DNA from: Planctomycetota bacterium
GTDB lineage: Bacteria > Planctomycetota > UBA8108 > SXIK01
Direction: 5' to 3'
DNA: 64,000 nt
Assembly (NCBI GenBank): GCA_965223845.1
Contig: CBDCXR010000004.1
Coordinates: forward strand, 7,488,001-7,552,000
In this document: piece after piece, positions 1-64,000 of the stretch
Layout: the number at the start of each line of letters is the position of its first letter
Numbering within the stretch: position 1 is the first letter of the stretch
Made by a program: the position numbers and the translations under genes
Notes under the pieces: generated by a model
What the model was told of the DNA's origin: nothing
What the model saw: the letters and a program-made list of their open reading frames with translations, nothing else
Database searches by the model: none

Positions 1-1
1 C

Positions 2-2275
2 AGCCCGCGCTTCCTCCAGGGCGTGGAACGCTTCAAAGACGCACCGATCCTCGTCGACCTCCGAGACCTCGAGCAAGGCGGTCTCATCGGGAAGCTCTTC
101 GAGAGTGGGAAGCTCCACTTTCAGATCTCCCAGACGAAGACGCGCGAGATCCTCTACACCCGGCTCGCGGACGACGCACGCTGTCGCTATCACGGCGAGA
201 TCGGAGCGGCGTTCGAAGAGTTCTATCGCGGGAAGGAAGAGGAGATCCTCGAGGAGCTGGCTTACCACTACCAGCAGAGCGATCAGCCGTGGAAGGCGCT
301 CGAGCTCGCCATGCGGGCGGGCGACCGACTGAAGGCGATCTACGCGAACGAGTCAGCCTGCGGGTACTACCTCTACGCCCTCGATCAGGTCGAAGGGCGC
401 GACGAACACTTCGATACGTGGGTGGAGATCCACGAGAAGCTCGGCGAACTCTGTACGACGATGGGCCGCTACGAGTTCGCGGAACGAAGCTACGGGACCC
501 TCCTCGACGAGGACGTCGTCGAGCGGCTCGATCCGGCGCGTGTGGTGCAGATCTTCATCAGCCGGGGAAAGGTGTTCGAGATCCAGGGCGACTACGACAC
601 CGCGCTCATCTGCTACAAGGACGCGCGCAACTACCTCGCCGAGTTCGCCCAGAACGACCTGATCGTCGAGCGCATCCGCGTATTCAACAGCATCGGCTGG
701 GTCTACGTGAACATGGGGAAGTACGAGAAGGCGCTTGCGATTTCGCTCGAAGCCATGCGCGTCATCGAGAACCTTCCCGAGAGCATCGAGCACGCGATGG
801 TCTACAACACCATCGGGAGCGCGAACTTCTACAAGGGGAACACGCGGCAGGCCATCGACTACCACCGCCGCAGCCTCCAGATCAAAGAGAACCTCGACTT
901 CATTCCCGAAACGACGATCTCGCTCAATCACCTCGGGAGCGCGTTCCTCGCGATCTCCGAGTACGGTGAAGCGCTCGAGCATCTCAATCGCGCGCTCCGA
1001 ACGAGCGAAGAGATCGGAGATCCGTACGGTCGAGCGCTGACACTCCACAACTTCGCGCGGCTGCGATTCATGGTCGGTCAACCCGAAGAGGGGTGGAAAT
1101 GTCTCGACCGATCCCTTCGCCTCTCGAAGGACTACAGCATGCGCTACCTCAACATCCAGAATTACGTGGTGCGAGGGCGTGCGCTCATGGAGGAGTGTGA
1201 GTACTCGAAGGCCGAGGGAAACTTTTTCCGCGCGTTGACAGCCTTCACGAAGCAGGGAAACCGCTGGGGGCTCTGTACCGTCCTCAGCGCGATCGCGGAG
1301 CTGCACCGCCTGCGCGGGAATCACGAGGAGGCGCGGGGGATGCTCAAGGAGGCGTGCCGCTACGCGGACGAGCTCGACATTCGACAACTCCGCGCTGGTT
1401 GTCTCCTCGTCGACGCCCGACTCCACCGTGAAACCGACACGAAGGGCGCGCGAGTCGCACTGCAGAAGCTCGAGAAAGCCGTCGCGATCGCGGAGAAGAG
1501 CGACTGCGCGGAGCTGAGCGGCGAGCTCAACTACGAAATGGGCGAAACCCTCGTCCGGTTGCGCCTCCTGTCGGACGCGACGCAGTACTACCGCGCGGCG
1601 GAGATGAAGTTTCGCGAAGTCTTCGACAACCTTCCGGAAGAGCTGCGCGACAGCTACAGTCGGCGGCAGAAGGCGCGATTCCGTGACTGGAAGCAGAGCG
1701 TCGCCATTCCGAAGGATCGAAGCGCTAAGTCGAGCGCGGATGCACCCTCTGGGAACGAAGACGAGCGGCAGGTTTCCGCCGAGGATTCGCTCCGCCGGGT
1801 CAATGAACTCATGATGCTCCTCGGGTCCGGATTACCTCTCGAGGAGCTCGTCGACCGCATTCTTCAGGAAGTCCTCGCGACTCTCCGCGGTCGCTCCGCG
1901 CTGTGGCTCCTCGTGAGCGGTCGCGACCTTAGCCTGGAGGGAGCACGGACGATCGACGGCAGCGAATGCGATGCCGAGGGAGTCCTTTCGCTCGGACTCA
2001 TCGAGCGCGTGCTCAACTCGGGACAGCCGCTCCTTCTCGCGGACATGGCCGACGATCAGGAAGCCGCCGAGCTCCTCGCGAGCTGCGACATTCGCATGTC
2101 GTCGCTCGCCGTACTCGCAGTGCCCGTTTCGCCGACGGAGCGCGGCGTTCTCTACGTGACGGACGCGCGACTTCCGAATCAAGGTGGGAATCGTTCCCTC
2201 CTCCTCGTCCAGCCGTTCCTGAACCTGCTGTCGATCGCGCACCAGCAGCGGCACACGGCGGATAGCTCGCCGTAG
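2..2275 (+). CDS. TPR-repeat protein with C-terminal GAF-like domain, 5' partial (likely C-terminal part of a kinase/AAA-ATPase-TPR-GAF signalling protein)
   Basis: Frame is open from base 2. LAYHYQQS...ALELAMRAGDRLKAIYANESA resembles the post-ATPase segment of STAND-like proteins; many TPR-like helices (YNTIGSANFYKGNTRQAIDYHRRSL); GAF-like C-terminus (LIERVLNSGQPLLLAD...AVP...GVLYV). Confidence 0.7.
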   Translation, partial: SPRFLQGVERFKDAPILVDLRDLEQGGLIGKLFESGKLHFQISQTKTREILYTRLADDARCRYHGEIGAAFEEFYRGKEEEILEELAYHYQQSDQPWKALELAMRAGDRLKAIYANESACGYYLYALDQVEGRDEHFDTWVEIHEKLGELCTTMGRYEFAERSYGTLLDEDVVERLDPARVVQIFISRGKVFEIQGDYDTALICYKDARNYLAEFAQNDLIVERIRVFNSIGWVYVNMGKYEKALAISLEAMRVIENLPESIEHAMVYNTIGSANFYKGNTRQAIDYHRRSLQIKENLDFIPETTISLNHLGSAFLAISEYGEALEHLNRALRTSEEIGDPYGRALTLHNFARLRFMVGQPEEGWKCLDRSLRLSKDYSMRYLNIQNYVVRGRALMEECEYSKAEGNFFRALTAFTKQGNRWGLCTVLSAIAELHRLRGNHEEARGMLKEACRYADELDIRQLRAGCLLVDARLHRETDTKGARVALQKLEKAVAIAEKSDCAELSGELNYEMGETLVRLRLLSDATQYYRAAEMKFREVFDNLPEELRDSYSRRQKARFRDWKQSVAIPKDRSAKSSADAPSGNEDERQVSAEDSLRRVNELMMLLGSGLPLEELVDRILQEVLATLRGRSALWLLVSGRDLSLEGARTIDGSECDAEGVLSLGLIERVLNSGQPLLLADMADDQEAAELLASCDIRMSSLAVLAVPVSPTERGVLYVTDARLPNQGGNRSLLLVQPFLNLLSIAHQQRHTADSSP

Positions 2276-2437
2276 GGCGTCGCTCGGTACACCCTCCTGT
2301 CTCCGACAAACGCCGCGACACCGTAGCCTGAACCTCGAATCGACTCGCGCCGGGGCGTGACGGCAGCACGGCGAGTCAGGCACGAGGAGAATCACGGCGC
2401 CGGGAACGGGAACGAGTTCAGAGCGCGACGAGGTTAG

Positions 2438-2608
2438 CCCGGTCTTCTCACCAGACTCGGTGAGCGAAGCGGCGAGCCGCCACAAGGCGTGAATGGACAA
2501 GGAGGTGGCGCCGGGCCGCCCGGAGGTGTGCTTCTAGCACAGTGAGGATCGGGGCGACGCATCCGATGCTCTTGTGGTGGCGCAGCAGAATCTGGTGAGA
2601 AGCCCGGG
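2438..2608. mobile_element. 171-bp miniature inverted-repeat element (MITE-like) flanked by a TTAG duplication
   Basis: Left end CCCGGTCTTCTCACCAGA (2438-2455) matches the reverse complement of the right end (2591-2608) at 17/18; TTAG direct repeats at 2434-2437 and 2609-2612; inner arms GCCGCCACAAG/CTTGTGGTGGC also pair; no transposase. Confidence 0.6.
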
Positions 2609-4126
2609 TTAGAACGGAACCTCGAAGAACTGCTCCTGCGGATTGAAGAGCCGTCCCTTCCGGTAGGCGATGAGCATCGCGCGGATGACCTCGGGATCGT
2701 ATTTCGTCCCGGCGCCGTCCCGAATCTCGAGAAGTGCGTCCTTGATGCTGAGCTCGCTCGAGCCCTCGCGGACGCCGTAGAGAACGCGGTCGAGGTCAAT
2801 CGCCGGGTTGAGGATTCGACCGAGCTGCGGAATCTCCTCTCCCTTCTTTCCTTCGGGAGAGCCGCTCCCGTCGAAGTGCTCGTTCGCGCACTCGATGGCG
2901 GGAAGAATCTCGGCGAGCTCGGTTACCCGGCCGAGCAGCTCGCGCGCGTAGTGATTGCGCTTCGTTTCGCGCGTTAGCTCCTGCTGCTGCTCGCTGTCGG
3001 TCATCGGAATATTGCCGATCGTGTGGAGCATGCCGACGAGCCACGCGTTCCGAAGGTCGTGAGTGCCGTAGCCGAGCTCCTTCGCGATCGCGAGGCACGA
3101 CGTCGCGACGCGTTCGCAGTAGCCCCGCGTCTCTGGAGTACGCATCTCGCCGGCGGACACTAGCGTGTGAATCGTCTGACGAAAGAAGCGGTCGGAGTTG
3201 CTGACGAGCTTCAGCATGCTGATCGTCGATCCGAGCTGGATGCCGATGACCGATGCGAGCTCGAGATCCTCCGGAGAGAAGGCTTCGGGCTTGTTCGAGT
3301 AGCAGTAGACCACGCCGCGACATTCCCCTAGAGCCGTGATCGGCACGCAGAGAACGGAGTGGAGCTGATTGACGACGACGCTTTCCATCGCCTGGAATTG
3401 AGCGTCGATCGCAGCATCCGCGGTCAGAATGGCGCGACCCTGGCGCATGCAATCGCCGATGATTCCGCGCGAAACACCGGCTTCCGACGATGCATCGTCG
3501 TCGCGATCGTAGCGTCCGATGACGTCGAACTCGCCGTGCACCTCGCCCGACCCACCTTTCCACAAGACGTAGACGTGGTCGGCCTTGAGCGTCTTTCCCA
3601 GAATTTTGGCGACCTGGTTCTGAAGCTTCGAGAGATCCTTCTCTTCGCCGATGATGTGCGCGATGTGAAAGAGGACGTTCAGATCGCGCTTCTCGGGCGT
3701 GTCGACGGAGTCCGGCGGAACCGGTGCGAGTCCGCCCATCGTGTCGGTCAGCCGGAACTGAATCGTGGAGCTCGGGCTCACGGCGACCGGAGTGTCCGCG
3801 CCGCGAAGGATTCGGCTCGAGTCCGTGAGGTGGGCGAGGCGATCTTCGAAGACGAGCACGGAGTTGCCGATTCGGACGCGATCACCGTAGCGAAGGATCT
3901 CCTCCCGAACGGACTCTTCGTTTACGAACGTACCGTTTCGACTCTCGAGATCGCGGATGAAGAACACTTCGCCGATCTTGACGACTTCCGCGTGTTGACG
4001 CGAGACACCCTGATCCGGAATGACGATGCCCTTCCCGGGCTCGCGGCCGAGCGTGAGCGGGGCGTCGCCGGCGAGCTCGTACACCTTGCCTTTGTTCGGA
4101 CCGTGTTTCACACGCAGAATCGCCAT
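2609..4126 (-). CDS. FHA-GAF-HD-GYP-like protein (degenerate phosphodiesterase motifs)
   Basis: FHA motifs LGR...VSRQHA...DLESRNGTFVN; GAF (SVLCVPI...GVVYC); HD-GYP-like region with LHTIG and EHFDGSGSPEGKKGEEIP...YDPEVI. Confidence 0.85.
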   Translation of the reverse strand: MAILRVKHGPNKGKVYELAGDAPLTLGREPGKGIVIPDQGVSRQHAEVVKIGEVFFIRDLESRNGTFVNEESVREEILRYGDRVRIGNSVLVFEDRLAHLTDSSRILRGADTPVAVSPSSTIQFRLTDTMGGLAPVPPDSVDTPEKRDLNVLFHIAHIIGEEKDLSKLQNQVAKILGKTLKADHVYVLWKGGSGEVHGEFDVIGRYDRDDDASSEAGVSRGIIGDCMRQGRAILTADAAIDAQFQAMESVVVNQLHSVLCVPITALGECRGVVYCYSNKPEAFSPEDLELASVIGIQLGSTISMLKLVSNSDRFFRQTIHTLVSAGEMRTPETRGYCERVATSCLAIAKELGYGTHDLRNAWLVGMLHTIGNIPMTDSEQQQELTRETKRNHYARELLGRVTELAEILPAIECANEHFDGSGSPEGKKGEEIPQLGRILNPAIDLDRVLYGVREGSSELSIKDALLEIRDGAGTKYDPEVIRAMLIAYRKGRLFNPQEQFFEVPF

Positions 4127-4661
4127 GGATGACTCCCTGGAGGGTAGTAGGCCCGGACTTCGCCCGCGTCGTTCTGGCTTCGCCGGCGAGTGGGTTCCGA
4201 TTCAGTGAGATTGAGAGTTTCTCATCCCTGCGCGCGGCTCGACCGGTTCGCTCGACGAGTCGACTACCGAGTTCGCGTTTGAAGGATTCGCGGCGCGCAG
4301 CGGGTCGGCGCCGAGACGCTCCGCCCAGGACCGATCCCGATCGTCGCGGTGGACGCCCCTCTCGCCGGCGGTTCGCCTCGCACGCTGCCCGACGTGACGC
4401 CGCTCTCGAGTGCCGGGTCGCCGTCCAGACATGCTGCCGTCGACACACACCTCGAGGCCGGCGGTGACGCTACGCTCGACACTTGTTCGGTGTCCGTGCG
4501 TTCTTCGTCAGCGCGTCAGACCACGGAGGGATTCTCTCGTCACTACGACACGACCGCCGGCCGCTTTCGCGGCCGCTGAGAAGCTTGAATTATACTCGAC
4601 CCCATCCGAGGAGGAAGGCACAATTCGCGCGCACGCATCCCCGCTCCGCGTACCGCCCGAA

Positions 4662-5390
4662 ATGACTGATTCGTCTCTTCCCGCGACGCGTCCGAACCTG
4701 CTCGTGAGTGTGCGAGACGTGCCGGAAGCGCGTCTCGCCCTCAGTGCGGGCGTTCTGTTCATCGACGTGAAAGAGCCGGGTCGTGGTCCTCTCGGTGCGG
4801 CGGACGCCGGATTGTTATGGGAAGTTGTTCGGCTGCGTCGTGATCGATGCGTCACCGTGAGCGCCGCGCTCGGCGAGCTCCGAGATCAGCCGCAGCCCGA
4901 TCGTTCCCGGATCGTTCCCGGCGTCGAGTTGTACAAGCTCGGCCTTTCCCGTTGCGGCGACGACTGGCGTGATCGATTGGCGGAGTGGGACGCGGAGCTC
5001 TACCGAGCCGGCAGTCGTCTCGTTCCCTCCGCGTACGCGGATGCTGCCGCCGCGGGTTCGCCTCCTCCCGAACAGATCCTGAAGCTCGCGCAGCGGCTAG
5101 AGTCGCCCTACGTTCTCCTCGACACCTTCGAAAAGCGCACGGGATCGCTCCGGTCGCACCTCGGCGACACCGAGCTTCGGGAGTTCATCGACACGGCTCA
5201 CCGCGCGGGAGTGCGCGTCGCGCTCGCAGGGTCGATCCGAGCCGACGACATCGGGCCGGTGGCGCGCCTCGGCCCCGACGTCATCGGAGTTCGCCGCGCG
5301 GCGTGTACGCGCGGCGAGCGTACCGCCGCAATCGACGCAGAACGCATCGGTCGGCTCGATGCGGCGCTCGTCGCTGCGACCGCTCCGTGA
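4662..5390 (+). CDS. mfnB: (5-formylfuran-3-yl)methyl phosphate synthase (MfnB/DUF556 family)
   Basis: LLVSVRDVPEA...IDVKEPGRGPLGA, VSAALGEL, LLDTFEK, ALAGS, PDVIGVRRAAC motifs; ATG at 4662 chosen as start. Confidence 0.85.
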   Translation: MTDSSLPATRPNLLVSVRDVPEARLALSAGVLFIDVKEPGRGPLGAADAGLLWEVVRLRRDRCVTVSAALGELRDQPQPDRSRIVPGVELYKLGLSRCGDDWRDRLAEWDAELYRAGSRLVPSAYADAAAAGSPPPEQILKLAQRLESPYVLLDTFEKRTGSLRSHLGDTELREFIDTAHRAGVRVALAGSIRADDIGPVARLGPDVIGVRRAACTRGERTAAIDAERIGRLDAALVAATAP

Positions 5391-5423
5391 GCCGAAACTG
5401 ACGCCGCGCGAGCGAGGCCGGTG

Positions 5424-6176
5424 CTACCGAGTTTCCGTCGTCTCTGCCGTCTCCGGGGCGCCGTCTACGACGAACAATCCGTCGCGCATGTGGAGCTTCC
5501 GGTGGGCGAGGCCGGCGAGACTGAGGTCGTGCGTGACGAGCACGAACGCCGTCTTCGTCCGGTGATTGAGATCGAGCATCATCGCGTGGATCTTTTCGCC
5601 CGTCTCGGTGTCGAGATTGCCGGTCGGCTCGTCGCAAAACACGACGCGAGGCTCGTTCATGAGCGCGCGCGCGATCGCGGTGCGCTGTCGCTCGCCACCC
5701 GAGAGACGGCCGGGGGAGAACTCCCTGCGCTCGCTGAGTCCAACCATGTCGAGAAGTGAATCCGCTCGCTGCCGCAGCTCCTTCGCCATCCGCGAGTACC
5801 GCGCCGTTCGGTACTGAATCATCGCCGGAAGGAGCACGTTCTCTGCGACCGAGAGATCGGGCAGCAGATGGTAGGACTGAAACACGAAACCGAACTCGCG
5901 GTTCCGGATCTCTGCGCGCTGTCGGGCGCTCAAGCGCGCGAGATCGAGCGGCTTCTCCGTGTTTCGCGCGCAAAACGTCAGTGTGCCCGAGGTCGGCAGA
6001 TCGAGGAGGCCGAGCACGTTGAGGAGTGTGCTCTTTCCGACGCCGGACATACCGACGATCGATACGATCTCGCCTTCGTGAACATCGAGATCGACTCCCT
6101 TGAGGACGGGATAGGTCACGCGGTTCGCGTGATACTCCTTGTGGATCGAGCGCGCCGAGTAGATCGCCGTCTTCAT
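5424..6176 (-). CDS. lolD: Lipoprotein-releasing ABC transporter ATP-binding subunit LolD-like
   Basis: GMSGVGKST, RNREFGFVFQSYHLL, LSGGERQR, DEPTGNLD, VTHD; directly follows a LolC/E-like permease. Confidence 0.85.
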   Translation of the reverse strand: MKTAIYSARSIHKEYHANRVTYPVLKGVDLDVHEGEIVSIVGMSGVGKSTLLNVLGLLDLPTSGTLTFCARNTEKPLDLARLSARQRAEIRNREFGFVFQSYHLLPDLSVAENVLLPAMIQYRTARYSRMAKELRQRADSLLDMVGLSERREFSPGRLSGGERQRTAIARALMNEPRVVFCDEPTGNLDTETGEKIHAMMLDLNHRTKTAFVLVTHDLSLAGLAHRKLHMRDGLFVVDGAPETAETTETR

Positions 6177-6246
6177 CGCGGGAGACTCTCGAATCGTCGG
6201 GCTGGGGGATGGAAGAGAAAGAGTGCGCGGGCGGATCGCTCGCGGC

Positions 6247-7824
6247 CTACTCGTGTTGAATCGTCTCGATCGGATTCCGCCGAGACGCCCACACCGCTGG
6301 GATCAGACTCGCGGCCACTCCCAGCACCAACGCCGGTGCAGCGCTCAGAAGGACGTCCTCCCAGCGGAACGCGATCGGAATCCGATCGAGATCGTACACT
6401 TCCGGCGGGAAGAGCTGGACGCCGAACGTCGCATCGATCCAGTCGTGAATCGGGTTGATGTTTTCGCAGAAGAGGTAGCCGAGGAAGAGTCCGCTGATCG
6501 TGCCGGCGAATGTGAGTGTCACGCCGTTGATGAGAAAAATCCCGACGATTCCCCGCGGAGTCGCGCCGAGAGCGAGGAGGATTCCGATGTCGCGCGTCTT
6601 CTCGATCACGGTGAGCACCAGCATGAGGAGAATCATGCACGCCGTGAACGCGACGAGAAAGATCAGTAGAAAGTAGATCACGTACTTCTCGCGCTCGACG
6701 GCGTTGATCTTGTTCGGATTGTGGTCCTCCCAGGACTCGACCCGAAGGCGTGCGTTCGACGCGTCCGCCCGCGCGTACTCGATCAGCCGGCGCTGGAGCT
6801 CCGCTCGCGTCTCGGGGAGCTGGTCGAGGTCTGCCACCGCGAGGCGCATACCCTGGTAGCGACTCGAGCCGATCTCGAGGTCGTAGAGGTTGAGCTTGTT
6901 CCGGACGATGTCGACGTTCGTGTAGAGGAGGCTGCTGTCGTATTCGAACGTCCCGGTCTTGAACGCTCCGACGACGACGAGCGGGATGCTCACGGCTTGC
7001 GACGTCGCGGGATCGAGCGTCACTACGGTGAGGACTTGCCCGAGAAACATCTCCCGGTCGACGAGGAAATGAAGACCGACGAGGACGCCGTGAGGCGGTG
7101 CGCTCCTACGATACTCCTCGGCGACTTCGGGGTTGTGCCGCGCGAGGGTGCCCCGGCGTGACTCGACGTGAAAGAAGGCGGCGAACTCCTCGGACGAAAT
7201 CGGTGCGCGCTCGCCGTCCGAGAGGATCTTGTCTGCGATTTGGATCGCCGTCGCGCGATCCTTCCGGACGTCCTCGATCGTTCGCTCGTCGTCGCGCTCC
7301 TCGTCGATCCCGAGGGCACCCAGAACGGAATCGAGCTCACTCGCCCGAAGCGTCGATTTTCCCATGTCGGTCACATCCACGTGCCGGTCGACGTCGACTC
7401 CGCGGAGCTGGCACGGGTTGAAGCCGCCGCTTCGATACATCGCCAGCGTTTCGATGAACGCAGCGGCGGCGGTGACATTCGGGACGCTCGCGACGATGTC
7501 GTCGACTTCGGAGATCCGCGTCAGGGCGTAGGGACGCTCGGAGAGGACGAGCAGGTGCGCTTCCTGACCGCGGAGAGTCTCGCGGAAGCGTTCGACGTAG
7601 CCGCCCATGATGCTGAGGACGACGAGGATGATCGCGACGCCGAAATTGATCGCGAGGAACGCGCCGAAGGCTGAGAGTCGTGTGATGAGGTAGCGGCAGC
7701 TCAGCTTCGCCTGGTAGCGCCGTGCGAGCAGCCCGACCGCCGCGAGGCCCGCGAGCATCAGGGCGGCGACGATGCTCACGACGGCCGCGGGTGAGAGCGA
7801 GGCCCAGAGAGCCGTTCCGGTCAT
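6247..7824 (-). CDS. LolC/E-like (FtsX family) ABC permease
   Basis: GVAIILVVLSIMGG, VIEKTRDIGILLALGAT, VYDLDRIP, ASLIPAVWASRRNPIETI; start placed at ATG 7824. Confidence 0.85.
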   Translation of the reverse strand: MTGTALWASLSPAAVVSIVAALMLAGLAAVGLLARRYQAKLSCRYLITRLSAFGAFLAINFGVAIILVVLSIMGGYVERFRETLRGQEAHLLVLSERPYALTRISEVDDIVASVPNVTAAAAFIETLAMYRSGGFNPCQLRGVDVDRHVDVTDMGKSTLRASELDSVLGALGIDEERDDERTIEDVRKDRATAIQIADKILSDGERAPISSEEFAAFFHVESRRGTLARHNPEVAEEYRRSAPPHGVLVGLHFLVDREMFLGQVLTVVTLDPATSQAVSIPLVVVGAFKTGTFEYDSSLLYTNVDIVRNKLNLYDLEIGSSRYQGMRLAVADLDQLPETRAELQRRLIEYARADASNARLRVESWEDHNPNKINAVEREKYVIYFLLIFLVAFTACMILLMLVLTVIEKTRDIGILLALGATPRGIVGIFLINGVTLTFAGTISGLFLGYLFCENINPIHDWIDATFGVQLFPPEVYDLDRIPIAFRWEDVLLSAAPALVLGVAASLIPAVWASRRNPIETIQHE

Positions 7825-8173
7825 TCCGTTCCGTTCGAGTCGGCTGCGATCATTCGTTTCCGGGCTGCCGGACCAGCGCGCGCCCGCCCGGCAGTCATCC
7901 GCGGCCCTCGGGCGCGCGTCGCCGGCCCAAACGACGCGGGATTCTACCCCGGAGTTCTCACGAGATTCTACTCCGCCCGGCGCGCTGGGTCGCGGACGGG
8001 AGTTCGGTGCACGACTCGCACACACCGATCTACGCGGCTACCGGCGGGGCCGTCCGCGACGATCCTTCCTCCGAGGGATTCCGGGATCCTCGAACGCCAA
8101 GGGGAAGTCGAGTTTCCGCGTTCGCGCCGCCGAGGCGTGGTCAAACTCGAGGCTAGGGTACAATGCTGTCGTC

Positions 8174-8692
8174 ATGGACGAGCGCCTACGCCCATTTGAA
8201 CGACTGACGCGGCCCGGTCAGTTCCGCCGCGTATTTCGCCGGGGCCGCACGTACCGATCGCCACGGCTTCGCATCCACTTCATGCCTTCGACGGGGGCGG
8301 AATCGCGTCTCGGACTCGTCGTGAAGAAGAAGCTCGGGAAGTCGGTCGTCCGGAACGCGATCAAGCGGAGTCTCCGCGAGGTCTTTCGGCGGCGGAAGAG
8401 AGACCTCGGCATGCCGTACGACGTCGTCCTCGTCCCCGAAAGCGAGCCGGCGACGTACGCGGAGTACGCGAGCGCGTTCGAGAGCTTCGCGCGCCACGTC
8501 GTCTCGCGCGGGCGCTGGAGCAAGCCGGCTCGGCGCGGGCCGAAGCGCCGAGACGCGCGTGATTCGCGGCCGCGTGAAGGGCGCTCGCCGCGTGCCGGTG
8601 GAAGAGGCGACCGGAGCGGCGGACGCCGGCGCGCCGGCGACGCTGCGACGGCGGAGGCCTCGGTGCCGGCCGGTGGCGAGCGCGGTGATTGA
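8174..8692 (+). CDS. rnpA: Ribonuclease P protein component with Arg-rich C-terminal extension
   Basis: ERL...[36 protein letters not shown] (RNR-motif region); followed by yidD. Confidence 0.85.
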
Positions 8693-8969
8693 TTCCGTGC
8701 GCTCGACGAAGCCGGTCAGAGGAACCGCGTCGGGGCCGAGTCGGCCGCGACCGGGTGTTGCGAGCCGCAGCCTGATCGCAGCGCTGCGCGCCTACAAGTC
8801 GTTTCTCTCGCCCTTCCTCCCACCTCTCTGCCGCTTTCACCCGACTTGCTCGTGCTACTTTCGTCAGGCGGTCGAACGGCACGGCGCCGTGCGAGGGTCG
8901 TGGCTCGGAGTGAAGCGGCTGTGTCGGTGCCACCCGTTCGGTCGGGGCGGATACGATCCCGTTCCTTGA
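8685..8969 (+). CDS. yidD: Membrane protein insertion efficiency factor YidD
   Basis: YKSFLSP...[10 protein letters not shown]...AVERHG...[17 protein letters not shown]; start uncertain. Confidence 0.9.
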
Positions 8970-8970
8970 G

Positions 8971-10818
8971 TCAGCCCGAGACTCGCAGCTCGTCCCGCGA
9001 TTCCTCCGGTGCCGACTCTTCCGTCGCAGCTTTGTCGAGTGCGTCGCGCGCGGTTTCCCAAGCGCGGCGCGGGAAGGAAGCTGCGAGCGCCGCGCCGAGC
9101 GACTCGCTGAACACCGCGCGGGCGGACGCTTCGACCGCCTCGGCCCGGGCGGCGACGAACTGCTTTCGACCGGGCACGCGCGAGGAGATCACGAGAGCGA
9201 GGACGTAGCTTCCGAGGAAGTAGCCGGCGGCGAAGTAGACCCACTTGAGGATGCTGAAGAGTCCCGCGAAGAGTCCCGTCGCTGGAGGAAGCACCCACGC
9301 GAGCCCGATTCCCGCGCCTAGTTTTGCGGTGAGACCTCCCCAGCGGAGAAGACCCGCGCGGCCCGGCCGGCGAGCGAGCTCCTCGTCGAGGCGCTCGAGG
9401 ATGCGTTCGCCCGTCCCCGGAGTCTCCTCGAGCCGTCGCAGGTACTCCGCGCGAAACGCGTCGCCGAGGCTTGCGCTCGCCTCGGGAGTGTAGAGTGTCG
9501 CAAGCGTGAGCGCCGCGACGGGCGAGCCGTCGCCCGCTTGCCCGGCGAGGGTGCGCAGCTCCGCACGTCGCTGGTCGAGGAGCCGCAGCGCGTAGTCCGC
9601 GTCCCCGGTTCGCCGGAGTGCGGCGTACTGTCGGGTGTCCTGAAACTCCTCGTCGACCGAACCCTCGTATTTTCCGACGAGGCGAAGCAGCGACCTCCGA
9701 AACACCTCGTTCACGGCGCGAACCGACCGGCCGATCAGCGCGAGCGCGCGGTGGCTCTTCTCGACACGCTCGCTCCGGCGGAAGAGTGAGCTCAGCTCGG
9801 CGCGGGCGAGCAGAGCGCGCAGCGCGCGAGTCTCCTCGGGAAACGCGAGGTCCGCGCCCTTGCGGTATTCCTCCGCCACGTCGCGCACAATGCGATCGGC
9901 CGTGTCGCGGAAGCGGCGAGCGAGCGCGAACTCGTGGTCGTACTCGGCGAGGATCGCCCTCGCCGCGTCGCCCGCGGTCCGGCTCGTCTCCGCGAGCATC
10001 CGCTCTTTGATCGTCCGCGGGTCGAGTGAGCCGAGCGCGGGCAGCAGCTGCGCGCGCAACTCTTCTCCGAGCTCTTCCTCGGGGTGGCGCGCAGTCGAGG
10101 GCGGAAGACGGATGCACGTTCCGAGCGACAACTCGGGCGCGAGGCTCGCGCGGAGATCCTCGACGAGCGTATCGAACACGATCGCTTCTGAAACGAGATT
10201 GAAGACGACGATGACCGACTCCTTCTGGCGGATGAGCCGGGTCAGTTGCTCGTAGAGAACTCGATCTTTGTACTTCTGCGCCGTGACGACGAACACCGTC
10301 ACGTCAGCGAGAGCGCTGATGCGTGCCGACGCGCGCGAGTTCGATTCGGAGATGGAATCGCAGTCGGGAGAATCGATGAGGCCGACGTGGGCGAGGCGGT
10401 CGTCGTGGTGAAAACGGCAGAACAGGAGATCCTGGCGGTCCCGATCGGCGGAGAGCTCTTTCGGATCGCGGACCTCGCGACATTCGATTCCGCCGAAGGG
10501 ACCGTGCGGAAGCAGCGTCTCTCGCCACTTCTCGTGCACGAAGAGAAGCGGGTGGATCGTCGCGCCCGCGACGACGCTCGTCGGGGCGAGGAGCTGACTC
10601 GCGAGCGCGTTGAAGACCGTCGATTTCCCGACGTTCGTTCCGCCCTGGACGCCGACGAAGAGAGGTAGATCGGGGACCCGCAGCTCCGGCTCGATCTTGC
10701 TCTCGAGTAGGACGATGAGCTCACGGCGGGCCTCTTCGCCGCGGGGAAGCGCAGGGAGGCGTCGCAGCGAATCCGCGAGCGAGGCGACTCGTTCAGGCGT
10801 GAACTCGAATGCGGCCAT
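8971..10818 (-). CDS. Dynamin-like/Era-like GTPase with C-terminal hydrophobic hairpin
   Basis: G1 GGTNVGKST, G3 DSPD, VVFN; long helical region then two hydrophobic segments (LGAGIGLAWVL..., YFAAGYFLGSYVLALVI). Confidence 0.65.
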   Translation of the reverse strand: MAAFEFTPERVASLADSLRRLPALPRGEEARRELIVLLESKIEPELRVPDLPLFVGVQGGTNVGKSTVFNALASQLLAPTSVVAGATIHPLLFVHEKWRETLLPHGPFGGIECREVRDPKELSADRDRQDLLFCRFHHDDRLAHVGLIDSPDCDSISESNSRASARISALADVTVFVVTAQKYKDRVLYEQLTRLIRQKESVIVVFNLVSEAIVFDTLVEDLRASLAPELSLGTCIRLPPSTARHPEEELGEELRAQLLPALGSLDPRTIKERMLAETSRTAGDAARAILAEYDHEFALARRFRDTADRIVRDVAEEYRKGADLAFPEETRALRALLARAELSSLFRRSERVEKSHRALALIGRSVRAVNEVFRRSLLRLVGKYEGSVDEEFQDTRQYAALRRTGDADYALRLLDQRRAELRTLAGQAGDGSPVAALTLATLYTPEASASLGDAFRAEYLRRLEETPGTGERILERLDEELARRPGRAGLLRWGGLTAKLGAGIGLAWVLPPATGLFAGLFSILKWVYFAAGYFLGSYVLALVISSRVPGRKQFVAARAEAVEASARAVFSESLGAALAASFPRRAWETARDALDKAATEESAPEESRDELRVSG

Positions 10819-10935
10819 GCCTCAGCGGTGCGACCGGCCCGAGATTCGACGATTTCGTGGCGACTGGAGTTTCGACATTCCTGAAAGAAGATCCGGGGCG
10901 TGAAGAGTGTCGACGGCCGGCCCGGTGGGTTCGCG

Positions 10936-11106
10936 TCAAGACTCCTTCAACTTCTCGATCTCGGCCTCAGCGGCCGCGATTTCCGTTTCGATTCGGTTCA
11001 CTTCGGCGGCGTCGTCGAGTTGCGACTTCGCGCCCTTGAGCTGCTGGCGAAGCAGATTGAGTTTCTGGCGCAGGACCTGCACTCGCTTCTTGGCTTTTTT
11101 GTCCAC
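10936..11106 (-). CDS. Small 56-aa coiled-coil protein (absent from the ORF track)
   Basis: GTG start; MDKKAKKRVQVLRQKLNLLRQQLKGAKSQLDDAAEVNRIETEIAAAEAEIEKLKES; coding-like codon usage and heptad pattern. Confidence 0.7.
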   Translation of the reverse strand: MDKKAKKRVQVLRQKLNLLRQQLKGAKSQLDDAAEVNRIETEIAAAEAEIEKLKES

Positions 11107-11469
11107 TTGGTGTTTCCGTCGGGTGGGAGCCGTGGCGACGAGACTTGCTCGCCGAACCGCCCGGCGTGCGACGGCGCGACGCGCCGGGTCGCCGACCCTC
11201 GTCGGGCCGGGCTGTGCTTCATTCTATCGGCGGCGCGCCGGCAGGGCCTCGACCCGACGGTCGATCGGGTCCGTGGTTCGCGGAGTGTGCGCGTGCAAAA
11301 AGGCTCAAGCCCGACGCGCTGGCGTACGAAGAGAACAACGAACGGCGCGCCGGCTTTTCGGCCCTTTCTCCCGCGGCGGGTCGGGTCGGCGATGCACCGG
11401 AAGGGTGGGGCGCTCAGCGAGCACCGTTCGCTGAGTCGAGACCGCGGGCGATCATCGCCGGGAGACGCG

Positions 11470-11715
11470 TTGGCTGCGCCGAAGAAGCTCTACAAGATCG
11501 GAGAGGTCATGCGCTACTCGGGCCTCTCCCGTCAGACGGTCCACAACTACACCATGCTCGGCCTCATCACCGAGGAGGAGCGGACTCCGTCGGGGCATCG
11601 GCTCTACGGCGAGGACGTCTTCGAGCGTCTCGAGCGAGTGAAAGAGCTCCGCAAGGACCACCGCCTGAAAGACATCATCGCCCTCTTCAAGGCGGAAGAG
11701 CTCGCCGGTCCCTGA
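11470..11715 (+). CDS. Stand-alone MerR-family HTH protein
   Basis: LYKIGEV...GLSRQTVHNYTMLGLI...RTPSGHRLY; TTG start after GGAG (alternative ATG at 11392). Confidence 0.85.
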   Translation: MAAPKKLYKIGEVMRYSGLSRQTVHNYTMLGLITEEERTPSGHRLYGEDVFERLERVKELRKDHRLKDIIALFKAEELAGP

Positions 11716-11891
11716 GACCCGTCGACAGGCCCGCGACGCGGCGGCGGGCTCGCCGCGCCGGACACCGTTCCGGGTCCGCTGCGACCGGGCGTAGGTTTTT
11801 CGGACGGCGATGCGCCTGCGAGGCCGTCCAACGACCTAATCTCAGTTCGCAAAGGGGTTTAGCGTGTTCCGTAAAAGTTCGCTCTATTTCG

Positions 11892-11920
11892 TTTACATTT
11901 TGTAAAACAGAGAATAGAAT
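11892..11920 (+). promoter_or_regulatory. Sigma70-like promoter with a palindrome over the -35 box, upstream of the fli operon
   Basis: TTTACA-17 bp-TAGAAT; TTTACA-TTT-TGTAAA perfect inverted repeat (11892-11906); AT-rich island in GC-rich DNA. Confidence 0.65.
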
Positions 11921-12244
11921 TCTCGAGCTTTGCCAGCGACCCTCGGTCGAATCGTCCGCGCCCCGCGCCGGACGGGACGGCCACGACGCCCCTTAGACGG
12001 GCGGTGAACGCCGACGCGGAGGAGTCGCGACCCCGAGGTCGCGATGCGCCGGCCGACGCCGCTCGAAACGAAGAAGTGGAAGAGAGATCCGGCCGCGCGG
12101 CGAAGGGTTTCGAGGTCACCTCGAAGCCGGAAGAGGAAATGGGTTCAGGAACATGGACGAGGAGGGGAGGGCTCCCTCTGCGGGGAGCCGGGTCTGTGTT
12201 CCTACCCTTTTTTTCCGTGGGCCCGGGAGGTGAAGGGGAGAGCG

Positions 12245-13816
12245 TTGAATGGCCCAGTCGGAAACGTCAGTCTGAGAGGATGGCTGAGCGCTGCGCAGAG
12301 TCTTCTCGATCGCCTCTCCGCCACTCAGAAGATCGTTGTCGTCGTCGTCGCCGTGGCGGCAACCGTGGGGATGGCGTTCGTCGCGATCCGCGGGCGTCAA
12401 CCGGAGTACACGCGACTCGAGCTTGAGTCGGCCGCCGCGCGCTCGACGCTGACGGCGAAGCTCGACGAGAACGGGATCGCTTGGCGACCCGTCCCGAATG
12501 CCGAAACGCGACCCGCGATCGAGGTCCGCGCCGGCGAAGTCGCCAAGGCTCGCCGGTGGATCGAAGCGGCGTCGAGTTCCGAGGAGTCGGACGACGCGCT
12601 GTGGTCGGAATCACCGAGCTGGCTCGGCTTCGGTCCGCGACCCGGCGAGCTCGTCCTCCAAGCGAAGCTTCGTCGATTGCGCAACACGATCTGCTGGAAT
12701 CCGCGGATCGCCGAGGCGAGCGTCGAACACGAAGACTCCGACGACCGCGCGTTCGTCCGCGGGGAGAGTAGCGGGAGCGCGTCCGTCGTTCTCAAACTGA
12801 GTCCCGGTGTCGAGCGGCTGACCGTGCGCGAGGCGCAGGCCGTCCGGACGATCGTGAGCTCGGCGTTCGGCTTCCGGCCCGACAAGGTTCACGTCGTCGA
12901 CCACAAGATGCATCGCTACGACCTCGACGACGCCGAGACGGCGGCCGCCGAAGCTCGCTCGGAAGCGCTGCGCGCAGAAGTCGAGGAGCTCCTTCAGGAG
13001 CGATTCGACGACGCCGAGTTCCGCGTCTCGGTAAGCACGGTGCTTCGGGATACGGAGGCGAGAGTCGAAGCCGGCGCCGCGCCGCGCGCGAGTGGCGGTC
13101 TTCTCGGCGCACCGCAGTTGATCGCCCTCGCGAGGCCGGCTCCTGCGGTCGCACGGACCCGCGTCGCCGCACCGCGCCCCTCGTCGGCGTCCGCGGAGGC
13201 TGCGCGAACGAGATTCGTTCGGATCCGCGTCGATCGTTCGGCCGCTCTTCGCGTAGCGCGCGGGCGGGGCGAACTCGCCGGCAGCGTCGACACTGCGCTC
13301 CGCCGCTTCGAGGCGGGAGAGGCCGCGCGCATTCGCGATCGATTGATCGACCGATCGTCGCTCCATCTCTCCGTCACCGTCTTCGATTTCGGGTCCGTCG
13401 CGCGGCCCACGCCTTCCCGCGCGGTGTCCGAGCCGGCGACCGCGCCTCCCGCCGTCGCGTCGAATCCACCACCCGAGGAGGAGAGGATCTCCCTCGTCGA
13501 GCTTCTCAATCGCGAGCGTCGATGGCTCGGCCGGGCGAGCGTCGCGCTCGGTGTCGCGGTCGTCGTCGGCCTCGGCTATTGGCTGATTCGTCGTCGCCGC
13601 TCTGGTTCCGCGAGATCCGATCGCGACGAGCGCGGTCTCCCGCCGGCGCGGCCGAAGCGGATCGAAGAGCGCGCCGGCGACCGCGCGACTCCCGACGCAA
13701 TCGCATCGATCGACACGATGAGTGGGTGGGTCACGGAACGGCCGCAGTCGGCAGCGAACGTGCTCCGGGCATGGCTCGGATCCGATTCGGGACGCGAGGC
13801 AGGGGGCGAGCGATGA
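12245..13816 (+). CDS. fliF: Highly divergent FliF-like MS-ring protein
   Basis: TM1 (IVVVVVAVAATVGMAFVAI), RBM2-like SASVVLKLSPG...AVRTIVSSAFG...KVHVVD, TM2, C-terminal PQSAANVLRAWL; first gene before fliG; start uncertain. Confidence 0.7.
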   Translation: MNGPVGNVSLRGWLSAAQSLLDRLSATQKIVVVVVAVAATVGMAFVAIRGRQPEYTRLELESAAARSTLTAKLDENGIAWRPVPNAETRPAIEVRAGEVAKARRWIEAASSSEESDDALWSESPSWLGFGPRPGELVLQAKLRRLRNTICWNPRIAEASVEHEDSDDRAFVRGESSGSASVVLKLSPGVERLTVREAQAVRTIVSSAFGFRPDKVHVVDHKMHRYDLDDAETAAAEARSEALRAEVEELLQERFDDAEFRVSVSTVLRDTEARVEAGAAPRASGGLLGAPQLIALARPAPAVARTRVAAPRPSSASAEAARTRFVRIRVDRSAALRVARGRGELAGSVDTALRRFEAGEAARIRDRLIDRSSLHLSVTVFDFGSVARPTPSRAVSEPATAPPAVASNPPPEEERISLVELLNRERRWLGRASVALGVAVVVGLGYWLIRRRRSGSARSDRDERGLPPARPKRIEERAGDRATPDAIASIDTMSGWVTERPQSAANVLRAWLGSDSGREAGGER

Positions 13817-15039
13817 CCCGCGACGAGCTGCCATCCGTCTCGACTCGGGGCGCGGTCGGCGAGATCGAGGACGAAGCCGACGACGGGCACTCGCAGGCGT
13901 TCGGTCCCGCGGAGGAGTCCGAGTCGACGCTCGATGCGGGGGAGGGGGAAGCGCCGCTCGATCGAGACCTCGGCCTCGATCTCGCCAAAGGCGGTGGGGA
14001 CGGCGCCGACGGCTCTCCACTCGGCGGTCTCGAGGAGCTCGCCGACGACGAACGCGAGGTGGCCGGCGCGACGGATCGTCTCAGCGGGCTCGCGAAGGCC
14101 GCGGTGTTCATCCTCTCGCTCGACGAATCGGCCGCGTCGAACGTCCTTCGGTGCCTCTCCGACGAGGAGCTGAGTCGCGTCGCGGCCGAGATTGCCCACC
14201 TCGGCGTCGTCGACAAGGACACGGTCGAGGCCGTCCGCAGCGAGTTTCAAACGCTCGAGGTCGCGACGGGCGTCGTTCGCGAGGGGGGCGTCGAATCAGC
14301 GTCGCGCCTTCTCAGCCGATCGCTCCCTTCGTCCCGCGCTCGCCGGATGGTGCAGCTACTCGAAGCCGGTGGGACCCAGCGCCGCTTCGGTTTTCTCTCT
14401 CGCGTTCCGGTGTCGGGTCTCGTCGCGTACCTCCAGCGGGAGCGACCGCAGACGATCGCCGTCATTCTCGCCCACATGAGCCCCGCGACGGCGGCGGAGG
14501 TCATCGAGAGACTTCCCAATCACGTTCGCCGCAAGGTTCTTCCGTCGATCGCGAAGCTCCGTCGTGTGAACGACGAGGCGCTGCGCACGATCGAGTCGGC
14601 GCTTCGGCGTCAGTTCGAAGTCGCGCGCTGTGTGAAGCTGGGCGACGGGACGAAGACCGTCGCGGAACTCTTTCGCTCCGCCGGTCGCGAGCGCGCGGAG
14701 AAGTACTACGACGATCTGGAAGCCGCCTCCGGTGAGACGGCCGTGGCCGTACGCGACCACTTGTTCGATTTCCGCGATCTCATCCATCTCGAAGATCGAT
14801 TCCTGCGGCGCTCGCTCCGAACCGTCGATCGCCGCGAGCTCGCCGTCGCGCTCACGAACGTCGACTCGCGCGCGGAAGCCAAGGTCTTTCGCGCGCTGTC
14901 GCGCCGACGTGGAGCCGCCCTTCGGCGGGAGCGTCAGGCTCTCGGTCCGGTCCGTCTTTCCGACGTCGAGGTGGCGCAGCGAGCGGTCGCCGCGCGCATC
15001 GCCGAGTTTCGCCGCGGTCGCGAGGAGAAAGGCGCGTGA
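13813..15039 (+). CDS. fliG: Flagellar motor switch protein FliG-like
   Basis: LSGLAKAAVFILSL, ERPQTIAVILAHM, LFDFRDL, LGPVRLSDVEVAQ; ATGA overlap with fliF. Confidence 0.9.
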   Translation: MTRDELPSVSTRGAVGEIEDEADDGHSQAFGPAEESESTLDAGEGEAPLDRDLGLDLAKGGGDGADGSPLGGLEELADDEREVAGATDRLSGLAKAAVFILSLDESAASNVLRCLSDEELSRVAAEIAHLGVVDKDTVEAVRSEFQTLEVATGVVREGGVESASRLLSRSLPSSRARRMVQLLEAGGTQRRFGFLSRVPVSGLVAYLQRERPQTIAVILAHMSPATAAEVIERLPNHVRRKVLPSIAKLRRVNDEALRTIESALRRQFEVARCVKLGDGTKTVAELFRSAGRERAEKYYDDLEAASGETAVAVRDHLFDFRDLIHLEDRFLRRSLRTVDRRELAVALTNVDSRAEAKVFRALSRRRGAALRRERQALGPVRLSDVEVAQRAVAARIAEFRRGREEKGA

Positions 15040-16046
15040 ATCGGAACCGGGAGAACGTCGCTTCCACTTGCGAGCGAACGAGTCGAGCCGAGCTCTCGGC
15101 GGCGCAGCGCACCGAGTCGTCGGGCGGGCGATGGATCCGTCCCGTCGCCCCCGCGTCGACCGCGAGGTGTTCAAGCGGCGACGCTGCGCGACCGAGCGAC
15201 GACGTTTCCGCTGTGGCTTGGGACTCGATTCGCAGCGTTCGGGCTAGACTCGCAGAGCTCAGTCGGCGTGAACGCCGCCTCGAAGACGAGATCCGCCGGC
15301 GCTGGCGTCGTCTCGCCGGCAAGGCTTGGCGGCGACGCGCGGAGGCGGAGGCCGAGCTGCGCCTGCGCCGGGCGGAGCTCGAGGACGAGAACGAGCGCCG
15401 ACGGGAGCGAGCGGAACGAGAGGGAGAGGCGCGCGGATTCGAAGCTGGATTCGAGCGCGGCCGGGAGGAGGGGCGTCGCGTCGGCGCCGAGGCCGGGCGG
15501 AGAGCCGGACGGGAGGAGGGCGAACGAGAGGGGCGCGAACGAGGAGCGAAGGAGTCGCGCGCCGAGTTCGAGCGCGCGGCATCGAGTCTGCGTGCCGCTG
15601 CCGCCGCCCTCGGTGAACGACGTGAGCAGCTCGTTGCCGACGCGCGTGGATCCCTGCTCGAACTCGCGGTCGCGATCGCACGCAAGATCATCCGCGCTCG
15701 CGTCGACGTCGATCCGGAACTGGTCGGACGCACGGTCGCCGCCGCGGCGGAGCTCGTCGTCCGCAGCCGTGCCGTGACCGTCCAGGTGCATCCCGACGAC
15801 GCGCGCTTCGTGGAGCGCGAGCTCGGTGCGCGCCCGCCGTGGGCGGAGGGTTTCGCGAGCGTCGAGGTGAGGGCGTCGACCGGTGTCGACCGCGGCGGGT
15901 GCCGGCTGGTGACGGACGTGTCGTCGCTCGATCTTCGGATCGAAGCGCAGCTCTCGCAGATCGCCACCGCGATGGCGCGCGTGTACGGCGTGGAGCGGAT
16001 GGAATCTCCCTCGCTGGATCGGAAGGTGCCATGCGCGGATATCTAG
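15036..16046 (+). CDS. fliH: FliH/SctL-like export apparatus protein
   Basis: GxxxG repeat run (GFEAGFERGREEG...), LLELAVAIARKII, VQVHPDD, VDRGGCRL; lies between fliG and fliI. Confidence 0.8.
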   Translation: MNRNRENVASTCERTSRAELSAAQRTESSGGRWIRPVAPASTARCSSGDAARPSDDVSAVAWDSIRSVRARLAELSRRERRLEDEIRRRWRRLAGKAWRRRAEAEAELRLRRAELEDENERRRERAEREGEARGFEAGFERGREEGRRVGAEAGRRAGREEGEREGRERGAKESRAEFERAASSLRAAAAALGERREQLVADARGSLLELAVAIARKIIRARVDVDPELVGRTVAAAAELVVRSRAVTVQVHPDDARFVERELGARPPWAEGFASVEVRASTGVDRGGCRLVTDVSSLDLRIEAQLSQIATAMARVYGVERMESPSLDRKVPCADI

Positions 16047-17326
16047 ACATCGTCGCTGACGTCTACCCGGGCGTGCTCGAAGCGCGGATCGATCGCGTGT
16101 TCGGCACGACGGCGGAGAGTCGAGGTCTCACGGCCCCGCTCGGCGCGACTTGTGCGATCGAGTCGCGGTCCGGCCACCGCGTCGAGGCCGAGGTGATCGG
16201 TTGCCGGAAGAATCACGCGATCCTCGCTCCGATCGGAGAGTTGCGCGGTGTCGCCGCCGGCGATCGCGTCGTGTACCGCGGAACGAGCGGAGTCGTCCGA
16301 GTGGGGATGGATCTTCTCGGCTGCGCGGTCGATGCTTCCGGCCGATCTCTCGACTCGCGCGGGCACGAATCGCGCGGAGCACTCGTCCCCATCGAGCCCT
16401 GTGAGATCGAACCACGCCGCGCGCTTTCCGCCGAGCGATCGTTCGTCACCGGCGTCCGCGCGATCGACGGTTTGTTTCCGGTCGGACGGGGACACCGCGT
16501 CGCGGTCGTCGCCGCGCCGGGTCTCGGGACGACGACGCTCTTTCGCTCGATCGCAAATGGAGCCGTCGCCGACGCGATCGTTCTCGCGTTCATCGGTGGA
16601 AGTCGACAAGACGCGATCGAGCTCTTCGCAGCGGAGCTCGCCCCTGGCGTCCGCGCGCGGTCGGTCGCAGTGATCGCGGCTGACGATGAGCCGCCGCTCG
16701 CTCGTTCGCGTGCGGCGCTCACGGCGACCGCGATCGCGGAGTTCTTCCGCGCCGCCGGGAAAAACGTCCTCCTTCTCGTCGACTCGCTCTCCGCGAGCGT
16801 CGACGCGCACGCGACACTCGGCGCGGCCGGAGGCGAGCGCCGGGACCCGCGCGGAATCCCGCCGTCGTCGTTCCCGTGGATCGCTAGGCTCCTGGGTCGC
16901 TGCGGGCGAGCGCCGTCCGGCAGCCTCACGGGAATCTACGCCGTGGCGGCGCCCGGAAACGATTCCGGCGCGGAATCCGTCGTGACCGAGCGGGTGCGGG
17001 CGCTCGTCGACAGCGAACTTCGACTCTCGCGTCGTCTAGCCGAACGAGGTCACTACCCGGCGATCGACCTCGGGTCGAGCTTCGTGCGCGGTGCGGAGCG
17101 GGTCCGATCGGCCGAAGTGGACGCAGCTGCCCGCGGGCTGCGGTCGCGGTGGTTGCGCGAGGACGCCGCGAGGGAGGCGAGCGTCGACGCGCCGCGCGAG
17201 TCGCCGCTCGACGAATTTCTCCGCCAAGCGCCGTCGGCGCCTGAGCCGTACGAGGCGACGATCGCACAGCTCACCCAGTGCGGCGCCGCCTTCCGACGGA
17301 ACGATCGCCTTGAGCAAAGCGAGTGA
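16031..17326 (+). CDS. fliI: FliI/SctN-like export ATPase homologue with degenerate catalytic motifs
   Basis: TGVRAIDGL, AEFFRAAGKNVLLLVDS, LSRRLAERGHYPAID; Walker A reads APGLGTTT and the GERGRE site reads GGSRQD. Confidence 0.85.
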   Translation: MRGYLDIVADVYPGVLEARIDRVFGTTAESRGLTAPLGATCAIESRSGHRVEAEVIGCRKNHAILAPIGELRGVAAGDRVVYRGTSGVVRVGMDLLGCAVDASGRSLDSRGHESRGALVPIEPCEIEPRRALSAERSFVTGVRAIDGLFPVGRGHRVAVVAAPGLGTTTLFRSIANGAVADAIVLAFIGGSRQDAIELFAAELAPGVRARSVAVIAADDEPPLARSRAALTATAIAEFFRAAGKNVLLLVDSLSASVDAHATLGAAGGERRDPRGIPPSSFPWIARLLGRCGRAPSGSLTGIYAVAAPGNDSGAESVVTERVRALVDSELRLSRRLAERGHYPAIDLGSSFVRGAERVRSAEVDAAARGLRSRWLREDAAREASVDAPRESPLDEFLRQAPSAPEPYEATIAQLTQCGAAFRRNDRLEQSE

Positions 17327-17679
17327 GAGGTAAAGCCGACGTGGTCGCAAAAAAGGAATCGGGCGCCGTGAACGCACTCGAATCAGCTCCGGCAGGACCG
17401 GCGGGCGCAGACGACCGCTCGGGCTCGGAGTCGAGCGCAGCGTACCGCGGCATCCACTTGAGTGTCCGCGCGGAGCTCGGCCGTACGCGGATGAAGTTGA
17501 AGGACGCGGTGGAGCTCGAGGCCGGAGCGGTCGTCGATCTCGATCGGAAACCGGGCGATCCCGTCGACCTTCTCGTCGAAGGCGTGGTGATCGCGCGCGG
17601 AGTCGTGCTCGTCGTCGACGATTGTTTCTGCGTCCGAATCACCGAGGTCCTTTCGGAAAAGGAAGAGAGTGCACCATGA
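17323..17679 (+). CDS. fliN: Flagellar switch protein FliN
   Basis: SpoA domain: VRAELGRTRM...GAVVDLDRKPGDPVDLLVEGVVIARGVVLVVDDCFCVRITEV. Confidence 0.9.
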   Translation: MRGKADVVAKKESGAVNALESAPAGPAGADDRSGSESSAAYRGIHLSVRAELGRTRMKLKDAVELEAGAVVDLDRKPGDPVDLLVEGVVIARGVVLVVDDCFCVRITEVLSEKEESAP

Positions 17680-18332
17680 CGATGACCGCGAAGCGTCTCG
17701 TCCCAGGAATCGCGGCGCTGCTGATCCTCACGGGGATCGGTGCCGGTTCGGTTTCCGCCGATTCGACCGGCGGATTCGTTCGCGCGGGCGATTCGGTGAG
17801 CGACGTGCTCTCGGGCGCGCCATCGACCGAGAGCGACCGCGCGGAATCGAGTTTGGTCGGAGGTTGGCAGCTCGCCGGTCTCGGCGTCCTCCTCGTCGGT
17901 CTGGCGAGTTTCGCGTGGCGACTTCGTTCGCGCGGACTCGTTCGTCGGCGCGGCGCGTCGGAAGGGGGAACGATCACGATCGTCGATCGGGTCGCGCTCT
18001 CACCGCGGCATGCGGTGGCGGTGCTCCGGGTGTCGGAACGGACGCTCGTCGTCGGCTTTTCCGGTGATCGGGTCTCGCCTCTCGCTGAGTGGGGGGGCGA
18101 CGCGCTCGCCGGTGGCACGTCGGCAGAGACGGCGCCCGAGCGGCCGGAATCGTACTGGTTTCGCAACCCGCGCGACGCGAGCGGCGGCGCTCCCGAGACC
18201 ACGCTCGGGGCGAGCAGTGGATCGAGCGACGTTTGGGACCGCGACCTCGCCCCGTACCGGCGCGAAGTGACCCGGCTCAAAGAAGCGCTCGAGTCCTGGC
18301 GGGAGAATACCACGCCGCCTTCGAGCGAGTGA
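17676..18332 (+). CDS. fliO: FliO-like export gate assembly chaperone
   Basis: TM segment followed by ITIVDRVALSPRHAVAVLRVSERTLVVG; located between fliN and fliP. Confidence 0.75.
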   Translation: MTMTAKRLVPGIAALLILTGIGAGSVSADSTGGFVRAGDSVSDVLSGAPSTESDRAESSLVGGWQLAGLGVLLVGLASFAWRLRSRGLVRRRGASEGGTITIVDRVALSPRHAVAVLRVSERTLVVGFSGDRVSPLAEWGGDALAGGTSAETAPERPESYWFRNPRDASGGAPETTLGASSGSSDVWDRDLAPYRREVTRLKEALESWRENTTPPSSE

Positions 18333-18359
18333 CAGACGGGAAGGGATGGACGAGTAGGC

Positions 18360-19223
18360 GTGCGCATGGGAACGCGACGACAGCGAGGCGGCGGTACTCT
18401 GCGCGGTAGCGCGGCGAGAGCCGGCGCGGTCACGATCGCGTGGCTCGTCTTCGCCGCCGGCGCGCCCGAGGTGGTGTGCGCCGTCGAGCCGGCGGACGCC
18501 GACAGCGTCCTACGGAACCTCGTCGGTCTCGAGCCGAGCGGTGCGCCGATGGCGATGCGGGTGCTCGTGCTTGTCACCGTGCTCGGAATCGTGCCGTCGA
18601 TCATTCTCTTGACGACCTGTTTCCCGCGCATCTTGATCCTCCTTTCGTTCCTCCGCCGTGCGCTCGGAACCCAGGATCTCCCGCCGCAGTCGGTCGTCAC
18701 CGGGCTCGCGCTCGTTCTCACCGTCGTCGTCATGCTCCCCGTTTGGCGAGAAGTGCACGCGAAAGCGTACGCGCCGCTCGTCGCCGGCGAGATCGAGACC
18801 GTCGAAGAGGCGCTCGCGCGAGCCGAGCGGCCGATCAAGGAGTTCATGCTTCGGCAGACGCTGCGGCGCGATCTCGCGCTCATGCTCGAGATCTCCGGCG
18901 AGACGCCGGCGCCCGCGACCTCGTCCTCGACGACGGCGGCTCCGAGTGGGAACGCGAACGGCGAGATCGATGCGGCGGACCTGCCGATCTTCGTCGTCCT
19001 CCCCGCGTTCGTTCTGAGCGAGCTCAAGCTCGCGTTTCAGATGGGATTCCTCATCTTTCTGCCGTTCGTGGTCATCGATCTCGTCGTGTCGGCCGTGCTT
19101 CTTTCGATGGGGATGTTCATGCTGCCTCCCGTTCTGGTCTCGCTCCCGCTCAAAGTGCTCGTATTCGTGATGGTGGACGGCTGGAACCTCATCGTCGGTC
19201 AGATGCTGCAGAGCTTCGCCTAG
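18360..19223 (+). CDS. fliP: Export gate protein FliP
   Basis: TTCFPRILILLSFLRRALG, PAFVLSELK.AFQMGFLIFLPFVVIDLVVS..L.SMGMFMLPP...DGW. Confidence 0.95.
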   Translation: MRMGTRRQRGGGTLRGSAARAGAVTIAWLVFAAGAPEVVCAVEPADADSVLRNLVGLEPSGAPMAMRVLVLVTVLGIVPSIILLTTCFPRILILLSFLRRALGTQDLPPQSVVTGLALVLTVVVMLPVWREVHAKAYAPLVAGEIETVEEALARAERPIKEFMLRQTLRRDLALMLEISGETPAPATSSSTTAAPSGNANGEIDAADLPIFVVLPAFVLSELKLAFQMGFLIFLPFVVIDLVVSAVLLSMGMFMLPPVLVSLPLKVLVFVMVDGWNLIVGQMLQSFA

Positions 19224-19251
19224 CTCGTCGGTTCCCGCTTCGGAGAGACGT

Positions 19252-19521
19252 ATGGACATCGAGATCGCCGTCGAACTTTGCCGCCGCGCACTCGCGCTCG
19301 CGATGCAGATCGGCCTTCCGATTCTCACGGTGGGCCTCGTGGTGGGTCTCGTCGTCAGCGTCGCGCAGGCGGCGACTCAGATCCAGGAACAGACGCTCTC
19401 CTTCATCCCGAAGATGGCAGCGATGGTCGCGGCCGTGTTCTTGCTTCTTCCGTGGGTGCTCTCGGTCGTGACGACCTACACGCACCAAGTGCTCAGCCGC
19501 CTCGCGAGCGGGGGGCCGTGA
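19252..19521 (+). CDS. fliQ: Export gate protein FliQ
   Basis: GLVVGLVVSVAQAATQIQEQTLSFIPK. Confidence 0.95.
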   Translation: MDIEIAVELCRRALALAMQIGLPILTVGLVVGLVVSVAQAATQIQEQTLSFIPKMAAMVAAVFLLLPWVLSVVTTYTHQVLSRLASGGP

Positions 19522-19629
19522 TGGCGATTGCTCCGCGGCGTTCGCGCGTAGATCGCCGAGTGCGGCGAGCTCGCCGCGCGGTGCGCAACGCGTCGAGCGC
19601 GTTCGAAGTCGATCGATCCGAGTGCTCCG

Positions 19630-20451
19630 ATGCCCAGTGTAGACATCCTTTCCGAGTGGCTCGCCGCCGCGGCGCGAAGTCCCGAGGGCCAGATGCATCT
19701 CCTCGCGACCGCGCGGATTCTCGGGCTCGTTCTCGTCGCGCCGTGTTTCTCGAGTCGTGCGTTGTCGATGCGGCTCAAAGTGGCGATCGCGCTCGTCCTC
19801 GGACTCGCGATCGCCGTGCACCCGTCGAACGCGTCGCGGCTTCCTCCGGCGAGTGCGGCGGTCCCTTGGCTCGCCATCGCGACGGAAGGGATGATCGGGG
19901 CGGCGTTCGGGTGGGCGGTGTTCCTCGTCTTCGGTGCCGTCCGCTCGATGGCGACGCTTTTCTCCGAGCAGATCGGCTTCGGCTTCGGAGGGATCATCGA
20001 TCCTTCGTCGGGACCGGGTTCGGCGGTCCTCCGCGGGCTGTTCGGCGCGCTCGCCCTCTTCGTCCTTCTCGCGACGGATCTCCATCACGCGCTCCTTCGC
20101 GGCGTCGCCGAGAGCTTTGCGGTCATCCCGCCCGGGCAGGTGTTCGCCGCGGGCGTCGTCGATGGCCTGGCCCGACTCGCTCTCGCCGGCGGCGCCTTTC
20201 TCTTCGAGGCGGTCGTTCTCCTCGCGCTTCCCGTGTCAGCCGTACTGATGCTCGTCACGGTTGCGCAGGGCGTCATGACTCGACTCTTTCCGGAGCTCGA
20301 GACGGTGCTCTTCGGAATGCTCCTTCGGGGGCTCGTCGCGATCGGAGTCATCGCGTTCGCCCTGCCGTCTTTCGTGACGGCGAGCGAATCGCTGCTCACC
20401 GCCGCCCTCGAGGAGGGTCGTACCCTCGTTCGCAGTTTGACGACTCCTTGA
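19630..20451 (+). CDS. fliR: Export gate protein FliR (divergent)
   Basis: ARILGLV..APCF, EGMIG, QIGFGFGGIIDP, LHHALL, LALP, RLFPEL; multiple TM segments after fliQ. Confidence 0.85.
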   Translation: MPSVDILSEWLAAAARSPEGQMHLLATARILGLVLVAPCFSSRALSMRLKVAIALVLGLAIAVHPSNASRLPPASAAVPWLAIATEGMIGAAFGWAVFLVFGAVRSMATLFSEQIGFGFGGIIDPSSGPGSAVLRGLFGALALFVLLATDLHHALLRGVAESFAVIPPGQVFAAGVVDGLARLALAGGAFLFEAVVLLALPVSAVLMLVTVAQGVMTRLFPELETVLFGMLLRGLVAIGVIAFALPSFVTASESLLTAALEEGRTLVRSLTTP

Positions 20452-20483
20452 GGTGACCGGATCGCCATTCGGGATGATCTGCC

Positions 20484-21287
20484 GTGAGTGACACGACCGA
20501 AAGAACCGAACGAGCGACCCAGAAGCGGCGCGAAGAAGCGCGCGCACAAGGGCGCATCCCGAAGAGCCGAGACCTCGTGCTCGCGCTCTCGCTCGTCGGG
20601 AGCTTCCTCCTGCTTCGGGCGGCGGGGGGACCCGTGGGCGACGATCTCCTCGGGTTCGTTCGAAGGTCCTTCGCCGAATTGAGCACCGCTTCCGAGCTCC
20701 GGACCTTCGACGTCCATGCCGTGCTCGTAGCGGGGATCGGCGTGTTCACGTCGGCCGTTCTCCCGTTCGCCCTCGTCGCCCTCGGAGTGACGATCGCGTC
20801 CTTCGTCGTCCAGGGGGTCTTCGTGCCGGCACCGCACTTGGTCCTCCCGCGGCCCGCACGGCTTCATCCGCTCGAAGGGATCCGCCGAACCGTTCGCCTC
20901 GAGAGTCTCGCGCTCGTTGGCTTCGCACTCCTCAAGCTCGCTCTCGTAGCGGGGTTTCTTTGGACTGCGATCGCGTCCGCCCTGGTCGACCCGAGCACCG
21001 TGACCGTGAAGAACGGGCGCTTTCTCACGCCGGAGGCGCTCTCCTCGTTCGGACTCGCGCTCGCGTGCGGACTCGCCGGCGCGGCGCTTCTCGACGTGAT
21101 CGTTCAGCGTTGGCTTTACGAGCGAAGCTTGCGCATGACCCCGGCGGAAGTGCGGGAAGAGGCGCAGGAGATGGAAGGGAACAGCAGCGTCAAGCGACAG
21201 CGGCGCCGCTTTTCGCGCTCGCTTCAGGGCGCCGGTCACGATCGTGTCGAGTCCGCTCCGCCGCTCGCCGGAGGGGGTGAGAGATGA
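20484..21287 (+). CDS. flhB: FlhB-like protein lacking the cytoplasmic NPTH domain
   Basis: ERTERATQKRREEARAQGRIPKSRDL, TM region, LRMTPAEVREEAQEMEGNSSVK then stop at 267 aa; no NPTH. Confidence 0.85.
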   Translation: MSDTTERTERATQKRREEARAQGRIPKSRDLVLALSLVGSFLLLRAAGGPVGDDLLGFVRRSFAELSTASELRTFDVHAVLVAGIGVFTSAVLPFALVALGVTIASFVVQGVFVPAPHLVLPRPARLHPLEGIRRTVRLESLALVGFALLKLALVAGFLWTAIASALVDPSTVTVKNGRFLTPEALSSFGLALACGLAGAALLDVIVQRWLYERSLRMTPAEVREEAQEMEGNSSVKRQRRRFSRSLQGAGHDRVESAPPLAGGGER

Positions 21288-23485
21288 GCGCCGCACGCCG
21301 GCCGGCTTCCGCATCGAGTCGATTCGCCTGGAGCTCTCCGTCGATGCACCGTCAGCCGCCGCTCTTTGCACCGCGATCGGCCGGAAACTCCGATCTCGCC
21401 GTTGTCGCCGCGCTCCTCGGGATCCTCTTCGTCATTCTTGTTCCGCTCCCGACGTGGCTGATCGACGGCCTTCTCGTCGTCAATGTCGTCGCATCGCTTC
21501 TTATCCTGATGACGACTGCTTGTCTCTCCGCTCCGCTCGAGTTCAGCGTGTTTCCGTCGGTCCTCTTGATCGCGACCTTCTTTCGGCTCGCACTCAACAT
21601 CGGGACGACGCGACTCATCCTCGGGGGAGACGGCGGTGCGACCGCCGCCGGCGGCGTCATCGAGGCATTCTCGACCTTCGTGGCCGGAAGCAATCTCGGC
21701 GGCGGCAGCGGGAGCAATCTCATCGTCGGACTGATTGTGTTCGCGATCATCATGGTCGTTCAGTTCGTCGTCATCACGAAAGGGACGACCCGCGTCTCCG
21801 AGGTGACCGCTCGGTTCACACTCGACGCGATGCCGGGGAAGCAGATGAGCATCGACAGCGATCTCGCTGCGGGTCTCATCGACGACGCGACCGCGCGCGA
21901 GCGACGCCGTGAGGTGAGTCGCCAAGCCGAGTTCTACGGCGCGATGGACGGGGCGAGCAAGTTCGTGCGCGGCGAGGCCCTCGCGGGCCTCGTCATCACG
22001 CTCGTCAACGTCGGCGCGGGTTTCCTCGTGGGCGTCTTCCACCACGGATTCTCGGTGGGGGACTCCGCGGAAATCTTCACCCGCCTCACGATCGGCGACG
22101 GCCTCGTGAGTCAAATCCCCGCGCTCATGGTCTCGGTCGCGACGGCGCTCATCGTGACGAAGAACGCGGCGGGGGAGAACCTGGGTCGCGACCTCTGGGA
22201 CCAGCTCTTCGCGAACGACCGAATCCTCTTCATGGTGTCGGCGTTTCTCCTCCTGCTCATCCCCTCGGGAATTCCGGCCGAGGCGCTCATCCTCGGCGCG
22301 ATTCTCTGCGGCGGGTTTGCGTTTCACTTGCGGAGACGACGTACTTCGGACGAGCGCGGCGAGTTCGAGGACGAGGAGGAAGAATTCGCCCTCGAAACCG
22401 GCGAGGCAGCGGGCGTCGAGCAGGAAGACGTTCGTTCACTCCTCGCCGTGGAGTCGATCGAGCTCGAGCTCGGCTTCCGCCTCGTCGGTCTCGTGGACGA
22501 GGAGCGTGGCGGAGACTTACTCGAGCGGATCGCGCGCGTGCGCGAGCGCGTTGCGATCGAGCTCGGATTCGTTCTGCCGCCGATTCGAGTTCACGACAAC
22601 ATCCGCGTGCGTCCGACGGAGTACACGATTCGACTCCGGGGAAACTCGCTCGGATGTTGGCGCGTCTATCCCGATCGATGGTTCGCGCTTCGCGGACCGG
22701 GAGTCGATGACGATGTCGAGCTCGAAGGAATCTCGGGTCGCGATCCACTCACGGGGGAAGCCGGCGTGTGGATCGACGACGATCGATCGCCTGCGGCCGG
22801 TCGCGCCGGGTGGACGGTGCGATCGGTGGCCGAGCTCCTCAGCGATCACCTCGAGAGCTTCGTCCGCTCCCACTCCTTCGAGATCTTGAGCCGCGAAGAA
22901 GTCGCGCGACTCGTCGCAGACCTCCGCACGCGCGCGCCGGTCGTCGTCGACGAGCTCATCCCCGCCCAGATGAAGCTCGGGCAGATCCACCGAGTTCTCG
23001 AGGAACTTCTGCGCGAGAACGTGAGCGTGCGCGACCTCGAGACGATCCTCACGGCGCTCGCCGACGCGCGGGAAGCGGGGGTGACCGAGATCGACGGGCT
23101 CGTCGCGCGGGTGCGGCGAGCGCTCGCGCGAACGATCTGCGGATCGGTCGCGGATGCCGAGCGGCGAATCCACGGCCGCCGGATCGACCCGGAGCTCGAG
23201 GACTTCCTCGCCGCCTCGATCCAGAGCGAAGCGCGACGGTTCGCACTCGCGCCGGGCGTCGCCGAATCGCTGGCGGGGACGCTCGCCGCCTCCCTCTCCG
23301 CCGGCGTCGATCGCGCCGGGGGAGTCGTGTTGTGCTCGGCGGCGATTCGCGCGCCGCTCCAGCGGCTCCTTCGCGAGACAGCCGGCCGCGCGACGGTGAT
23401 CGCGTACGACGAAGTGTGTGAAGGGTACCGGATCGAGTCTGCCGGATCGATCCGATTGGAAGAACTCGAACGAGCACTTTCGTAG
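21284..23485 (+). CDS. flhA: Export apparatus protein FlhA
   Basis: FRLALNIGTTRLIL, RVSEVTARFTLDAMPGKQMSIDSDL, FYGAMDGASKFVRG, TIGDGLVSQIP; alternative start ATG 21344. Confidence 0.95.
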   Translation: MSAARRPASASSRFAWSSPSMHRQPPLFAPRSAGNSDLAVVAALLGILFVILVPLPTWLIDGLLVVNVVASLLILMTTACLSAPLEFSVFPSVLLIATFFRLALNIGTTRLILGGDGGATAAGGVIEAFSTFVAGSNLGGGSGSNLIVGLIVFAIIMVVQFVVITKGTTRVSEVTARFTLDAMPGKQMSIDSDLAAGLIDDATARERRREVSRQAEFYGAMDGASKFVRGEALAGLVITLVNVGAGFLVGVFHHGFSVGDSAEIFTRLTIGDGLVSQIPALMVSVATALIVTKNAAGENLGRDLWDQLFANDRILFMVSAFLLLLIPSGIPAEALILGAILCGGFAFHLRRRRTSDERGEFEDEEEEFALETGEAAGVEQEDVRSLLAVESIELELGFRLVGLVDEERGGDLLERIARVRERVAIELGFVLPPIRVHDNIRVRPTEYTIRLRGNSLGCWRVYPDRWFALRGPGVDDDVELEGISGRDPLTGEAGVWIDDDRSPAAGRAGWTVRSVAELLSDHLESFVRSHSFEILSREEVARLVADLRTRAPVVVDELIPAQMKLGQIHRVLEELLRENVSVRDLETILTALADAREAGVTEIDGLVARVRRALARTICGSVADAERRIHGRRIDPELEDFLAASIQSEARRFALAPGVAESLAGTLAASLSAGVDRAGGVVLCSAAIRAPLQRLLRETAGRATVIAYDEVCEGYRIESAGSIRLEELERALS

Positions 23486-23551
23486 AGAGACCGAACGCCG
23501 GGCGAAGCGCTCGGTGACGCGGGTCCGACGTTTAGGAAGGAAGAGAAAGCT

Positions 23552-24799
23552 ATGACGTTTCGCCTCACTCGTATCGAGGCGCCGACCATGGATGAAGCGC
23601 TCGATAAGGTGCGCGACATGTTCGGCAGCGATGCGATGATCGTGAGCTCTCGCACGTTTCGTCGCGGGGGCGTGCTCGGCTTCGGTGGCCGCGAAGTTGT
23701 CGAGGTGTTCGCCGCCGACACGCGTTCGCGGATCGAGAACGTCGAGCGCGAGCGATCGAATCGCGTCCGGCCAGAGGACTCCAGCCCGGCCGCGGTGCTG
23801 AGTCGCTCTCCGAAGCCGGGCTCGGGCGGCGAGAGCGCGAACGGGGGCACGGGGAAAGCGAGCGGCGGTGCGGAGGCGGAGAACGGAGCCGCGTCCGCGG
23901 GGGGCAAAGGTCCGGCGTTCGAGGAGTTCGCGAGCGCGCTCGGACAGATTCGAGCCGAGATTCGCCAGTTCGTCTCGCGGACCGGCGGAGTGCATCACTA
24001 CAACCATCCGTTCCTCGCCGAGTGCTACGACCTCCTCGTCACGTGTGAGGTCGACGCTCAGGTCGCGGATCGCATCGTCCAGCTCATCTCCCACCTCAAC
24101 ATCCCGGACGGCTTCCCGGATCCGTCGCGCGTGCGCTCGGTCGTGCAAGCGCAGCTCGCGAAGCTGTTCGTCCCTCCGGCCGCCGCCGATGCGACGAAGA
24201 AGCCGCAGTTGATCTCTCTCATCGGGCCGACGGGCGTCGGGAAAACGACGACGATCGCCAAGCTCGCCGCGCGGGCGAAGATCAACGAGGGGCTGAGCGT
24301 CGGACTCGTCACGCTCGACACCTTCCGCATCGCCGCCATCGATCAACTCGAGAAATATGCGGAGATCATCGGGCTGCCGATGGCCGTCGCAACGCAGCCG
24401 CAGGAACTCGTCGAGGTCATCGACGAGTTTCGCGAGCGCGGAGTCGACCTCGTCTTCGTCGACTCCGCGGGAAGGAGTCATCGCGATGAGATGAAGATGG
24501 CGGAGCTTCGCGCATTCCTTTCCGTTCTACCGGATGTCGAGGTGCACCTCGTCCTCAGCACGACGACCCACGGCTCGACTCTCGAGAACGTCGCGAGTCG
24601 ATTCGCCGGCATCGGCTTCGATCGCCTGATCCTCACCAAGGTGGACGAGTCCGTCTCGTTCGGCGCACTCGTGAAGACGCTCCTCGCGATCGGTCGCCCG
24701 GTCTCGTTCGTCACCGACGGGCAGAACGTTCCGGACGACATCCTTCCCGGCGATCCGAACCGGCTCGCCAGTCTGGTTCTGAAGACGAAGGCGCAATGA
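23552..24799 (+). CDS. flhF: SRP-family GTPase FlhF
   Basis: GPTGVGKTTTIAKLAA, DTFRIAAIDQL, DSAG, TKVDE, GQNVPDD. Confidence 0.95.
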   Translation: MTFRLTRIEAPTMDEALDKVRDMFGSDAMIVSSRTFRRGGVLGFGGREVVEVFAADTRSRIENVERERSNRVRPEDSSPAAVLSRSPKPGSGGESANGGTGKASGGAEAENGAASAGGKGPAFEEFASALGQIRAEIRQFVSRTGGVHHYNHPFLAECYDLLVTCEVDAQVADRIVQLISHLNIPDGFPDPSRVRSVVQAQLAKLFVPPAAADATKKPQLISLIGPTGVGKTTTIAKLAARAKINEGLSVGLVTLDTFRIAAIDQLEKYAEIIGLPMAVATQPQELVEVIDEFRERGVDLVFVDSAGRSHRDEMKMAELRAFLSVLPDVEVHLVLSTTTHGSTLENVASRFAGIGFDRLILTKVDESVSFGALVKTLLAIGRPVSFVTDGQNVPDDILPGDPNRLASLVLKTKAQ

Positions 24800-24803
24800 G
24801 GGC

Positions 24804-25661
24804 GTGACGATGGACCAGGCAGAGAATCTCAGGAATCTGGTGAGGGGCACCGAGAGCCGGGCGCGCTTCCTCGCCGTCACCAGCGGAAAAGGGGGGGTCG
24901 GGAAGACCAATCTCGCCGTCAACCTGGGCGCGGCGATGAGCCGTCTCGGGAAGAAGGTGATCCTCGTCGACGTCGACATCGGCCTCGCGAACGCGGACGT
25001 GATGTTATCGGTCGCTCCGCGGCTCAATCTCGGCCACGTCCTCGCGGGCGAGGTCTCGGTGCTCGAGGTGCTGACGCCGACGCCGAGCGGGGTCCTTCTC
25101 CTCCCCGGATGCGTGGGAATGCGGCACGTTTCCGATCTCGACGATCACGAGCGCGAGTTCCTCGTGCGCGGCTTTCAAGAGCTGGAGGCCTACGCCGACA
25201 TCGTCCTCATCGACACCGGCGCAGGAATTTCTCGGAATGTCGTTCAGTTTGCGTCCGCATGTGACGAGATCTTGATAGTGACGATGCCGGAACCTACCGC
25301 GATGACGGACGGTTACGCCGTGATCAAGGCGGTCGCCCGCGAAAAGGGTCGCGGGAAGATCCGGCTCATCGTCAACCAGTGCCGCGATCGAGCCGACGCC
25401 CGCCGCGTGAGCGAGCGGATCCGTATGGTCTCGAAGCGGTTTCTCGGCATCGAGGTCGAGGATCTCGGCTACGTGGTGACGGATGAGATCGTTGGACAGT
25501 CCGTGCGGGAGAGACGTCCATTCGTGCTCGAGTACCCGCGGAGTCCCGTGACGCGCTGCGTATGGGAGATCGCCGGACGCTTGGTCGCGCCCGAGAACGC
25601 GCCCGCGAGCGGTGGGGTGTTCCGCCGTTTCGCCCGCGCGCTCACGAGTGTGCTCGGTTGA
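24804..25661 (+). CDS. flhG: MinD-like ATPase FlhG/FleN
   Basis: N-terminal DQAENLR, SGKGGVGKTN, DIGLAN, DTGAG, PEPTAMTDGY. Confidence 0.95.
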   Translation: MTMDQAENLRNLVRGTESRARFLAVTSGKGGVGKTNLAVNLGAAMSRLGKKVILVDVDIGLANADVMLSVAPRLNLGHVLAGEVSVLEVLTPTPSGVLLLPGCVGMRHVSDLDDHEREFLVRGFQELEAYADIVLIDTGAGISRNVVQFASACDEILIVTMPEPTAMTDGYAVIKAVAREKGRGKIRLIVNQCRDRADARRVSERIRMVSKRFLGIEVEDLGYVVTDEIVGQSVRERRPFVLEYPRSPVTRCVWEIAGRLVAPENAPASGGVFRRFARALTSVLG

Positions 25662-25718
25662 CCGAATCGCGGATCCGATTCGATCCGTTCGGGGGAAGAG
25701 AAGATTCCAGCGAAGAGA

Positions 25719-26738
25719 ATGAGGGGAGGTACTCCGGTGAGCGGAGTCCGAGGAACCAAAGCAGGACGGTCATCCGGGAGCCAGACGGCGACTGCCACCA
25801 AGCGATCGCGGCTGGAATCGGGCGGAGAGACGTCGGCGACGACGACACTCCCGCGAAAGTCTCGACTCTCGTCTACGCGAGGCGGAGTGGCGACGCGCAG
25901 CAGTGGGAAGAGCGAGGCCGCGGCGGAGACGACCACCGCGACGAAGAGAACGCGAAAGCGCAAGATCGCCGGAGATCCGAGCGAGATCGAAGCCGTTTGG
26001 AAAGAGTTCAAGAAGACGGGCGACCAGCGGCTCCGCAATCTGCTCATCGAGCGGTACCTGCCGCTCGTCAAGTACATCGCTGAACGCCTTCTCGCAAAGC
26101 TCCCGCAGAACATCGAGCTCGACGATCTGACGAGCGCGGGGATCTTCGGGCTGATGGACGCCGTCAAGGGCTACGACCTCAGCCGCGGCGTAAAGTTCGA
26201 AACCTACTGCACGACTCGCATTCGCGGCGCGATCCTCGACGAGCTGCGCTCGCTCGACTGGGTCCCGCGGATCGTTCGGAACAAGGCGAACCGCATCGAG
26301 AACACCTGGAAGACGCTCGAGATGGAGCTCGGGCGCTCGCCGACGGACATGGAGATGGCCCGCCATCTCGAAATGACGCCCGAGGAGTACCAGGACATGA
26401 TCCGCGAGGCGAGTGCGATCACGATCGTGAGCCTCACGGACAAGACGAAGGACGATCAGGGCTCGAAGAGCCTGCGAAAGATCGATGTCCTCGAGGACAA
26501 GAAGGGAATCGACCCCGAGTACGAGCTGAAGCGGAAGGAAATCACGGACTTCATCACCCGCGGTCTCAGTCGGAAGGAGCGCCTCATCCTCCTTCTCTAC
26601 TACTACGAAGACCTCACGATGCGGGAGATCGGCGCGACGCTCAGTCTCTCGGAGTCGCGCGTCTGTCAGCTTCACTCGCGCATCATCTTCCGGCTGAAGA
26701 ATCAGCTGAAGAAGTACCAGTCGGAGCTGCTGAGCTAG
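25719..26738 (+). CDS. fliA: Sigma-28 (FliA/WhiG) RNA polymerase sigma factor
   Basis: RIRGAILDELRSLDWVPR, YYYEDLTMREIG..L.LSESRVCQLHS; basic low-complexity N-terminal extension, start uncertain. Confidence 0.95.
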   Translation: MRGGTPVSGVRGTKAGRSSGSQTATATKRSRLESGGETSATTTLPRKSRLSSTRGGVATRSSGKSEAAAETTTATKRTRKRKIAGDPSEIEAVWKEFKKTGDQRLRNLLIERYLPLVKYIAERLLAKLPQNIELDDLTSAGIFGLMDAVKGYDLSRGVKFETYCTTRIRGAILDELRSLDWVPRIVRNKANRIENTWKTLEMELGRSPTDMEMARHLEMTPEEYQDMIREASAITIVSLTDKTKDDQGSKSLRKIDVLEDKKGIDPEYELKRKEITDFITRGLSRKERLILLLYYYEDLTMREIGATLSLSESRVCQLHSRIIFRLKNQLKKYQSELLS

Positions 26739-26817
26739 CGAGAGCCTCTCCGACCGCCGGGTTCTCCGCATCGTCTCGGATCCCGTTCCCGACGAGGCCG
26801 AACGAACGCGTAGAACG

Positions 26818-28194
26818 CTAGCCCGCGTCCCCGTCCGGCCGCGCCCGCCCGTCGCCGCGCCCGCCTGAGTCGAAATCGCGCATGACGCGCCGGTGCACTT
26901 CCTTGAGGGGCAGTCCCGACGCCGAAGCCACGCGCCGGAGATCGTCGTGTTCCGGCGCGGCGGAGACGCGCTTCGGGCCGAGGCGACCGATCTTGACGCG
27001 CACCGGACCCCACTCGGTGTCCACCGAGTGGAATTCGCGCTCGAGGGTGACTCGGTCGACCTCGCGCCGCCTCACCCCGAACGTCGTGCTCTCGGCGAAG
27101 AGGACCCGGAGCGCGTCCGCCTCGAGCCGCGGCGGGACGAGGACGCTCACCTCCTGCGCGGCGCGGCCCTTCTTCATGACGATCGGAGTGAGCCAGACGT
27201 CGAGCGCTCCCGCGCCGAACAGCCGTTCGGCGAGATGCGACGTCCACTCGGCACTCATGTCGTCGATGTTCGTCTCGAGAAGAAGGACACGGTCCCCGCC
27301 GGACGTCGCGTCCTCGCGTTCGCCGACGATGACCCGGAGAAGGTTCGGGACCGGGCCGGGCCGGTCGTCGCCCGCGCCGTAGCCGACTGCGCGCACGGTC
27401 AGCGGCGGCATCGTGCCGAATTCGGCGGCGAGGGTCGTGAGGAGCGCGGCACCCGTAGGTGTCGTCAGCTCGGCCCGCGAGTCCCGGTGCTCGATCGGAA
27501 AGCCCTCGAGGAGCGCGATCGTCGCCGGCGCGGGGAGCGGCATCTTCCCGTGGTCACCCCGGACAAATCCCGTTCCGACCGTGATCGGCGCGCACCGAAC
27601 TTCCTCGATCTCGAGGAGGTGGAGACCGAGACAGCCGCCGACGATGTCGACGATCGAATCGACGGCGCCCACCTCGTGGAAGTGAACTTGATCGACCGGA
27701 ATCCCGTGCGCGCGCGATTCCGCCTCGCCGAGACGGCGAAAGACGCGCGACGCGTCGTTCTTCACGCGCTCGGGAAGCCGACTCGCGCCGATGAGGGCGA
27801 GGATTTCGGTGAGGCCGCGCTGGACGCCGCCGCCGGCGTGGTCGTGGTCGTGGTGGTGCGAGTGCGTGTGAGAATGACCGTGCGCGTGGTCGTGAGCATG
27901 AGCGTGGGAGTGCGAGTGATCGTGCGCCGGTTCCACCGGATGTCCGCCGATCTCACGCGTATCGGACTCGGGCTCGGAGGCTAGGGCGACGTTAGCGTCC
28001 GCGAGATCGACGTACACCCGCGTCGCGGCGAACGCTCCGCGGAAGACGGGCTCCGTTCGCAGCGACCAGCCGGGAAGCCCGAGGCTCGAGAGGCCGTCCT
28101 CGAGCCGGTCGAGCGGGAGCCCGGCGTCGACGAGCGCGCCGAGCAGCATGTCCCCGCTCGCGCCGGAGAACGGTTGAAAGTAGGCGATGCGCAT
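26818..28194 (-). CDS. larC: Nickel pincer cofactor biosynthesis protein LarC
   Basis: SGASGDMLLGALVD, His-rich stretch, VHFHEVGAVDSIVDI, ELTTPTGAA, ETNIDDM, MKKGR, STTFGVR. Confidence 0.92.
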   Translation of the reverse strand: MRIAYFQPFSGASGDMLLGALVDAGLPLDRLEDGLSSLGLPGWSLRTEPVFRGAFAATRVYVDLADANVALASEPESDTREIGGHPVEPAHDHSHSHAHAHDHAHGHSHTHSHHHDHDHAGGGVQRGLTEILALIGASRLPERVKNDASRVFRRLGEAESRAHGIPVDQVHFHEVGAVDSIVDIVGGCLGLHLLEIEEVRCAPITVGTGFVRGDHGKMPLPAPATIALLEGFPIEHRDSRAELTTPTGAALLTTLAAEFGTMPPLTVRAVGYGAGDDRPGPVPNLLRVIVGEREDATSGGDRVLLLETNIDDMSAEWTSHLAERLFGAGALDVWLTPIVMKKGRAAQEVSVLVPPRLEADALRVLFAESTTFGVRRREVDRVTLEREFHSVDTEWGPVRVKIGRLGPKRVSAAPEHDDLRRVASASGLPLKEVHRRVMRDFDSGGRGDGRARPDGDAG

Positions 28195-28382
28195 TCTCCG
28201 CTCTTTCATCGTCCAGCGAAAGTCAGCCAGTATAGCGCGCCCGGGGCTTCGATCCGCGCCCGGCCAGCCGGTAGTTTCGGTTTGAGGGAGTTGTCCGGGG
28301 CGGTGTGAAGGGAGCCGCGCGAACTCTGACCGCACTCCGGGGCGAGGCCGGATCGGATCGCTCAACCGCGATTCCCCGCGGC

Positions 28383-28412
28383 TTGACACCCTCTTCGAGC
28401 GAGCCGTATAAT
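28383..28412 (+). promoter_or_regulatory. Consensus sigma70 promoter
   Basis: TTGACA (28383-28388), 18-bp spacer, TATAAT (28407-28412); about 470 nt upstream of the 28890 CDS. Confidence 0.7.
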
Positions 28413-28889
28413 CCACCGTGCCTATTCCGGTAAACTCCCACCCGAGTTTGATTTGATCTCGCCTCGCCGGTTGGGTTTCACCTCCTTTTTGCGCCTGATT
28501 GTCTCTCCATTCGCATGTGAGACGGACGCGTTCGGCGACTGTGTGTCCCGGGCGACCGCCGTCGGCCATTCGATGGACGATCGTCAGACGTCGACGCATC
28601 GTGTCGGTGCATCACGACTAGGCGCACTGGGATGTGGAAGGCGAGATCGCAGCTCCGCGGTTTTCCTCGCCAACGACTCGCAGCGAAGCCTCGATCGTCG
28701 AGATTCTCGTCGCGCTGCTCTCCTCCGAACGAATCGCCGCCGAGCCGCAAATGCTTTCCGTAAGACATAAGTAGAGAGAAGCGAACGATTTGGCCTCGGG
28801 CCGGCGGCGGGCGCGCCGCCCCCGAAGCTGAGCCTTTGCGCGGCGGCCACCGTGTCGCCCGCCGGATCGCCAGAAAGGGTTTTGAGGTC

Positions 28890-31361
28890 ATGGCAATGGT
28901 CAGCCGATCCACCGTCGCACGGCGCCTTCTCGTCGCGTGCTGCATCCTGTTCGCCGTGGAGTCCGCTTCCGCGAACGTCCGCGAGACTCTCGCGGATGCG
29001 TATCGCAAGTACCAAGAGGGTGACGTCTCCGGCGCGATCGCCGGGTTCGAGGACGCCTTCCGACAGGATCCGTCGAACGACGTCGTCTACAGCTTCGTGC
29101 AGGAGGTCTCCTACGCTGGCCTTCTGCGCATGGTGCGATCGGATGACAAGCGCCTCTCCGGCGCGGCGCTGAAGCTTCTCAGCAAGGTCAAGGAAGTTCA
29201 GACGCAGAAGTCGAGCTCGGTCGACGACATGCAGGCGGCGATCGACGAAGTCTTCCGGACGACCGATCGCACCGAGCGGCTCGTTCTGACCGGGAACGCC
29301 GCTCGTACTTACCGCCGGAACCTCGTACCGCTCCTCATTCCGTACCTCGCGGATCCGGACCTCGAGCGGCGCTCGACGGCGATCAACTGGATCGGTCACA
29401 CGATCGGGGTCGATGCGCTCCCGGTCCTTCACGCGGCGCGGCAGCATCCGGATGAAACCGTTCGAACGAACGTCGCGAAGCTCCTCGGCGCCGGTCCGCT
29501 CCGCGATCGATCCTCTCTCGCCACTCTGAAGGCGATGGCGGAAGCCGATGCGAGCGCGAACGTCCGCGCCGCCGCGGATCGAGCGTTCGAGTCCGTTCAC
29601 GCCGACCGCGCGAGCGGCGCTCCGGTTCGCTCGGCGAAGCAGTACTTTCTTCAGAACGCTTACGGCTACTATCTGCGCCCCCACAAGAACATCTTCGATC
29701 GCGGCTACTACGAGCCGACGGTCTACCGTCTCGAGGGTGACCGGGTCGTGAGCGAGACGGTCGCGCGCTTCCAGGTCAGCGAACGGATGGCGCAAGCGGA
29801 TCTCGAAGCGGCGATCGAGCTCGATTCCGGTTACGCGCCCGCGTACGTCCTCGGCGTCTGCAACGATGCCGCGCAGGTCGTCGAGTACGACCAGAACGTC
29901 GCCTTCTACCGCGAGCGCGGGGACGATGCGATGCAGGCCCTGCTCGCGTCGCAGGCGGGCTACGTCGACTCCGTGCTGCGCCTCCGACTCGTTCAGGCGA
30001 CTTCGGCGGAGCTCTACCGCGCGCTCGGTCAGGCGCTCGACGACAAGCGCTCGGAAGTCGCGGTGAAGGTCATCCAGACGATTCGCGAGACGCGGCGGCC
30101 CGGCGACGTGCCGGACGTCCTTCTCGACGCACTCGAGGATCCGAACTCGCGGCTCGTCCGCATCGCGGCGGCAGTGGCGATCTCCGAACGAAACCCCGGG
30201 GACGAATTCACGGCGGGCGACAACGTCGCGAGCGTTCTCGCCGAGGCGGCGCTTTCGAGCGGAGTCCGGGTGGTGCAGCGAGTGATCGGCGACCGTCAAA
30301 CCGCGAATCGCTTCGCCGAGCTCCTCCGCGGACTCAACATGGAGAGCTACTCGCCGCTGAAGACGATCGAAGCGGCCTACTCGTCGATCGTCGAGTCGCC
30401 GCCGGACGCGATCCTGATCGACGAGAACGTCAGCATCGAGCAGCGGCCGGCGAGCACCGCACCGATCAATCACTTCGTCAGTCAGCTCCGCAAGAACTAT
30501 CGGACGGCGAACGTCCCGGTTGTGGTCGTCGTCCCCTCGACCCGTCTCCGAGCGGCGGAGGAGCTCTACGCGAGCGACGAGCGGAAAGTGCTCGTGATCT
30601 CCGACAGCATCGACGGCCTCGGGCTCAAGAACCAGGTGTTCGATCCCCTCTTCGCCGGGGCGGACGACGCGAAGACCCAGGCGACCGCCCTGGCGGCGGG
30701 TGCGGCGGAGGCGCTGGCGTCGCTCGCGGAGCGATCGTGCGGTATCGACGTATCGGGAACCGGGAGCCTTCTCGTCCGCGTCCTCGAGAATCGTCCGGAT
30801 TCCGTTCGTCTCCCGAGCATTCGCGCGCTCGGCTTGATCGGCGAGCGTGCTGCCGCCGGTCCTCTCGCGACGACGTTTCAGAACGCCGACAACGCCGACG
30901 AGATCCGCGCCGCTGCGATGACCGCGATCGGCGATATTCTTCACCGCGGCGGTGCTGCGAGCGACGCTCTCCTCAGCGTGATCGAGGAAGGGATGGCTTC
31001 CGACAACCTGACTCTGCGGCGGCCTTCGTGGTACGCGTTCTCCGGCGCACAGGCACCGGGCGAGTCACGCCTCGCCGCTCTGCGAGCGAACCCAGCCGCC
31101 GCGGCCGAAGGTGGGGATGCAGCGCCCGTGAGCGGGGATGATGATGACGACGCGGGTCTCGACGACGACGATGACGACGACATGGGTCTCGACGATGATG
31201 ACGACGATGACCTGAGTCTCGATGACGACGACGACGATGACCTGAGTCTCGATGACGATGACGACGACGATCTGGGTCTCGACGACGATGACGACGACGG
31301 TCTCGATCTCGACGATGACGATGACGACGGTCTCGATTTCGACGACGACGACGATTTCTAA
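28890..31361 (+). CDS. Exported HEAT-repeat protein with receiver-like domain and poly-Asp tail
   Basis: Signal peptide ending in ESASA; HEAT-like repeats (DPNSRLVRIAAAVAI, VRLPSIRALGLIG); REC-like PPDAILID...LRKNYRTANVPVVVV; acidic C-terminus. Confidence 0.7.
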   Translation: MAMVSRSTVARRLLVACCILFAVESASANVRETLADAYRKYQEGDVSGAIAGFEDAFRQDPSNDVVYSFVQEVSYAGLLRMVRSDDKRLSGAALKLLSKVKEVQTQKSSSVDDMQAAIDEVFRTTDRTERLVLTGNAARTYRRNLVPLLIPYLADPDLERRSTAINWIGHTIGVDALPVLHAARQHPDETVRTNVAKLLGAGPLRDRSSLATLKAMAEADASANVRAAADRAFESVHADRASGAPVRSAKQYFLQNAYGYYLRPHKNIFDRGYYEPTVYRLEGDRVVSETVARFQVSERMAQADLEAAIELDSGYAPAYVLGVCNDAAQVVEYDQNVAFYRERGDDAMQALLASQAGYVDSVLRLRLVQATSAELYRALGQALDDKRSEVAVKVIQTIRETRRPGDVPDVLLDALEDPNSRLVRIAAAVAISERNPGDEFTAGDNVASVLAEAALSSGVRVVQRVIGDRQTANRFAELLRGLNMESYSPLKTIEAAYSSIVESPPDAILIDENVSIEQRPASTAPINHFVSQLRKNYRTANVPVVVVVPSTRLRAAEELYASDERKVLVISDSIDGLGLKNQVFDPLFAGADDAKTQATALAAGAAEALASLAERSCGIDVSGTGSLLVRVLENRPDSVRLPSIRALGLIGERAAAGPLATTFQNADNADEIRAAAMTAIGDILHRGGAASDALLSVIEEGMASDNLTLRRPSWYAFSGAQAPGESRLAALRANPAAAAEGGDAAPVSGDDDDDAGLDDDDDDDMGLDDDDDDDLSLDDDDDDDLSLDDDDDDDLGLDDDDDDGLDLDDDDDDGLDFDDDDDF
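31137..31358 (+). repeat. Coding tandem repeat, ~30-bp unit (xxL-D6/7), about 7 copies
   Basis: Repeated CTCGAYGAYGAYGAYGAYGAY units encoding LDDDDDDDLS/MG/LG. Confidence 0.9.
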
Positions 31362-31389
31362 TCGAGCGATTCGTTCGATCTGACGCCTG

Positions 31390-31426
31390 ACGGGCCGGCG
31401 AGAATGCGATTCGCGCCGGCCCGTTT
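31390..31426 (+). terminator. Putative intrinsic terminator
   Basis: ACGGGCCGGCG/CGCCGGCCCGT stem with inner GAAT/ATTC, short T run, just after the stop at 31361. Confidence 0.5.
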
Positions 31427-31508
31427 GGTGTCGCGACGTCTCGGATCGAGGGGGCGGCTCGGGGCAGAGCGGTCGCGGACCGACGGAGCGGAGGAGATTC
31501 GACTCGAC

Positions 31509-32123
31509 ATGGCCATCCGGACGTCGTGCGCCCACTGCCAGAAGCGGTTTTCGGCTCCGAACGAATACCGCGACAAGAAGGTCGAGTGCCCGAGCTGCGG
31601 GCGTCGCACCGTCGTTCGAGCGAAGGAAGACATCGAGAAAGACGTCGAGGATCGGAAGCGCGAAGAGAAGCTCCTCGCCGCCGACCGCGAGAAGATCGCG
31701 CTCATCGAAACGATCGAGACTCGCGGCGCGAAGCGTCCGGGCCGCCCTTACTTTGAGGCGTTTCAAACCGGCCGATCAGCGGTGCGGAACTACGATCCGC
31801 GCAGCCCGTCGCGACAACCCCGACTTCGAGCCCTCTCCGACTTCGTCGTCCTCGGCGCGTACCTCGAGTTGCTTCTCGTCGCCGTCGGGGTCGGCATGAC
31901 GATCTATCTGTGGATCGGCGGCGTGATCGCGAGCGCGGTCGTCGTCCTCATCGCTCTCGTTGGGTGGCTCATTCTCGGCGGTGCGCTCTACGTATTCTTC
32001 AAGGCGCTCGGCGAGCTTCTCTTGGCTGCAGCGGACGTCGCGGACCAATCACACGACACCGTACAGCTCCTCCTCGATCTGCGAGAACGGCTGGACGAGG
32101 AACAGCAGCCGCCGGAAGCTTAG
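31509..32123 (+). CDS. Zinc-ribbon membrane protein
   Basis: CAHCQKRF...VECPSCG followed by two TM helices and a coiled tail. Confidence 0.75.
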   Translation: MAIRTSCAHCQKRFSAPNEYRDKKVECPSCGRRTVVRAKEDIEKDVEDRKREEKLLAADREKIALIETIETRGAKRPGRPYFEAFQTGRSAVRNYDPRSPSRQPRLRALSDFVVLGAYLELLLVAVGVGMTIYLWIGGVIASAVVVLIALVGWLILGGALYVFFKALGELLLAAADVADQSHDTVQLLLDLRERLDEEQQPPEA

Positions 32124-32205
32124 GAGTTCAGAGCGCGCGCACAAGACCTTCTCGCACACGCTCCCTCTTCTCCTTTCATCTACCGCTCCCGCCCGACCTA
32201 GCCCA

Positions 32206-33024
32206 TCAACCCCGGCGTCGCCGAAACAGAATGAACGTCAAGTCGTCCGGCTTTGACGGCGCACCGTCCGGAGCTTCGTTCATCCGGCTCTGACACTCGT
32301 CGAGTAGCTGCACGGCGGCTGCGCGAAGGGGGCCTCTGCGAACGCACTCGATGATTTCCTCGACGCGCAAATTGTCGAAGAGGCCGTCGCTCCCGAGGAC
32401 GAGAGTGTCGCGCGGTCGCATCTCGATCGCCGGCCCGACTTCGATCCGCATCTCGTTCGTGCCGACGAAGCTCGACACGACGTGGCGTTCGTCGTGGTGC
32501 ATGGCTTCGTCCTCACCGAGAAGGCCCGCCTCGATCGCGTACGCGACCGGCGAGTGGCTGATCGTCTTCCAGCGGAGTCGGCCGCGCTGCCCGGTGAGGA
32601 GGATCTCCGAGTCGCCGACGTGGACGAAGCGGACGGTTGCGCTCTCGACGAGAACCACCGACATCGTCGTGATCGACCCCGCGCTGCGATCGAGAAGCGA
32701 GCGGTTCGCGTTTTCGAATCCGGCGAGGATCGAGTCGCGGATCGAGGTCCCTTCGGCGGCGGCCCGCGCGACACTCGCCAGGAGCTCCCGGACCGCCGTC
32801 CGCGAAGCGTCCTGCCCCGCGGGCGCACCACCCGCGCCGTCTGCGAGCGCGAGAACGGCGTTGTCACCGTCGATTCCGAATGCGCCGAACGCGTCTTCGT
32901 TCGGTCCTCGAGACTGTTCGTTCCCGCGGGAGAGAAAGACGGCGGCGCCCGGGCCGATCGTCCGCTCGAGCGGCTCGGTCGCGTCGCTTTCGCGGGGAAC
33001 GAACTCGCCTCGAACTACATCCAC
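32206..33024 (-). CDS. PP2C-family Ser/Thr protein phosphatase
   Basis: NEDA, ALADGAGG, HVGDSE, LGSDGLFD, KPDDLT; start approximate. Confidence 0.88.
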   Translation of the reverse strand: MDVVRGEFVPRESDATEPLERTIGPGAAVFLSRGNEQSRGPNEDAFGAFGIDGDNAVLALADGAGGAPAGQDASRTAVRELLASVARAAAEGTSIRDSILAGFENANRSLLDRSAGSITTMSVVLVESATVRFVHVGDSEILLTGQRGRLRWKTISHSPVAYAIEAGLLGEDEAMHHDERHVVSSFVGTNEMRIEVGPAIEMRPRDTLVLGSDGLFDNLRVEEIIECVRRGPLRAAAVQLLDECQSRMNEAPDGAPSKPDDLTFILFRRRRG

Positions 33025-33034
33025 ATCGCGCACC

Positions 33035-34336
33035 TCAGAGGTTGGCGGAGCACCACGGGCAGACGTCCCAAAACTCCGACGCAACGCCCCAGCCGCAGCG
33101 CGAGCAGCGCTCGCGCACGCCGGGGAGCGACCATCGTTTCTTGACCTTTCGTCGGCACCACGGGCAGTACCGCATGAACGGAAAGAGCGACTTTCGCCGG
33201 CAGCGCCGATTCGAGCACGATCCCTCGTAGCGGATGTCCGAGTACTCGCGAGTCGACGCTCCCGTCACCTCCGCGCCGTAACACCAAGGGCAAAACCGCC
33301 AGTCCGACTTGAGCCCCCGCCGGCAGCGAGGACAACGTCGGTGCTCGCGGACCGGACCCGAAAAGCGAGCGAGCGATCGGCTGCACCAAGGGCAAGTCAT
33401 CATGCTCACGGACACCGGGCCGCCGCAACTCCCGCACGCCGATCGCGCCTCGAGTCGTGCCCCGTGGAGCCGCCGAAACTGTCGCCAGCGCACCTCCGAC
33501 CAGTCGTTTCGCTGCGCGGTCTTGTCGCGTCGCCGGCGCTTTTGCGTCAGCTTCCGCAGCGCCTTCGGCTTCGCCTGAAGGAAGACCTGGAGCATTCGAT
33601 CGGCATCCCGAAACCGGCGCAGTGGCTCGACCGCGATGGCGCGAAGGATCAGCTGGACGACGTCGGCGTGGAGTTTCTCGCGCAGACTGCGAATGCCGGG
33701 AAGAGGCGGGCGAAACGGCCACGCGGGAAGCTCGCCCGAGAACATCCGGTAGAGGACGAGTCCCATGCTGAAGACGTCGGAGCGAAGCGATGGCGCTCCC
33801 ATCGCTTGCTCGGGAGCCATGTAGCCGAGAGTGCCGGATCCCGATGCACTGACCGTTCGTAGAACGACGCGGGCGATGCCGAAATCTGCGAGTCGGACGC
33901 GGTTCTCGGGGAAGAGAAGAAAGTTGTCAGGCTTGATGTCGCAGTGGAGAACGCCGACTCGGTGTGCGCTCGCGAGGCCCCGGAGCATGTCCTCCGCCAT
34001 TTGCAAACCGGCCTTCACCGAGAGCCGTTTCTCGAGTCGATCGGCGAGGCTCCGTTCGGCGAGCGGCGTCGCAACGACGAAGTGGCCGTCGATATACGAC
34101 GCGTTCTTGATCGGCAGAATGTTCGGATGGTCGAGACGAGCCGTGAGGCGCACCTCCTTTCGAAACGAGTCGATCCAGTCGTCGTCGAGGAGGTGCGGGT
34201 GGGGGATCTTGAGCGCGACTCGAACTCCTTCGATCGTGTCGAAGGCGCGGTAGACCTGGGCGAATCCGCCGTCACCGATGCGTCTCTCGATGCGGTATTT
34301 TCCGAAGATCTGACGAGTGCGGAAGCGCGCTTTCAT
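33035..34336 (-). CDS. Hanks-type Ser/Thr kinase with C-terminal tandem zinc ribbons
   Basis: GDGGFAQVY, VALK, HCDIKPDN, DFG, GYMAPE; eight CxxC-like pairs including four CPWC. Confidence 0.92.
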   Translation of the reverse strand: MKARFRTRQIFGKYRIERRIGDGGFAQVYRAFDTIEGVRVALKIPHPHLLDDDWIDSFRKEVRLTARLDHPNILPIKNASYIDGHFVVATPLAERSLADRLEKRLSVKAGLQMAEDMLRGLASAHRVGVLHCDIKPDNFLLFPENRVRLADFGIARVVLRTVSASGSGTLGYMAPEQAMGAPSLRSDVFSMGLVLYRMFSGELPAWPFRPPLPGIRSLREKLHADVVQLILRAIAVEPLRRFRDADRMLQVFLQAKPKALRKLTQKRRRRDKTAQRNDWSEVRWRQFRRLHGARLEARSACGSCGGPVSVSMMTCPWCSRSLARFSGPVREHRRCPRCRRGLKSDWRFCPWCYGAEVTGASTREYSDIRYEGSCSNRRCRRKSLFPFMRYCPWCRRKVKKRWSLPGVRERCSRCGWGVASEFWDVCPWCSANL

Positions 34337-34599
34337 GCTGGAACGGAACTGCGTCTTCGGCGTCGCAACGCGCCGTGGATGAGGTCTCGGCGCGTCGGTT
34401 CTTTCTGTGGACGCGTCCGGACGGTCGAGCGAGACCGCGGGGATCATAGACGGTCGAACGCAAAGGGGAAAGACACCACTCTCGCGCCTTCGCGATCGCA
34501 GGGACTCCGCACCCGGCGCTCCGAGAGGACGCACGAGGCGCGGACGTAGAACGCGGTCGCTCGTCGAAACGCGAGCTCCGGATGCGACGACGGCAAACG

Positions 34600-34641
34600 A
34601 AAACCGGGGCTCCCCGCAGGCGGTTCCGCGGAGAGCCCCGG
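34600..34641 (-). terminator. Intrinsic terminator after glnA
   Basis: On the minus strand CCGGGGCTCTCCGC-loop-GCGGGGAGCCCCGG followed by TTTT. Confidence 0.7.
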
Positions 34642-34670
34642 ATCGATGCACTCGCGATCGAGCGGCGCGA

Positions 34671-36083
34671 TCAGATGTCGTAGTAAAGCTCGAACTCGTG
34701 CGGATGCGGTCGCAGGCGCACGGCGTCGACTTCGTTCTCGCGCTTGTAGTCGATCCAGCCGCGGACGACGTCGTCCGTGAAGACGTCTCCCTGGAGAAGG
34801 AAGTCGTGATCTTCCTCGAGCGCCGCGAGGGCTGCGTCGAGAGACCCCGGCGTCGACGGCACCTTCGCGTCCTCTTCGGGCGAGAGGTCGTAGATGTCCT
34901 TGTCGAGCGGATCGCCGGGGAGGATCTTGTTCTGGATCCCGTCGATTCCCGCCATCATGAGCGCGGTGAACGCGAGATACGGGTTGCAGCTCGGATCCGG
35001 GCAGCGGAACTCGATGCGCTTCGCCTTCGGACTGTCCGAGTACATCGGGATCCGCACCGCGGCGCTCCGATTCCGGCTCGAGTACGCGAGACGATTTGGC
35101 GCCTCGTAGCCCGGGACGAGCCGGCGGTACGAGTTCGTCGTCGGGTTGGTGAGGGCGACGAGCGCGCGAGCGTGGCGGAGAATGCCGCCGATCGCGTAGA
35201 GCGCGGTCTCGCTGAGGCCGGCATACTTGTCGCCGGCGAAGAGCGGCTTTCCATCCTTCCAGAGTGAAAGGTGCGTATGCATGCCGCTCCCGTTGTCCTG
35301 GAAGAGCGGCTTCGGCATGAAGCACGCGGTCTTCCCGTACTTGAGCGCGACGTTTTTGACGATGTACTTGTACAGCGTCAAATGGTCCGCCATCTTGACC
35401 AGAGGCTGGAACCGCATGTCGATCTCGCACTGGCCGGCGGTTCCGACCTCGTGGTGGTGGCACTCTACGGCGATCCCGACCTCGCCCATCGTGAGCACCA
35501 TCTCGCTCCGGAGATCCTGGAGGGAGTCATTCGGCGGGACGGGAAAGTAGCCGCCTTTGTAACGTACCTTGTGCCCGAGGTTCGGATCCTCGAACGCGCC
35601 GGTGTTCCACTGTCCTTCCGACGAGTCCAGATGGTAGTAACCCTCGTTGACTCCCGTGGCAAAGCGGACGTCGTCGAAGACGAAGAACTCAGCTTCCGGA
35701 CCGAAGTACGCGGTGTCGGCGATGCCGGTCGACTTCAGATACTCGACCGCCTTTCGCGCGACGTTGCGGGGGTCGCGGGTGTAATCCGCTTTGGTGATCG
35801 GGTCGACGATGTTGCAGGAGAGGACGAGCGTCGCATCCTTCGTGAACGGATCGAGAAACGCCGTCGTCGGATCCGGGATCATGAGCATGTCGCTCTCGTT
35901 GATCCCCTGCCACCCGCGGATGCTCGATCCGTCGAAGCCCATTCCGTCTTCGAAGGTGCCGGCGTCGATCTCGCTCGCCGGGAACGAGGTGTGCTGCCAC
36001 ATTCCCGGGAAGTCGATGAAGCGGAGATCGACGATCTTGACGTCTTTCTCCTTGATCAGATTGAGAATTTCACTGGGAGTCAT
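34671..36083 (-). CDS. glnA: Glutamine synthetase type I (adenylylatable)
   Basis: [51 protein letters not shown]; adenylylation motif DKDIYDL. Confidence 0.98.
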
Positions 36084-36625
36084 GAGAACTTACGTACTCC
36101 TTCGAGAAAAATGACCTCGCGGAGCTCACCGAACGTCAGCCCGCGCCAACACCCGCCGTCGTGGTCGCGTGAGCGGGAGGATCCCAGATTTGTCGCGTTT
36201 CTCGGCGCCTGGAAGCGCTTGGGGTCCGCGTTGCGGCGATGCCAACTCGCCGCCGATGCGCCGGACCGCGGCGCGCAGGTAAGGAAGAGCGGAGCAAGCC
36301 ATGCCGATTGCGGAAAGCGGGCAAGAGGTCAGCGGACCCCTCCTCGACCCTCGCTCGTTGTTTCCGCCTGGCTGCGTACACTCCATCGGTGGGCGGCCGG
36401 AATGTTGCGACTCGGAGCACACTCGAGAGCGCGAGCCGCGCACAAAACACGGGCGTCGCTTGTCGTGCGATCGCGTCGGGAGGAATCCGGCCGTCCCGGC
36501 CAAGAGAGACGCGTTATACGGGATGGGCTCGGCGGATGGGAAACGAAAAAGCCTCTGTGCGCGGAGCACTGCACGCGGATGAGTACGAAAGGTCGAAGGC
36601 CGTCGTTACGACCGCCGACCGCGAC

Positions 36626-36642
36626 TGCACAAACCGTGTGCG
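36626..36642. promoter_or_regulatory. NtrC-like inverted box in the glnA/glnE divergent region
   Basis: TGCAC-N7-GTGCG versus consensus TGCAC-N7-GTGCA. Confidence 0.3.
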
Positions 36643-36692
36643 TTGGCCGACCGTGAGAGCGAGACAAGGAACCGGCCGAGACCTCAGGTGAG

Positions 36693-39600
36693 ATGAAGCC
36701 CCGTCGCCAACAACTCCAAACACTCTGTCCCGACGTCGACGCCGAGTTCATCGCGCAGCATCTCCGGCGACTCGACGAGGAGTACTTCGAGCGCTTCCCT
36801 CTCGACCGGGTGACTCGACACCTCAGCGGCCTCGCCAGTCTTTCACCGTCGAAGCCGGCGGAGGTTCTCGTCGAGTTCGGGGCCAGCGGGGGCGTCGAGT
36901 GCACCGTGCTCGCGTTCGACTATCCCTCCGAGTTTTCCCTCGTTACCGGCGTGCTCTTCGCCATGGGACTCAGTATCCGCTCGGGCGATGTCTTCACGTA
37001 CCGCGCGGAAGACGAAGCGCCGACCGCGGCCGTGCGGGGGCGTCGTCCCGGGCGGCCGCGCCCCCCGCAAAAGAAGAGCCCTCTCCACCGGCGGCGCATC
37101 ATCGACCACTTCGTCGGAGTGACGGACAGCGACCGGCCGTCGACGTGGGGGGCGGAAGCGCGCACGAGGCTGCTGGAGGTGATCACCCTCCTCGAGCGCG
37201 GCGATCCCGAATCGGTCGAAGCGGCGAAGCACCGCGTGAACGAGATGGTGACTCGGCGCCTCGCAGCTCTCGACTCGTCGCGGTATCCGGTCTTTTATCC
37301 GGCGAAGCTCGAGATCGACGATACCGTCGAGTCGGCGACGCGGCTGCGCGTTGCCTCGCAGGACACACCGGCCTTTCTGTACGCGGTAAGCAACGCACTC
37401 TCTCTCATGGGACTCGCGATTCAACATGTCCGCATCCGCACACGGGACGGCCAGATCGAGGACGAGATCGATCTCGTCGATCCGAGCGGACAGCCCGTGC
37501 GCGATCCCGATCTTCTCGCTCGGATACAGCTTTCCGTTCTTCTTACGAAGCAGTGCACGTATTTTCTCGACCGAGCGCCCGACCCTTACACGGCGCTCTC
37601 CCGCTTCGAGAAGCTCACCGAGAGTCTGCTGCGCCTACCTCAAACCGGCCACTGGGCCGAGTTGCTCTCGAATCCGAAGGTCCTCAAAGACCTCGCCCGC
37701 ATCCTCGGTGCGAGCGACTTTCTCTGGGAGGATTTCATCCGCATGCAGTACGAGTCGCTGCTGCCGATCTTGACGCCTCACGTCGGCGGCGAGCGGCTGA
37801 GTGATCCGTCGACCTTCGTCGAGCGCCTCGACGCGGAGCTGGAGAATGCGGAGACGTTCGAGGAGAAGCGTGCGGCGGTCAACCGATTCAAGGATCGAGA
37901 GATCTTCCTTCTCGATCTCGACTCGATCCTGAGCGAAGACGTCGATTTTCGAACCTTCGCCGAAGGGCTCACGAGCCTCGCGGAGGCCGTCGTCGCGGCG
38001 TCCCTCGACGTGATCTCCGAGCGGCTTCGCGAGCGTCACGGCGTTCCGCTCGGTGTCGCCGACATCGAGACGCCATGGGCCATGTTCGGCCTCGGAAAGC
38101 TCGGCGGCGCCGCCCTCGGGTACGCGTCCGACATCGAGCTCCTTCTCATCTACGAAGGGAGCGGCCCGACGACCGGTGAGCGGCCGGTGAGCGCGGCCGA
38201 ATACTTTAGCGCGCTCATGCGCGAGCTCGCGCTTTTCATCCAGACGAAGCGCGAAGGGATCTTCGCCGTCGATCTCCGATTGCGTCCGTACGGGAACTCG
38301 GGGCCGCTCGCCTCGAGTCTCGAGAACTTCTGCACCTACTACGGGCCGACGGGGCCCGCCCATCCGTTCGAGCGTCTCGCGCTCGTCCGCCTTCGTCCCA
38401 TCGCCGGGGATCCCGAACTCGGCGCACAAGTGACGCGCCTTCGCGACGAGTTCGTGTACGCGAGCGGCCGCGTCGACTTCGGCGCGCTGCGAGATCTCCG
38501 GCAGCGGCAGTACGCAGAAAAGGCGCGACCTGGAGCCTACAACGCCAAGTTCAGCCCCGGCGCGCTCGTCGATCTCGAGTACACGGTGCAGATTCTCCAG
38601 GTCGTGTACGCGAAGGATGTCGCCGAGCTGAGAAGCCCGCGCATCCACGTCGCGCTCGAGGAGCTCGGAAAGCGCGGGCTCGTCGACATCGATGAATGCC
38701 GCCGGCTCAACGCGGCGTACGATTTTCTCCGCCGGCTCATCAACGGGCTGCGGATGCTGCGCGGATCCGCGCAGGATTTGTTCCTCCCGCCCGCCGATTC
38801 CGACGAGTTCGTTCACCTCGCCCGCCGAATCGGCTACGAGCCCGGCGAGCTCGGCGCCGCGGATCAGCTTCAAGTGGACTTCCAGTCCCACACGGCGACC
38901 GTGCGCACGTTCGTCGAGCACTACCTCGGGCGGGCGTCGCTTCCCGATCCGTTCGCCGGGAACATCGCCGACGTGATTCTCTCGGGTGAACCGCCTGAAG
39001 AACTTTGGCGTCCGACTCTCGAGCGCGCGGGCTTTCGCGACCCGGAGCGGGCATTTCGCAATTGGTTGGGACTTTCGAGCCGCGGGTCGCGAGCGGAGTT
39101 CGCGCGCCTCGCGGTCCTCGCCGCGGATCGGCTCGGCGGCGAGCCGGACGCCGACATGGCGCTCAACAACTGGGAGCGCTTCGTCTCGTCGCTCGACGAT
39201 CCGCCCGCGCATTTCCGTCAACTGCGCGCGCAGCCGCAGCGGCTCGGAATCCTGCTCGGGATCTTTTCGCGGAGCCAGTTCCTCGCCGAGACGCTGATCC
39301 GTCGACCGGAAGAGTTCGACTGGATCACCGCGGCCGAGACGCTGCGCGAGGCGCCATCGGCTCGCCGCCACCGGAGCGCTCTGCGACGAGTATCGTCGTC
39401 TTGCGACGGTGCCGGAGAGCGCTTGGACGCGATTCGCCGGTATCGGCAGCGCGAGCTCCTTCGCATCGGCACGCGCGACATGATCCTCGGAGTCGACACC
39501 GCTTCGATCATGGCAGAGCTCTCCGTGCTCGCCGACACGATCGTGCAGGCGACCCTAGACGAAATCTGGGCGGAGTTCGGTGCGAGTGGGGAGACGCGCG

Positions 39601-40481
39601 ATCGACTCTGCGTGCTCGCCTTCGGAAAGCTCGGCGGCGTCGAGCTCAACTACAGCTCCGATATCGATCTCATCGGAGTGTACAGCGGGAGCTCGAGTGA
39701 CGGCGCGGCGAGAGAGTTCGCTGCGGTGCTCTCGCGCCTCGCCACCGAGCTTTCACGCGCGACGGGGGAAGGGCGCATGTACCGCGTCGACTTCCGGCTG
39801 CGCCCCTACGGGCGAAGCGGCTCGCTCGTTTCGTCGATTGGGGAGCTCGTCGAGTACTACGAGAAGAAGGCGCGCCTCTGGGAGATTCAGGCGCTCCTCA
39901 AGCTCCGTCCGATCGCCGGCAACACGGACGTGGGGTACGAGCTCCTCGACGCGCTCTACCCGGTGCTCCGTCGGCCGCACGACCGGAGCGAAGTGACGGG
40001 GTCGATTCAGCGTCTGCGCGACGAGGCGGTGCGCAACACCTTGACGCGGTCGCTCGGCTCCGGGATCGACGTCAAGAACGGCACCGGCGGGATCCGGGAC
40101 GTCGAGTTTCTCGTCCAGGGCCTTCAGCTCGTCTCTCTCGCGCGTTCTCCGCGCGTTCTCGGTGGGAACACGCTCGAGGCCCTGTGTTTACTCGCCGACG
40201 AGGAGTTGATCGGAGGCGACATCGCCGCCGATCTCGCGGACGACTACGTGTTCCTTCGCCGCGTTGAGCACTACCTCCAGATTCTTCACGATCGGCAGAT
40301 CCACTCGCTGCCGAGTCGAAAAGAGGAGCGTGAAGCGCTCGCGCGCCGGCTTCAGATCGACGGCGCGGACGCGTTCACCGAGCGTCTCGACGCGTGTCTT
40401 TCTCGAGTCCACCGCGCGTACGTCCGCCACCTCTTCGGTGAGGGCACGGACTCAGGCCGCGAAGCCGGGGACTCGGTGTAG
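36693..40481 (+). CDS. glnE: Glutamine synthetase adenylyltransferase GlnE with N-terminal ACT-like domains
   Basis: Two nucleotidyltransferase motifs (GKLGGAALGYASDIE; GKLGGVELNYSSDID), each with RLRPYG; GlnD-like ACT segments (AFDYPSEFSLVTGVL; SQDTPAFLY); divergent from glnA. Confidence 0.9.
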   Translation: MKPRRQQLQTLCPDVDAEFIAQHLRRLDEEYFERFPLDRVTRHLSGLASLSPSKPAEVLVEFGASGGVECTVLAFDYPSEFSLVTGVLFAMGLSIRSGDVFTYRAEDEAPTAAVRGRRPGRPRPPQKKSPLHRRRIIDHFVGVTDSDRPSTWGAEARTRLLEVITLLERGDPESVEAAKHRVNEMVTRRLAALDSSRYPVFYPAKLEIDDTVESATRLRVASQDTPAFLYAVSNALSLMGLAIQHVRIRTRDGQIEDEIDLVDPSGQPVRDPDLLARIQLSVLLTKQCTYFLDRAPDPYTALSRFEKLTESLLRLPQTGHWAELLSNPKVLKDLARILGASDFLWEDFIRMQYESLLPILTPHVGGERLSDPSTFVERLDAELENAETFEEKRAAVNRFKDREIFLLDLDSILSEDVDFRTFAEGLTSLAEAVVAASLDVISERLRERHGVPLGVADIETPWAMFGLGKLGGAALGYASDIELLLIYEGSGPTTGERPVSAAEYFSALMRELALFIQTKREGIFAVDLRLRPYGNSGPLASSLENFCTYYGPTGPAHPFERLALVRLRPIAGDPELGAQVTRLRDEFVYASGRVDFGALRDLRQRQYAEKARPGAYNAKFSPGALVDLEYTVQILQVVYAKDVAELRSPRIHVALEELGKRGLVDIDECRRLNAAYDFLRRLINGLRMLRGSAQDLFLPPADSDEFVHLARRIGYEPGELGAADQLQVDFQSHTATVRTFVEHYLGRASLPDPFAGNIADVILSGEPPEELWRPTLERAGFRDPERAFRNWLGLSSRGSRAEFARLAVLAADRLGGEPDADMALNNWERFVSSLDDPPAHFRQLRAQPQRLGILLGIFSRSQFLAETLIRRPEEFDWITAAETLREAPSARRHRSALRRVSSSCDGAGERLDAIRRYRQRELLRIGTRDMILGVDTASIMAELSVLADTIVQATLDEIWAEFGASGETRDRLCVLAFGKLGGVELNYSSDIDLIGVYSGSSSDGAAREFAAVLSRLATELSRATGEGRMYRVDFRLRPYGRSGSLVSSIGELVEYYEKKARLWEIQALLKLRPIAGNTDVGYELLDALYPVLRRPHDRSEVTGSIQRLRDEAVRNTLTRSLGSGIDVKNGTGGIRDVEFLVQGLQLVSLARSPRVLGGNTLEALCLLADEELIGGDIAADLADDYVFLRRVEHYLQILHDRQIHSLPSRKEEREALARRLQIDGADAFTERLDACLSRVHRAYVRHLFGEGTDSGREAGDSV

Positions 40482-40525
40482 GCGACGAGGCGCCCGGGTC
40501 GCCGCCGCTGCGTCGACCCGAGGCC

Positions 40526-41035
40526 TCACTCTGCGAAGAACGTGTCCAGTTGGCTCTTTGCCGACTGCGAGAATTCCTGCCCGAGACCGGAGGAGCCGTC
40601 GTCATGGCGCTTTGCGATGTCGCCGAAGATCTCCTGCAGCTTCTCGGCGGCTTCCTTGGCGTAGAGCCTCACCATGCCGATCGTCGTCCGCTCGTCGAAC
40701 ACCGTCGCGAGAATCGTGCGGTCGCCGACCAGGGTGAGCTGGATGTTGTCTTTGCGTCCCTGATGGAACAGCACGGAGAACTCATCCTCACCGAGGAGGC
40801 GCGCCATCTCCCGAGTCGCGGCGTAGCTGCCGGCGACGAGCGCGGACACGGCCTGCATGTCGAAGTCGTCCGTGCTCCCGGCCTTCGTCACCAAGTGCCC
40901 TTCCTTATCGATGAGGATGTTGCACTTCGAGTCGGAGAGGTTCAGGAACTCTTTGAGGACGCCGTTGATCTTATCGATGTCATCCTTGTAGAAGACGAGT
41001 CGCTTCTCTCGGATGTTGTCACTGTCCGTAATAAT
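40526..41035 (-). CDS. mglB: MglB (roadblock/LC7 GAP), probable AUU start
   Basis: LVFYKDDIDKINGVL...LIDKEGHL...ALVAGSYAA...LLGEDEF...FHQG...FDERTTIGMVRL...LDTFFAE matches the Myxococcus MglB pattern; AGGAGGT lies 5 nt before ATT at 41035. Confidence 0.85.
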   Translation of the reverse strand: MITDSDNIREKRLVFYKDDIDKINGVLKEFLNLSDSKCNILIDKEGHLVTKAGSTDDFDMQAVSALVAGSYAATREMARLLGEDEFSVLFHQGRKDNIQLTLVGDRTILATVFDERTTIGMVRLYAKEAAEKLQEIFGDIAKRHDDGSSGLGQEFSQSAKSQLDTFFAE

Positions 41036-41122
41036 GGCCCACCTCCTGAGCTCTCAATAGCTCGCTGTATGTTGACTTGTCGCTTCTTGGACCGAAGCGC
41101 CCGGCGAGTACACCCGCGGGTA

Positions 41123-42103
41123 TCACTTTCCGATGAACGAGTCCAGGAGACCGCTGAAGTAGAGGCCGGCCCCGGCCGCGGCGAGGAGCGCGACGGTGAT
41201 CGCAATCCAAAGTCCGGCGGAACTCTTCTGCTTCTTCTTCGGCGGAGCCTTCTTGGTCACAGTCGAACGGGCCGCGGCGCCGGTGCGTCGGCGCACGACC
41301 GAGTCGGCGCCCGCGGGAGCCGCACGTTGAATGGGCTTGACCCCAGGTGAGCTGGTCACCGGTTCGTTCATGACGGGGGCGCCCTGCGTCTGGGCCGCAA
41401 CGTTCGGCGGCTGCGGACGAGTCGGAGCCCCGGCAGCGGGTGCCGCAGCGGCACCGACGGCCACGGCTTCGCGCTGCGGCTGCGCTTGCTTCTTCGGGAC
41501 TCGCACCGCGGTGGAGCTCTGTTGCCGGTTGAGGTTCTCGAGAACCATGGCCGAGAGCTTCTTGAGGGTCGGGAACACGCCCTCGCCCGTCACGGCAACC
41601 GCTTCGAAGTACGGTGATCCGAGGGGATTCAGCTTCTGCTCGAGCTCGGGGACGTCGTAGACGTCGGGGAGATCTCGCTTGTTGTACTGAATGACGAGCG
41701 GGAGCGTCTGGACGTCCATCCCGTACTCCTCGAGGTTCTCCATCAGGTTGGAGAGCGACTCGAGGTTCTCATCCATCTTCCCGCGCCGAGAGTCGGCGAC
41801 GAAGACGATCCCGTCCGCGCCCTGAAGGACGAGCTTCCGGGTCGAGTTGTAATAGACCTGACCCGGGACGGTGTAGATTTGAAACTTCGTCTGCATCCCC
41901 GCGACCGAGCCGAGGTTGAGGGGCAGGAAGTCGAAGAAGAGCGTGCGGTCGCCTTCGGTCGCAATCGAGGTCAGCTCTCCAACGTTGGTGTTCGGAGCCT
42001 TGCTATGAATGACCTCGAGATTGGTCGTCTTCCCGCTCAACCCAGGACCGTAGTAAACGATCTTGCAGTTGACCTCTTTGAGGGCAAAGTTGATCTGTAC
42101 CAT
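41123..42103 (-). CDS. mglA: MglA small GTPase with Pro/Ala-rich linker and C-terminal TM anchor
   Basis: KIVYYGPGLSGKTTNL, DRTLFFDF, YTVPGQV.YNSTRKLVL.GADG, QYNKRD; tail GLWIAITVALLAAAGAGLYF. Confidence 0.93.
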   Translation of the reverse strand: MVQINFALKEVNCKIVYYGPGLSGKTTNLEVIHSKAPNTNVGELTSIATEGDRTLFFDFLPLNLGSVAGMQTKFQIYTVPGQVYYNSTRKLVLQGADGIVFVADSRRGKMDENLESLSNLMENLEEYGMDVQTLPLVIQYNKRDLPDVYDVPELEQKLNPLGSPYFEAVAVTGEGVFPTLKKLSAMVLENLNRQQSSTAVRVPKKQAQPQREAVAVGAAAAPAAGAPTRPQPPNVAAQTQGAPVMNEPVTSSPGVKPIQRAAPAGADSVVRRRTGAAARSTVTKKAPPKKKQKSSAGLWIAITVALLAAAGAGLYFSGLLDSFIGK

Positions 42104-42133
42104 CGCTTGTGTTGCTCCAGTCCGTCCCTACGG

Positions 42134-42484
42134 CTACGCGATTTGACGGTTTTGGATATCGTCCATCGCCTGCTCGATCGCCACGATTCGGCTGGCGATC
42201 TGTGTGTTCGGTTGAGTGACGACGACCAAGAACGCCTTCTGCATGTCGAAGAAAACCAGCTTGCCTTTGCTCGCGTTGAGCGTGCAGTACGTGAAGCCGC
42301 TCGTCACTTGCAACTCGCCGAGACCTCGCTTGAGAGTGACGAGGAGCGACGACGCGAACGCCGCCACCGATTCTTCCTCGAGGTCTCCGCCGAGTTCCGA
42401 GGCCACCATGATCCCGTCGGGAGTGATGACCATGCTCCCGAGCAGGTCGGCGTCACGATTCAGTTTGTTGAGGATGGTGCGCAT
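42134..42484 (-). CDS. Roadblock/LC7 domain protein (MglB/MglC-like)
   Basis: GSMVITPDGIMVASEL...VAAFAS...ASKGKLVF; 116 aa, directly upstream of mglA. Confidence 0.8.
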   Translation of the reverse strand: MRTILNKLNRDADLLGSMVITPDGIMVASELGGDLEEESVAAFASSLLVTLKRGLGELQVTSGFTYCTLNASKGKLVFFDMQKAFLVVVTQPNTQIASRIVAIEQAMDDIQNRQIA

Positions 42485-42514
42485 GATTGTTTCGGCGAAG
42501 TTCCCTGAGCTCGC

Positions 42515-43594
42515 TCAGAGCGCCCGAGCCTCCTGAAGAACGCCGTCCACCTCTTGCTCCAAGGCCTCACCGTGGGGGTATCCGTCGAAGAAGCCGACGA
42601 TTCCCACTTGATCGGACTGTCGGATGAGGACCTGCCAGCCTTCGCCGCAGATGCGACACGACTCGAAGTCGCCGATTCCGATTCTCGACGCACCCTTGGC
42701 GCAGGTGCGCAGCATGCTTTGGGCCGCCTCATTCGAGCTGCCGAACTCGAATTCGTCCTCGGCCAGGATGGCTTTGTTAAGGAATTCGCAGCCGGCGTCG
42801 AAGACGAACACGCCGCTCGCGCCGTCGATGTCTTGAGTCTGTTCGATGACGGACTCGGCGATCGTCGCCGCGTCCTCCGCCGTCTCGTCGTCCGCCGGAC
42901 GCGCCGGAGCGGCGAGATCCGGGCCCGCTCGACTGTCTTCCCGCAGCGCGCGCTCGATATTGCCGAGGAGCTGAATCCCCTTCGGGTCGTTCGGATAAGC
43001 GTCGAGGAGCGCGTGCGCGATCTCCTGCGCGAGCTCGAGATCGCGCGTTCGCGCGAGCATGAGTCCGAGGAGAAGGAGCGTATCGTAGTTCTGAGGCTCC
43101 ACCTGGTACGCCTCGTCGAGGTGCAGCAGGGCGGCTTCCTGGTCGTTTTCGTCCTGCGTCTTGCCGAAGCGATGGAAGTGCAGCTTCCCCAGAAGCAGGT
43201 GAGTCTGCCAATCGTCGGGAAACAAGCGCTCGGCCTGACGAGCGTAGCGCCGAGCGCGCCGGAAGTTCCCGGCCGCGCAGGAGAGATCACAGGCCTTGCC
43301 GAGCAGTCGCTGGGTCGCCGACTTTCGGACGAGGCGAGCGATTCGCTTGAGCGCGCGCGCCGCGTGTCGGCTCTTTACGTCGTCTGCGACGCGCCCGATC
43401 GCTTCGTCGTTCGGAAACCTCCGACGCGCATCCGCCATCAGTTGCACTGCCTTCAGCCCGTGGCCGTGCTTGAGCAGCATGCGCGCAGCGCGGATCGAGT
43501 TCGCGGGTGACGGCTCGTCGCGGTACCGGGCTACGGTTTTCCGAAGCTTCCGTCGACTGGCGGCGCTGAAGAGTTTCGAAACGAGGCCGATCAC
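42515..43594 (-). CDS. TPR protein with C-terminal roadblock-like domain
   Basis: TPR-like helices (AYQVEPQNYDTLLLLG, AYPNDPKG) then IDGASGVFVFD...IGIGDF. Confidence 0.6.
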   Translation of the reverse strand: MIGLVSKLFSAASRRKLRKTVARYRDEPSPANSIRAARMLLKHGHGLKAVQLMADARRRFPNDEAIGRVADDVKSRHAARALKRIARLVRKSATQRLLGKACDLSCAAGNFRRARRYARQAERLFPDDWQTHLLLGKLHFHRFGKTQDENDQEAALLHLDEAYQVEPQNYDTLLLLGLMLARTRDLELAQEIAHALLDAYPNDPKGIQLLGNIERALREDSRAGPDLAAPARPADDETAEDAATIAESVIEQTQDIDGASGVFVFDAGCEFLNKAILAEDEFEFGSSNEAAQSMLRTCAKGASRIGIGDFESCRICGEGWQVLIRQSDQVGIVGFFDGYPHGEALEQEVDGVLQEARAL

Positions 43595-43756
43595 GTTGAC
43601 AATCTCGTAAGCGGGAGTGTGAACAGAAAAACGAAGCGGAACGACTCGTAAAAAGTGCGTTCGAATCGAGGATAGGATGGGGGTGGGAACGGCGCAAACG
43701 ACGCGCCCCCACGGCCCGATCTTGTGTGTTTTGGGAAGTTGAAGTCCGTTAGTCGC

Positions 43757-46700
43757 TCAATCGAGCGCGGTGACGAAGAGCGCGTTGTTCACGGAGCCGA
43801 TGCAGAATCGGCCCTTGTGGACTTCACCCGGTGCCAAGAAGCGAACCTTGTCCTTCGTCGAGTACTGCCAAAGCCGCGAACCGCTCCCGCAGTCGTACGC
43901 GAGCACGCGACCGTTCGTGGTTCCGACGATGAACTGATTCTTGAAAATGATTCCCGACGCCGCGACGGGGTCGGAGAGTTCGATCGACCATCGTCGTTCG
44001 CCGGAGTGCGAAAAGCAGTGGAGCTTTCGATCGGTCGTTGCGACGACGACGGAGTCGCTGTCGGCCGTCGGCGCGGCTGCGACCGGCGCATTCAATTCCT
44101 CGATCTCCCAAAGGAGCCGTGCGCTCTCGAGATCCGCGCAGCCGAGCACTCGGTCGTCGGATATGAAGTAGATCTTGTCGCCGCGAACCGTTCCGGGAAA
44201 ACGCACGCTTCCGCGTCGCGGAGCGACGAAGGATTCGACGTTTCCGGTCGTCGCCGAGATCGCGAGGATCCCGCCAGATCCCGTCAATACGTGGATCCGA
44301 TCTCGGCGCACGAGCGGTTTTCCGAGGAGTGGCCGCGCGCGGTAGGTTTTCGTCCAGAGCTTCTTTCCGGCGGCGATGTCGATCGCCGTGATCGATCGAC
44401 CCCCACCGTTGAGGAACGTGATTCCGTCGCTCGTGACCTGCGACGGGCCGCCGCGGATGGGCAACATGTCCTTCGTCGTCGAAATCTCCGCGACCTCGCG
44501 TCCCGTCACCGCCGAGAGCACGTAGAAGGATCCCGACTGAGTGCCGAAGAGGACGAAGTTCTTCCAGAGTGTGATCTCGCCCGTCACGTCCATGCTGTAG
44601 GCGACGTGGTAGGACCACACCTCTTTCCGTTCGTTCAAATCCACGCAGTAGACGTAACCGTTGCGAGTCCCGAAATAGCCTCGACCGTCGCGAGCCGTGA
44701 TCGGCGTTTCGATGCTGCCGCCGACCGGAAAGCTCCAGTAGGTGTCCTTAACGAGCTCGAGTGCGAGCCGCGGCGTGCTCAGAGGGTCGAACGGACGACC
44801 GTCGACCGTGCTTCTCTCGAGCTCGATCGGCTTGTACCCGTCGCGGCGAAGTACGATATCGGGGGCGGAGTCGCGCGGATTGAGAAGGATCGCGTGAGGT
44901 GTCCGTCCGACGCGCCGACCGTCGACGATGATGTCCGCGTCGGGCGGCGTCGTTTCGATGTAGATCGGGAGCTGCACCGTCTTGCTCTCGACGGCGTTCG
45001 GATAGTGGTAAAGAAGCGCCTTCCGAAGTTGGTGGCACTTAGCGAAGTCGCCTTCGTCGAAGGCCGTCTGGGCGGCGCGCTCGTACTTGGCGGCCTTCCC
45101 GAGGTAGCTCTTGATCCTCTTCTCGAGCGCGACGGCCTCACCCCGTGTCTTCTCCGATAGGTGATCGAAGTCTAGCGAACGGAGGATGCCGATCGATTCA
45201 ACGTATTTGTCGTTCTTGAACGCGATCTGGGCTCGAGTGTACTCCGCTCGCGTCTTGAATCGCTGCTCGCTCGCGAGCTTCTTCTGTCGCTCCCGTGCAT
45301 CGGCCTCGCGTTGGTCGAGCTCGCGGAGGAGGGCATGGGCCTCGCTCTGCGTAGTGGAGAAGCGGAATCGTTGGGTGAAGTCCTCGAGCGCTTCGCGGGC
45401 CTGATCGAAGTCGGCGAGCTCTGCGAGTCGGTGGACCGTGCTCTTCACGTCCGCGAGCGTCGTTCTCGACTGGTGCTCGTGGATGCCCCACAAGGATCCG
45501 AACCCGAGCAGGACTCCGATGAAGAGCATGATCGCGACGACCTTCACGCGAATCTTGCGCGAAGTCTTCGCTCGTCGCTCGACCTCGACGGCGCGCTTCA
45601 GTCGCTGCGCCTCGGCGGGGCAGATCTTCGCGAGGCGTTCGCAGGTCTTGCGCAGGCGTGTGTGATCACGCCGTTCTTCGTAGACGGCGGCCGCCGCGAC
45701 GAAGCACGCGGCGGCGTCGTCGTCCTCGCCAGCGGCCGCGAGGGCTTCGGCGAGATCGTTGAGGATTCCGACTTCCTCGGGGTAGATCTCGACCACTTGC
45801 CGTGCGAGCTCAACGAGGATGCCGGAGTTTTCGGCCTTGACGGCGGCGGCGGTGAGCCGTTTCGCGGCTGCGATCGCCTCGCGATAGCGATCCTGGTTGG
45901 TCTGGATCGCGAAGAGGCTCCACAGCGCCTCGATGTGCTCTGGACAGCGTTCGAGGACTTCGTCCAGATGGTCGAGCGCCTTCTCGGTGTCGACCTCCTC
46001 GTTCTGTCGCGCGAGGTAGAGATGGTGATCGGCGATCTCGCTTGCCGGGCCCTTCGCCTTTCCGAGGAGCTGAATCAGCTTTTGCCGGACGGCGGTATTC
46101 CCGGGATCGTTGAGCAGAATGCTCCGGTAGATCCCTACGGCATCCTTCGGCCGGAGTGACTTGCGCAGCCGCTCGGCGAGCTCCTGCTTTTCTTCGAGCT
46201 GAAGCGGCCGGATCGCTCCGGACGTGAGGAGCTTCGCGAGCAACTCGTAGATTTCGAATCGCGAAATCGTCGAGTTGTCGACGATCGAATGTACCGAGTG
46301 CTCACCCCGGAGATAAGGCGCGACTGCGCTCACGAGCTCGCGAGAAAGCGCGGGGTCGTTGAAGGCCTGGGCGGCCGTCTCGGTCGCGACGTAAATCTCG
46401 GTATCCGAGGGGATCACCTGCTTCAGGCGTCCCCACTCGTCCTCGCGGCGAACGGCCTCCATGAGGATGCTGTTCGCATTGAAGATCAGAACTTCGCCGA
46501 GCTGGTCGGGATTGAAGAGCTCGTAGTCCGTCGGATCCTCGCCGGCGAGGAATTCGTACTTGAGCTTCGGGATGAGAAAGATCTCGAAGAGGAAATCCTC
46601 GAGCTGCTTTCGAAGCTCCGTTTCGACGACGCTCCCCTCGATGATTCGCCGGCTGATGAGAAATTCACCGGGATAGGACGAGCCGGGAACCCACGTCGAA

Positions 46701-46933
46701 AAGGCGTTCGTAAACTGCTGGTCCGTGAGAACCTTCTGCTTGAGCAACACGCGGCGGAGAAGATCCGGCGACTTCGCCTGGGTATTCAGCGGGCGAATTC
46801 CCACCGAAAGGATGAAGAGTCGCGCCGCGAACTCGTCGCCCTCGAGCGTCAGGATTCCCTCCTGGCCGTTCATCATGAGGGCCTGAACAATGTTCGAGAG
46901 CGGAATCTGATCTATGTCGCCGCGAAATGCCAC
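43757..46933 (-). CDS. Bitopic DUF4388-TPR-TM-PEGA-beta-propeller (PQQ/BamB-like) protein
   Basis: FRGDIDQIPLSNIVQAL...EGIL and ILMEAVRREDEW (DUF4388/PatA-N like); TM VVAIMLFIGVLLGFGSLW; ETTPPDADIIVDG..VGRTP (PEGA); repeated A.D..SG..LW propeller motifs. Confidence 0.75.
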   Translation of the reverse strand: MAFRGDIDQIPLSNIVQALMMNGQEGILTLEGDEFAARLFILSVGIRPLNTQAKSPDLLRRVLLKQKVLTDQQFTNAFSTWVPGSSYPGEFLISRRIIEGSVVETELRKQLEDFLFEIFLIPKLKYEFLAGEDPTDYELFNPDQLGEVLIFNANSILMEAVRREDEWGRLKQVIPSDTEIYVATETAAQAFNDPALSRELVSAVAPYLRGEHSVHSIVDNSTISRFEIYELLAKLLTSGAIRPLQLEEKQELAERLRKSLRPKDAVGIYRSILLNDPGNTAVRQKLIQLLGKAKGPASEIADHHLYLARQNEEVDTEKALDHLDEVLERCPEHIEALWSLFAIQTNQDRYREAIAAAKRLTAAAVKAENSGILVELARQVVEIYPEEVGILNDLAEALAAAGEDDDAAACFVAAAAVYEERRDHTRLRKTCERLAKICPAEAQRLKRAVEVERRAKTSRKIRVKVVAIMLFIGVLLGFGSLWGIHEHQSRTTLADVKSTVHRLAELADFDQAREALEDFTQRFRFSTTQSEAHALLRELDQREADARERQKKLASEQRFKTRAEYTRAQIAFKNDKYVESIGILRSLDFDHLSEKTRGEAVALEKRIKSYLGKAAKYERAAQTAFDEGDFAKCHQLRKALLYHYPNAVESKTVQLPIYIETTPPDADIIVDGRRVGRTPHAILLNPRDSAPDIVLRRDGYKPIELERSTVDGRPFDPLSTPRLALELVKDTYWSFPVGGSIETPITARDGRGYFGTRNGYVYCVDLNERKEVWSYHVAYSMDVTGEITLWKNFVLFGTQSGSFYVLSAVTGREVAEISTTKDMLPIRGGPSQVTSDGITFLNGGGRSITAIDIAAGKKLWTKTYRARPLLGKPLVRRDRIHVLTGSGGILAISATTGNVESFVAPRRGSVRFPGTVRGDKIYFISDDRVLGCADLESARLLWEIEELNAPVAAAPTADSDSVVVATTDRKLHCFSHSGERRWSIELSDPVAASGIIFKNQFIVGTTNGRVLAYDCGSGSRLWQYSTKDKVRFLAPGEVHKGRFCIGSVNNALFVTALD

Positions 46934-47052
46934 CGCTGGCTCCTGGGGTGTCGCTGATCGGTTGGGTGATTCGGAGTCGTCTGCTCCGAGGTGTCGACGT
47001 CGTGCTCAGGCACCGTCGTTCTTTGGAATCTGGTTTGAGGAATCGGTCGCGC

Positions 47053-48345
47053 TCAAGTTCTCTTGATCACCATCGCCGTGATGTCGTCTTCCTGCGGAGA
47101 GCCGCCCGTGAACGCGCGAACGGCGGTTCGAATGCGGAGAAGCACGTCGTCGGCGGACCACTCCGAGGTCACGTCCTTCAGATCGAACGCGAGGCGATCG
47201 CGTCCGTATTGAACGCCGCGGGGTCCGCGGGCCTCGGGGAGACCGTCGGTGAGAAGAACGAGAAAGCTGCCGTGGGGGAGCGTGATCGTGCGTTCTTCGA
47301 GCACGTCGCCGAGTCGGACGAGCGCGCCGAGGCCGAGGGGCGCACCGCGCGAGTCGATGCTCTCGAGCGCCGGAGTGTCGGGCGAGAGAACGAGGGGGTG
47401 CTCGTGTCCCGCCCGCGCGAATGCGAACGCCCCGGACGATAGCTCGAGGATGCCGTAGAGGGCGGTCACGAAGCTGCCCTTGTTGAGGTCGTCGCTGATG
47501 TCGCAGCTCGTCCGGCGGAGGACTCGCGCCGGCGACGGATCACAGTCGTCCGTCGCGCGAAGCTGGAGGACCTTGCGCGTAATCCCCATGAGAAGCGTCG
47601 CCTCGACGCCGTGCCCGACGACGTCTCCTACGCAGAGACCGACGTGATCGTCGTCGAGTGCGATGTAGTCGAAGAAATCCCCTCCCACCTTCTCCGACGG
47701 CTCGTAGAGATGAGCGAACTCGTACCCGGCACGTTCGGGGGGAGTCTGCGGCAGGATCGCGGCGACGCATTTCGCCGTCGCGTCGAGTCCCTTCTCTAGG
47801 TGCTCGGAGCGCCGGAGCGAGTGCACGAGCGTCTGCACTTTCTGAGTCGGCGTCGTCGACGCGTCGTTCTCGATCGCGGGCGGCGGCGGCGCGGCGGCGG
47901 ACGGCTCCTCGGGCGACGAAATCACGGCGTCGCCGTCGACGATGTAGTAGTCCTCGATCGATCCCGTGAGCTTGAGCCGATCGACGAGCTCGTTCGACGG
48001 ACTGTAGAGCGTCATCGAGCGATCGCGGGCCTTGCTCTCACGGCGGATGCTGCGCAGGAGGCTCAAGAACTTCGCGTCGAGCCGAGCGGAGCGGTCCTTC
48101 TCGACTTTGAATTCGCTCAGATCGAGCCCGAGGTGACCGGGCCATTCCCGCGCCAGGCGATCGAGCTTCGCGGCGAGCGGGGGAGAGTAGAGCCCCGAGA
48201 CGACGATCAAGCAGAGATCGCCTTTGGTGCTCTGACGCACCTCGGCGTCTTTGAAGGAAAACACCGTGGTGACGATCTCATCGCCGTCTTCGAGAAGATC
48301 TTTCCACTGGCTCGGGCTGAGGGCGGTCTTCACGTCGTGACTCAT
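47053..48345 (-). CDS. SpoIIE/RsbU-type PP2C phosphatase with STAS-like N-terminus
   Basis: VGGDFFD, GDVVGHG, FVTA, AGH..P, TDGL.EA, QEDDIT; N-terminal LDLS...SMTL...LKLTG. Confidence 0.85.
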   Translation of the reverse strand: MSHDVKTALSPSQWKDLLEDGDEIVTTVFSFKDAEVRQSTKGDLCLIVVSGLYSPPLAAKLDRLAREWPGHLGLDLSEFKVEKDRSARLDAKFLSLLRSIRRESKARDRSMTLYSPSNELVDRLKLTGSIEDYYIVDGDAVISSPEEPSAAAPPPPAIENDASTTPTQKVQTLVHSLRRSEHLEKGLDATAKCVAAILPQTPPERAGYEFAHLYEPSEKVGGDFFDYIALDDDHVGLCVGDVVGHGVEATLLMGITRKVLQLRATDDCDPSPARVLRRTSCDISDDLNKGSFVTALYGILELSSGAFAFARAGHEHPLVLSPDTPALESIDSRGAPLGLGALVRLGDVLEERTITLPHGSFLVLLTDGLPEARGPRGVQYGRDRLAFDLKDVTSEWSADDVLLRIRTAVRAFTGGSPQEDDITAMVIKRT

Positions 48346-48809
48346 AGATGCTTCTCGTCGCGGCGCGTTCGCCGAGCGAGTACGCCGTTCGGGGAGATCG
48401 GGTTTGCGATGCAATGGGTCGGGGAGCCCGGAACGCTGGGAGGGGCGCGAGCGCGCGTTCCGACCGCGCTCCGCGTGATGGAGCGAGGGCGAGACCGTCC
48501 AGGCATCGGAGTATATTTGGCTCCGAAGCGACCGGCACGCGGCGCGGCGTTATCGGTTGCTACCCGGCGCGTCGGCCGAGATATCGGTTGCGAAGGCCGC
48601 GGGTTCGGCGCGTCGGGGAGGCGTCCGGCGCGCCCGTTGCACGACCCCCATCGCTCCGGCCGAATGTTGTTCCGCTTTCGGACGGCTGCTACCATCCGTC
48701 CAAGATCTGAACGCAAGCTCTTCGGCCTTCGGCGCGCCGCCGCGAACCGCGTGAGAGACCGCGATCGGCGAGGGGGCTCCGCCCGAGGGACCACGTCCGG
48801 AGATCGTCT

Positions 48810-49718
48810 GTGACCGACGACCACCGAGAACCGCGCGACTCCGCCCACCGAGGCTTCCCAGCCGACGGCGGGGAGAACGGTGCCGCGCGTTCTGCACCCG
48901 ACGGTGCCGTGGAAAGGCCGGCCGCCGAAAGGCCGGCCGTCGAAAGGCTGGCCGCCGACGAAGCGATGCGCCTTCCGGGCGAGGGTGAGCGGTTTCCCGA
49001 GGACGATCAAGTCGCCTGGGCCCTCGTTCCGGACGCAGCCACGCTCGAGCGCACGAACGGGCCGAATCGCGGTCCAGTGTCCACGCGTTGGACAGGCGAC
49101 GACGCTCCGGACGACACGGTCCTGCCGGCGTTCGAGTCCGGAGCGGGCGAGGAAAGCGCGGCCCCGAGCGAATCGCGGGACGGCCGCGAGAGGAAGAATC
49201 GTTCGTCGCGGCGGATCGGCGTCCTCGAGGCGCTCGCACTCGTCTGCGTGGCGTTCGCGATCGCCCTTCTCCTAAGGGGTTACGTCGCCGAGGCCTACGA
49301 GGTGAAGGGCCGGAGCATGGAGCCGACCTTCCTCCACGGCCAACGCGTCGTCGTTCTCAAGGTCCTCTACGAGATCGAGCGCCACGATATCGTCGTGTTC
49401 GGCTCGACCGAGGACCCGACGAAGAACCTGATCAAGCGCGTGATCGGCCTCGAGGGCGATCGTGTGGAGATCCGCGCGGGTGCGGTGTACGTGAACGGTG
49501 AGGAACTCGAGGAGCGCTACATCGAGCATCCCGCGCCCCTCGAGTGGCATCCGGAGATCACCGTCCCGGCGGGAAGCTTCTACGTCCTCGGCGACAATCG
49601 ACCCGACAGCCACGACAGCCGCGTCTTTCGGGCGATCCCCGAAGAGAAGCTTCGGGGGAAGGTCGTCTTTCGGCTCTGGCCCTTCGGCGAATTCGACCCG
49701 GACGCCGCGGCCGACTGA
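48810..49718 (+). CDS. lepB: Signal peptidase I
   Basis: GRSMEPT, LIKRVIG, GDNRPDSHDSR; long disordered N-terminus, start uncertain. Confidence 0.92.
   Translation: MTDDHREPRDSAHRGFPADGGENGAARSAPDGAVERPAAERPAVERLAADEAMRLPGEGERFPEDDQVAWALVPDAATLERTNGPNRGPVSTRWTGDDAPDDTVLPAFESGAGEESAAPSESRDGRERKNRSSRRIGVLEALALVCVAFAIALLLRGYVAEAYEVKGRSMEPTFLHGQRVVVLKVLYEIERHDIVVFGSTEDPTKNLIKRVIGLEGDRVEIRAGAVYVNGEELEERYIEHPAPLEWHPEITVPAGSFYVLGDNRPDSHDSRVFRAIPEEKLRGKVVFRLWPFGEFDPDAAAD
48912..48957 (+). repeat. Three-copy 15-bp tandem repeat
   Basis: GAAAGGCCGGCCGCC / GAAAGGCCGGCCGTC / GAAAGGCTGGCCGCC. Confidence 0.8.
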
Positions 49719-49892
49719 GCGCGCGGGCGCGGTCCCATCGCGAGGTGATCCCGCCGTCTTCCGACGCGCGACGGAGCCGGTCTGGCGCGTGGCGAGTGCG
49801 CGTCGCTGCGACCCTACCGTCTCGCCGTTCTAGGTGAGTGTTGGTGGTCTTACGGACCCTGATCTACGGGTCCCATCGGCTGCCCGCCCCCC

Positions 49893-49920
49893 TTGACTCA
49901 CCCCCGCCCGCGCCTATACT
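49893..49920 (+). promoter_or_regulatory. Sigma70-like promoter upstream of the pilB-pilB-pilC cluster
   Basis: TTGACT-16 bp-TATACT. Confidence 0.5.
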
Positions 49921-50440
49921 CGGTGGTGAATCATCTCGGAAGACGTTGGCAGCCTGTAGGATAGAACGAGGGCGCGCCGCTCGCCCGCACGGCGGCGACG
50001 TCGCTTGCGTTCTCCGTGAGGGTTCGTTTCGGCTCGCGTTCCGCGCCTCCGCTCAAGGGTCTCAACACGAGCGGGACTGCCGGAGTGGATCGGCGTATCG
50101 CCGCGGTTTCGTTTCCGAGGGTCCCCCCGCGGTTCCCCGCACGGTCCCGGAACGGAGACCGGCTCGACGCGACCGCCTGAGTCCCCACGCACCTCGTCCC
50201 CATCCGAAGCGTCCGTCCCGCGTTCCGTCCCGTTCCTTCGAGCGGCTCGCCTTCACAACGGGCACTGTTCTTCGCGCACCTTTGCTGCGGATTCCTCAAG
50301 ATCCTTAAATTCCATCCAGCGCACGCAGATCGTACGGCCGTGCCGATGGTTCGACTGAGTTTCAGTGGAACCTCGACATGCGACACGGCATCGGCGTGTG
50401 CACCTCGATGCTCGTCGCACGCCGAGTAGGAGACTCTCTG

Positions 50441-52120
50441 GTGAACAAGAAGTCTGTCGGGCAGATCCTCAAGGCCATGGGCGCGGTCGACGAAGACCAG
50501 ATCGATCGAGCGCTTCAGTTCGCCGAGGCGAACGATCTGCGCATCGGCGAGGCGCTGCTCAAGCAGGAAAGCTGCTCTCAGGAGCAGCTCAGCCGTGCTC
50601 TGAGCAAGCACTGGGAGGTGCCGTTCGCGAATCTCTCGAAGGGTGAGATCAAGCAGGAGATCGTCCAGCTCGTTCCGAAGGACGTCGCGCTCGAGCACAA
50701 CGTCGTCCCCGTCACGAAGAAGGGGAACACGCTCTACGTGGCGATGGCCGCGCTCGACCTGATGGTGCTCGACAACCTCAAGTTCCTCCTCAATCAGGAC
50801 GTCGAGGCGGCGATCGCGACGCCGAAGGACATCGAGGAAGCTCTCGATCAGTACTACCGGCTCACGGGCAATTTGAGCGAAGTCATCGGGGACGAAGACG
50901 GCGTCCAAGTCGGTCGCGACGAGTACGCGGGCGAAGATGCCGACGCGAACGAAGGGCCGGTCATCAAGTACGTGACGCAGCTCATTTCAAACGCGCTCAA
51001 GGAGCGCGCGAGCGACATTCACGTCGAGCCGTTCGAAAAGCGCGTTCGCATCCGGTATCGCGTCGACGGAGTTTGCGTCGAAAAGGAAAACCCGCCGAAG
51101 AAGCTCCAGGGCCCCATCCTCTCCCGCATCAAGATCATGTCCGACATGGACATGGCGGAGAAGAGGCGGCCGCAGGACGGCCGCATCAAGATCCATCTCC
51201 ACGGTCGTGAGATCGACCTCCGCGTGTCCGCGCTCCCCGCGCGCCACGGCGAGAGTATCGTCATGCGGATCCTCGACAAGGAGAAGAGCCTCGTCGATCT
51301 CGAAGAGCTCGGTTTCCACGAGACGGACTACAACCGTTTCGAAAAGATTATCAAGCGCCCGAACGGAATCTTTCTCGTTACGGGACCGACCGGTTCGGGA
51401 AAGACGACGACGCTCTACGCCGCGCTGAAGAAGCTGAATCGTCCGGACGTCAAGATCATCACCGCGGAGAACCCGATCGAGTACAACCTCACGGGAATCA
51501 ACCAAGCGGAAGTCCGCCACGAAATCGGGCTCACGTTTCAGCGCATCCTCCGCGCCATGATGCGACAGGCGCCGAATATCATCCTCGTCGGAGAGATTCG
51601 CGACCGGGAGACGGCGGACATCGCGATTCAGGCCGCGCTCACCGGTCACTTGGTGTTCAGCACGCTCCACACGAACGACGCACCGGCGGCGCTCACGCGT
51701 CTCATCGATATGGGCGTGAAGCCCTTCCTCGTCGCGTCGGCGGTCATGGCGGTGATGGCGCAGCGGCTCATCCGCATGCTCTGTCCCGATTGCAAGCAGC
51801 CGTACGAGGCCTCGGACACCGAGCTCCGGCAGGTGGGCATCACGCGCAATGAATTCGACAGCGGATCCCAGCTCTTCGAGGCGAAGGGCTGCCCGGCGTG
51901 TAACGGTCAGGGCTACCGCGGTCGCCGCGGCGTGTACGAGCTCATGGAGCTGAGCCCGGATCTCCGCGAGATGGCGTTCGAGCAGAAGCCTACTCAAGAT
52001 CTGCGGGTGAAGGCGCGCGCCGAAGGGATGACGACGCTCCAGGAGGACGCGGTCCGGAAGGCGCTCGCGGGGCGGACCACGCTTTACGAAGTCCTCCGCA
52101 TCACGCACCGCGCTGACTAA
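50441..52120 (+). CDS. pilB: PilB/GspE-family assembly ATPase (copy 1)
   Basis: MshEN-like N-terminus, ASDIHVEP, PQDGRI, GPTGSGKTTTLY, VGEIRD, STLHTND, CxxC/CxxC; GTG start after AGGAG. Confidence 0.9.
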   Translation: MNKKSVGQILKAMGAVDEDQIDRALQFAEANDLRIGEALLKQESCSQEQLSRALSKHWEVPFANLSKGEIKQEIVQLVPKDVALEHNVVPVTKKGNTLYVAMAALDLMVLDNLKFLLNQDVEAAIATPKDIEEALDQYYRLTGNLSEVIGDEDGVQVGRDEYAGEDADANEGPVIKYVTQLISNALKERASDIHVEPFEKRVRIRYRVDGVCVEKENPPKKLQGPILSRIKIMSDMDMAEKRRPQDGRIKIHLHGREIDLRVSALPARHGESIVMRILDKEKSLVDLEELGFHETDYNRFEKIIKRPNGIFLVTGPTGSGKTTTLYAALKKLNRPDVKIITAENPIEYNLTGINQAEVRHEIGLTFQRILRAMMRQAPNIILVGEIRDRETADIAIQAALTGHLVFSTLHTNDAPAALTRLIDMGVKPFLVASAVMAVMAQRLIRMLCPDCKQPYEASDTELRQVGITRNEFDSGSQLFEAKGCPACNGQGYRGRRGVYELMELSPDLREMAFEQKPTQDLRVKARAEGMTTLQEDAVRKALAGRTTLYEVLRITHRAD

Positions 52121-52246
52121 ACGCAAGCGAGTCGATTCTCGACTCGATGCACCTTTCCACGGGCTGCCAAGGCTGAATCGAAGTAGCAACGAACCCAAGA
52201 CAACGACCCCGAGCGCTCGATCGCCTCGGGTTCGGGAGACCGCACC

Positions 52247-53944
52247 GTGCTGAACAAGAGACTCGGACAGATTCTGAAGGAACAGGGCGTCGTCTCCGAG
52301 TTCGACATCCAGGAGTCGCTGAAGAAGCAGAAAGAGAGCGGGATGGCTCTCGGTCAGATTCTTCTCGAGAACAATCTGGCCAACGAGGAGCAGCTTCAGC
52401 GCGCGCTCGCCGCGCAGGCGGGGATGGAGTTCGTCGACCTCGCCACGTCGGAAATCGTCCCCGAAGTCATCGAGCTCGTCGACCCGACGACCGTCGAGAC
52501 CTTCCGCGTCATGCCGGTCGAGTACGACGGGACGACCCTCACGGTCGCGATCGCGAAGCCCGACGCGATGAACATGCTCGATGACCTGCGGTTCAGCCTG
52601 CCGAAGATCGACAACTTCAAGATGGTCGTCGCCGGTGAGGAGGCGATTCAGGCCGCGATCGAGAAGTACTACCAGGACGGCGCTCGCGGAATGGACGAGC
52701 TCTTCGGCGGAGAGGGCGGCGGCGCCATCGGCAAGGAGCGCGAGAGCATCGACGCCGCGCAGCTCGAGGCCGACGCGAACGCGGCGCCGGTCGTCAAGCT
52801 TCTCAATATGATCCTCCTGCAGGCGATCCGCGATCGCTCGGCGGACATTCACCTCGAGCCGTTCGAGCACGAGTTCAAGGTGCGCTACCGCGTCGACGGC
52901 GTCCTCTACGAGATGATGCCGCCGCCGATTCACTTGGCGCGCGCGGTGATCTCCCGCGTGAAGGTCATGGCGAATCTCGATATCGCCGAGACGCGACTGC
53001 CGCAGGACGGGCGCATCGAGCTCAACATCGGCGGGAACCCGGTCGACCTTCGCGTGTCGACGCTGCCGACGATGTACGGCGAGAGCGTCGTCATGCGAAT
53101 CCTCGATCGTCAGAACCTCGCGCTCGACCTCGAAAAGCTCGGCCTCCGTCCCGAAGAGCTCAGCACCATGCGGAAGCTCTGCGGGAAGCCGAACGGGATC
53201 GTGCTCGTCACCGGCCCGACGGGAAGCGGGAAGACGACGACTCTCTACTCCGTGCTCCACGAAGCCAACGACATCGGCGTCAAGATCATCACCACCGAAG
53301 ATCCCGTCGAGTACGACCTCGAAGGAATCGTTCAGGTGCAGATCAACGAAGAGATCGGAACGACCTTCGCCGCGTGTCTGCGCAGTATCTTGCGCCAGGA
53401 TCCGGACAAGATCCTCGTCGGTGAGATTCGCGATCTCGAGACGTCGCAGATCGCGGTCGAAGCCGCGCTCACCGGTCACATCGTCTTTACGACCCTTCAC
53501 ACGAACGACGCGCCGTCGGCGGTCACGCGAATGCTCGACCTCGGGCTCGAGCCGTTCCTCATCACTGCGTGCCTCGAAGGAATCATCGCCCAGCGGCTGG
53601 TTCGTCGCATCTGCCTCGATTGTAAGGAAGCCTACGACCCGACGGACGAAGAGCTCTACGAGCTCGAGCTCACCCGATCGGGAATCGAAGGTCGGACCTT
53701 TTACTACGGACGTGGCTGCAAGAAGTGCAACAACACCGGGTACAAGGGGCGAATCGCGATCTTCGAGCAGTTCATCATGAACGACCGGCTGCGGGACATG
53801 ATCATGAACGCGGCCTCGACGGCCGAGCTTCGAGCCGTGGGAAAAGAGAGTGGAATGCGCACCCTGCGTGACGCCGGGCTGCTCCATATTTACGACGGCG
53901 TCACGACGATCGAGGAGGTCGTCAAGGAGACGATCACTTCATGA
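52247..53944 (+). CDS. pilB: PilB/GspE-family assembly ATPase (copy 2)
   Basis: RLGQILKEQGVV...LGQILL MshEN, GPTGSGKTTTLY, TTEDPVEY, RQDPDKILVGEIRD. Confidence 0.92.
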   Translation: MLNKRLGQILKEQGVVSEFDIQESLKKQKESGMALGQILLENNLANEEQLQRALAAQAGMEFVDLATSEIVPEVIELVDPTTVETFRVMPVEYDGTTLTVAIAKPDAMNMLDDLRFSLPKIDNFKMVVAGEEAIQAAIEKYYQDGARGMDELFGGEGGGAIGKERESIDAAQLEADANAAPVVKLLNMILLQAIRDRSADIHLEPFEHEFKVRYRVDGVLYEMMPPPIHLARAVISRVKVMANLDIAETRLPQDGRIELNIGGNPVDLRVSTLPTMYGESVVMRILDRQNLALDLEKLGLRPEELSTMRKLCGKPNGIVLVTGPTGSGKTTTLYSVLHEANDIGVKIITTEDPVEYDLEGIVQVQINEEIGTTFAACLRSILRQDPDKILVGEIRDLETSQIAVEAALTGHIVFTTLHTNDAPSAVTRMLDLGLEPFLITACLEGIIAQRLVRRICLDCKEAYDPTDEELYELELTRSGIEGRTFYYGRGCKKCNNTGYKGRIAIFEQFIMNDRLRDMIMNAASTAELRAVGKESGMRTLRDAGLLHIYDGVTTIEEVVKETITS

Positions 53945-54170
53945 CGAATCGCCTTCGGGCGGACCGAAAATACCGGACTCGACCGGACGCCGCCGCAAGG
54001 GTTGAGGTGGATGTTCAAGTCGGCCGACCTCCACTTGGCAGTGGAGTCTCTGATGGATACGATGAATGCCGGTCGAGCGGTTTCGCAGCCGGCCATCGAA
54101 CTGTGATACGGATTCAGCAGCGCGCATCGGGTGAGTCCGGGTGGCTGAATCTCGAGACTAAGGAGGGAAC

Positions 54171-55406
54171 ATGCCCGTCTTCGCCGTAGAAGGCATCGAT
54201 GCGAACGGGCAGAAGGTCAAGAAGGACATTGACGCTGCGTCGAAAGACGCCGTCGTCAAGCAGTGCAAGTCCGCCGGCCTTCGTCCGACTCGTATCTCCA
54301 TGAAGGCGCGGTCCGCCGCGAAGGGTGGCGCCGACGCCGGGAAGAAGAAGGGCGGGAAGGTCCTCTTCGACCGGGTCAAGCACGCCCAGATCGTGACGTT
54401 CACGACGCAGCTCTCGACGCTGCAGGACGCGGGCCTTCCGATCGTCCGGAGTCTCAAGATTCTCGGGGAACAGCAGAAGGCGGGAAAGTTCCGCAATACG
54501 CTCGAGAGCATCGCGGATGAAGTCGAGCAGGGAAGCACGTTCTCCGAGTCGCTGAGCAAATTCCCGAAGTGCTTCGACAAGCTGTACGTGAGCATGGTGA
54601 AGGCCGGCGAGGCCGGTGGCGTGCTCGACGTGATCCTCAACCGCCTTGCGACCTTCATGGAGAAGGCGGAGAAGATCAAGAAGAAGGTGAAGGGCGCGCT
54701 GATCTACCCGATCGCGGTCATCATCGTCGCCGTTCTCATCGTCGCCTGCATCATGATCTACGTGGTGCCGTCCTTCGAAAAGATGTTCGCCGACATGGGG
54801 CAGTCGCTCCCGGCGCCGACTCAGTTCCTCCTCACGTGTAGCGAGCTCGTCCGGAAGTGGTGGTTCCTCCTTCCCGGGGTTCCCTTCGTCTTCGTCGTCA
54901 TCGTGAAGTGGATTGGATCCCGGCCGAAGGGCCGCGTGATGATCGACCGGGCGAAGCTGAATATCCCCGTCTTTGGGATGATCATTCGCAAGTCGTCCAT
55001 CTCCCGCTTCTGCCGTACGCTCGGAACGCTGATCGCGTCCGGCGTCCCGATCCTCGAGGCTCTTCGTATCGTGAAGGACGCGGTCGGGAACGTCGTGATC
55101 GGCAACGCGATCGAAGAAGTCCACGGCAGTATCCGTGAGGGCGACACCGTTGCCGAACCGCTCAAAAACTCGGGCGTGTTCGACGAGCTTCTGATCAACA
55201 TGATCGACGTCGGTGAGGAAACCGGCGAGCTCGACAAGATGCTGATCAAGATCGCCGACAACTACGAGGCGGACGTCGACGTTGCGGTCGAGGGTGTCTC
55301 GAGTCTCATCGAGCCGATGATTATTGTCGGCCTCGGCGGCGTGGTCGGATTCATCGTGATCTCGCTGTTCCTCCCGCTCATCGAGATCATCAAGGGCATC
55401 AACTAG
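54171..55406 (+). CDS. pilC: PilC/GspF-family platform protein
   Basis: FTTQLSTLQDAGLP, MVKAGEAGGVLD, ALIYP, VGEETGELDKML, LIEP. Confidence 0.93.
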   Translation: MPVFAVEGIDANGQKVKKDIDAASKDAVVKQCKSAGLRPTRISMKARSAAKGGADAGKKKGGKVLFDRVKHAQIVTFTTQLSTLQDAGLPIVRSLKILGEQQKAGKFRNTLESIADEVEQGSTFSESLSKFPKCFDKLYVSMVKAGEAGGVLDVILNRLATFMEKAEKIKKKVKGALIYPIAVIIVAVLIVACIMIYVVPSFEKMFADMGQSLPAPTQFLLTCSELVRKWWFLLPGVPFVFVVIVKWIGSRPKGRVMIDRAKLNIPVFGMIIRKSSISRFCRTLGTLIASGVPILEALRIVKDAVGNVVIGNAIEEVHGSIREGDTVAEPLKNSGVFDELLINMIDVGEETGELDKMLIKIADNYEADVDVAVEGVSSLIEPMIIVGLGGVVGFIVISLFLPLIEIIKGIN

Positions 55407-55755
55407 CGCCCTTGCACGTCCGCGAAGGGAGAACGACGAAGAAGAGAGGGCTCAAGCCCTGAACGAGGGGCGGAGGGTGAGTTCCCGATCGTGCGCGATG
55501 CGCTTGGTCGGGAACTCTTTCATTTGGGTCGGAGGAGGCTTGCGCGAGGTTCTCCTCTTCGCCGCCGCGGCGGGTGGCCCCATCGTTTCAGTGGGGGCTC
55601 GAGCTCGCCTCTCGCTCCCGCGACCGGCGCGGCGAGGGCTGGTGTTCTCGACGTGCGGTCGCTACCGTGGCTGAGCTCAGGACGGCGACGTTCCTGACGG
55701 TCGATTCTCGACCGAGCGCGACGCAGTCGAATCTGCAGAGGAATCCGGGCTACAC

Positions 55756-58044
55756 ATGTCGACCCCCGATCAGATTCTGCGCGAGGTGCAGGAGAACCCC
55801 GGCCTCTCGACGCGCAAGCTCACACGTCTTTGTCTCGGCGCGGGGTACGACGACGAGGCCGCCGATCGCTTCCTCGGCGTCCTCGAAGGTCTTCAGCGCG
55901 ACGGAGCGATCGTGCGCGTCCCGCCCGGGAAGTGGCGTCCCGCCTCGGCGACGAAGTTCCGCGTCGGCAGCGTCCGATTGTCGGGGAAGGGACACGGCTT
56001 CGTGCGCGTCGCCTCGCCCGATGACGATGCGCAGGACTACTTCGTGCGCGCGCCGGATCTCGGCGCTGCGGTGCCGGGCGACTACGTGCTCATCCGGCCG
56101 ATCTCCGCGGGCGCATCGCGCCGCGGTCGCGGCTCACGCCGGGGCGGTGACGGCGGAGACGACGGCCGACTTCCCGAAGCGAGCGTCGTCGAGGTGGTCG
56201 AGCGTTCGGAGATGCCGCTCCGCGGAACCTTCACCCCGGTGCGACGAGGCGGCTACGTTCGCGTGAGCTCGCGACAGCCGTGGCCGCCGGTCTTCGTTCC
56301 GCGCGCCCTCACGGACGACGCGAAGCGCGGCGAACAGGTTCTCGTGAAGCTGCGACCGCCCGAAGAGGGAGACGAAGAGCCGACCGGTCAGATCATCTTC
56401 CGCGTGAAGGACGGCACGCCGCGCGCGGACCTCGAGCTCCTCCGCGCGGAGAAGCAGCTCCCGGGACCGTTTTCGGATGCCGTTCTCGAAGAGGTGCGCG
56501 CGATCCGGTCCATTGGATCGGGCTGGAGCTGGAGTGATCGGATCGATCTCCGTGACTCGCTCATCGTTACGATCGACCCGGAGGACGCGCGCGACTTCGA
56601 CGATGCGATCTCTCTCGAGGTGGACGCGAAGGGGCGCTCGCGTCTCGGTGTTCATATCGCCGACGTCGCCCACTTCGTTGCGCGGGGCAGCGAGCTCGAG
56701 TCGGAAGCGGAACAGCGCGGAACGTCGATCTACCTCCCGGGTGAGGTCATCCCGATGCTCCCCGAGCGGCTCGCGAACGACCTCTGCAGCCTGCGCCCGC
56801 ACGAAGACCGGCTCGCGAAGTCCGTCTTCATGACCTTCGACGACGCGGGGGAGCTCGTACGGACCGAAGTCGCTCGGAGCGTGATTCGGAGTCGGCACCG
56901 CTTCACGTACGAGGAGGTCCTCGAGATCCTCGAAGGAGGCGGCGACGGTGGCTTGGCCGGCCACGAGCTCGAGCGGGAAATCGTCTCGCTCCTCGGGCGC
57001 ATGGCGGCTCTCCGCGACGCGCTCCATGCGAAGCGGGCCGCGCGCGGGGCACTGTTTCTCGATTTGCCTTCGCTCTCCGTCGCCGTCGATGAGTCCGGTA
57101 CCCCGACGGAACTCCGCCGCGAAGAGCACGACGCGTCGCACGCACTCATCGAAGAGTTCATGCTCGCCGCGAACGAGGCCGTCGCGAAGTACTTCATCGA
57201 GCAGAAGCTGCCGCTTCCCGCCCGAGTTCACCCGCCGCCCGACGAGGACCGCTTCGACGACTTTCGCGACTTTCTCGAATCGGTGGACGTCGAGTACCGC
57301 GGTCAGCCGACGCCGCAGGACATCCGGCGCTTCCTCGAGTCGATCGCGGATGATCCGCTCGCCGATCTCCTTCAGATCGGACTCCTCCGCACGATGGGAC
57401 ACGCGGAATACCAACCGGGCGCCGGCCTCCACTTCGCGCTCGCGACGGAGACCTATTGTCACTTCACCTCGCCGATCCGGCGGTTTCCGGATCTCCTCGT
57501 TCACCAGATTCTAGATGCGCACTGGGACGGACGCCTCCGGTCGGGCAAGTCGCGCGCGGAGTGGACCGATCGCCTCGAGAGCAGTCTCGCTCACGCTTCT
57601 GCCATGGAACGGAAGGCCGAGGACGCCGAACGAGAGATGACGAAAGTCCTCGTTATGCGCTACCTCGAGAAGATGGTGGGGCGCGAGTTCGACGGGCGGA
57701 TCGTCTACGTCGCGCCGTTCGGATTCTTCGTGCGCCTCGACCACGTATTGGTCGAGGGACTCGTCCACGTCAGCAGCCTGAGCGGCGACTACTTCGAGTT
57801 CGAGGAGACACGGCGCGTGCTTCGTGCTCGCCGCCGATCGGATCGGGTCTTCGCGCTCGGAGATCGAGTACGAGTGCAGCTCGAGGAGCTCGACTTCGAC
57901 GCTCGCGAGATCCGGCTCCGATGGCTCGGCGACGCGAGCGAGCGGGGCGCGGCTCGACCCGGGAAGGGGGAGAAGCGTCGCGCGAAGGCCGAACGCGCGC
58001 GCAAGGGATCGGCGAAGCGAGCGACGAAGCGAACGCGCTCATGA
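55756..58044 (+). CDS. rnr: Ribonuclease R
   Basis: TIDPEDARDFDDAIS, VHIADV, IEEFMLAAN, HFTSPIRRFPDL, S1 domain, basic tail. Confidence 0.93.
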   Translation: MSTPDQILREVQENPGLSTRKLTRLCLGAGYDDEAADRFLGVLEGLQRDGAIVRVPPGKWRPASATKFRVGSVRLSGKGHGFVRVASPDDDAQDYFVRAPDLGAAVPGDYVLIRPISAGASRRGRGSRRGGDGGDDGRLPEASVVEVVERSEMPLRGTFTPVRRGGYVRVSSRQPWPPVFVPRALTDDAKRGEQVLVKLRPPEEGDEEPTGQIIFRVKDGTPRADLELLRAEKQLPGPFSDAVLEEVRAIRSIGSGWSWSDRIDLRDSLIVTIDPEDARDFDDAISLEVDAKGRSRLGVHIADVAHFVARGSELESEAEQRGTSIYLPGEVIPMLPERLANDLCSLRPHEDRLAKSVFMTFDDAGELVRTEVARSVIRSRHRFTYEEVLEILEGGGDGGLAGHELEREIVSLLGRMAALRDALHAKRAARGALFLDLPSLSVAVDESGTPTELRREEHDASHALIEEFMLAANEAVAKYFIEQKLPLPARVHPPPDEDRFDDFRDFLESVDVEYRGQPTPQDIRRFLESIADDPLADLLQIGLLRTMGHAEYQPGAGLHFALATETYCHFTSPIRRFPDLLVHQILDAHWDGRLRSGKSRAEWTDRLESSLAHASAMERKAEDAEREMTKVLVMRYLEKMVGREFDGRIVYVAPFGFFVRLDHVLVEGLVHVSSLSGDYFEFEETRRVLRARRRSDRVFALGDRVRVQLEELDFDAREIRLRWLGDASERGAARPGKGEKRRAKAERARKGSAKRATKRTRS

Positions 58045-59288
58045 GGGCCGAGCGCGTCACGGCTTTCCCGCACGACCGGTCGAAGCGGCGTGGCGTCTGC
58101 GCGACCGGGTGGGTTCTAGTCGCTTCCGCACTGTCGTCGCCCGTTCGCTCGGCGCCGCGCGACAGCGAATCTCCCGCTCGAACGACTCGCGGCTGGGAGG
58201 TCGCTCCGGGCGCGTTCGCAGCGGATCCTCGCCTCGGACGTTTGCTCCGGGCCGGCGCGGAGGCGCGTCGAGTGGCGCTGCGCACGCTCGCTTCGGAGTG
58301 GGCTCTCGAACCCGGCGAACGCGAAATCGTGTGGCGCTGGGACACTGCGCAGCTGCACGCGAACGCGCCCGCGGACGCGGAGCAGATCGAACTCGGGCGC
58401 ACGGAGTTCGAACCGGGAGGCGAGCGCATCGTCGTCACGCTTCCCGCGGCAAAGTTTCTCGCGGAGCCGCGGTGGGCGTCCGCGGTCATCGTTCACGAGG
58501 CGGTGCACGCACTCCACGGTTCGATTACGCGCGATGCGGCGTCCTACGAGCTCGTGCCGGCGTGGTTTCGCGAGGGGTTCGCGCTCCGCGTGAGCGGCGA
58601 AGGCCCGGAGCGCGTGCGCGATGCAATAGCGCTTCAGGTTCTCGCCGGCGGTGCGCCGGAAGAGATCCTACGCGCGTCCACTCGCCGTGGAGTCGACGCG
58701 CCTCGGTTTTCTCCCGCGGCGGCGTATCTCCTCGTGGAAGTGCTCGAGGAGAGAGTCGATCCGGCGAGATTTCGCCGCGAGCTCCGTGCGGTGTTCGCCG
58801 GTCGCGAGTTTTGGCCGGGCTGGCAGGCGGCGCTCGGGCGGTCGACATCGACGTCGGAAAGCACGCTCGCGTCCCTCGTACTCGCGGCGCGTGCGAAGGC
58901 GGAGTCGATGCTCGACGAGGCGCGGCTCGCACGGCTCCACGCGACCTTCCGCCGGCGCGCTCCGGACGAGCTGCTCGCGCTCCTCGCCGAGCGTCCCGAC
59001 GGCCCACTCGCCGCGACGCTGCGCTACCGTGCGGCGAGCGAGCTCTTCAAGCGGGCGGAGTCGAAGCACGAGCTCGGACGCGTGGTCGATGTCGTCCGCC
59101 CGCTCACCGCCGGGGATGACCGACTCTGGATGCCCGAGGCGCTCGTTCTTCTCGGACGCGCCGAGGCGCGTCGCGGACGGCTCGAAGCGGCGCGTCGCGC
59201 GTGGCGGCGAGTTCGGGAATCGTTCGCCGACGACCGCACCGCCGGTGCCGTCGCCGCTCGTCTCCTTCGCCGGCCGGACGACGCCTGA
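58041..59288 (+). CDS. Putative exported zincin metallopeptidase with TPR-like tail
   Basis: VIVHEAVH followed by PAWFREGFA (gluzincin-like third ligand); ATGA overlap with rnr. Confidence 0.6.
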   Translation: MRAERVTAFPHDRSKRRGVCATGWVLVASALSSPVRSAPRDSESPARTTRGWEVAPGAFAADPRLGRLLRAGAEARRVALRTLASEWALEPGEREIVWRWDTAQLHANAPADAEQIELGRTEFEPGGERIVVTLPAAKFLAEPRWASAVIVHEAVHALHGSITRDAASYELVPAWFREGFALRVSGEGPERVRDAIALQVLAGGAPEEILRASTRRGVDAPRFSPAAAYLLVEVLEERVDPARFRRELRAVFAGREFWPGWQAALGRSTSTSESTLASLVLAARAKAESMLDEARLARLHATFRRRAPDELLALLAERPDGPLAATLRYRAASELFKRAESKHELGRVVDVVRPLTAGDDRLWMPEALVLLGRAEARRGRLEAARRAWRRVRESFADDRTAGAVAARLLRRPDDA

Positions 59289-59530
59289 GCCGTCGCCTCG
59301 CTGCGCCCCGGCGGATCGCTCGGGACGGGTAGGAGCCTCTGCGGCTCGGCGACTCCCGCCCGGCGATCGAGGGCGTCCCTCGCGTGGTAGAATCGCCTCG
59401 ACGAGATCCTCCGATCGAAGTTTGGGTCCTTCGATCACGCGCTGTGGGTTCCCCTCGCACGCCGGTTGACCTCGGCCGGGAATCGACGCCTCCGGACGCC
59501 CTCGTTCTCCAGCTACAACTCGAAGACGTC

Positions 59531-60268
59531 ATGTCACCGAAAGCCCGTCGAGTGCTCTTGTGCCTTTGGGCCGCGGCTTTGTTCGCGAGTTGCTCGCTCA
59601 TCCCCGTGGACGAGTTTCGTCCGGCGAAGCGCTTGCGGTTCTCCGCGGAGCACGTCCCCTTCGCCAGCTCCGAACTCATCTTCAGCCACGAGGTGCACTC
59701 GAGCGAGCTCTGCGAGACCTGCCACTTCGGGACGACGCAGAGCGAGTCGTACGCCGACGAACGCGCGCTCCGACTCGCCGACGACGGCTCCGTTCCGAAT
59801 CTCGCCCTGCCCTCGATGGCGCTCTGCTTCGAGTGTCACGACGGTGAGGTGCTCCCGCAGGACTGTATCCAGTGCCACCGCACCAACCGTCGCGAACGGA
59901 AGCCCCGATTTCACGATGGTCTCTGGCCGCGCCACCACAAGCACATGGCAGAGCGTGAGTCGTACAAGTGCTCGCTCTGCCACGTCGACAACGAGTGCAG
60001 CGGTTGCCACGCGGTCCGGAAGCCGCTCTCCCACACGCCGCGATTCGTGCGTTCGACGCACGGGCGCATGGCGATCCACGACCGGAGCTCGTGCTCGACG
60101 TGTCACCAAACAAGCTTCTGTGAGAACTGCCACAGCCAGCCGCCGCCGGACCACACGGCGATCTTCATGCGCGGCGGCGGTCACCGCCAAGCGGCGCTGC
60201 TCCGCGGGCGCAGTTGTCTCGTCTGTCACGGGTTCGAGGACGCCTGCGCCAGGTGTCACAACCGATGA
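59531..60268 (+). CDS. Nonaheme c-type cytochrome, probable lipoprotein
   Basis: Nine CxxCH motifs (CETCH, CFECH, CIQCH, CSLCH, CSGCH, CSTCH, CENCH, CLVCH, CARCH); lipobox-like LFASC. Confidence 0.9.
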   Translation: MSPKARRVLLCLWAAALFASCSLIPVDEFRPAKRLRFSAEHVPFASSELIFSHEVHSSELCETCHFGTTQSESYADERALRLADDGSVPNLALPSMALCFECHDGEVLPQDCIQCHRTNRRERKPRFHDGLWPRHHKHMAERESYKCSLCHVDNECSGCHAVRKPLSHTPRFVRSTHGRMAIHDRSSCSTCHQTSFCENCHSQPPPDHTAIFMRGGGHRQAALLRGRSCLVCHGFEDACARCHNR

Positions 60269-62013
60269 CGGTCGCGCGTGCGCCTCGACGGAGTCGGTCG
60301 CGTCCGTCGATGCGTCGTCTAGTCGCGAGCGCCCTCGTCGCCCTCGTCGCCCTCGCGTCGTCGATCGGTGCTGCCGGCGTCTTCGCGCAAGAGGAAGAGG
60401 AGAGCGAGGACGAGCGTCTCGTGCGACTCGATCCGGAGTGGATGGGCGACGCGGCCGGAGTCGAGGACGACGAGAGCGAGTCCGCCTACGACGAAGAGCT
60501 CGACGGCGCGGACGACGGGCCCTCGCTCTGGGAACGGATGCGAGACGATCCGACTCTCGGCGGGAAGCTCCATCTCACGTACCGAATCAGCTACCGCGCG
60601 CAGCTCTACGATTTCGGGCGCTACCGCTTCCCGTTCGACCCCGTCACGGACGACGACCGCGAGCAGGCGCGACAGCTTCGCCGCCTCCGCCGGGACGAAC
60701 GGAGCGATCAGGACATCGACCAGTACTTCGCGCTTCGCGCCACGGATCTCTTCGTTCCGTGGGAAGAGGCGAATCTCATTCAGTCGACGCGCTTCGAGAC
60801 CTCGTTTCGCTACTTTAAGGACATCGACGGCTCGGGGGCCGGATCCGAGGGACTCGATGGCTACGACCGACTCAGCGATCGCGACGCCCTTCAGCTTTAC
60901 AAGCTTTTCGCCCGCGTCGAGACCTTCGACCGGCACCTCGAGATCACCGCGGGGCGCCAGCAGGCGCGACACTCCGAGTGGGTGCACTTCGACGGGGTCG
61001 CCGCCCGATTCCGCGGTTTGGCCGTGCTCGAACGCGAAGTCGAGCTCGACGGTTTCGTGGGCAGTCGCGTGCGCTTCTATCGGCGCGCGAGCGCGGCGCG
61101 CGATCTCATCGCGGGCGGAAGCGCTACGGTGAGCTTCAGCGACGCGACGACGCTGCGGCTTTCCGACGTCTACTACCTCTACAACACCTTCGAAGGAGAG
61201 CTGCGGCAGACCCTGCCCGATCTCGGCTGGCTCGCCTTCCGTTACCGCCAGATCGGAAGCGAGCCGCACTCGATCGGAGCCGACGGGTTCTTCGAGTGGC
61301 CGTCGACCCGCTGGACGCTGCACGCTCGCTACCTCGGTAAGGTGTCTGACATCGAGGACGACGTCTTTTTCGACTACACCCAGTCCACTCGCGGCCGCTC
61401 GACCGGCGGCGCCGAGGAGCACTTTCACCTCGGTGGCCAGTCGCCCTACGACGAATTCTTCATCGAGGCGCGAAAGGGACTCTTCGAGCACTACGGCGTC
61501 TTGCTCGGCGCCACGGCGCATCTCGTTCGCGACGACGAGGACCGGTTCAACAGCGATTGGTTTGAGGTTTGGCTCGGCGCCGATGTCTCGGATGTTCCCT
61601 GGCGGGGGTTTTCCGGGCACGCCACGATTCGCTACGTCGACACCGACCTTCCGCGGCGCGTCGTCCGCCTCGATGCGACCGCGCTCGAAAACGCGCTCCC
61701 CGACTTTCGGCCGGAAGATCTCGCGGGCGACGGCGAGCCGAGCTTTCTCGGCTTCGAGCTCCTCGCCGAGCAGGACTTCGAGCGCGTCGTCGCTGTCGGC
61801 GGCACGGTCGTCATTCGCAGCTACGAATACCGCAGTCACTTTGCGAGAATCGAGGACCTGAGCGCGGTGGCACTCGGTGGGTACGTGCGCTGGCGCGCGA
61901 CCGAGCGCAGCCGCTGGGAGCTGCGCTACGATTACGATCGGGACGACCGGTTTGTCGCGCCCGGGATCGATGGCGTTCACACCGTTCGCGCGCAGTTCAC
62001 TTACCGCTGGTGA
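60265..62013 (+). CDS. Putative outer-membrane beta-barrel partner of the cytochrome
   Basis: Signal peptide, alternating aromatic beta-strand pattern, ITAGRQ...FDGV, C-terminal VRAQFTYRW; ATGA overlap with the cytochrome gene. Confidence 0.7.
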   Translation: MTVARAPRRSRSRPSMRRLVASALVALVALASSIGAAGVFAQEEEESEDERLVRLDPEWMGDAAGVEDDESESAYDEELDGADDGPSLWERMRDDPTLGGKLHLTYRISYRAQLYDFGRYRFPFDPVTDDDREQARQLRRLRRDERSDQDIDQYFALRATDLFVPWEEANLIQSTRFETSFRYFKDIDGSGAGSEGLDGYDRLSDRDALQLYKLFARVETFDRHLEITAGRQQARHSEWVHFDGVAARFRGLAVLEREVELDGFVGSRVRFYRRASAARDLIAGGSATVSFSDATTLRLSDVYYLYNTFEGELRQTLPDLGWLAFRYRQIGSEPHSIGADGFFEWPSTRWTLHARYLGKVSDIEDDVFFDYTQSTRGRSTGGAEEHFHLGGQSPYDEFFIEARKGLFEHYGVLLGATAHLVRDDEDRFNSDWFEVWLGADVSDVPWRGFSGHATIRYVDTDLPRRVVRLDATALENALPDFRPEDLAGDGEPSFLGFELLAEQDFERVVAVGGTVVIRSYEYRSHFARIEDLSAVALGGYVRWRATERSRWELRYDYDRDDRFVAPGIDGVHTVRAQFTYRW

Positions 62014-62023
62014 TCCTTCCGCC

Positions 62024-62704
62024 ATGGTTTCGTTCTCGATCGACGAGCGGCGCAGTTTTCTCGCCGATCAGACCGTGTTCGGCTCGGCCGGCGAGGTAGC
62101 CCTGCAGCGTCTCGCCGAAATCGCGCGCGTACGGGCACTGCGAGCGAACGAGCAGCTCTTCTCGATGGGGCAGAGGTGTGACGCGCTCTACTTCGTCGTC
62201 GCCGGGACCGGGCGACTCGTCCAGACCGCGCGGGGCGGCCGGCAGCGGATCCTCCATCGAGCGACGGCCGGCGACATGGTCGCGGCCGTCCCCTTCTTTG
62301 ATGGGAAGGGCTACCCGGCGACGTTCGTCGCGGAGGAGGACGCGCTCGTCGTCGAGCTACCTCGCGACGGTCTCCTCGACCTCGTCCAAAACGACCCGCG
62401 GGTCGCACTGTCGATTCTTGGCGGTCTCGTCGGCCGACTCCGCAAGATGACCCAGCTCGTCGCCCAAATGTCCTTCGAGGACACGACGCACCGACTCTGG
62501 GATTACCTGATGCGGGAGTCCGAGCCGGAGGTGCCGGGCAAAGAGTTTCCGCGGGCGGTCGACCCGGTCGCGACGCGCGAGAGCATCGCGCAGGCGATCG
62601 GGACGGTGCGAGAGGTGGTCTCCCGGCGGTTGTCGGCCTTGGTCGCGAGCGGACATCTCCGCGTCGAGGGGAGGAGAGTTCTCCTCCTCCGGCCGTTCCG
62701 CTAG
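62024..62704 (+). CDS. Crp/Fnr-family regulator (Dnr/HcpR-like, no Fnr Cys cluster)
   Basis: LF..G...DALYFVVAG, FDGKGYPAT, HTH TRESIAQAIGTVREVVSRRL. Confidence 0.88.
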   Translation: MVSFSIDERRSFLADQTVFGSAGEVALQRLAEIARVRALRANEQLFSMGQRCDALYFVVAGTGRLVQTARGGRQRILHRATAGDMVAAVPFFDGKGYPATFVAEEDALVVELPRDGLLDLVQNDPRVALSILGGLVGRLRKMTQLVAQMSFEDTTHRLWDYLMRESEPEVPGKEFPRAVDPVATRESIAQAIGTVREVVSRRLSALVASGHLRVEGRRVLLLRPFR

Positions 62705-62731
62705 ATTGGGTCCCCGCCGCCCCGCTCGGAG

Positions 62732-63160
62732 TCAATCCCCGGCGCCGAGATCGAGGTCGTACGCGCGGTGGAGCAGGTCGTTCTCCGCGCTCTCGTGCTT
62801 CTCGAAGGATTCAATCAGACGGTGGAGGCCCTGGGCGAGAGCATCCGCGTCCGTGTCGGACCCGGTGATCCCCTGGGCGAGCCGGTCGAGATCCGCGAGC
62901 AGTCCCTGGTGCTGAGACTCGAGGTTTCTCACCTCAGCGTGAGCCCCCGGGATCCGGCGAACGATGTCGTCGAATAGACCGCTCTCCTCTTCGTGCTCGA
63001 AATGGCGGACCATCTGTTCGCGCAAGTCACGCAGGCTCTCCGTGACGTCTTTCGGCTCGGAGTCGTGCTCCTCGAGATCGTGCTCCGACTGCTTTACCGA
63101 TGCGATCGCGCGCTGCAACCGCCGGTTGTCGTCGAGAATCTTTCGCGCTGTCTCTTCCAT
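62732..63160 (-). CDS. Hemerythrin-like domain protein
   Basis: HFEHEEESGLF, LESQH, HESAEN pattern in a four-helix protein. Confidence 0.75.
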   Translation of the reverse strand: MEETARKILDDNRRLQRAIASVKQSEHDLEEHDSEPKDVTESLRDLREQMVRHFEHEEESGLFDDIVRRIPGAHAEVRNLESQHQGLLADLDRLAQGITGSDTDADALAQGLHRLIESFEKHESAENDLLHRAYDLDLGAGD

Positions 63161-63176
63161 CGCATCCTCGTCGCGT

Positions 63177-63998
63177 TCAGAAGGTGAAGATCAAATTGGA
63201 CGTAACCCGTCGCTTGAAGATGTCGTTTTTCGACTCGCGCTGGAGAGCGAATCCGTAGCCGAACCCGAAGCTCACGTGCTCGACGAAGTTCCAGCGAAAT
63301 CCTACGGTGGCCCAGTGCGCGGTGCTCCCGCGAACGTCGCTCGCGCCGAGGTTGCCGTAGTCGAGGAGACCGTCGCGCACGGGCAGCCGACTCCCGTTGC
63401 TCAGGTAAACGAAGCCGTGGTACTCGACGAGCGGAAAGAAGCCCTCGAGAAGCTCGTAGCTGACGTGGAGGTCCCAGCTGAGGGAGTCGTTGCCTTTTTC
63501 GTGGTGCGTGGTGATGCGGCCGACCCCGTTCGCCATGACGTGGAGGTCGCCGAACGCGCGGGCGCCGGTGAGAAAGATCGAGAGCTCGTCTTCCGTGCCT
63601 TGGGCGACGTCGCGAGAGCCGTTCGAGAGGCGCCAGCGGAGTCCGGTGGAAACGATCGTGAGTGTTTCGGGGTCGACGTAGAGCGCCCCTTTGAGGCCGG
63701 CGGCGATGTCGTTGTAGCCTTCCGCCTCGGGGAGGATCCCCGCCTCGAGGTCGGCGTGGCCGTCCGCCGTCGCGATGAATTGGAGGCGCTCGGCGAGCGC
63801 GAGTCGCGCCTGGACGGCGAGTACCGTAAGGTCGCCCCCGCGAAGGAGGCTCCCCTTGGGGAACTCGTGGTAGAGGAGGAGTGGGCGGAGGTCCGAGTTG
63901 ATGTACGGATCTTCGAAGTAGAGCGGCGATCCGATCGGACGAGGTGCTCGCTCGAACCCCTGGCGAAGACCCGTCAAGAATCCGGGCCAAAGGAGTGT
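63177..63998 (-). CDS. Putative outer-membrane protein, 5' partial
   Basis: Frame stays open to the window end; amphipathic strands, C-terminal NLIFTF; P.YFEDP...RP...H motif. Confidence 0.6.
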   Translation of the reverse strand, partial: TLLWPGFLTGLRQGFERAPRPIGSPLYFEDPYINSDLRPLLLYHEFPKGSLLRGGDLTVLAVQARLALAERLQFIATADGHADLEAGILPEAEGYNDIAAGLKGALYVDPETLTIVSTGLRWRLSNGSRDVAQGTEDELSIFLTGARAFGDLHVMANGVGRITTHHEKGNDSLSWDLHVSYELLEGFFPLVEYHGFVYLSNGSRLPVRDGLLDYGNLGASDVRGSTAHWATVGFRWNFVEHVSFGFGYGFALQRESKNDIFKRRVTSNLIFTF

Positions 63999-64000
63999 CG

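What the first reader, a model, noticed from the sequence alone, without database searches (positions are those of the whole stretch)
12245..26738. Substrate-less, ATPase-dead flagellum-derived basal-body operon: candidate repurposed system
Seen: 14 co-oriented genes (fliF-G-H-I-N-O-P-Q-R-flhB-flhA-flhF-flhG-fliA), many joined by stop/start overlaps, with no frameshift or internal stop visible over 14.5 kb. fliI overlaps fliN directly, and fliF is preceded by a promoter and a MerR gene. Established: in Bacillus-type fla operons flgB/flgC/fliE precede fliF, and fliJ/fliK/flgD/flgE/fliL/fliM lie between fliI and fliN/fliY. All of these axial, ruler and motor-coupling genes are missing from this operon. 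Three parts needed to build an axial structure are also degenerate (FliI catalysis, FlhB switch domain, FliF collar), while FliP/Q, the FlhA channel, FlhF, FlhG and sigma-28 remain canonical. Inference: this is not a motility flagellum but a maintained MS/C-ring plus export gate. It could be a PMF-only periplasmic exporter, an ion channel, or a polar landmark. It parallels, but differs from, the fliF/fliI/flhA/sigma-28 remnant of Chlamydia.
Basis: partly seen in the sequence, partly recalled or inferred. Interest (0 to 1): 0.92.

Follow-up and report, generated by a model that had tools for sequence, protein, structure and literature searches.

The report
Flagellum core kept without a flagellum
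This bacterium, and most of its relatives, has lost every part of the flagellum outside the cell membrane but keeps the membrane export machine, its positioning proteins and its sigma/anti-sigma pair, so the remnant probably now does a non-motility job.

Summary
The 14-gene operon is real: fliF-G-H-I-N-O-P-Q-R-flhB-flhA-flhF-flhG-fliA, 12245-26738. The nearly closed 7.93 Mb genome has no flagellin, rod/hook, FliE, FliS, FliJ or MotB-plug match.

- fliM and the anti-sigma gene flgM do exist, elsewhere in the genome.
- FlhB lacks its whole C-terminal domain, and this holds in 29 of 32 flagellin-less relatives.
- The dead FliI ATPase is private to this genus. 19 of the 31 other flagellin-less relatives have a canonical FliI, and one genus has none.

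Among 41 genomes of the class, FlhA is in 39 and sigma-28 in 37, but flagellin and rod are in the same 9 only. FlhA identities suggest at least two independent reductions.

Best reading: a maintained export gate without an axial structure, naturally locked in "late" mode. This matches Salmonella flhB C-terminal truncations that export FlgM into the periplasm without rod or hook (PMC13344023). It would act as a FlgM/sigma-28 switch positioned by FlhF/FlhG.

I rate it a new variant of a known kind. Expression and export are untested.

The parts
10900..11715 (+). MerR-type HTH regulator ORF upstream of the operon. A neighbour; membership doubtful.
   Evidence: Pfam MerR 40 bits and MerR_1 34 bits at residues 197-254. 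No similarity to the ORF upstream of fliF in relative G001.
11892..11920 (+). Sigma-70-like promoter candidate, TTTACA-N17-TAGAAT, in an AT-rich gap before fliF.
   Evidence: It is the only such site in 10700-27200; sequence read. This is a consensus match only.
12245..13816 (+). fliF, MS-ring protein. Divergent, with deletions in the second (RBM3/collar) half. The FliG-binding C-terminus is kept.
   Evidence: YscJ_FliF 45 bits. TIGR00206 scores 33 bits against a cut-off of 130. Alignment A3 shows gaps relative to G001 and G005, and an invariant C-terminal RP..A..VLR.W.
13813..15039 (+). fliG, rotor/C-ring protein with N, M and C domains.
   Evidence: FliG_N 102, FliG_M 88 and FliG_C 92 bits, all over cut-off. 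43% identical to G003 FliG. My first ORF choice, 13722-14735, was a wrong frame.
15036..16046 (+). fliH, regulator/stator of the export ATPase.
   Evidence: Pfam FliH 74 bits. 36% identical to G003 FliH, E 7e-42.
16031..17326 (+). fliI homologue with its catalytic motifs destroyed (start uncertain, 15839-16031).
   Evidence: ATP-synt_ab 173 bits. TIGR01026 scores 257.7 bits against a cut-off of 379.5. Walker A reads AAPGLGTTT where 7 of 7 relatives have GSGVGKS/GTGVGKS. IGGSRQDA replaces IGERGREV (IGERSREV in two). The same substitutions appear against EscN 6njo.
17323..17679 (+). fliN, C-ring protein.
   Evidence: FliMN_C 73 bits. TIGR02480 scores 81.5 bits against a cut-off of 84.
17622..18332 (+). 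fliO (start uncertain).
   Evidence: Pfam FliO 38 bits.
18360..19223 (+). fliP, export gate.
   Evidence: Pfam FliP 233 bits. TIGR01103 scores 219.7 bits, over the 217.45 cut-off and above the SctR model at 169.
19252..19521 (+). fliQ, export gate.
   Evidence: TIGR01402 scores 92.3 bits, over the 88.9 cut-off.
19630..20451 (+). fliR, export gate.
   Evidence: Bac_export_1 147 bits. TIGR01400 scores 124 bits, against 67 for the SctT model.
20484..21287 (+). flhB, transmembrane part plus linker only. No autocleaving C-terminal domain.
   Evidence: PF01312 is matched at positions 2-239 of 335. The protein ends about 20 residues after EGNSSVKRQRRR. Its stop overlaps the flhA start, so no remnant can follow. 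Alignment A4 places the end before NPTH. There is a single PF01312 match in the genome.
21284..23485 (+). flhA, export gate / PMF-coupled ring, full length.
   Evidence: FHIPEP 715 bits. TIGR01398 FlhA scores 694 bits against 490 for hrcV. Invariant MPG.Q..ID.D block in alignment A2.
23552..24799 (+). flhF, SRP-type GTPase that places flagellar assembly.
   Evidence: TIGR03499 scores 202 bits, over the 174 cut-off. 74% identical to G003, with GTPase motifs invariant.
24804..25661 (+). flhG, MinD-type ATPase partner of FlhF.
   Evidence: MinD/ParA-type matches. 60% identical to G003. N-terminal DQA..LR and the P-loop are invariant in 6 of 6 sequences.
25719..26738 (+). fliA, sigma-28 (FliA/WhiG family).
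   Evidence: TIGR02479 scores 260 bits, over the 189.6 cut-off. The family is over cut-off in 37 of 41 genomes of the class.

Best explanation
The operon encodes a maintained, flagellum-derived type III export gate with no axial structure.

Shown:
- The genome keeps the MS ring (FliF), rotor/C-ring proteins (FliG and FliN here, FliM elsewhere), the FliOPQR-FlhB(TM)-FlhA gate, FlhF/FlhG, sigma-28 and the anti-sigma factor FlgM.
- It has no match to rod, hook, FliE, flagellin, FliS, FliJ or the MotB plug.

Inferred mechanism:
1. FlhF/FlhG place and count the assembly.
2. FliF and FliG house the gate.
3. FlhB lacks the C-terminal domain that docks early (rod/hook) substrates and blocks late ones. 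The gate therefore sits permanently in late mode.
4. Export is driven by proton-motive force through FlhA. In this genome the FliI ATPase is catalytically dead and at most structural.
5. The cargo is FlgM, possibly with other late-type proteins, released into the periplasm. Sigma-28 activity then reports on gate assembly or activity and drives a non-flagellar regulon.

In short, it is a secretion-coupled transcription switch left over from the flagellar checkpoint.
For: - Gene content and family matches. Flagellar models beat injectisome models for FlhA, FliP, FliQ, FliR and FliH, and narrowly for FliN.
- Genome-wide absences with positive controls.
- FlgM is present and carries a sigma-28-type promoter in this genome and in G003. 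G011 has one in front of fliA.
- Across 41 genomes of the class:
  - FlhA in 39, sigma-28 in 37, FlgM in 28. Flagellin and rod domain occur in the same 9.
  - FlhB is cut at profile position about 240 in 27 genomes, plus 2 fragmentary cases. All 29 lack flagellin.
- In the own order, FlgM is in 17 of 18 reduced genomes.
- FlhF (74% to G003) and FlhG (60%) are better conserved than FlhA (55%), and their catalytic and activator motifs are invariant.
- The most reduced genus keeps only FliF, a FliG_N-only protein, FliOPQR, FlhB(TM), FlhA, FlhF, FlhG, sigma-28 and FlgM. That is the set the model needs.
- Elsewhere in the phylum loss is usually total: 52 of 121 sampled genomes have no FlhB. Retention here therefore looks selected.
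- Experimental analogue (PMC13344023, abstract and sections 6-7 read): a rod/hook-less, flk-less Salmonella strain with flhB stopped at residue 258, or with residues 270-383 deleted, secretes FlgM-Bla into the periplasm. Secretion needs fliP and does not need FliK. The same truncation no longer exports the early substrate FlgE-Bla.
Against: - No expression, export or localisation data exist. No RNA run was listed.
- FlgM was not found in any of the 11 reduced genomes of family f6, although they keep sigma-28 and the gate. FlgM export cannot be the universal role unless a divergent anti-sigma was missed.
- The strict sigma-28 promoter pattern gave only three hits in this genome. One is inside a gene and one lies opposite a long ORF, and no coherent regulon emerged.
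- In Salmonella the truncated gate needed overexpression and loss of Fluke. The truncation here removes more than the Salmonella CCD.
- This genome's FliI, FliJ and FliF show lineage-specific decay, which fits weakening selection on part of the machine.
- The retained FliG C-domain, FliM and FliN have no role in the model.
- Independence of the reductions rests on pairwise identities, not on a tree.
Confidence: 0.45

Rival explanations
1. A general protein exporter. The gate exports non-flagellar cargo (enzymes, adhesins, envelope proteins) into the periplasm or beyond, as proposed for the flagellin-less Lysobacter enzymogenes and for Buchnera basal bodies. FlgM and sigma-28 only regulate it.
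For: - The whole gate, with full-length FlhA including its cytoplasmic ring, is conserved in 39 of 41 genomes.
- Most reduced lineages keep a canonical FliI: 19 of the 31 flagellin-less relatives score over the TIGR01026 cut-off. G023 keeps FliH and FliJ as well.
- Family f6 keeps the gate without a detectable FlgM.
- Precedent: L. enzymogenes OH11 FT3SS-dependent secretion of a protease, a glucanase and a dehalogenase-family protein (PMC7688988, abstract read).
Against: - No candidate cargo, chaperone (no FliS match) or outer-membrane conduit was found.
- There is no rod, so cargo would end in the periplasm, which Sec and Tat already serve.
- One genus has no ATPase, FliH, FliN or FliM.
- OH11 still has hook-type proteins (FlgD is secreted there), unlike this system.
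Confidence: 0.2
2. A non-export role. The MS ring, gate and FlhF/FlhG act as a polar landmark or scaffold (for budding, holdfast, pili or chemoreceptor placement), or as an FlhA-based ion conduit. Protein export has been lost.
For: - FlhF and FlhG are the best conserved members, with intact GTPase/ATPase and DQA..LR motifs.
- The early-substrate docking domain of FlhB is gone.
- In this genome the ATPase is dead.
- FliF's FliG-binding end and FliG are kept.
Against: - A landmark would not need FliP, FliQ, FliR, FliO and the FlhB transmembrane part, yet FlhB is in 41 of 41 genomes. FliP and FliQ here pass equivalog cut-offs.
- Retention of the export substrate FlgM in 17 of 18 reduced genomes of the own order is not explained.
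- There is no direct evidence for either role.
Confidence: 0.15
3. Slow decay. The operon is a relic of a recently lost flagellum with no present function, on its way to deletion.
For: - In this genome FliI has lost its catalytic residues and evolves fast. It is 39% identical to G003, whereas G003 and G001 share 67%.
- FliJ is missing and FliF carries deletions.
- Different lineages have lost different parts: C-ring in f6, ATPase and C-ring in genus g5.
- High G+C content makes long open frames less informative.
Against: - The same core is intact across 32 flagellin-less genomes in 12 genera (own included). FlhA identities run down to 36-38% with catalytic blocks still invariant.
- Sigma-28 scores as high in reduced genomes as in flagellated ones.
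- FlhF is 74% identical between genera.
- Stop/start coupling is preserved and there are no internal stops.
- Other lineages of the phylum that lost flagella lost FlhB entirely (52 of 121).
Confidence: 0.08
4. A hidden flagellum. Axial and filament genes exist but were missed, because they are too divergent or lie in unassembled sequence.
For: Marker completeness is 91.7%. Pfam models can miss divergent small proteins such as FliE or FliJ.
Against: - One contig holds 7.87 of 7.93 Mb.
- Relative G003 is a single 9.2 Mb contig and also lacks them.
- The same models find flagellin at E 1e-30 and rod domains in all 9 flagellated relatives of the same class.
- The operon itself shows clean excision. 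It is 2.7 kb between fliJ and flhB in G023, against 11 kb carrying flgE and motB in flagellated G036.
- FlhB lacks the domain needed to export early substrates.
Confidence: 0.02

Closest known systems
Salmonella fT3SS locked in late-secretion mode by flhB C-terminal truncation (laboratory mutants; Chevance et al., mBio 2026, PMC13344023)
   Same: - Rod and hook proteins are absent.
- FlhB ends before or at the autocleaved C-terminal domain.
- FlgM and sigma-28 are retained.
- In Salmonella this state exports FlgM-Bla into the periplasm through FliP, without FliK, and no longer exports early substrates (sections 6-7 read).
   Different: - That is an engineered strain. It needed loss of Fluke and overexpression of basal bodies.
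- This is a natural state conserved across many genera.
- The truncation here removes the whole folded C-domain, not only residues 270-383.
- Export has not been shown here.
Flagellin-less FT3SS of Lysobacter enzymogenes OH11 (PMC7688988 and PMC7277350, abstracts read)
   Same: A non-flagellated bacterium that keeps expressed flagellar type III export genes. These are reported to serve non-motility functions (secretion of antifungal proteins, control of twitching).
   Different: - OH11 lacks a functional fliC but still has hook-type substrates (FlgD is secreted) and an active FliI.
- Here all axial families tested are absent, the FlhB C-domain is deleted, and FliI is dead in this genome.
Chlamydial flagellar remnant (FliF, FliI, FlhA; PMC2830194, abstract seen in a search listing)
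   Same: Flagellar export-type proteins kept in a non-flagellated member of the wider PVC group.
   Different: - Chlamydiae keep only a few scattered genes beside a complete injectisome. That they also keep a sigma-28 is recalled, not seen in any call.
- Here a full 14-gene operon with FliOPQR, FlhB(TM), FlhF and FlhG is the only type III system found: one FlhA, one FlhB and one FliI-type match.
Buchnera aphidicola flagellar basal bodies without filament (recalled, not read here)
   Same: Loss of flagellin and motor function with retention of the export apparatus; a transport role has been proposed.
   Different: As I recall it, Buchnera keeps rod and hook genes and builds hook-basal bodies. 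This system has no rod or hook family match at all.
Needle-less non-flagellar T3SS of Myxococcus xanthus with FliO (PMC12248157, passages read)
   Same: A type III gate with a FliO homologue and no external appendage, in a non-flagellated bacterium.
   Different: That system is of the injectisome type. Here the flagellar models win for every gate protein, and FlhF, FlhG, FliG, FliM, FliA and FlgM are present.

Membership tests
Bacterial flagellum (motility organelle) | Flagellin filament | tested here: not met
   PF00669 gives 0 matches in the genome. It gives matches at E 1e-25 to 1e-34 in 9 flagellated relatives and 4 control genomes.
Bacterial flagellum (motility organelle) | Rod and hook proteins (FlgB/C/F/G/E/K with the Flg_bb_rod domain) and FliE | tested here: not met
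   PF00460 gives 0 matches. PF02049 gives 0 in G000, G003, G011 and G023, and a match in control G036.
Bacterial flagellum (motility organelle) | Stator (MotA/MotB) | tested here: not met
   PF13677 MotB_plug gives 0 matches in the genome and is found in 9 of 9 flagellated relatives. MotA itself was not searched.
Bacterial flagellum (motility organelle) | MS ring and switch complex (FliF, FliG, FliM, FliN) | tested here: met
   FliF is weak. FliG has three domains. FliN. FliM is encoded elsewhere in the genome.
Flagellar type III export apparatus (fT3SS) | FlhA and FliP/Q/R of flagellar rather than injectisome type | tested here: met
   Scores in bits, flagellar model against injectisome model: FlhA 694 vs 490, FliP 220 vs 169, FliQ 92 vs 60, FliR 124 vs 67.
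Flagellar type III export apparatus (fT3SS) | FlhB with an autocleaving NPTH C-terminal switch domain | tested here: not met
   Only profile positions 2-239 of 335 are matched, and the protein ends before NPTH. There is no separate C-domain ORF in the genome.
Flagellar type III export apparatus (fT3SS) | Active FliH/FliI/FliJ ATPase complex | tested here: not met
   FliH is present. FliI lacks the Walker A Lys and the ERGRE Glu, and scores below cut-off. FliJ was not found. The names and roles of the motifs are recalled.
Injectisome (non-flagellar T3SS) | Secretin, needle, SctD and translocators | not tested
   No dedicated search was run. Nothing of the kind lies in the operon. The Yop-YscD_cpl match at 2609-4126 is the FHA domain of a GAF/HD protein.
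Sigma-28 / FlgM regulatory module | FliA-family sigma factor | tested here: met
   TIGR02479 scores 260 bits, over the 189.6 cut-off. Found in 37 of 41 relatives.
Sigma-28 / FlgM regulatory module | FlgM anti-sigma factor | tested here: met
   PF04316 scores 34.8 bits, over the 25 cut-off. The ORF is 91 aa at L110:1396-1671.
Sigma-28 / FlgM regulatory module | Sigma-28-type promoter (TAAA-N15/16-GCCGATAA; consensus recalled) before a regulon gene | tested here: met
   TAAAG-N15-CCCGATAA lies about 55 nt before the flgM start codon in this genome. TAAA-N16-GCCGATAA lies before flgM in G003, with similar flanks. Reversed-pattern controls gave 0 hits in both genomes. Use of the promoter is not shown.
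Sigma-28 / FlgM regulatory module | FlgM exported through the gate | not testable with these tools
   Needs a secretion assay. The only analogue is Salmonella.
FlhF/FlhG placement system | SRP-type GTPase FlhF and MinD-type FlhG with an N-terminal activator motif | tested here: met
   FlhF TIGR03499 is over cut-off. GTPase motifs are invariant. FlhG has D4 Q5 A6 L9 R10 and the P-loop invariant in 6 of 6. The meaning of the motif is recalled.

The most novel reading that the evidence does not exclude
A whole class of Planctomycetota has turned the flagellar assembly checkpoint into a free-standing signalling organelle, at least twice independently.

- It is a polar type III gate with no rod, positioned by FlhF/FlhG and locked in late mode by natural deletion of the FlhB C-domain.
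- Its job is to export the anti-sigma factor FlgM, or an analogue, so that a sigma-28 regulon reads out membrane energisation or assembly.
- Its minimal natural form is FliF, FliG_N, FliOPQR, FlhB(TM) and FlhA, with no ATPase and no C-ring. That would be a natural demonstration that type III export needs neither.
Probability: 0.3. Interest if true: 0.85.

Novelty: new variant of a known kind. Interest (0 to 1): 0.74.

Why it matters
Flagellar loss is usually read as all-or-nothing decay. In this case a defined core survives in most sampled genomes of a bacterial class: the gate, the FlhB membrane part, FlhF/FlhG and sigma-28, often with FlgM. Every axial, filament and stator family tested is gone.

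The shared lesion is loss of the FlhB C-domain. In 2026 the same lesion was shown in Salmonella to lock the machine into late-substrate export without rod, hook or ruler. These organisms are therefore natural experiments on three open questions:
- what the minimal type III export machine is;
- whether export needs the ATPase or the C-ring;
- how a structural assembly checkpoint can become a regulatory device.

The system also gives a route, other than the injectisome, by which a flagellum is co-opted. It suggests a function for sigma-28 in non-motile planctomycetes. For annotation, it warns that "flagellar assembly" gene calls in these genomes do not predict motility.

Tried and rejected
- **Wrong frame for fliG.** I first took 13722-14735 as fliG. 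It had no Pfam or NCBIfam hit, only weak Atlas features and no similarity to G003. Its arginine-rich translation showed it was a wrong frame. The true gene is 13813-15039.
- **Injectisome reading.** Rejected, because flagellar models score higher throughout.
- **Taxon.** The genome-contig scan returned only about 40% identical FlhA from many phyla and no near relative. The phylum was inferred from 51 PSD1 domains and no FtsZ match.
- **Sigma-28 regulon.**
  - Pattern scans gave 0 hits in the window.
  - Whole-genome counts for the shorter pattern were no higher than the reversed control.
  - For the longer pattern there were 3 hits in this genome against 0 in the control.
  - ORFs downstream of 9 of the 22 pattern hits (flgM, fliA and repeat-copy hits left out) were a GH57, a GHL10, an ornithine cyclodeaminase with the hit inside the gene, and unknowns. 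No coherent regulon emerged.
- **MerR gene.** It is not conserved upstream in G001.
- **Expression.** No RNA holder was listed.
- **Literature.** Searches found no paper describing this reduced system in Planctomycetota. The library lacks most subscription journals, and supplements are closed. The FliO survey (PMC12248157) cites Supplementary Data 2, which I could not see and which may list such genomes.
- **Not done.** Trees, dN/dS and tblastn of a flagellated relative's proteins against the genome were planned, but could not be run.
- **Not used.** Structure prediction, fold search, complex prediction, the search for homologous proteins and the search of protein representatives.

Full report
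**What is in the window.** Between 12245 and 26738 the + strand carries fourteen genes.
- Pfam and NCBIfam identify them as fliF, fliG, fliH, fliI, fliN, fliO, fliP, fliQ, fliR, flhB, flhA, flhF, flhG and fliA.
- Four junctions (fliF/G, fliG/H, fliI/N, flhB/A) are four-base stop/start overlaps, and no gene has an internal stop.
- Upstream lie a MerR-type ORF (10900-11715), a terminator-like hairpin and an AT-rich gap. The gap holds the only sigma-70-like site of the region, TTTACA-N17-TAGAAT at 11892-11920.
- I first mis-assigned fliG to a wrong frame (13722-14735). The true gene is 13813-15039 and has FliG_N, M and C domains, all over cut-off.
- The system is of the flagellar, not the injectisome, type. 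The flagellar models outscore the injectisome ones for FlhA (694 vs 490 bits), FliP, FliQ, FliR, FliH and FliN. FlhF and the FliA/WhiG sigma pass their curated cut-offs.

**The three lesions.**
- *FlhB.* It is 267 aa and covers positions 2-239 of the 335-position family profile. It ends about 20 residues after the conserved EG.P..K.RRR linker, before the NPTH site seen in full-length relatives. Its stop overlaps the flhA start, so no remnant can follow. No other PF01312 match exists in the genome.
- *FliI.* It keeps the fold-level match but reads AAPGLGTTT where seven relatives have GSGVGKS or GTGVGKS. It reads IGGSRQDA for IGERGREV (IGERSREV in two relatives), and DSLSASVDAHATLG where relatives have DS(L/V)TRVA.AQRE.G. 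The same substitutions appear against the solved EscN. That these are the Walker A lysine and the catalytic glutamate is recalled knowledge.
- *FliF.* It matches only the YscJ_FliF part (45 bits), scores 33 bits against an equivalog cut-off of 130, and has gaps in its second half relative to G001 and G005. It keeps both membrane segments and the conserved C-terminal RP..A..VLR.W.

**Whole genome.** The window lies on a 7.87 Mb contig of a 7.93 Mb, 4-contig assembly with 91.7% marker completeness.
- There is no match to flagellin, the rod/hook N-terminal domain, FliE, FliS, FliJ or the MotB plug. Each search found its target in control genomes and in flagellated relatives.
- There is one FlhA, one FlhB and one FliI-type ATPase. 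The other ATPase matches come in adjacent pairs that I take to be F1 alpha and beta, an inference.
A 384-aa FliM with FliM and FliMN_C domains lies at about 586 kb beside enolase. A 91-aa FlgM lies about 6.3 kb before the window start.
- 51 PSD1 domains and no FtsZ match point to Planctomycetota, which is also an inference.

**Relatives.** I searched forty-one genomes of the same class (6 families, 21 genera).
- FlhA is in 39, FlhB in 41 and sigma-28 over cut-off in 37.
- Flagellin and the rod domain occur in the same 9 genomes only.
- Among the 32 genomes without them, FlhB is cut at profile position 233-251 in 27. It is fragmentary at contig ends in 2 and full length in 3 (genus g13, where NPTH reads NPSE in G022).
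- Of the 9 flagellated genomes, 8 have full-length FlhB and one shows only a C-terminal fragment.
- Stand-alone FlhB C-domain ORFs occur only in flagellated genomes.
- FliI is canonical (over 520 bits) in 29 genomes, including 19 of the 31 other flagellin-less genomes. This genome alone has a degenerate copy (258 bits). The ten genomes of genus g5 have none.
- FliM is in 16: the 9 flagellated genomes, all 4 of this family and 3 others. FlgM is in 28: all 9 flagellated, 17 of 18 reduced genomes of this order, 2 of 3 in g13 and 0 of 11 reduced genomes of family f6.

**Locus anatomy**.

| Genome | Gene order |
|---|---|
| G005 (flagellated) | flgB ... fliF-G-H-I-J, a 509-aa ORF, a 148-aa ORF, an 823-aa hook-type ORF, then further ORFs down to flhB and flhA. 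ORFs other than flgB, flgE, fliI, flhB and flhA are named by position and size only. |
| G001, G003 (this family) | As in this window, plus a small ORF after fliI |
| G023 (family f6) | A 645-aa protein of unknown family, then fliH-I-J-O-P-Q-R-flhB(TM)-flhA-flhF-flhG-sigma |
| G011 (genus g5) | fliF, a 202-aa FliG_N-only protein, then fliO-P-Q-R-flhB(TM)-flhA-flhF-flhG-sigma |

The invariant core is therefore the gate, the FlhB membrane part, FlhF, FlhG and sigma-28.

**Selection and origins.**
- FlhA stays full length, and blocks such as MPG.Q..ID.D are invariant at identities down to 36%.
- FlhF is 74% and FlhG 60% identical between this genome and G003. GTPase, P-loop and N-terminal DQA..LR residues are invariant in six genomes.
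- FliI behaves differently. It is 67% identical between G003 and G001 but only 39-41% between them and this genome, while FlhA is 50% and 53-55%. FliI has therefore accelerated in this lineage only.
- FlhA of a reduced f6 genome is closer to FlhA of a flagellated genome of the same family (45%) than to reduced systems of this order (36-38%). This suggests at least two independent reductions, but it is not a tree.
- In a sample of 121 genomes of the phylum, 52 have no FlhB at all. Clear truncated forms occur only in this class, in the three truncated-form genomes of this class that the sample included. One further case is ambiguous because it sits at a contig end, and one extra short copy sits beside a full-length gene.

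**Mechanism.**
- The FlhB C-domain is where early (rod/hook) substrates dock. I read the abstract and sections 6-7 of a 2026 Salmonella study (PMC13344023).
  - In a strain without rod/hook genes and without Fluke, a stop at FlhB residue 258, or deletion of residues 270-383, allows FlgM-Bla to be secreted into the periplasm.
  - This secretion depends on fliP and does not depend on FliK.
  - The same deletion abolishes export of the early substrate FlgE-Bla.
- The natural system here has the same configuration and keeps FlgM and sigma-28.
- A sigma-28-type promoter (TAAAG-N15-CCCGATAA) sits before flgM in this genome. TAAA-N16-GCCGATAA sits before flgM in G003, with similar downstream sequence. 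G011 has one between flhG and fliA.
- I therefore propose a gate locked in late mode and driven by proton-motive force. It exports FlgM and so couples sigma-28 activity to the assembly or activity of a machine positioned by FlhF/FlhG.
- What is shown: gene content, conservation, the lesions and the promoter motif.
- What is inferred: assembly, export, energy source and regulon.

**Against this reading.**
- Family f6 keeps the gate and sigma-28 without a detectable FlgM.
- No coherent sigma-28 regulon emerged.
- There is no expression evidence.
- The Salmonella mutants needed overexpression.
- This genome shows decay of FliI, FliJ and FliF.
- FliG_C, FliM and FliN have no role in the model.
- The rivals are a general periplasmic exporter, a non-export landmark or channel, slow decay and a hidden flagellum.

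**Comparison and novelty.**
- The nearest natural cases are the flagellin-less FT3SS of Lysobacter enzymogenes (which still has hook-type substrates and an active ATPase), the chlamydial FliF/FliI/FlhA remnant, Buchnera basal bodies (recalled) and the needle-less injectisome-type systems of Myxococcus.
- None of these combines loss of every axial family with deletion of the FlhB C-domain and retention of FlhF/FlhG, sigma-28 and FlgM.
- Seven literature searches found no description of this system in Planctomycetota. The library is incomplete and supplements were closed.
- I file it as a new variant of a known kind: a flagellum-derived type III system put to a non-motility use.

Noticed in passing
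G000:C4:586023-586574 (outside the window; locus L107:9735-10889, - strand): A solitary fliM (384 aa, FliM and FliMN_C domains) lies beside enolase and upstream of a HEAT-repeat ORF. Its first ~100 residues are low-complexity, and I could not see the usual N-terminal CheY-binding peptide (motif recalled).
   Followed up: partly
Relatives G007, G021, G025, G036, G037 and many genomes of the phylum: Flagellated genomes carry an extra stand-alone ORF of about 90-200 aa that matches only the FlhB C-domain (profile positions 261-335). No reduced genome has one.
   Followed up: no
L098:8730-9824 (G022, genus g13): Genus g13 lacks flagellin, rod and FliM but keeps a full-length FlhB. Its autocleavage site reads NPSE instead of NPTH. 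This may be an intermediate stage of the reduction.
   Followed up: partly
L099:14401-16338 (G023, - strand): A 645-aa ORF sits in the fliF position of the f6 reduced operon and has no Pfam match. No fliG or fliN is present in that locus.
   Followed up: no
G003:C1 at 912139, 2361511, 2376111 and 3476045: Four identical copies of TAAAGAAAGACACCTCCGCTACCGATAA. This is probably a repeated element that carries a sigma-28-like motif.
   Followed up: no
window 41123-42103 (-) and 43757-46933 (-): A Ras/Arf-like small GTPase ORF lies near a 1058-aa protein with DUF4388, TPR, PEGA and PQQ beta-propeller domains. The pairing resembles polarity/motility GTPase modules (recalled).
   Followed up: no
window 2609-4126 (-): An FHA-GAF-HD domain protein. 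Its FHA domain also matches the T3SS YscD cytoplasmic-domain family, but it is not part of the operon.
   Followed up: no
window 4410-5390 (+): A 4-HFC-P synthase (methanofuran biosynthesis type) homologue, 176 bits.
   Followed up: no
window 34671-36083 (-) and 36693-40481 (+): Glutamine synthetase lies next to a 1262-aa GlnE-type adenylyltransferase.
   Followed up: no
whole genome G000: 51 PSD1-domain ORFs and no FtsZ match. I used this to infer Planctomycetota.
   Followed up: partly

Follow-up and report, generated by a model that had tools for sequence, protein, structure and literature searches.

What remains of a flagellar export ATPase once its catalytic residues are gone? The question is raised by fliI* (P0001), a gene in a window of 64,000 nucleotides (the whole stretch of DNA analysed) from the genome of a Planctomycetota bacterium (G000, 91.7% complete). 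Its product belongs to the FliI/SctN family: PF00006 matches it with 173 bits (cut-off 29.5), and the homology extends from the N-terminal barrel through the nucleotide-binding alpha/beta domain. The best match among solved structures is EscN (PDB 6NJO, E 2.6e-57, residues 17-363), and Salmonella FliI (PDB 2DPY) matches with E 1.8e-51. The curated NCBIfam cut-offs are missed (259.6 against 379.5 bits for TIGR01026, 275.5 against 619.1 for TIGR03496, 275.1 against 604.75 for TIGR02546), and the models for FliI clade 1 and SctN score equally (275 bits each). In contrast to EscN/SctN, fliI* has flagellar rather than injectisome neighbours (FliG, FliO, FlhF, FlhG, FliA) and lacks the catalytic motifs. 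With Salmonella FliI (PDB 2DPY, 5B0O) it has in common the homologous residues 18-356, the N-terminal barrel and alpha/beta domain, a fliH gene upstream, and the place in the fT3SS operon.

The first-pass annotation had described a full-length FliI with the motifs AAPGLGTTT, IGGSRQD, DSLSAS, GRCG and VDSE, and we recovered all of them in a single open frame of 431 codons, with AAPGLGTTT at the position it had given (Table 1). The start codon (ATG) is preceded by the Shine-Dalgarno-like GGAAGG, and the indels relative to related genes are all small and in-frame. In the alignment with Salmonella FliI (5b0o, offset +21), T167 corresponds to K188 and G190 to E211, the Walker lysine and the catalytic glutamate; the losses of both, as first described, are thus confirmed. 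The Walker A motif had been set against the established AGSGVGKS. The P-loop lesion is the replacement of Lys by Thr; AAPGLG in itself is nothing abnormal, since P0025 reads AAPGLGKS. The sequence fails the Walker A pattern [AG]xxxxGK[ST] (AAPGLGTT) and the test for the glutamate of GERxRE (GGSRQD), and its substitutions include K167T, E190G, R191S, R193Q, T254S, R255A, E289G and H329E. All 29 relatives from the same class have canonical motifs, i.e., G(S/T)GVGKS, GER(G/S)RE, DS(L/I/V)TR, LER(A/S/T)G and DG(H/Q), and GK[ST] is present in 119 of the 119 nearest database proteins. The possibility that orthologues share the substitutions, raised in the first-pass annotation, was thus not borne out in either set. 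Among 99 columns conserved at 95% or more in 62 other FliI/SctN sequences, fliI* deviates at 32 and the next most deviant sequence at 11, i.e., the deviation is far beyond chance.

The ATPase domain retains its length, with a single insertion of two residues, and 55 of its 83 conserved columns, including E269, R290, the PAID motif, and two residues whose columns do not vary in the alignment of 63 sequences: D251, the Walker B aspartate, and R353, which aligns with the arginine finger. In the C-terminal domain, a near-invariant G-A-Y..G motif was removed by an eight-residue deletion. The profile of the C-terminal helical domain (PF18269), the part that holds FliJ/SctO, matches the FliI of two relatives (G003, G001) and of a flagellated outgroup (G005), and has no match in fliI*. 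AlphaFold2 models helices at residues 361-430, and the whole model has a pLDDT of 90, which is not independent evidence of folding because the model leans on canonical homologues. From the sequence, we infer that fliI* encodes a catalytically dead FliI, i.e., a pseudo-ATPase. It might conceivably hydrolyse ATP through non-canonical residues, since D251 and R353 remain and certain other folds that bind nucleotides have P-loops rich in Thr/Ser. We regard this as very improbable: fliI* has lost the Walker lysine, the catalytic glutamate, both adjacent arginines, and the Thr-Arg that follows Walker B, although these are kept in all 119 nearest proteins and 29 relatives, and the coupling partner FliJ is absent.

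Table 1. Features of the fliI* locus, all on the forward strand, with positions counted from the first nucleotide of the window.
Feature	Position	Residues	Strand	Observations
MerR-family regulator	10900..11715		+	PF00376; upstream of fliF, place kept in G003 and G001; HTH identity 68-70%
fliF (divergent MS-ring protein)	12044..13816		+	PF01514 E 1.3e-11
fliG	13522..15039		+	longest ORF, true start uncertain, FliG_N from ORF residue 187; PF14842, PF14841, PF01706
fliH	15036..16046		+	PF02108 E 1.4e-20; 16-nt overlap with fliI start
fliI* (P0001)	16031..17326		+	FliI/SctN homologue of 431 aa, intact, catalytic site degenerate; PF00006 E 8e-51
FliI N-terminal domain	16031..16330	1-100	+	family-normal rate (Tajima 13:14, 14:9)
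Walker A remnant AAPGLGTTT	16511..16537	161-169	+	Lys to Thr at residue 167; aligned to Salmonella K188
Catalytic loop remnant IGGSRQD	16592..16612	188-194	+	E190G, R191S, R193Q, E194D
VDSLSAS	16778..16798	250-256	+	Walker B D251 retained, followed by degenerate Thr-Arg
GRCG		289-292		
VDSE		326-329		
LSRRLAERGHYPAID		332-346		
fliN	17323..17679		+	PF01052; start overlaps fliI stop
fliO	17622-18332		+	PF04347
fliP	18360-19223		+	PF00813
fliQ	19252-19521		+	PF01313
fliR	19630-20451		+	PF01311
flhB, truncated after linker	20484..21287		+	267 aa, without NPTH or C-terminal domain; PF01312 positions 2-239 of 335
flhA, full length	21284..23485		+	PF00771 E 1.2e-214
flhF	23552-24799		+	PF00448
flhG (MinD-like)	24783-25661		+	ParA/CbiA families
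fliA (sigma-28-like)	25662-26738		+	Sigma70 r2/r3/r4

Such a sequence might be an artefact of sequencing or assembly, or a divergent paralogue acquired horizontally. A whole-protein FastTree did not group fliI* with its family but put it next to the degenerate proteins P0190 and P0164, with a branch length of 1.56 substitutions per site. We rejected this placement as long-branch attraction because the identities of the N-terminal domain track taxonomy: 56, 55 and 48% within the family, 40-47% within the order, 38-42% within the class, and 21-31% elsewhere. The order of the genes, MerR-fliFGHI-(J-like)-NOPQR-flhB(short)-flhA-flhF-flhG-fliA, is common to the host genome, G003 and G001, except for the J-like gene, absent from the host. 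Given this order and the taxonomic ranking of the N-terminal identities, fliI* is by all sequence indications the vertical orthologue of its family's canonical FliI. It is also the only FliI-like gene of the genome, where the five matches of PF00006 are AtpA, AtpD, fliI*, Rho, and a short Rho paralogue. Assembly errors, which the first-pass annotation had named as a risk, find no support in separately assembled contigs from four of four runs, which show no difference over positions 15900-17450 (the runs come from two samples of one study, possibly the source of the assembly). Hence, an artefact or a foreign origin has hardly any probability left. No orthologue more than about 42% identical to fliI* was found among 5.8 billion or among 1.84 billion proteins, so that the substitutions are known from a single species; at this identity to the nearest orthologue, synonymous sites are saturated.

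We identified the genes of the cluster by Pfam scans of open reading frames, after a filter on GC3 (>0.80) had missed those from fliF to fliO. The gate genes fliPQR, flhA and flhB, together with fliH and fliI, are all encoded at this locus. The set of the MS ring and C ring includes FliF, FliG and FliN in the window, and an intact FliM encoded elsewhere in the genome. The first-pass annotation had assumed a flagellum, which the gene content contradicts. Profiles for flagellin, rod/hook, FliE and MotB-plug proteins (PF00669, PF06429, PF02049, PF13677), which match in four flagellated model genomes used as positive controls, had no match in the host genome (91.7% complete). In addition, FlhB lacks the C-terminal switch domain (the FlhB of the flagellated outgroup, to which it was aligned, is full-length and has NPTH at its residue 273), and the system is thus left with neither switch domain nor late substrates. 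Because of these absences, the system is, as far as gene content tells, a filament-less flagellum-derived core and not a flagellar motor. Such a core (fliFGHI-NOPQR-flhBAFG-fliA) is widespread in this class of Planctomycetota. In the other flagellin-less relatives with a FliI, the motifs are canonical in 21 of 21 cases, which indicates that the reduced system normally wants an active ATPase. Only three of 80 loci anchored on FlhF (L042-L121) encode a FliI, and it is canonical in all three. Neither this core nor a naturally dead FliI/SctN was found described in the open-access papers and preprints that we searched.

The presence of FliH and the absence of FliJ had both been noted before, and both stand. 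FliJ was matched in the host genome neither by PF02050 nor by TIGR02473, and tblastn searches with the fliJ-like ORFs of relatives gave nothing below E 0.1. There is no space for the gene, since the start of fliN overlaps the stop of fliI; in relatives, 600-770 nucleotides separate the fliI and fliN matches. A fliJ-like ORF follows fliI in four relatives (G003, G001, G016, G012) and has no counterpart in the host genome (91.7% complete). The family that best matches these ORFs is TIGR02473 FliJ (E 6.7e-6, under the cut-off), and their profile matches the FliJ structure 3AJW with E 0.064. PF02050 recognises none of the four candidates and TIGR02473 two, missing those of G003 and G001. Because the FliJ models miss candidates in relatives, the absence in the host rests chiefly on position.

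If the catalytic site is lost, is the gene decaying or is part of it maintained? We compared rates with Tajima's relative-rate test, using the flagellated G005 as outgroup and genes of G003 and G001 as orthologues defined by blastp. FliI of the host genome evolved faster than both relatives (110:42, p 3.5e-8, and 119:31, p 6.7e-13), and the excess lies in the ATPase domain (85:19, 90:16), with 12:9 and 15:6 in the C-terminal domain. The N-terminal domain evolved at the normal rate of the family, as the claim that the barrel is retained would have it, and it is 48-55% identical to those of relatives, which are 46-58% identical to one another. None of the 13 other genes of the cluster is accelerated in the host. 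Three relatives agree at 203 positions of FliI, and fliI* has the shared residue at 112 of them; for the other cluster genes the corresponding share is 70-97%.

The most serious competing explanation is early pseudogenisation, in which FliI is unused and drifts ahead of its first stop codon or frameshift, or its frame is kept only for the run-on of ribosomes into fliN and the genes downstream. Several observations fit it. The changes at positions invariant in relatives are numerous and specific to this lineage: they amount to 91, of which 20 are to alanine (alanine makes up 16% of fliI* and 9-11% of its relatives), the pattern expected of drift under GC pressure. The C-terminal motif is deleted, with PF18269 unmatched, fliJ is deleted already, and no close orthologue shows the state to be stable. 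The overlaps of fliH with fliI and of fliI with fliN imply that polarity could favour an open frame; selection for translation through this tightly overlapped operon could thus partly explain why fliI* is open. Yet, drift would not spare the first 100 residues, which are unaccelerated and ranked by taxonomy, and FliH, the known partner of FliI, is not accelerated either (25:39). The 431-codon frame has tolerated only in-frame indels, whereas, when substitution free of constraint was roughly simulated, the frame was still open in only 8%, 1% and 0.1% of replicates at 0.1, 0.2 and 0.3 changes per site. The clean removal of fliJ implies that a gene without use could have been lost by deletion, and a second lineage, described below, keeps degenerate motifs in an open frame. 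On balance we consider early decay unlikely, though it deserves real weight.

Less probable still is that fliI* became a sensor or regulator, which would bind a nucleotide or a second messenger (e.g., ATP/ADP or c-di-GMP) without hydrolysis and gate the export apparatus or the C ring. The maintained length of the ATPase domain and its 55 conserved columns would fit such a role. However, the replacements are mostly Ala, Val and Ser, with no new conserved motif evident and no orthologue to show conservation of a new state. Loss of the P-loop lysine usually weakens nucleotide binding strongly. Export ATPases have been reported, in the portion of the study available, to bind c-di-GMP at a conserved site (PMC4591828).

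We therefore favour, with a probability of around 60%, a FliI that is non-catalytic and kept as a scaffold bound to FliH, its activity having been lost together with the FliJ stalk, so that any export would be driven by the proton motive force. The first-pass annotation had arrived at a structural role with FliH and FliN; the acceleration confined to the ATPase domain, with an N-terminal domain at the normal family rate, strengthens the scaffold idea, while the flagellar context in which it was cast was wrong and early decay still competes with it. The core is made up of FliF as MS ring, FliG, FliM and FliN as C ring, and FliOPQR, FlhA and an FlhB without switch domain as export gate, along with FliH, FlhF, FlhG and FliA. 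Hydrolysis of ATP would have been abandoned, in this lineage only, together with the FliJ stalk that couples it to FlhA. The protein would still be made and retained for the function of its N-terminal domain, which would bind FliH and hold the FliH-FliI unit below the gate and the C ring, and residual transport through the gate would draw its energy from proton motive force alone. Lack of ATPase activity, expression, binding to FliH or FliN, a scaffold role, and export on the proton motive force are all inferences. The predicted complex of two copies of FliH residues 170-336 with FliI* residues 1-105 scored 0.31 against a mark of 0.32, in a run made without controls.

Non-catalytic members are no novelty in this superfamily, to which fliI* is linked by matches to F1 alpha/beta and V-type B subunits (E 1e-22 to 1e-27): the F1 alpha and V1/A1 B subunits are non-catalytic and structural in the ring. 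Their hetero-hexamer interleaves them with catalytic partners, whereas fliI* has no catalytic partner in its genome. Further parallels come from Salmonella. The accessible parts of two reports indicate that early export goes on in FliI mutants whose ATPase activity is low (PMC12802181; PMC4273619), and according to the first of them, as far as available, minimal activity suffices for early export and near-wild-type activity is needed for the substrate switch (PMC12802181). Excerpts of a further study describe type III secretion without ATPase activity, where the Salmonella gate exports on the proton motive force (PMC4230889). In comparison with the FliI mutants, the loss in fliI* is natural and multiple (Walker lysine, catalytic glutamate, and about 30 other positions), fliJ is lost, and the system has neither a rod nor a hook nor a filament to assemble. 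The ATPase-independent secretion was engineered, with compensating mutations, in the excerpted study (PMC4230889); in the host genome it would be the natural state.

Flagellin-less systems that keep export genes have been described elsewhere. One bacterium has kept fT3SS genes without flagellin, and the available text states that these genes are expressed and required for the secretion of non-flagellar proteins (PMC7688988). There, again going by that text, the ATPase activity of FliI was measured, FliH and FliJ are missing, and rod, hook and FlgD are present, whereas in our host genome FliH is kept, FliI appears dead, and the axial genes are gone. Buchnera aphidicola has also kept basal-body and export genes in the absence of flagellin, but with rod and hook-type basal-body proteins, and the accessible part of the report mentions no degenerate FliI (PMC8109811).

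The need of type III export for an ATPase has been argued so far from engineered Salmonella mutants, to judge from the available portions of these studies (PMC4230889, PMC12802181), and fliI*, if our reading is true, is their natural counterpart. It combines the loss of the catalytic site and of the FliJ stalk with normal constraint on FliH, on the anchoring domain of FliI and on the whole gate. If the protein is made and bound by FliH, it would separate the scaffold from the enzymatic role of FliI without mutagenesis. The locus points, in addition, to a flagellar core without filament that is conserved across many members of this class of Planctomycetota.

A second degenerate FliI is encoded in the metagenome contigs L128 and L129, with the lysine replaced by Thr and the glutamate by Ile or Met. 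The gene order is fliF-fliG-fliH-fliI*-(MgtE_N-like)-fliL-fliM-fliN, with no fliJ-sized ORF behind fliI*, and the two FliI are 96% identical, with the degenerate motifs kept in an open frame. The contigs represent a lineage unrelated to the host genome and are an independent parallel of a degenerate FliI without fliJ. One may then speculate, against the odds as we see them, that filament-less cores have a stable and recurrent ATPase-free mode of type III function, in which FliI became a non-catalytic, stator-like scaffold, much like the F1 alpha and V1 B subunits, and FliJ was discarded, with at least two independent origins (G000 and L128/L129). In that case the core would be an organelle not described before, either a secretion device that runs on proton motive force alone or a polar platform placed by FlhF/FlhG, and not a relic. 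The best identity to P0195 across 401 sampled Planctomycetota genomes was 49%. Degenerate FliI-like proteins, among them P0164, P0190, P0206 and P0260, make up five of 149 cluster representatives, and the further ones may be instances of the same phenomenon.

The fliI* gene is a single open frame with an SD-like GGAAGG upstream of its ATG. Its product (P0001) matches PF00006, the ATP-synthase alpha/beta nucleotide-binding family, with 173 bits, and its best solved-structure matches are type III ATPases (EscN, E 2.6e-57; Salmonella FliI, E 1.8e-51). NCBIfam models score it equally as FliI and SctN (275 bits, with curated cut-offs of 604-619 all far above this score), and there is a weak match to the 'paralog_Rho2' model. 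When P0001 is aligned to full-length Salmonella FliI (5B0O), T167 stands at K188, the Walker lysine, and G190 at E211, the catalytic glutamate. P0001 retains the Walker B aspartate (D251), the PAID motif and, at the arginine-finger position, an arginine (R353). The first-pass annotation had reported degenerate catalytic motifs, and translation and alignment recovered each of them in place. Assembly errors, which it had named as a possible cause, do not explain them: separately assembled contigs from all four public runs (two samples of one study, possibly the DNA's own source) showed no difference over window positions 15900-17450. The observation is real and robust. PF00006 revealed no second FliI/SctN gene in the source assembly (G000, 91.7% complete), its five matches being AtpA, AtpD, fliI*, Rho and a short Rho paralogue.

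All 29 FliI from 29 other genomes of the class carry G(S/T)GVGKS, GER(G/S)RE, DSxTR, LERxG and DG(H/Q). A 63-sequence alignment contains 99 columns with at least 95% conservation among the 62 sequences other than P0001. P0001 deviates at 32 of these columns, the next most deviant sequence at 11. By region, its deviations affect 28 of 83 such columns in the ATPase domain, 3 of 6 C-terminally and 1 of 10 N-terminally. Within a collection of 5.8 billion proteins, the 119 nearest to P0001 are at most 42% identical to it, and all have GK[ST] and GE[RK]xRE. When HMMER was run in full against 1.84 billion cluster representatives, the top identity was 39%. The search for orthologues sharing the substitutions came back empty among these 5.8 billion proteins, the 1.84 billion cluster representatives and the 29 class relatives.

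The identity of the FliI* N-domain to other FliI follows taxonomic order exactly (56, 55 and 48% in the family, 40-47% in the order, down to 21-31% for unrelated sequences), and for this reason fliI* is the vertical orthologue of the family FliI. Between the source genome and its relatives this domain is 48-55% identical, and between relatives 46-58%; the corresponding values for the ATPase domain are 38-40% and 64-72%, and this domain shows a uniform 38-42% identity to all sequences compared. Tajima's test, with the flagellated G005 as the outgroup, counted unique changes (source genome:relative) in whole FliI at 110:42 against G003 (p 3.5e-8) and 119:31 against G001 (p 6.7e-13), two genomes of the same family. 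The counts were 13:14 and 14:9 for residues 1-100, 85:19 and 90:16 for residues 101-355, and 12:9 and 15:6 for residues 356-431. By these counts, the remaining 13 cluster genes show no acceleration in the source genome. The single skew was in FliG against G001 (59:17); the FliG of G003 shares it (64:25), and it therefore reflects a slow G001. At positions invariant in three relatives, the source genome keeps 112 of 203 residues in FliI and 70-97% in other genes. A whole-protein tree placed FliI* beside other degenerate sequences on a branch of 1.56 substitutions/site, a position we reject as long-branch attraction.

The fliI* gene is part of a compact operon (MerR-like, fliF, fliG, fliH, fliI*, fliN, fliO, fliP, fliQ, fliR, flhB, flhA, flhF, flhG, fliA), where fliH directly precedes it, as expected from the reported retention of FliH. 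An intact FliM is encoded outside the cluster. The proposed interpretation of FliI, a scaffold with export by proton motive force, is partly supported, but its setting in a flagellum is not: flagellin, the rod/hook C-terminal domain, FliE and the MotB plug had no match in the source genome (91.7% complete), with each search positive in four flagellated control genomes, and FlhB has lost its switch domain. G003 and G001 reproduce the gene order, including MerR and the short FlhB. Since the axial genes are absent and the core order is kept in relatives, the system is a conserved filament-less core of flagellar descent, not a flagellum.

Features and their locations in the window or in extracted loci
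Feature	Location	Strand	Remarks
MerR-family HTH gene	10900-11715; L037:18216-18464 (G003)		271 aa with long N-terminal extension in G000, 82 aa in G003
fliF, fliG region	12044-15039
fliI*	16031-17326	+	431 codons
short flhB	20484-21287; L037:7457-8224; L038:13293-14090		no NPTH switch/autocleavage domain, ends after linker
fliA, flhF region	23552-26738
MglA/MglB-like module	40526-47005	-
PilB/GspE- and PilC/GspF-like genes	50309-55406	+
fliM (sole copy)	L036:1213-2367 (G000:C4, ~586 kb)		isolated beside enolase gene, ~6.9 Mb from cluster
short Rho-like gene	L005:1336-2442 (G000:C4, ~4.20 Mb)		368 aa; regular Rho is L004

Such a core is, judging from gene content, widespread in the class. Flagellin and rod/hook genes are both missing from 32 of 41 class genomes, including the source genome; 22 of these 32 keep FliI, canonical in all 21 others, and the gate genes are retained in those examined. 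In one genus, ten genomes lack FliI as well as flagellin, and families f5 and f6 each include flagellated and non-flagellated genera. A FlhB of 263-274 aa, terminating just past the linker without NPTH, was found in six of the seven flagellin-less genomes examined (G000, G003, G001, G016, G023 and G030). The seventh (G022) and both flagellated ones (G005, G036) have the full-length protein. Absence of the axial genes seems to be accompanied by loss of the substrate-switch domain.

Between fliI and fliN, the genomes G003, G001, G016 and G012 carry an ORF of 120-165 residues that is rich in Arg and Glu. TIGR02473 (FliJ) is the best family for two of the four (E 6.7e-6, below cut-off), and their joint profile matches Salmonella FliJ (3AJW) with E 0.064. 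In the source genome the fliI* stop overlaps the fliN start, and the 600-770 nt between the relatives' matches are missing. Whole-genome searches with family models and the relatives' ORFs did not find FliJ; because the FliJ models are weak, the positional evidence weighs most. Both lines agree with the absence of FliJ claimed earlier.

The Walker lysine and/or the catalytic glutamate is missing in 5 of 149 diverse representatives drawn from the HMMER pass (P0164, P0190, P0195, P0206 and P0260). P0195 combines K to T, E to I and DSLTR to DSIAA, and these degenerate motifs recur in a copy that shares 96% identity with it over 318 residues. The P0195 locus, on two short metagenome contigs, reads fliF-fliG-fliH-fliI*-(183-aa MgtE_N-like membrane protein)-fliL-fliM-fliN; fliI* is not followed by a fliJ-sized ORF, and fliK, flgD and flgE are absent from this stretch. 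Across 401 sampled Planctomycetota genomes, no sequence exceeds 49% identity to P0195. The two FliI losses are independent, because the source genome's own family is canonical. The other four proteins, FliI/SctN-like as well, either keep the lysine and replace E by T, F or S, or keep the glutamate and replace K by A.

The N-terminal domain of Salmonella FliI binds FliH and builds the ring. We propose, with a probability of about 0.6, that FliI* is a putative non-catalytic FliI. It would have been retained for its N-terminal domain after catalysis was lost, ATP hydrolysis and the FliJ stalk would have been given up jointly, and proton motive force would drive whatever export remains. In a rough simulation, 8%, 1% and 0.1% of unconstrained replicates stayed open at 0.1, 0.2 and 0.3 substitutions/site, and the indels in fliI* are small and in-frame only. 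The open frame argues for retention. That the gene is instead in early decay is rather unlikely, but stays a serious rival because several points count against the proposed reading: the degenerate state is known from a single species, the replacements are alanine-biased (20 of 91), the C-terminal domain is eroded, and the enzyme is intact in 21 of 21 sister systems. A putative role in nucleotide or messenger sensing is more improbable still. A non-catalytic scaffold fits excerpts of published work in which minimal FliI activity is enough for early export but the substrate switch requires near-wild-type activity (PMC12802181), and type III secretion is possible without ATPase activity (PMC4230889). 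A system without the FlhB switch domain or late substrates is the one with least need for the ATPase.

We found no description of a naturally dead FliI/SctN, nor of a filament-less Planctomycetota core, in open-access papers and preprints. The nearest described case is Lysobacter enzymogenes, likewise flagellin-less, whose fT3SS-like system secretes other proteins; in the available part of that report its FliI is an active ATPase while FliH and FliJ are missing (PMC7688988); the source genome keeps FliH. Buchnera retains filament-less basal bodies (PMC8109811, excerpt), and Abby and Rocha found partial loci in 61 replicons, of flagellar origin in all but two (PMC3459982, excerpt).

The MerR-family gene, directly upstream of fliF in G000, G003 and G001 (68-70% identity across the HTH), may be a regulator of the reduced core. 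FliF is very divergent, matching only PF01514 (45 bits) and lacking YscJ_FliF_C, unlike G005. FliG is N-terminally extended in the non-flagellate family, FliG_N starting at ORF residue 109-187 vs 26 in G005. The cluster genes best conserved with G003 are FliA (76%) and FlhF (74%), well above the gate and ring proteins; within the reduced system, constraint seems strongest on the components for placement and regulation. Elsewhere in the window, a small Ras/Arf-like GTPase gene lies between two Roadblock/LC7 genes; the adjoining genes encode a TPR protein and a protein of 1082 aa that combines DUF4388, TPR and PEGA with a PQQ-like beta-propeller. A PilC/GspF-like platform protein is encoded downstream of two tandem genes for PilB/GspE-like ATPases of 603 and 585 aa, both of which contain an MshEN domain.
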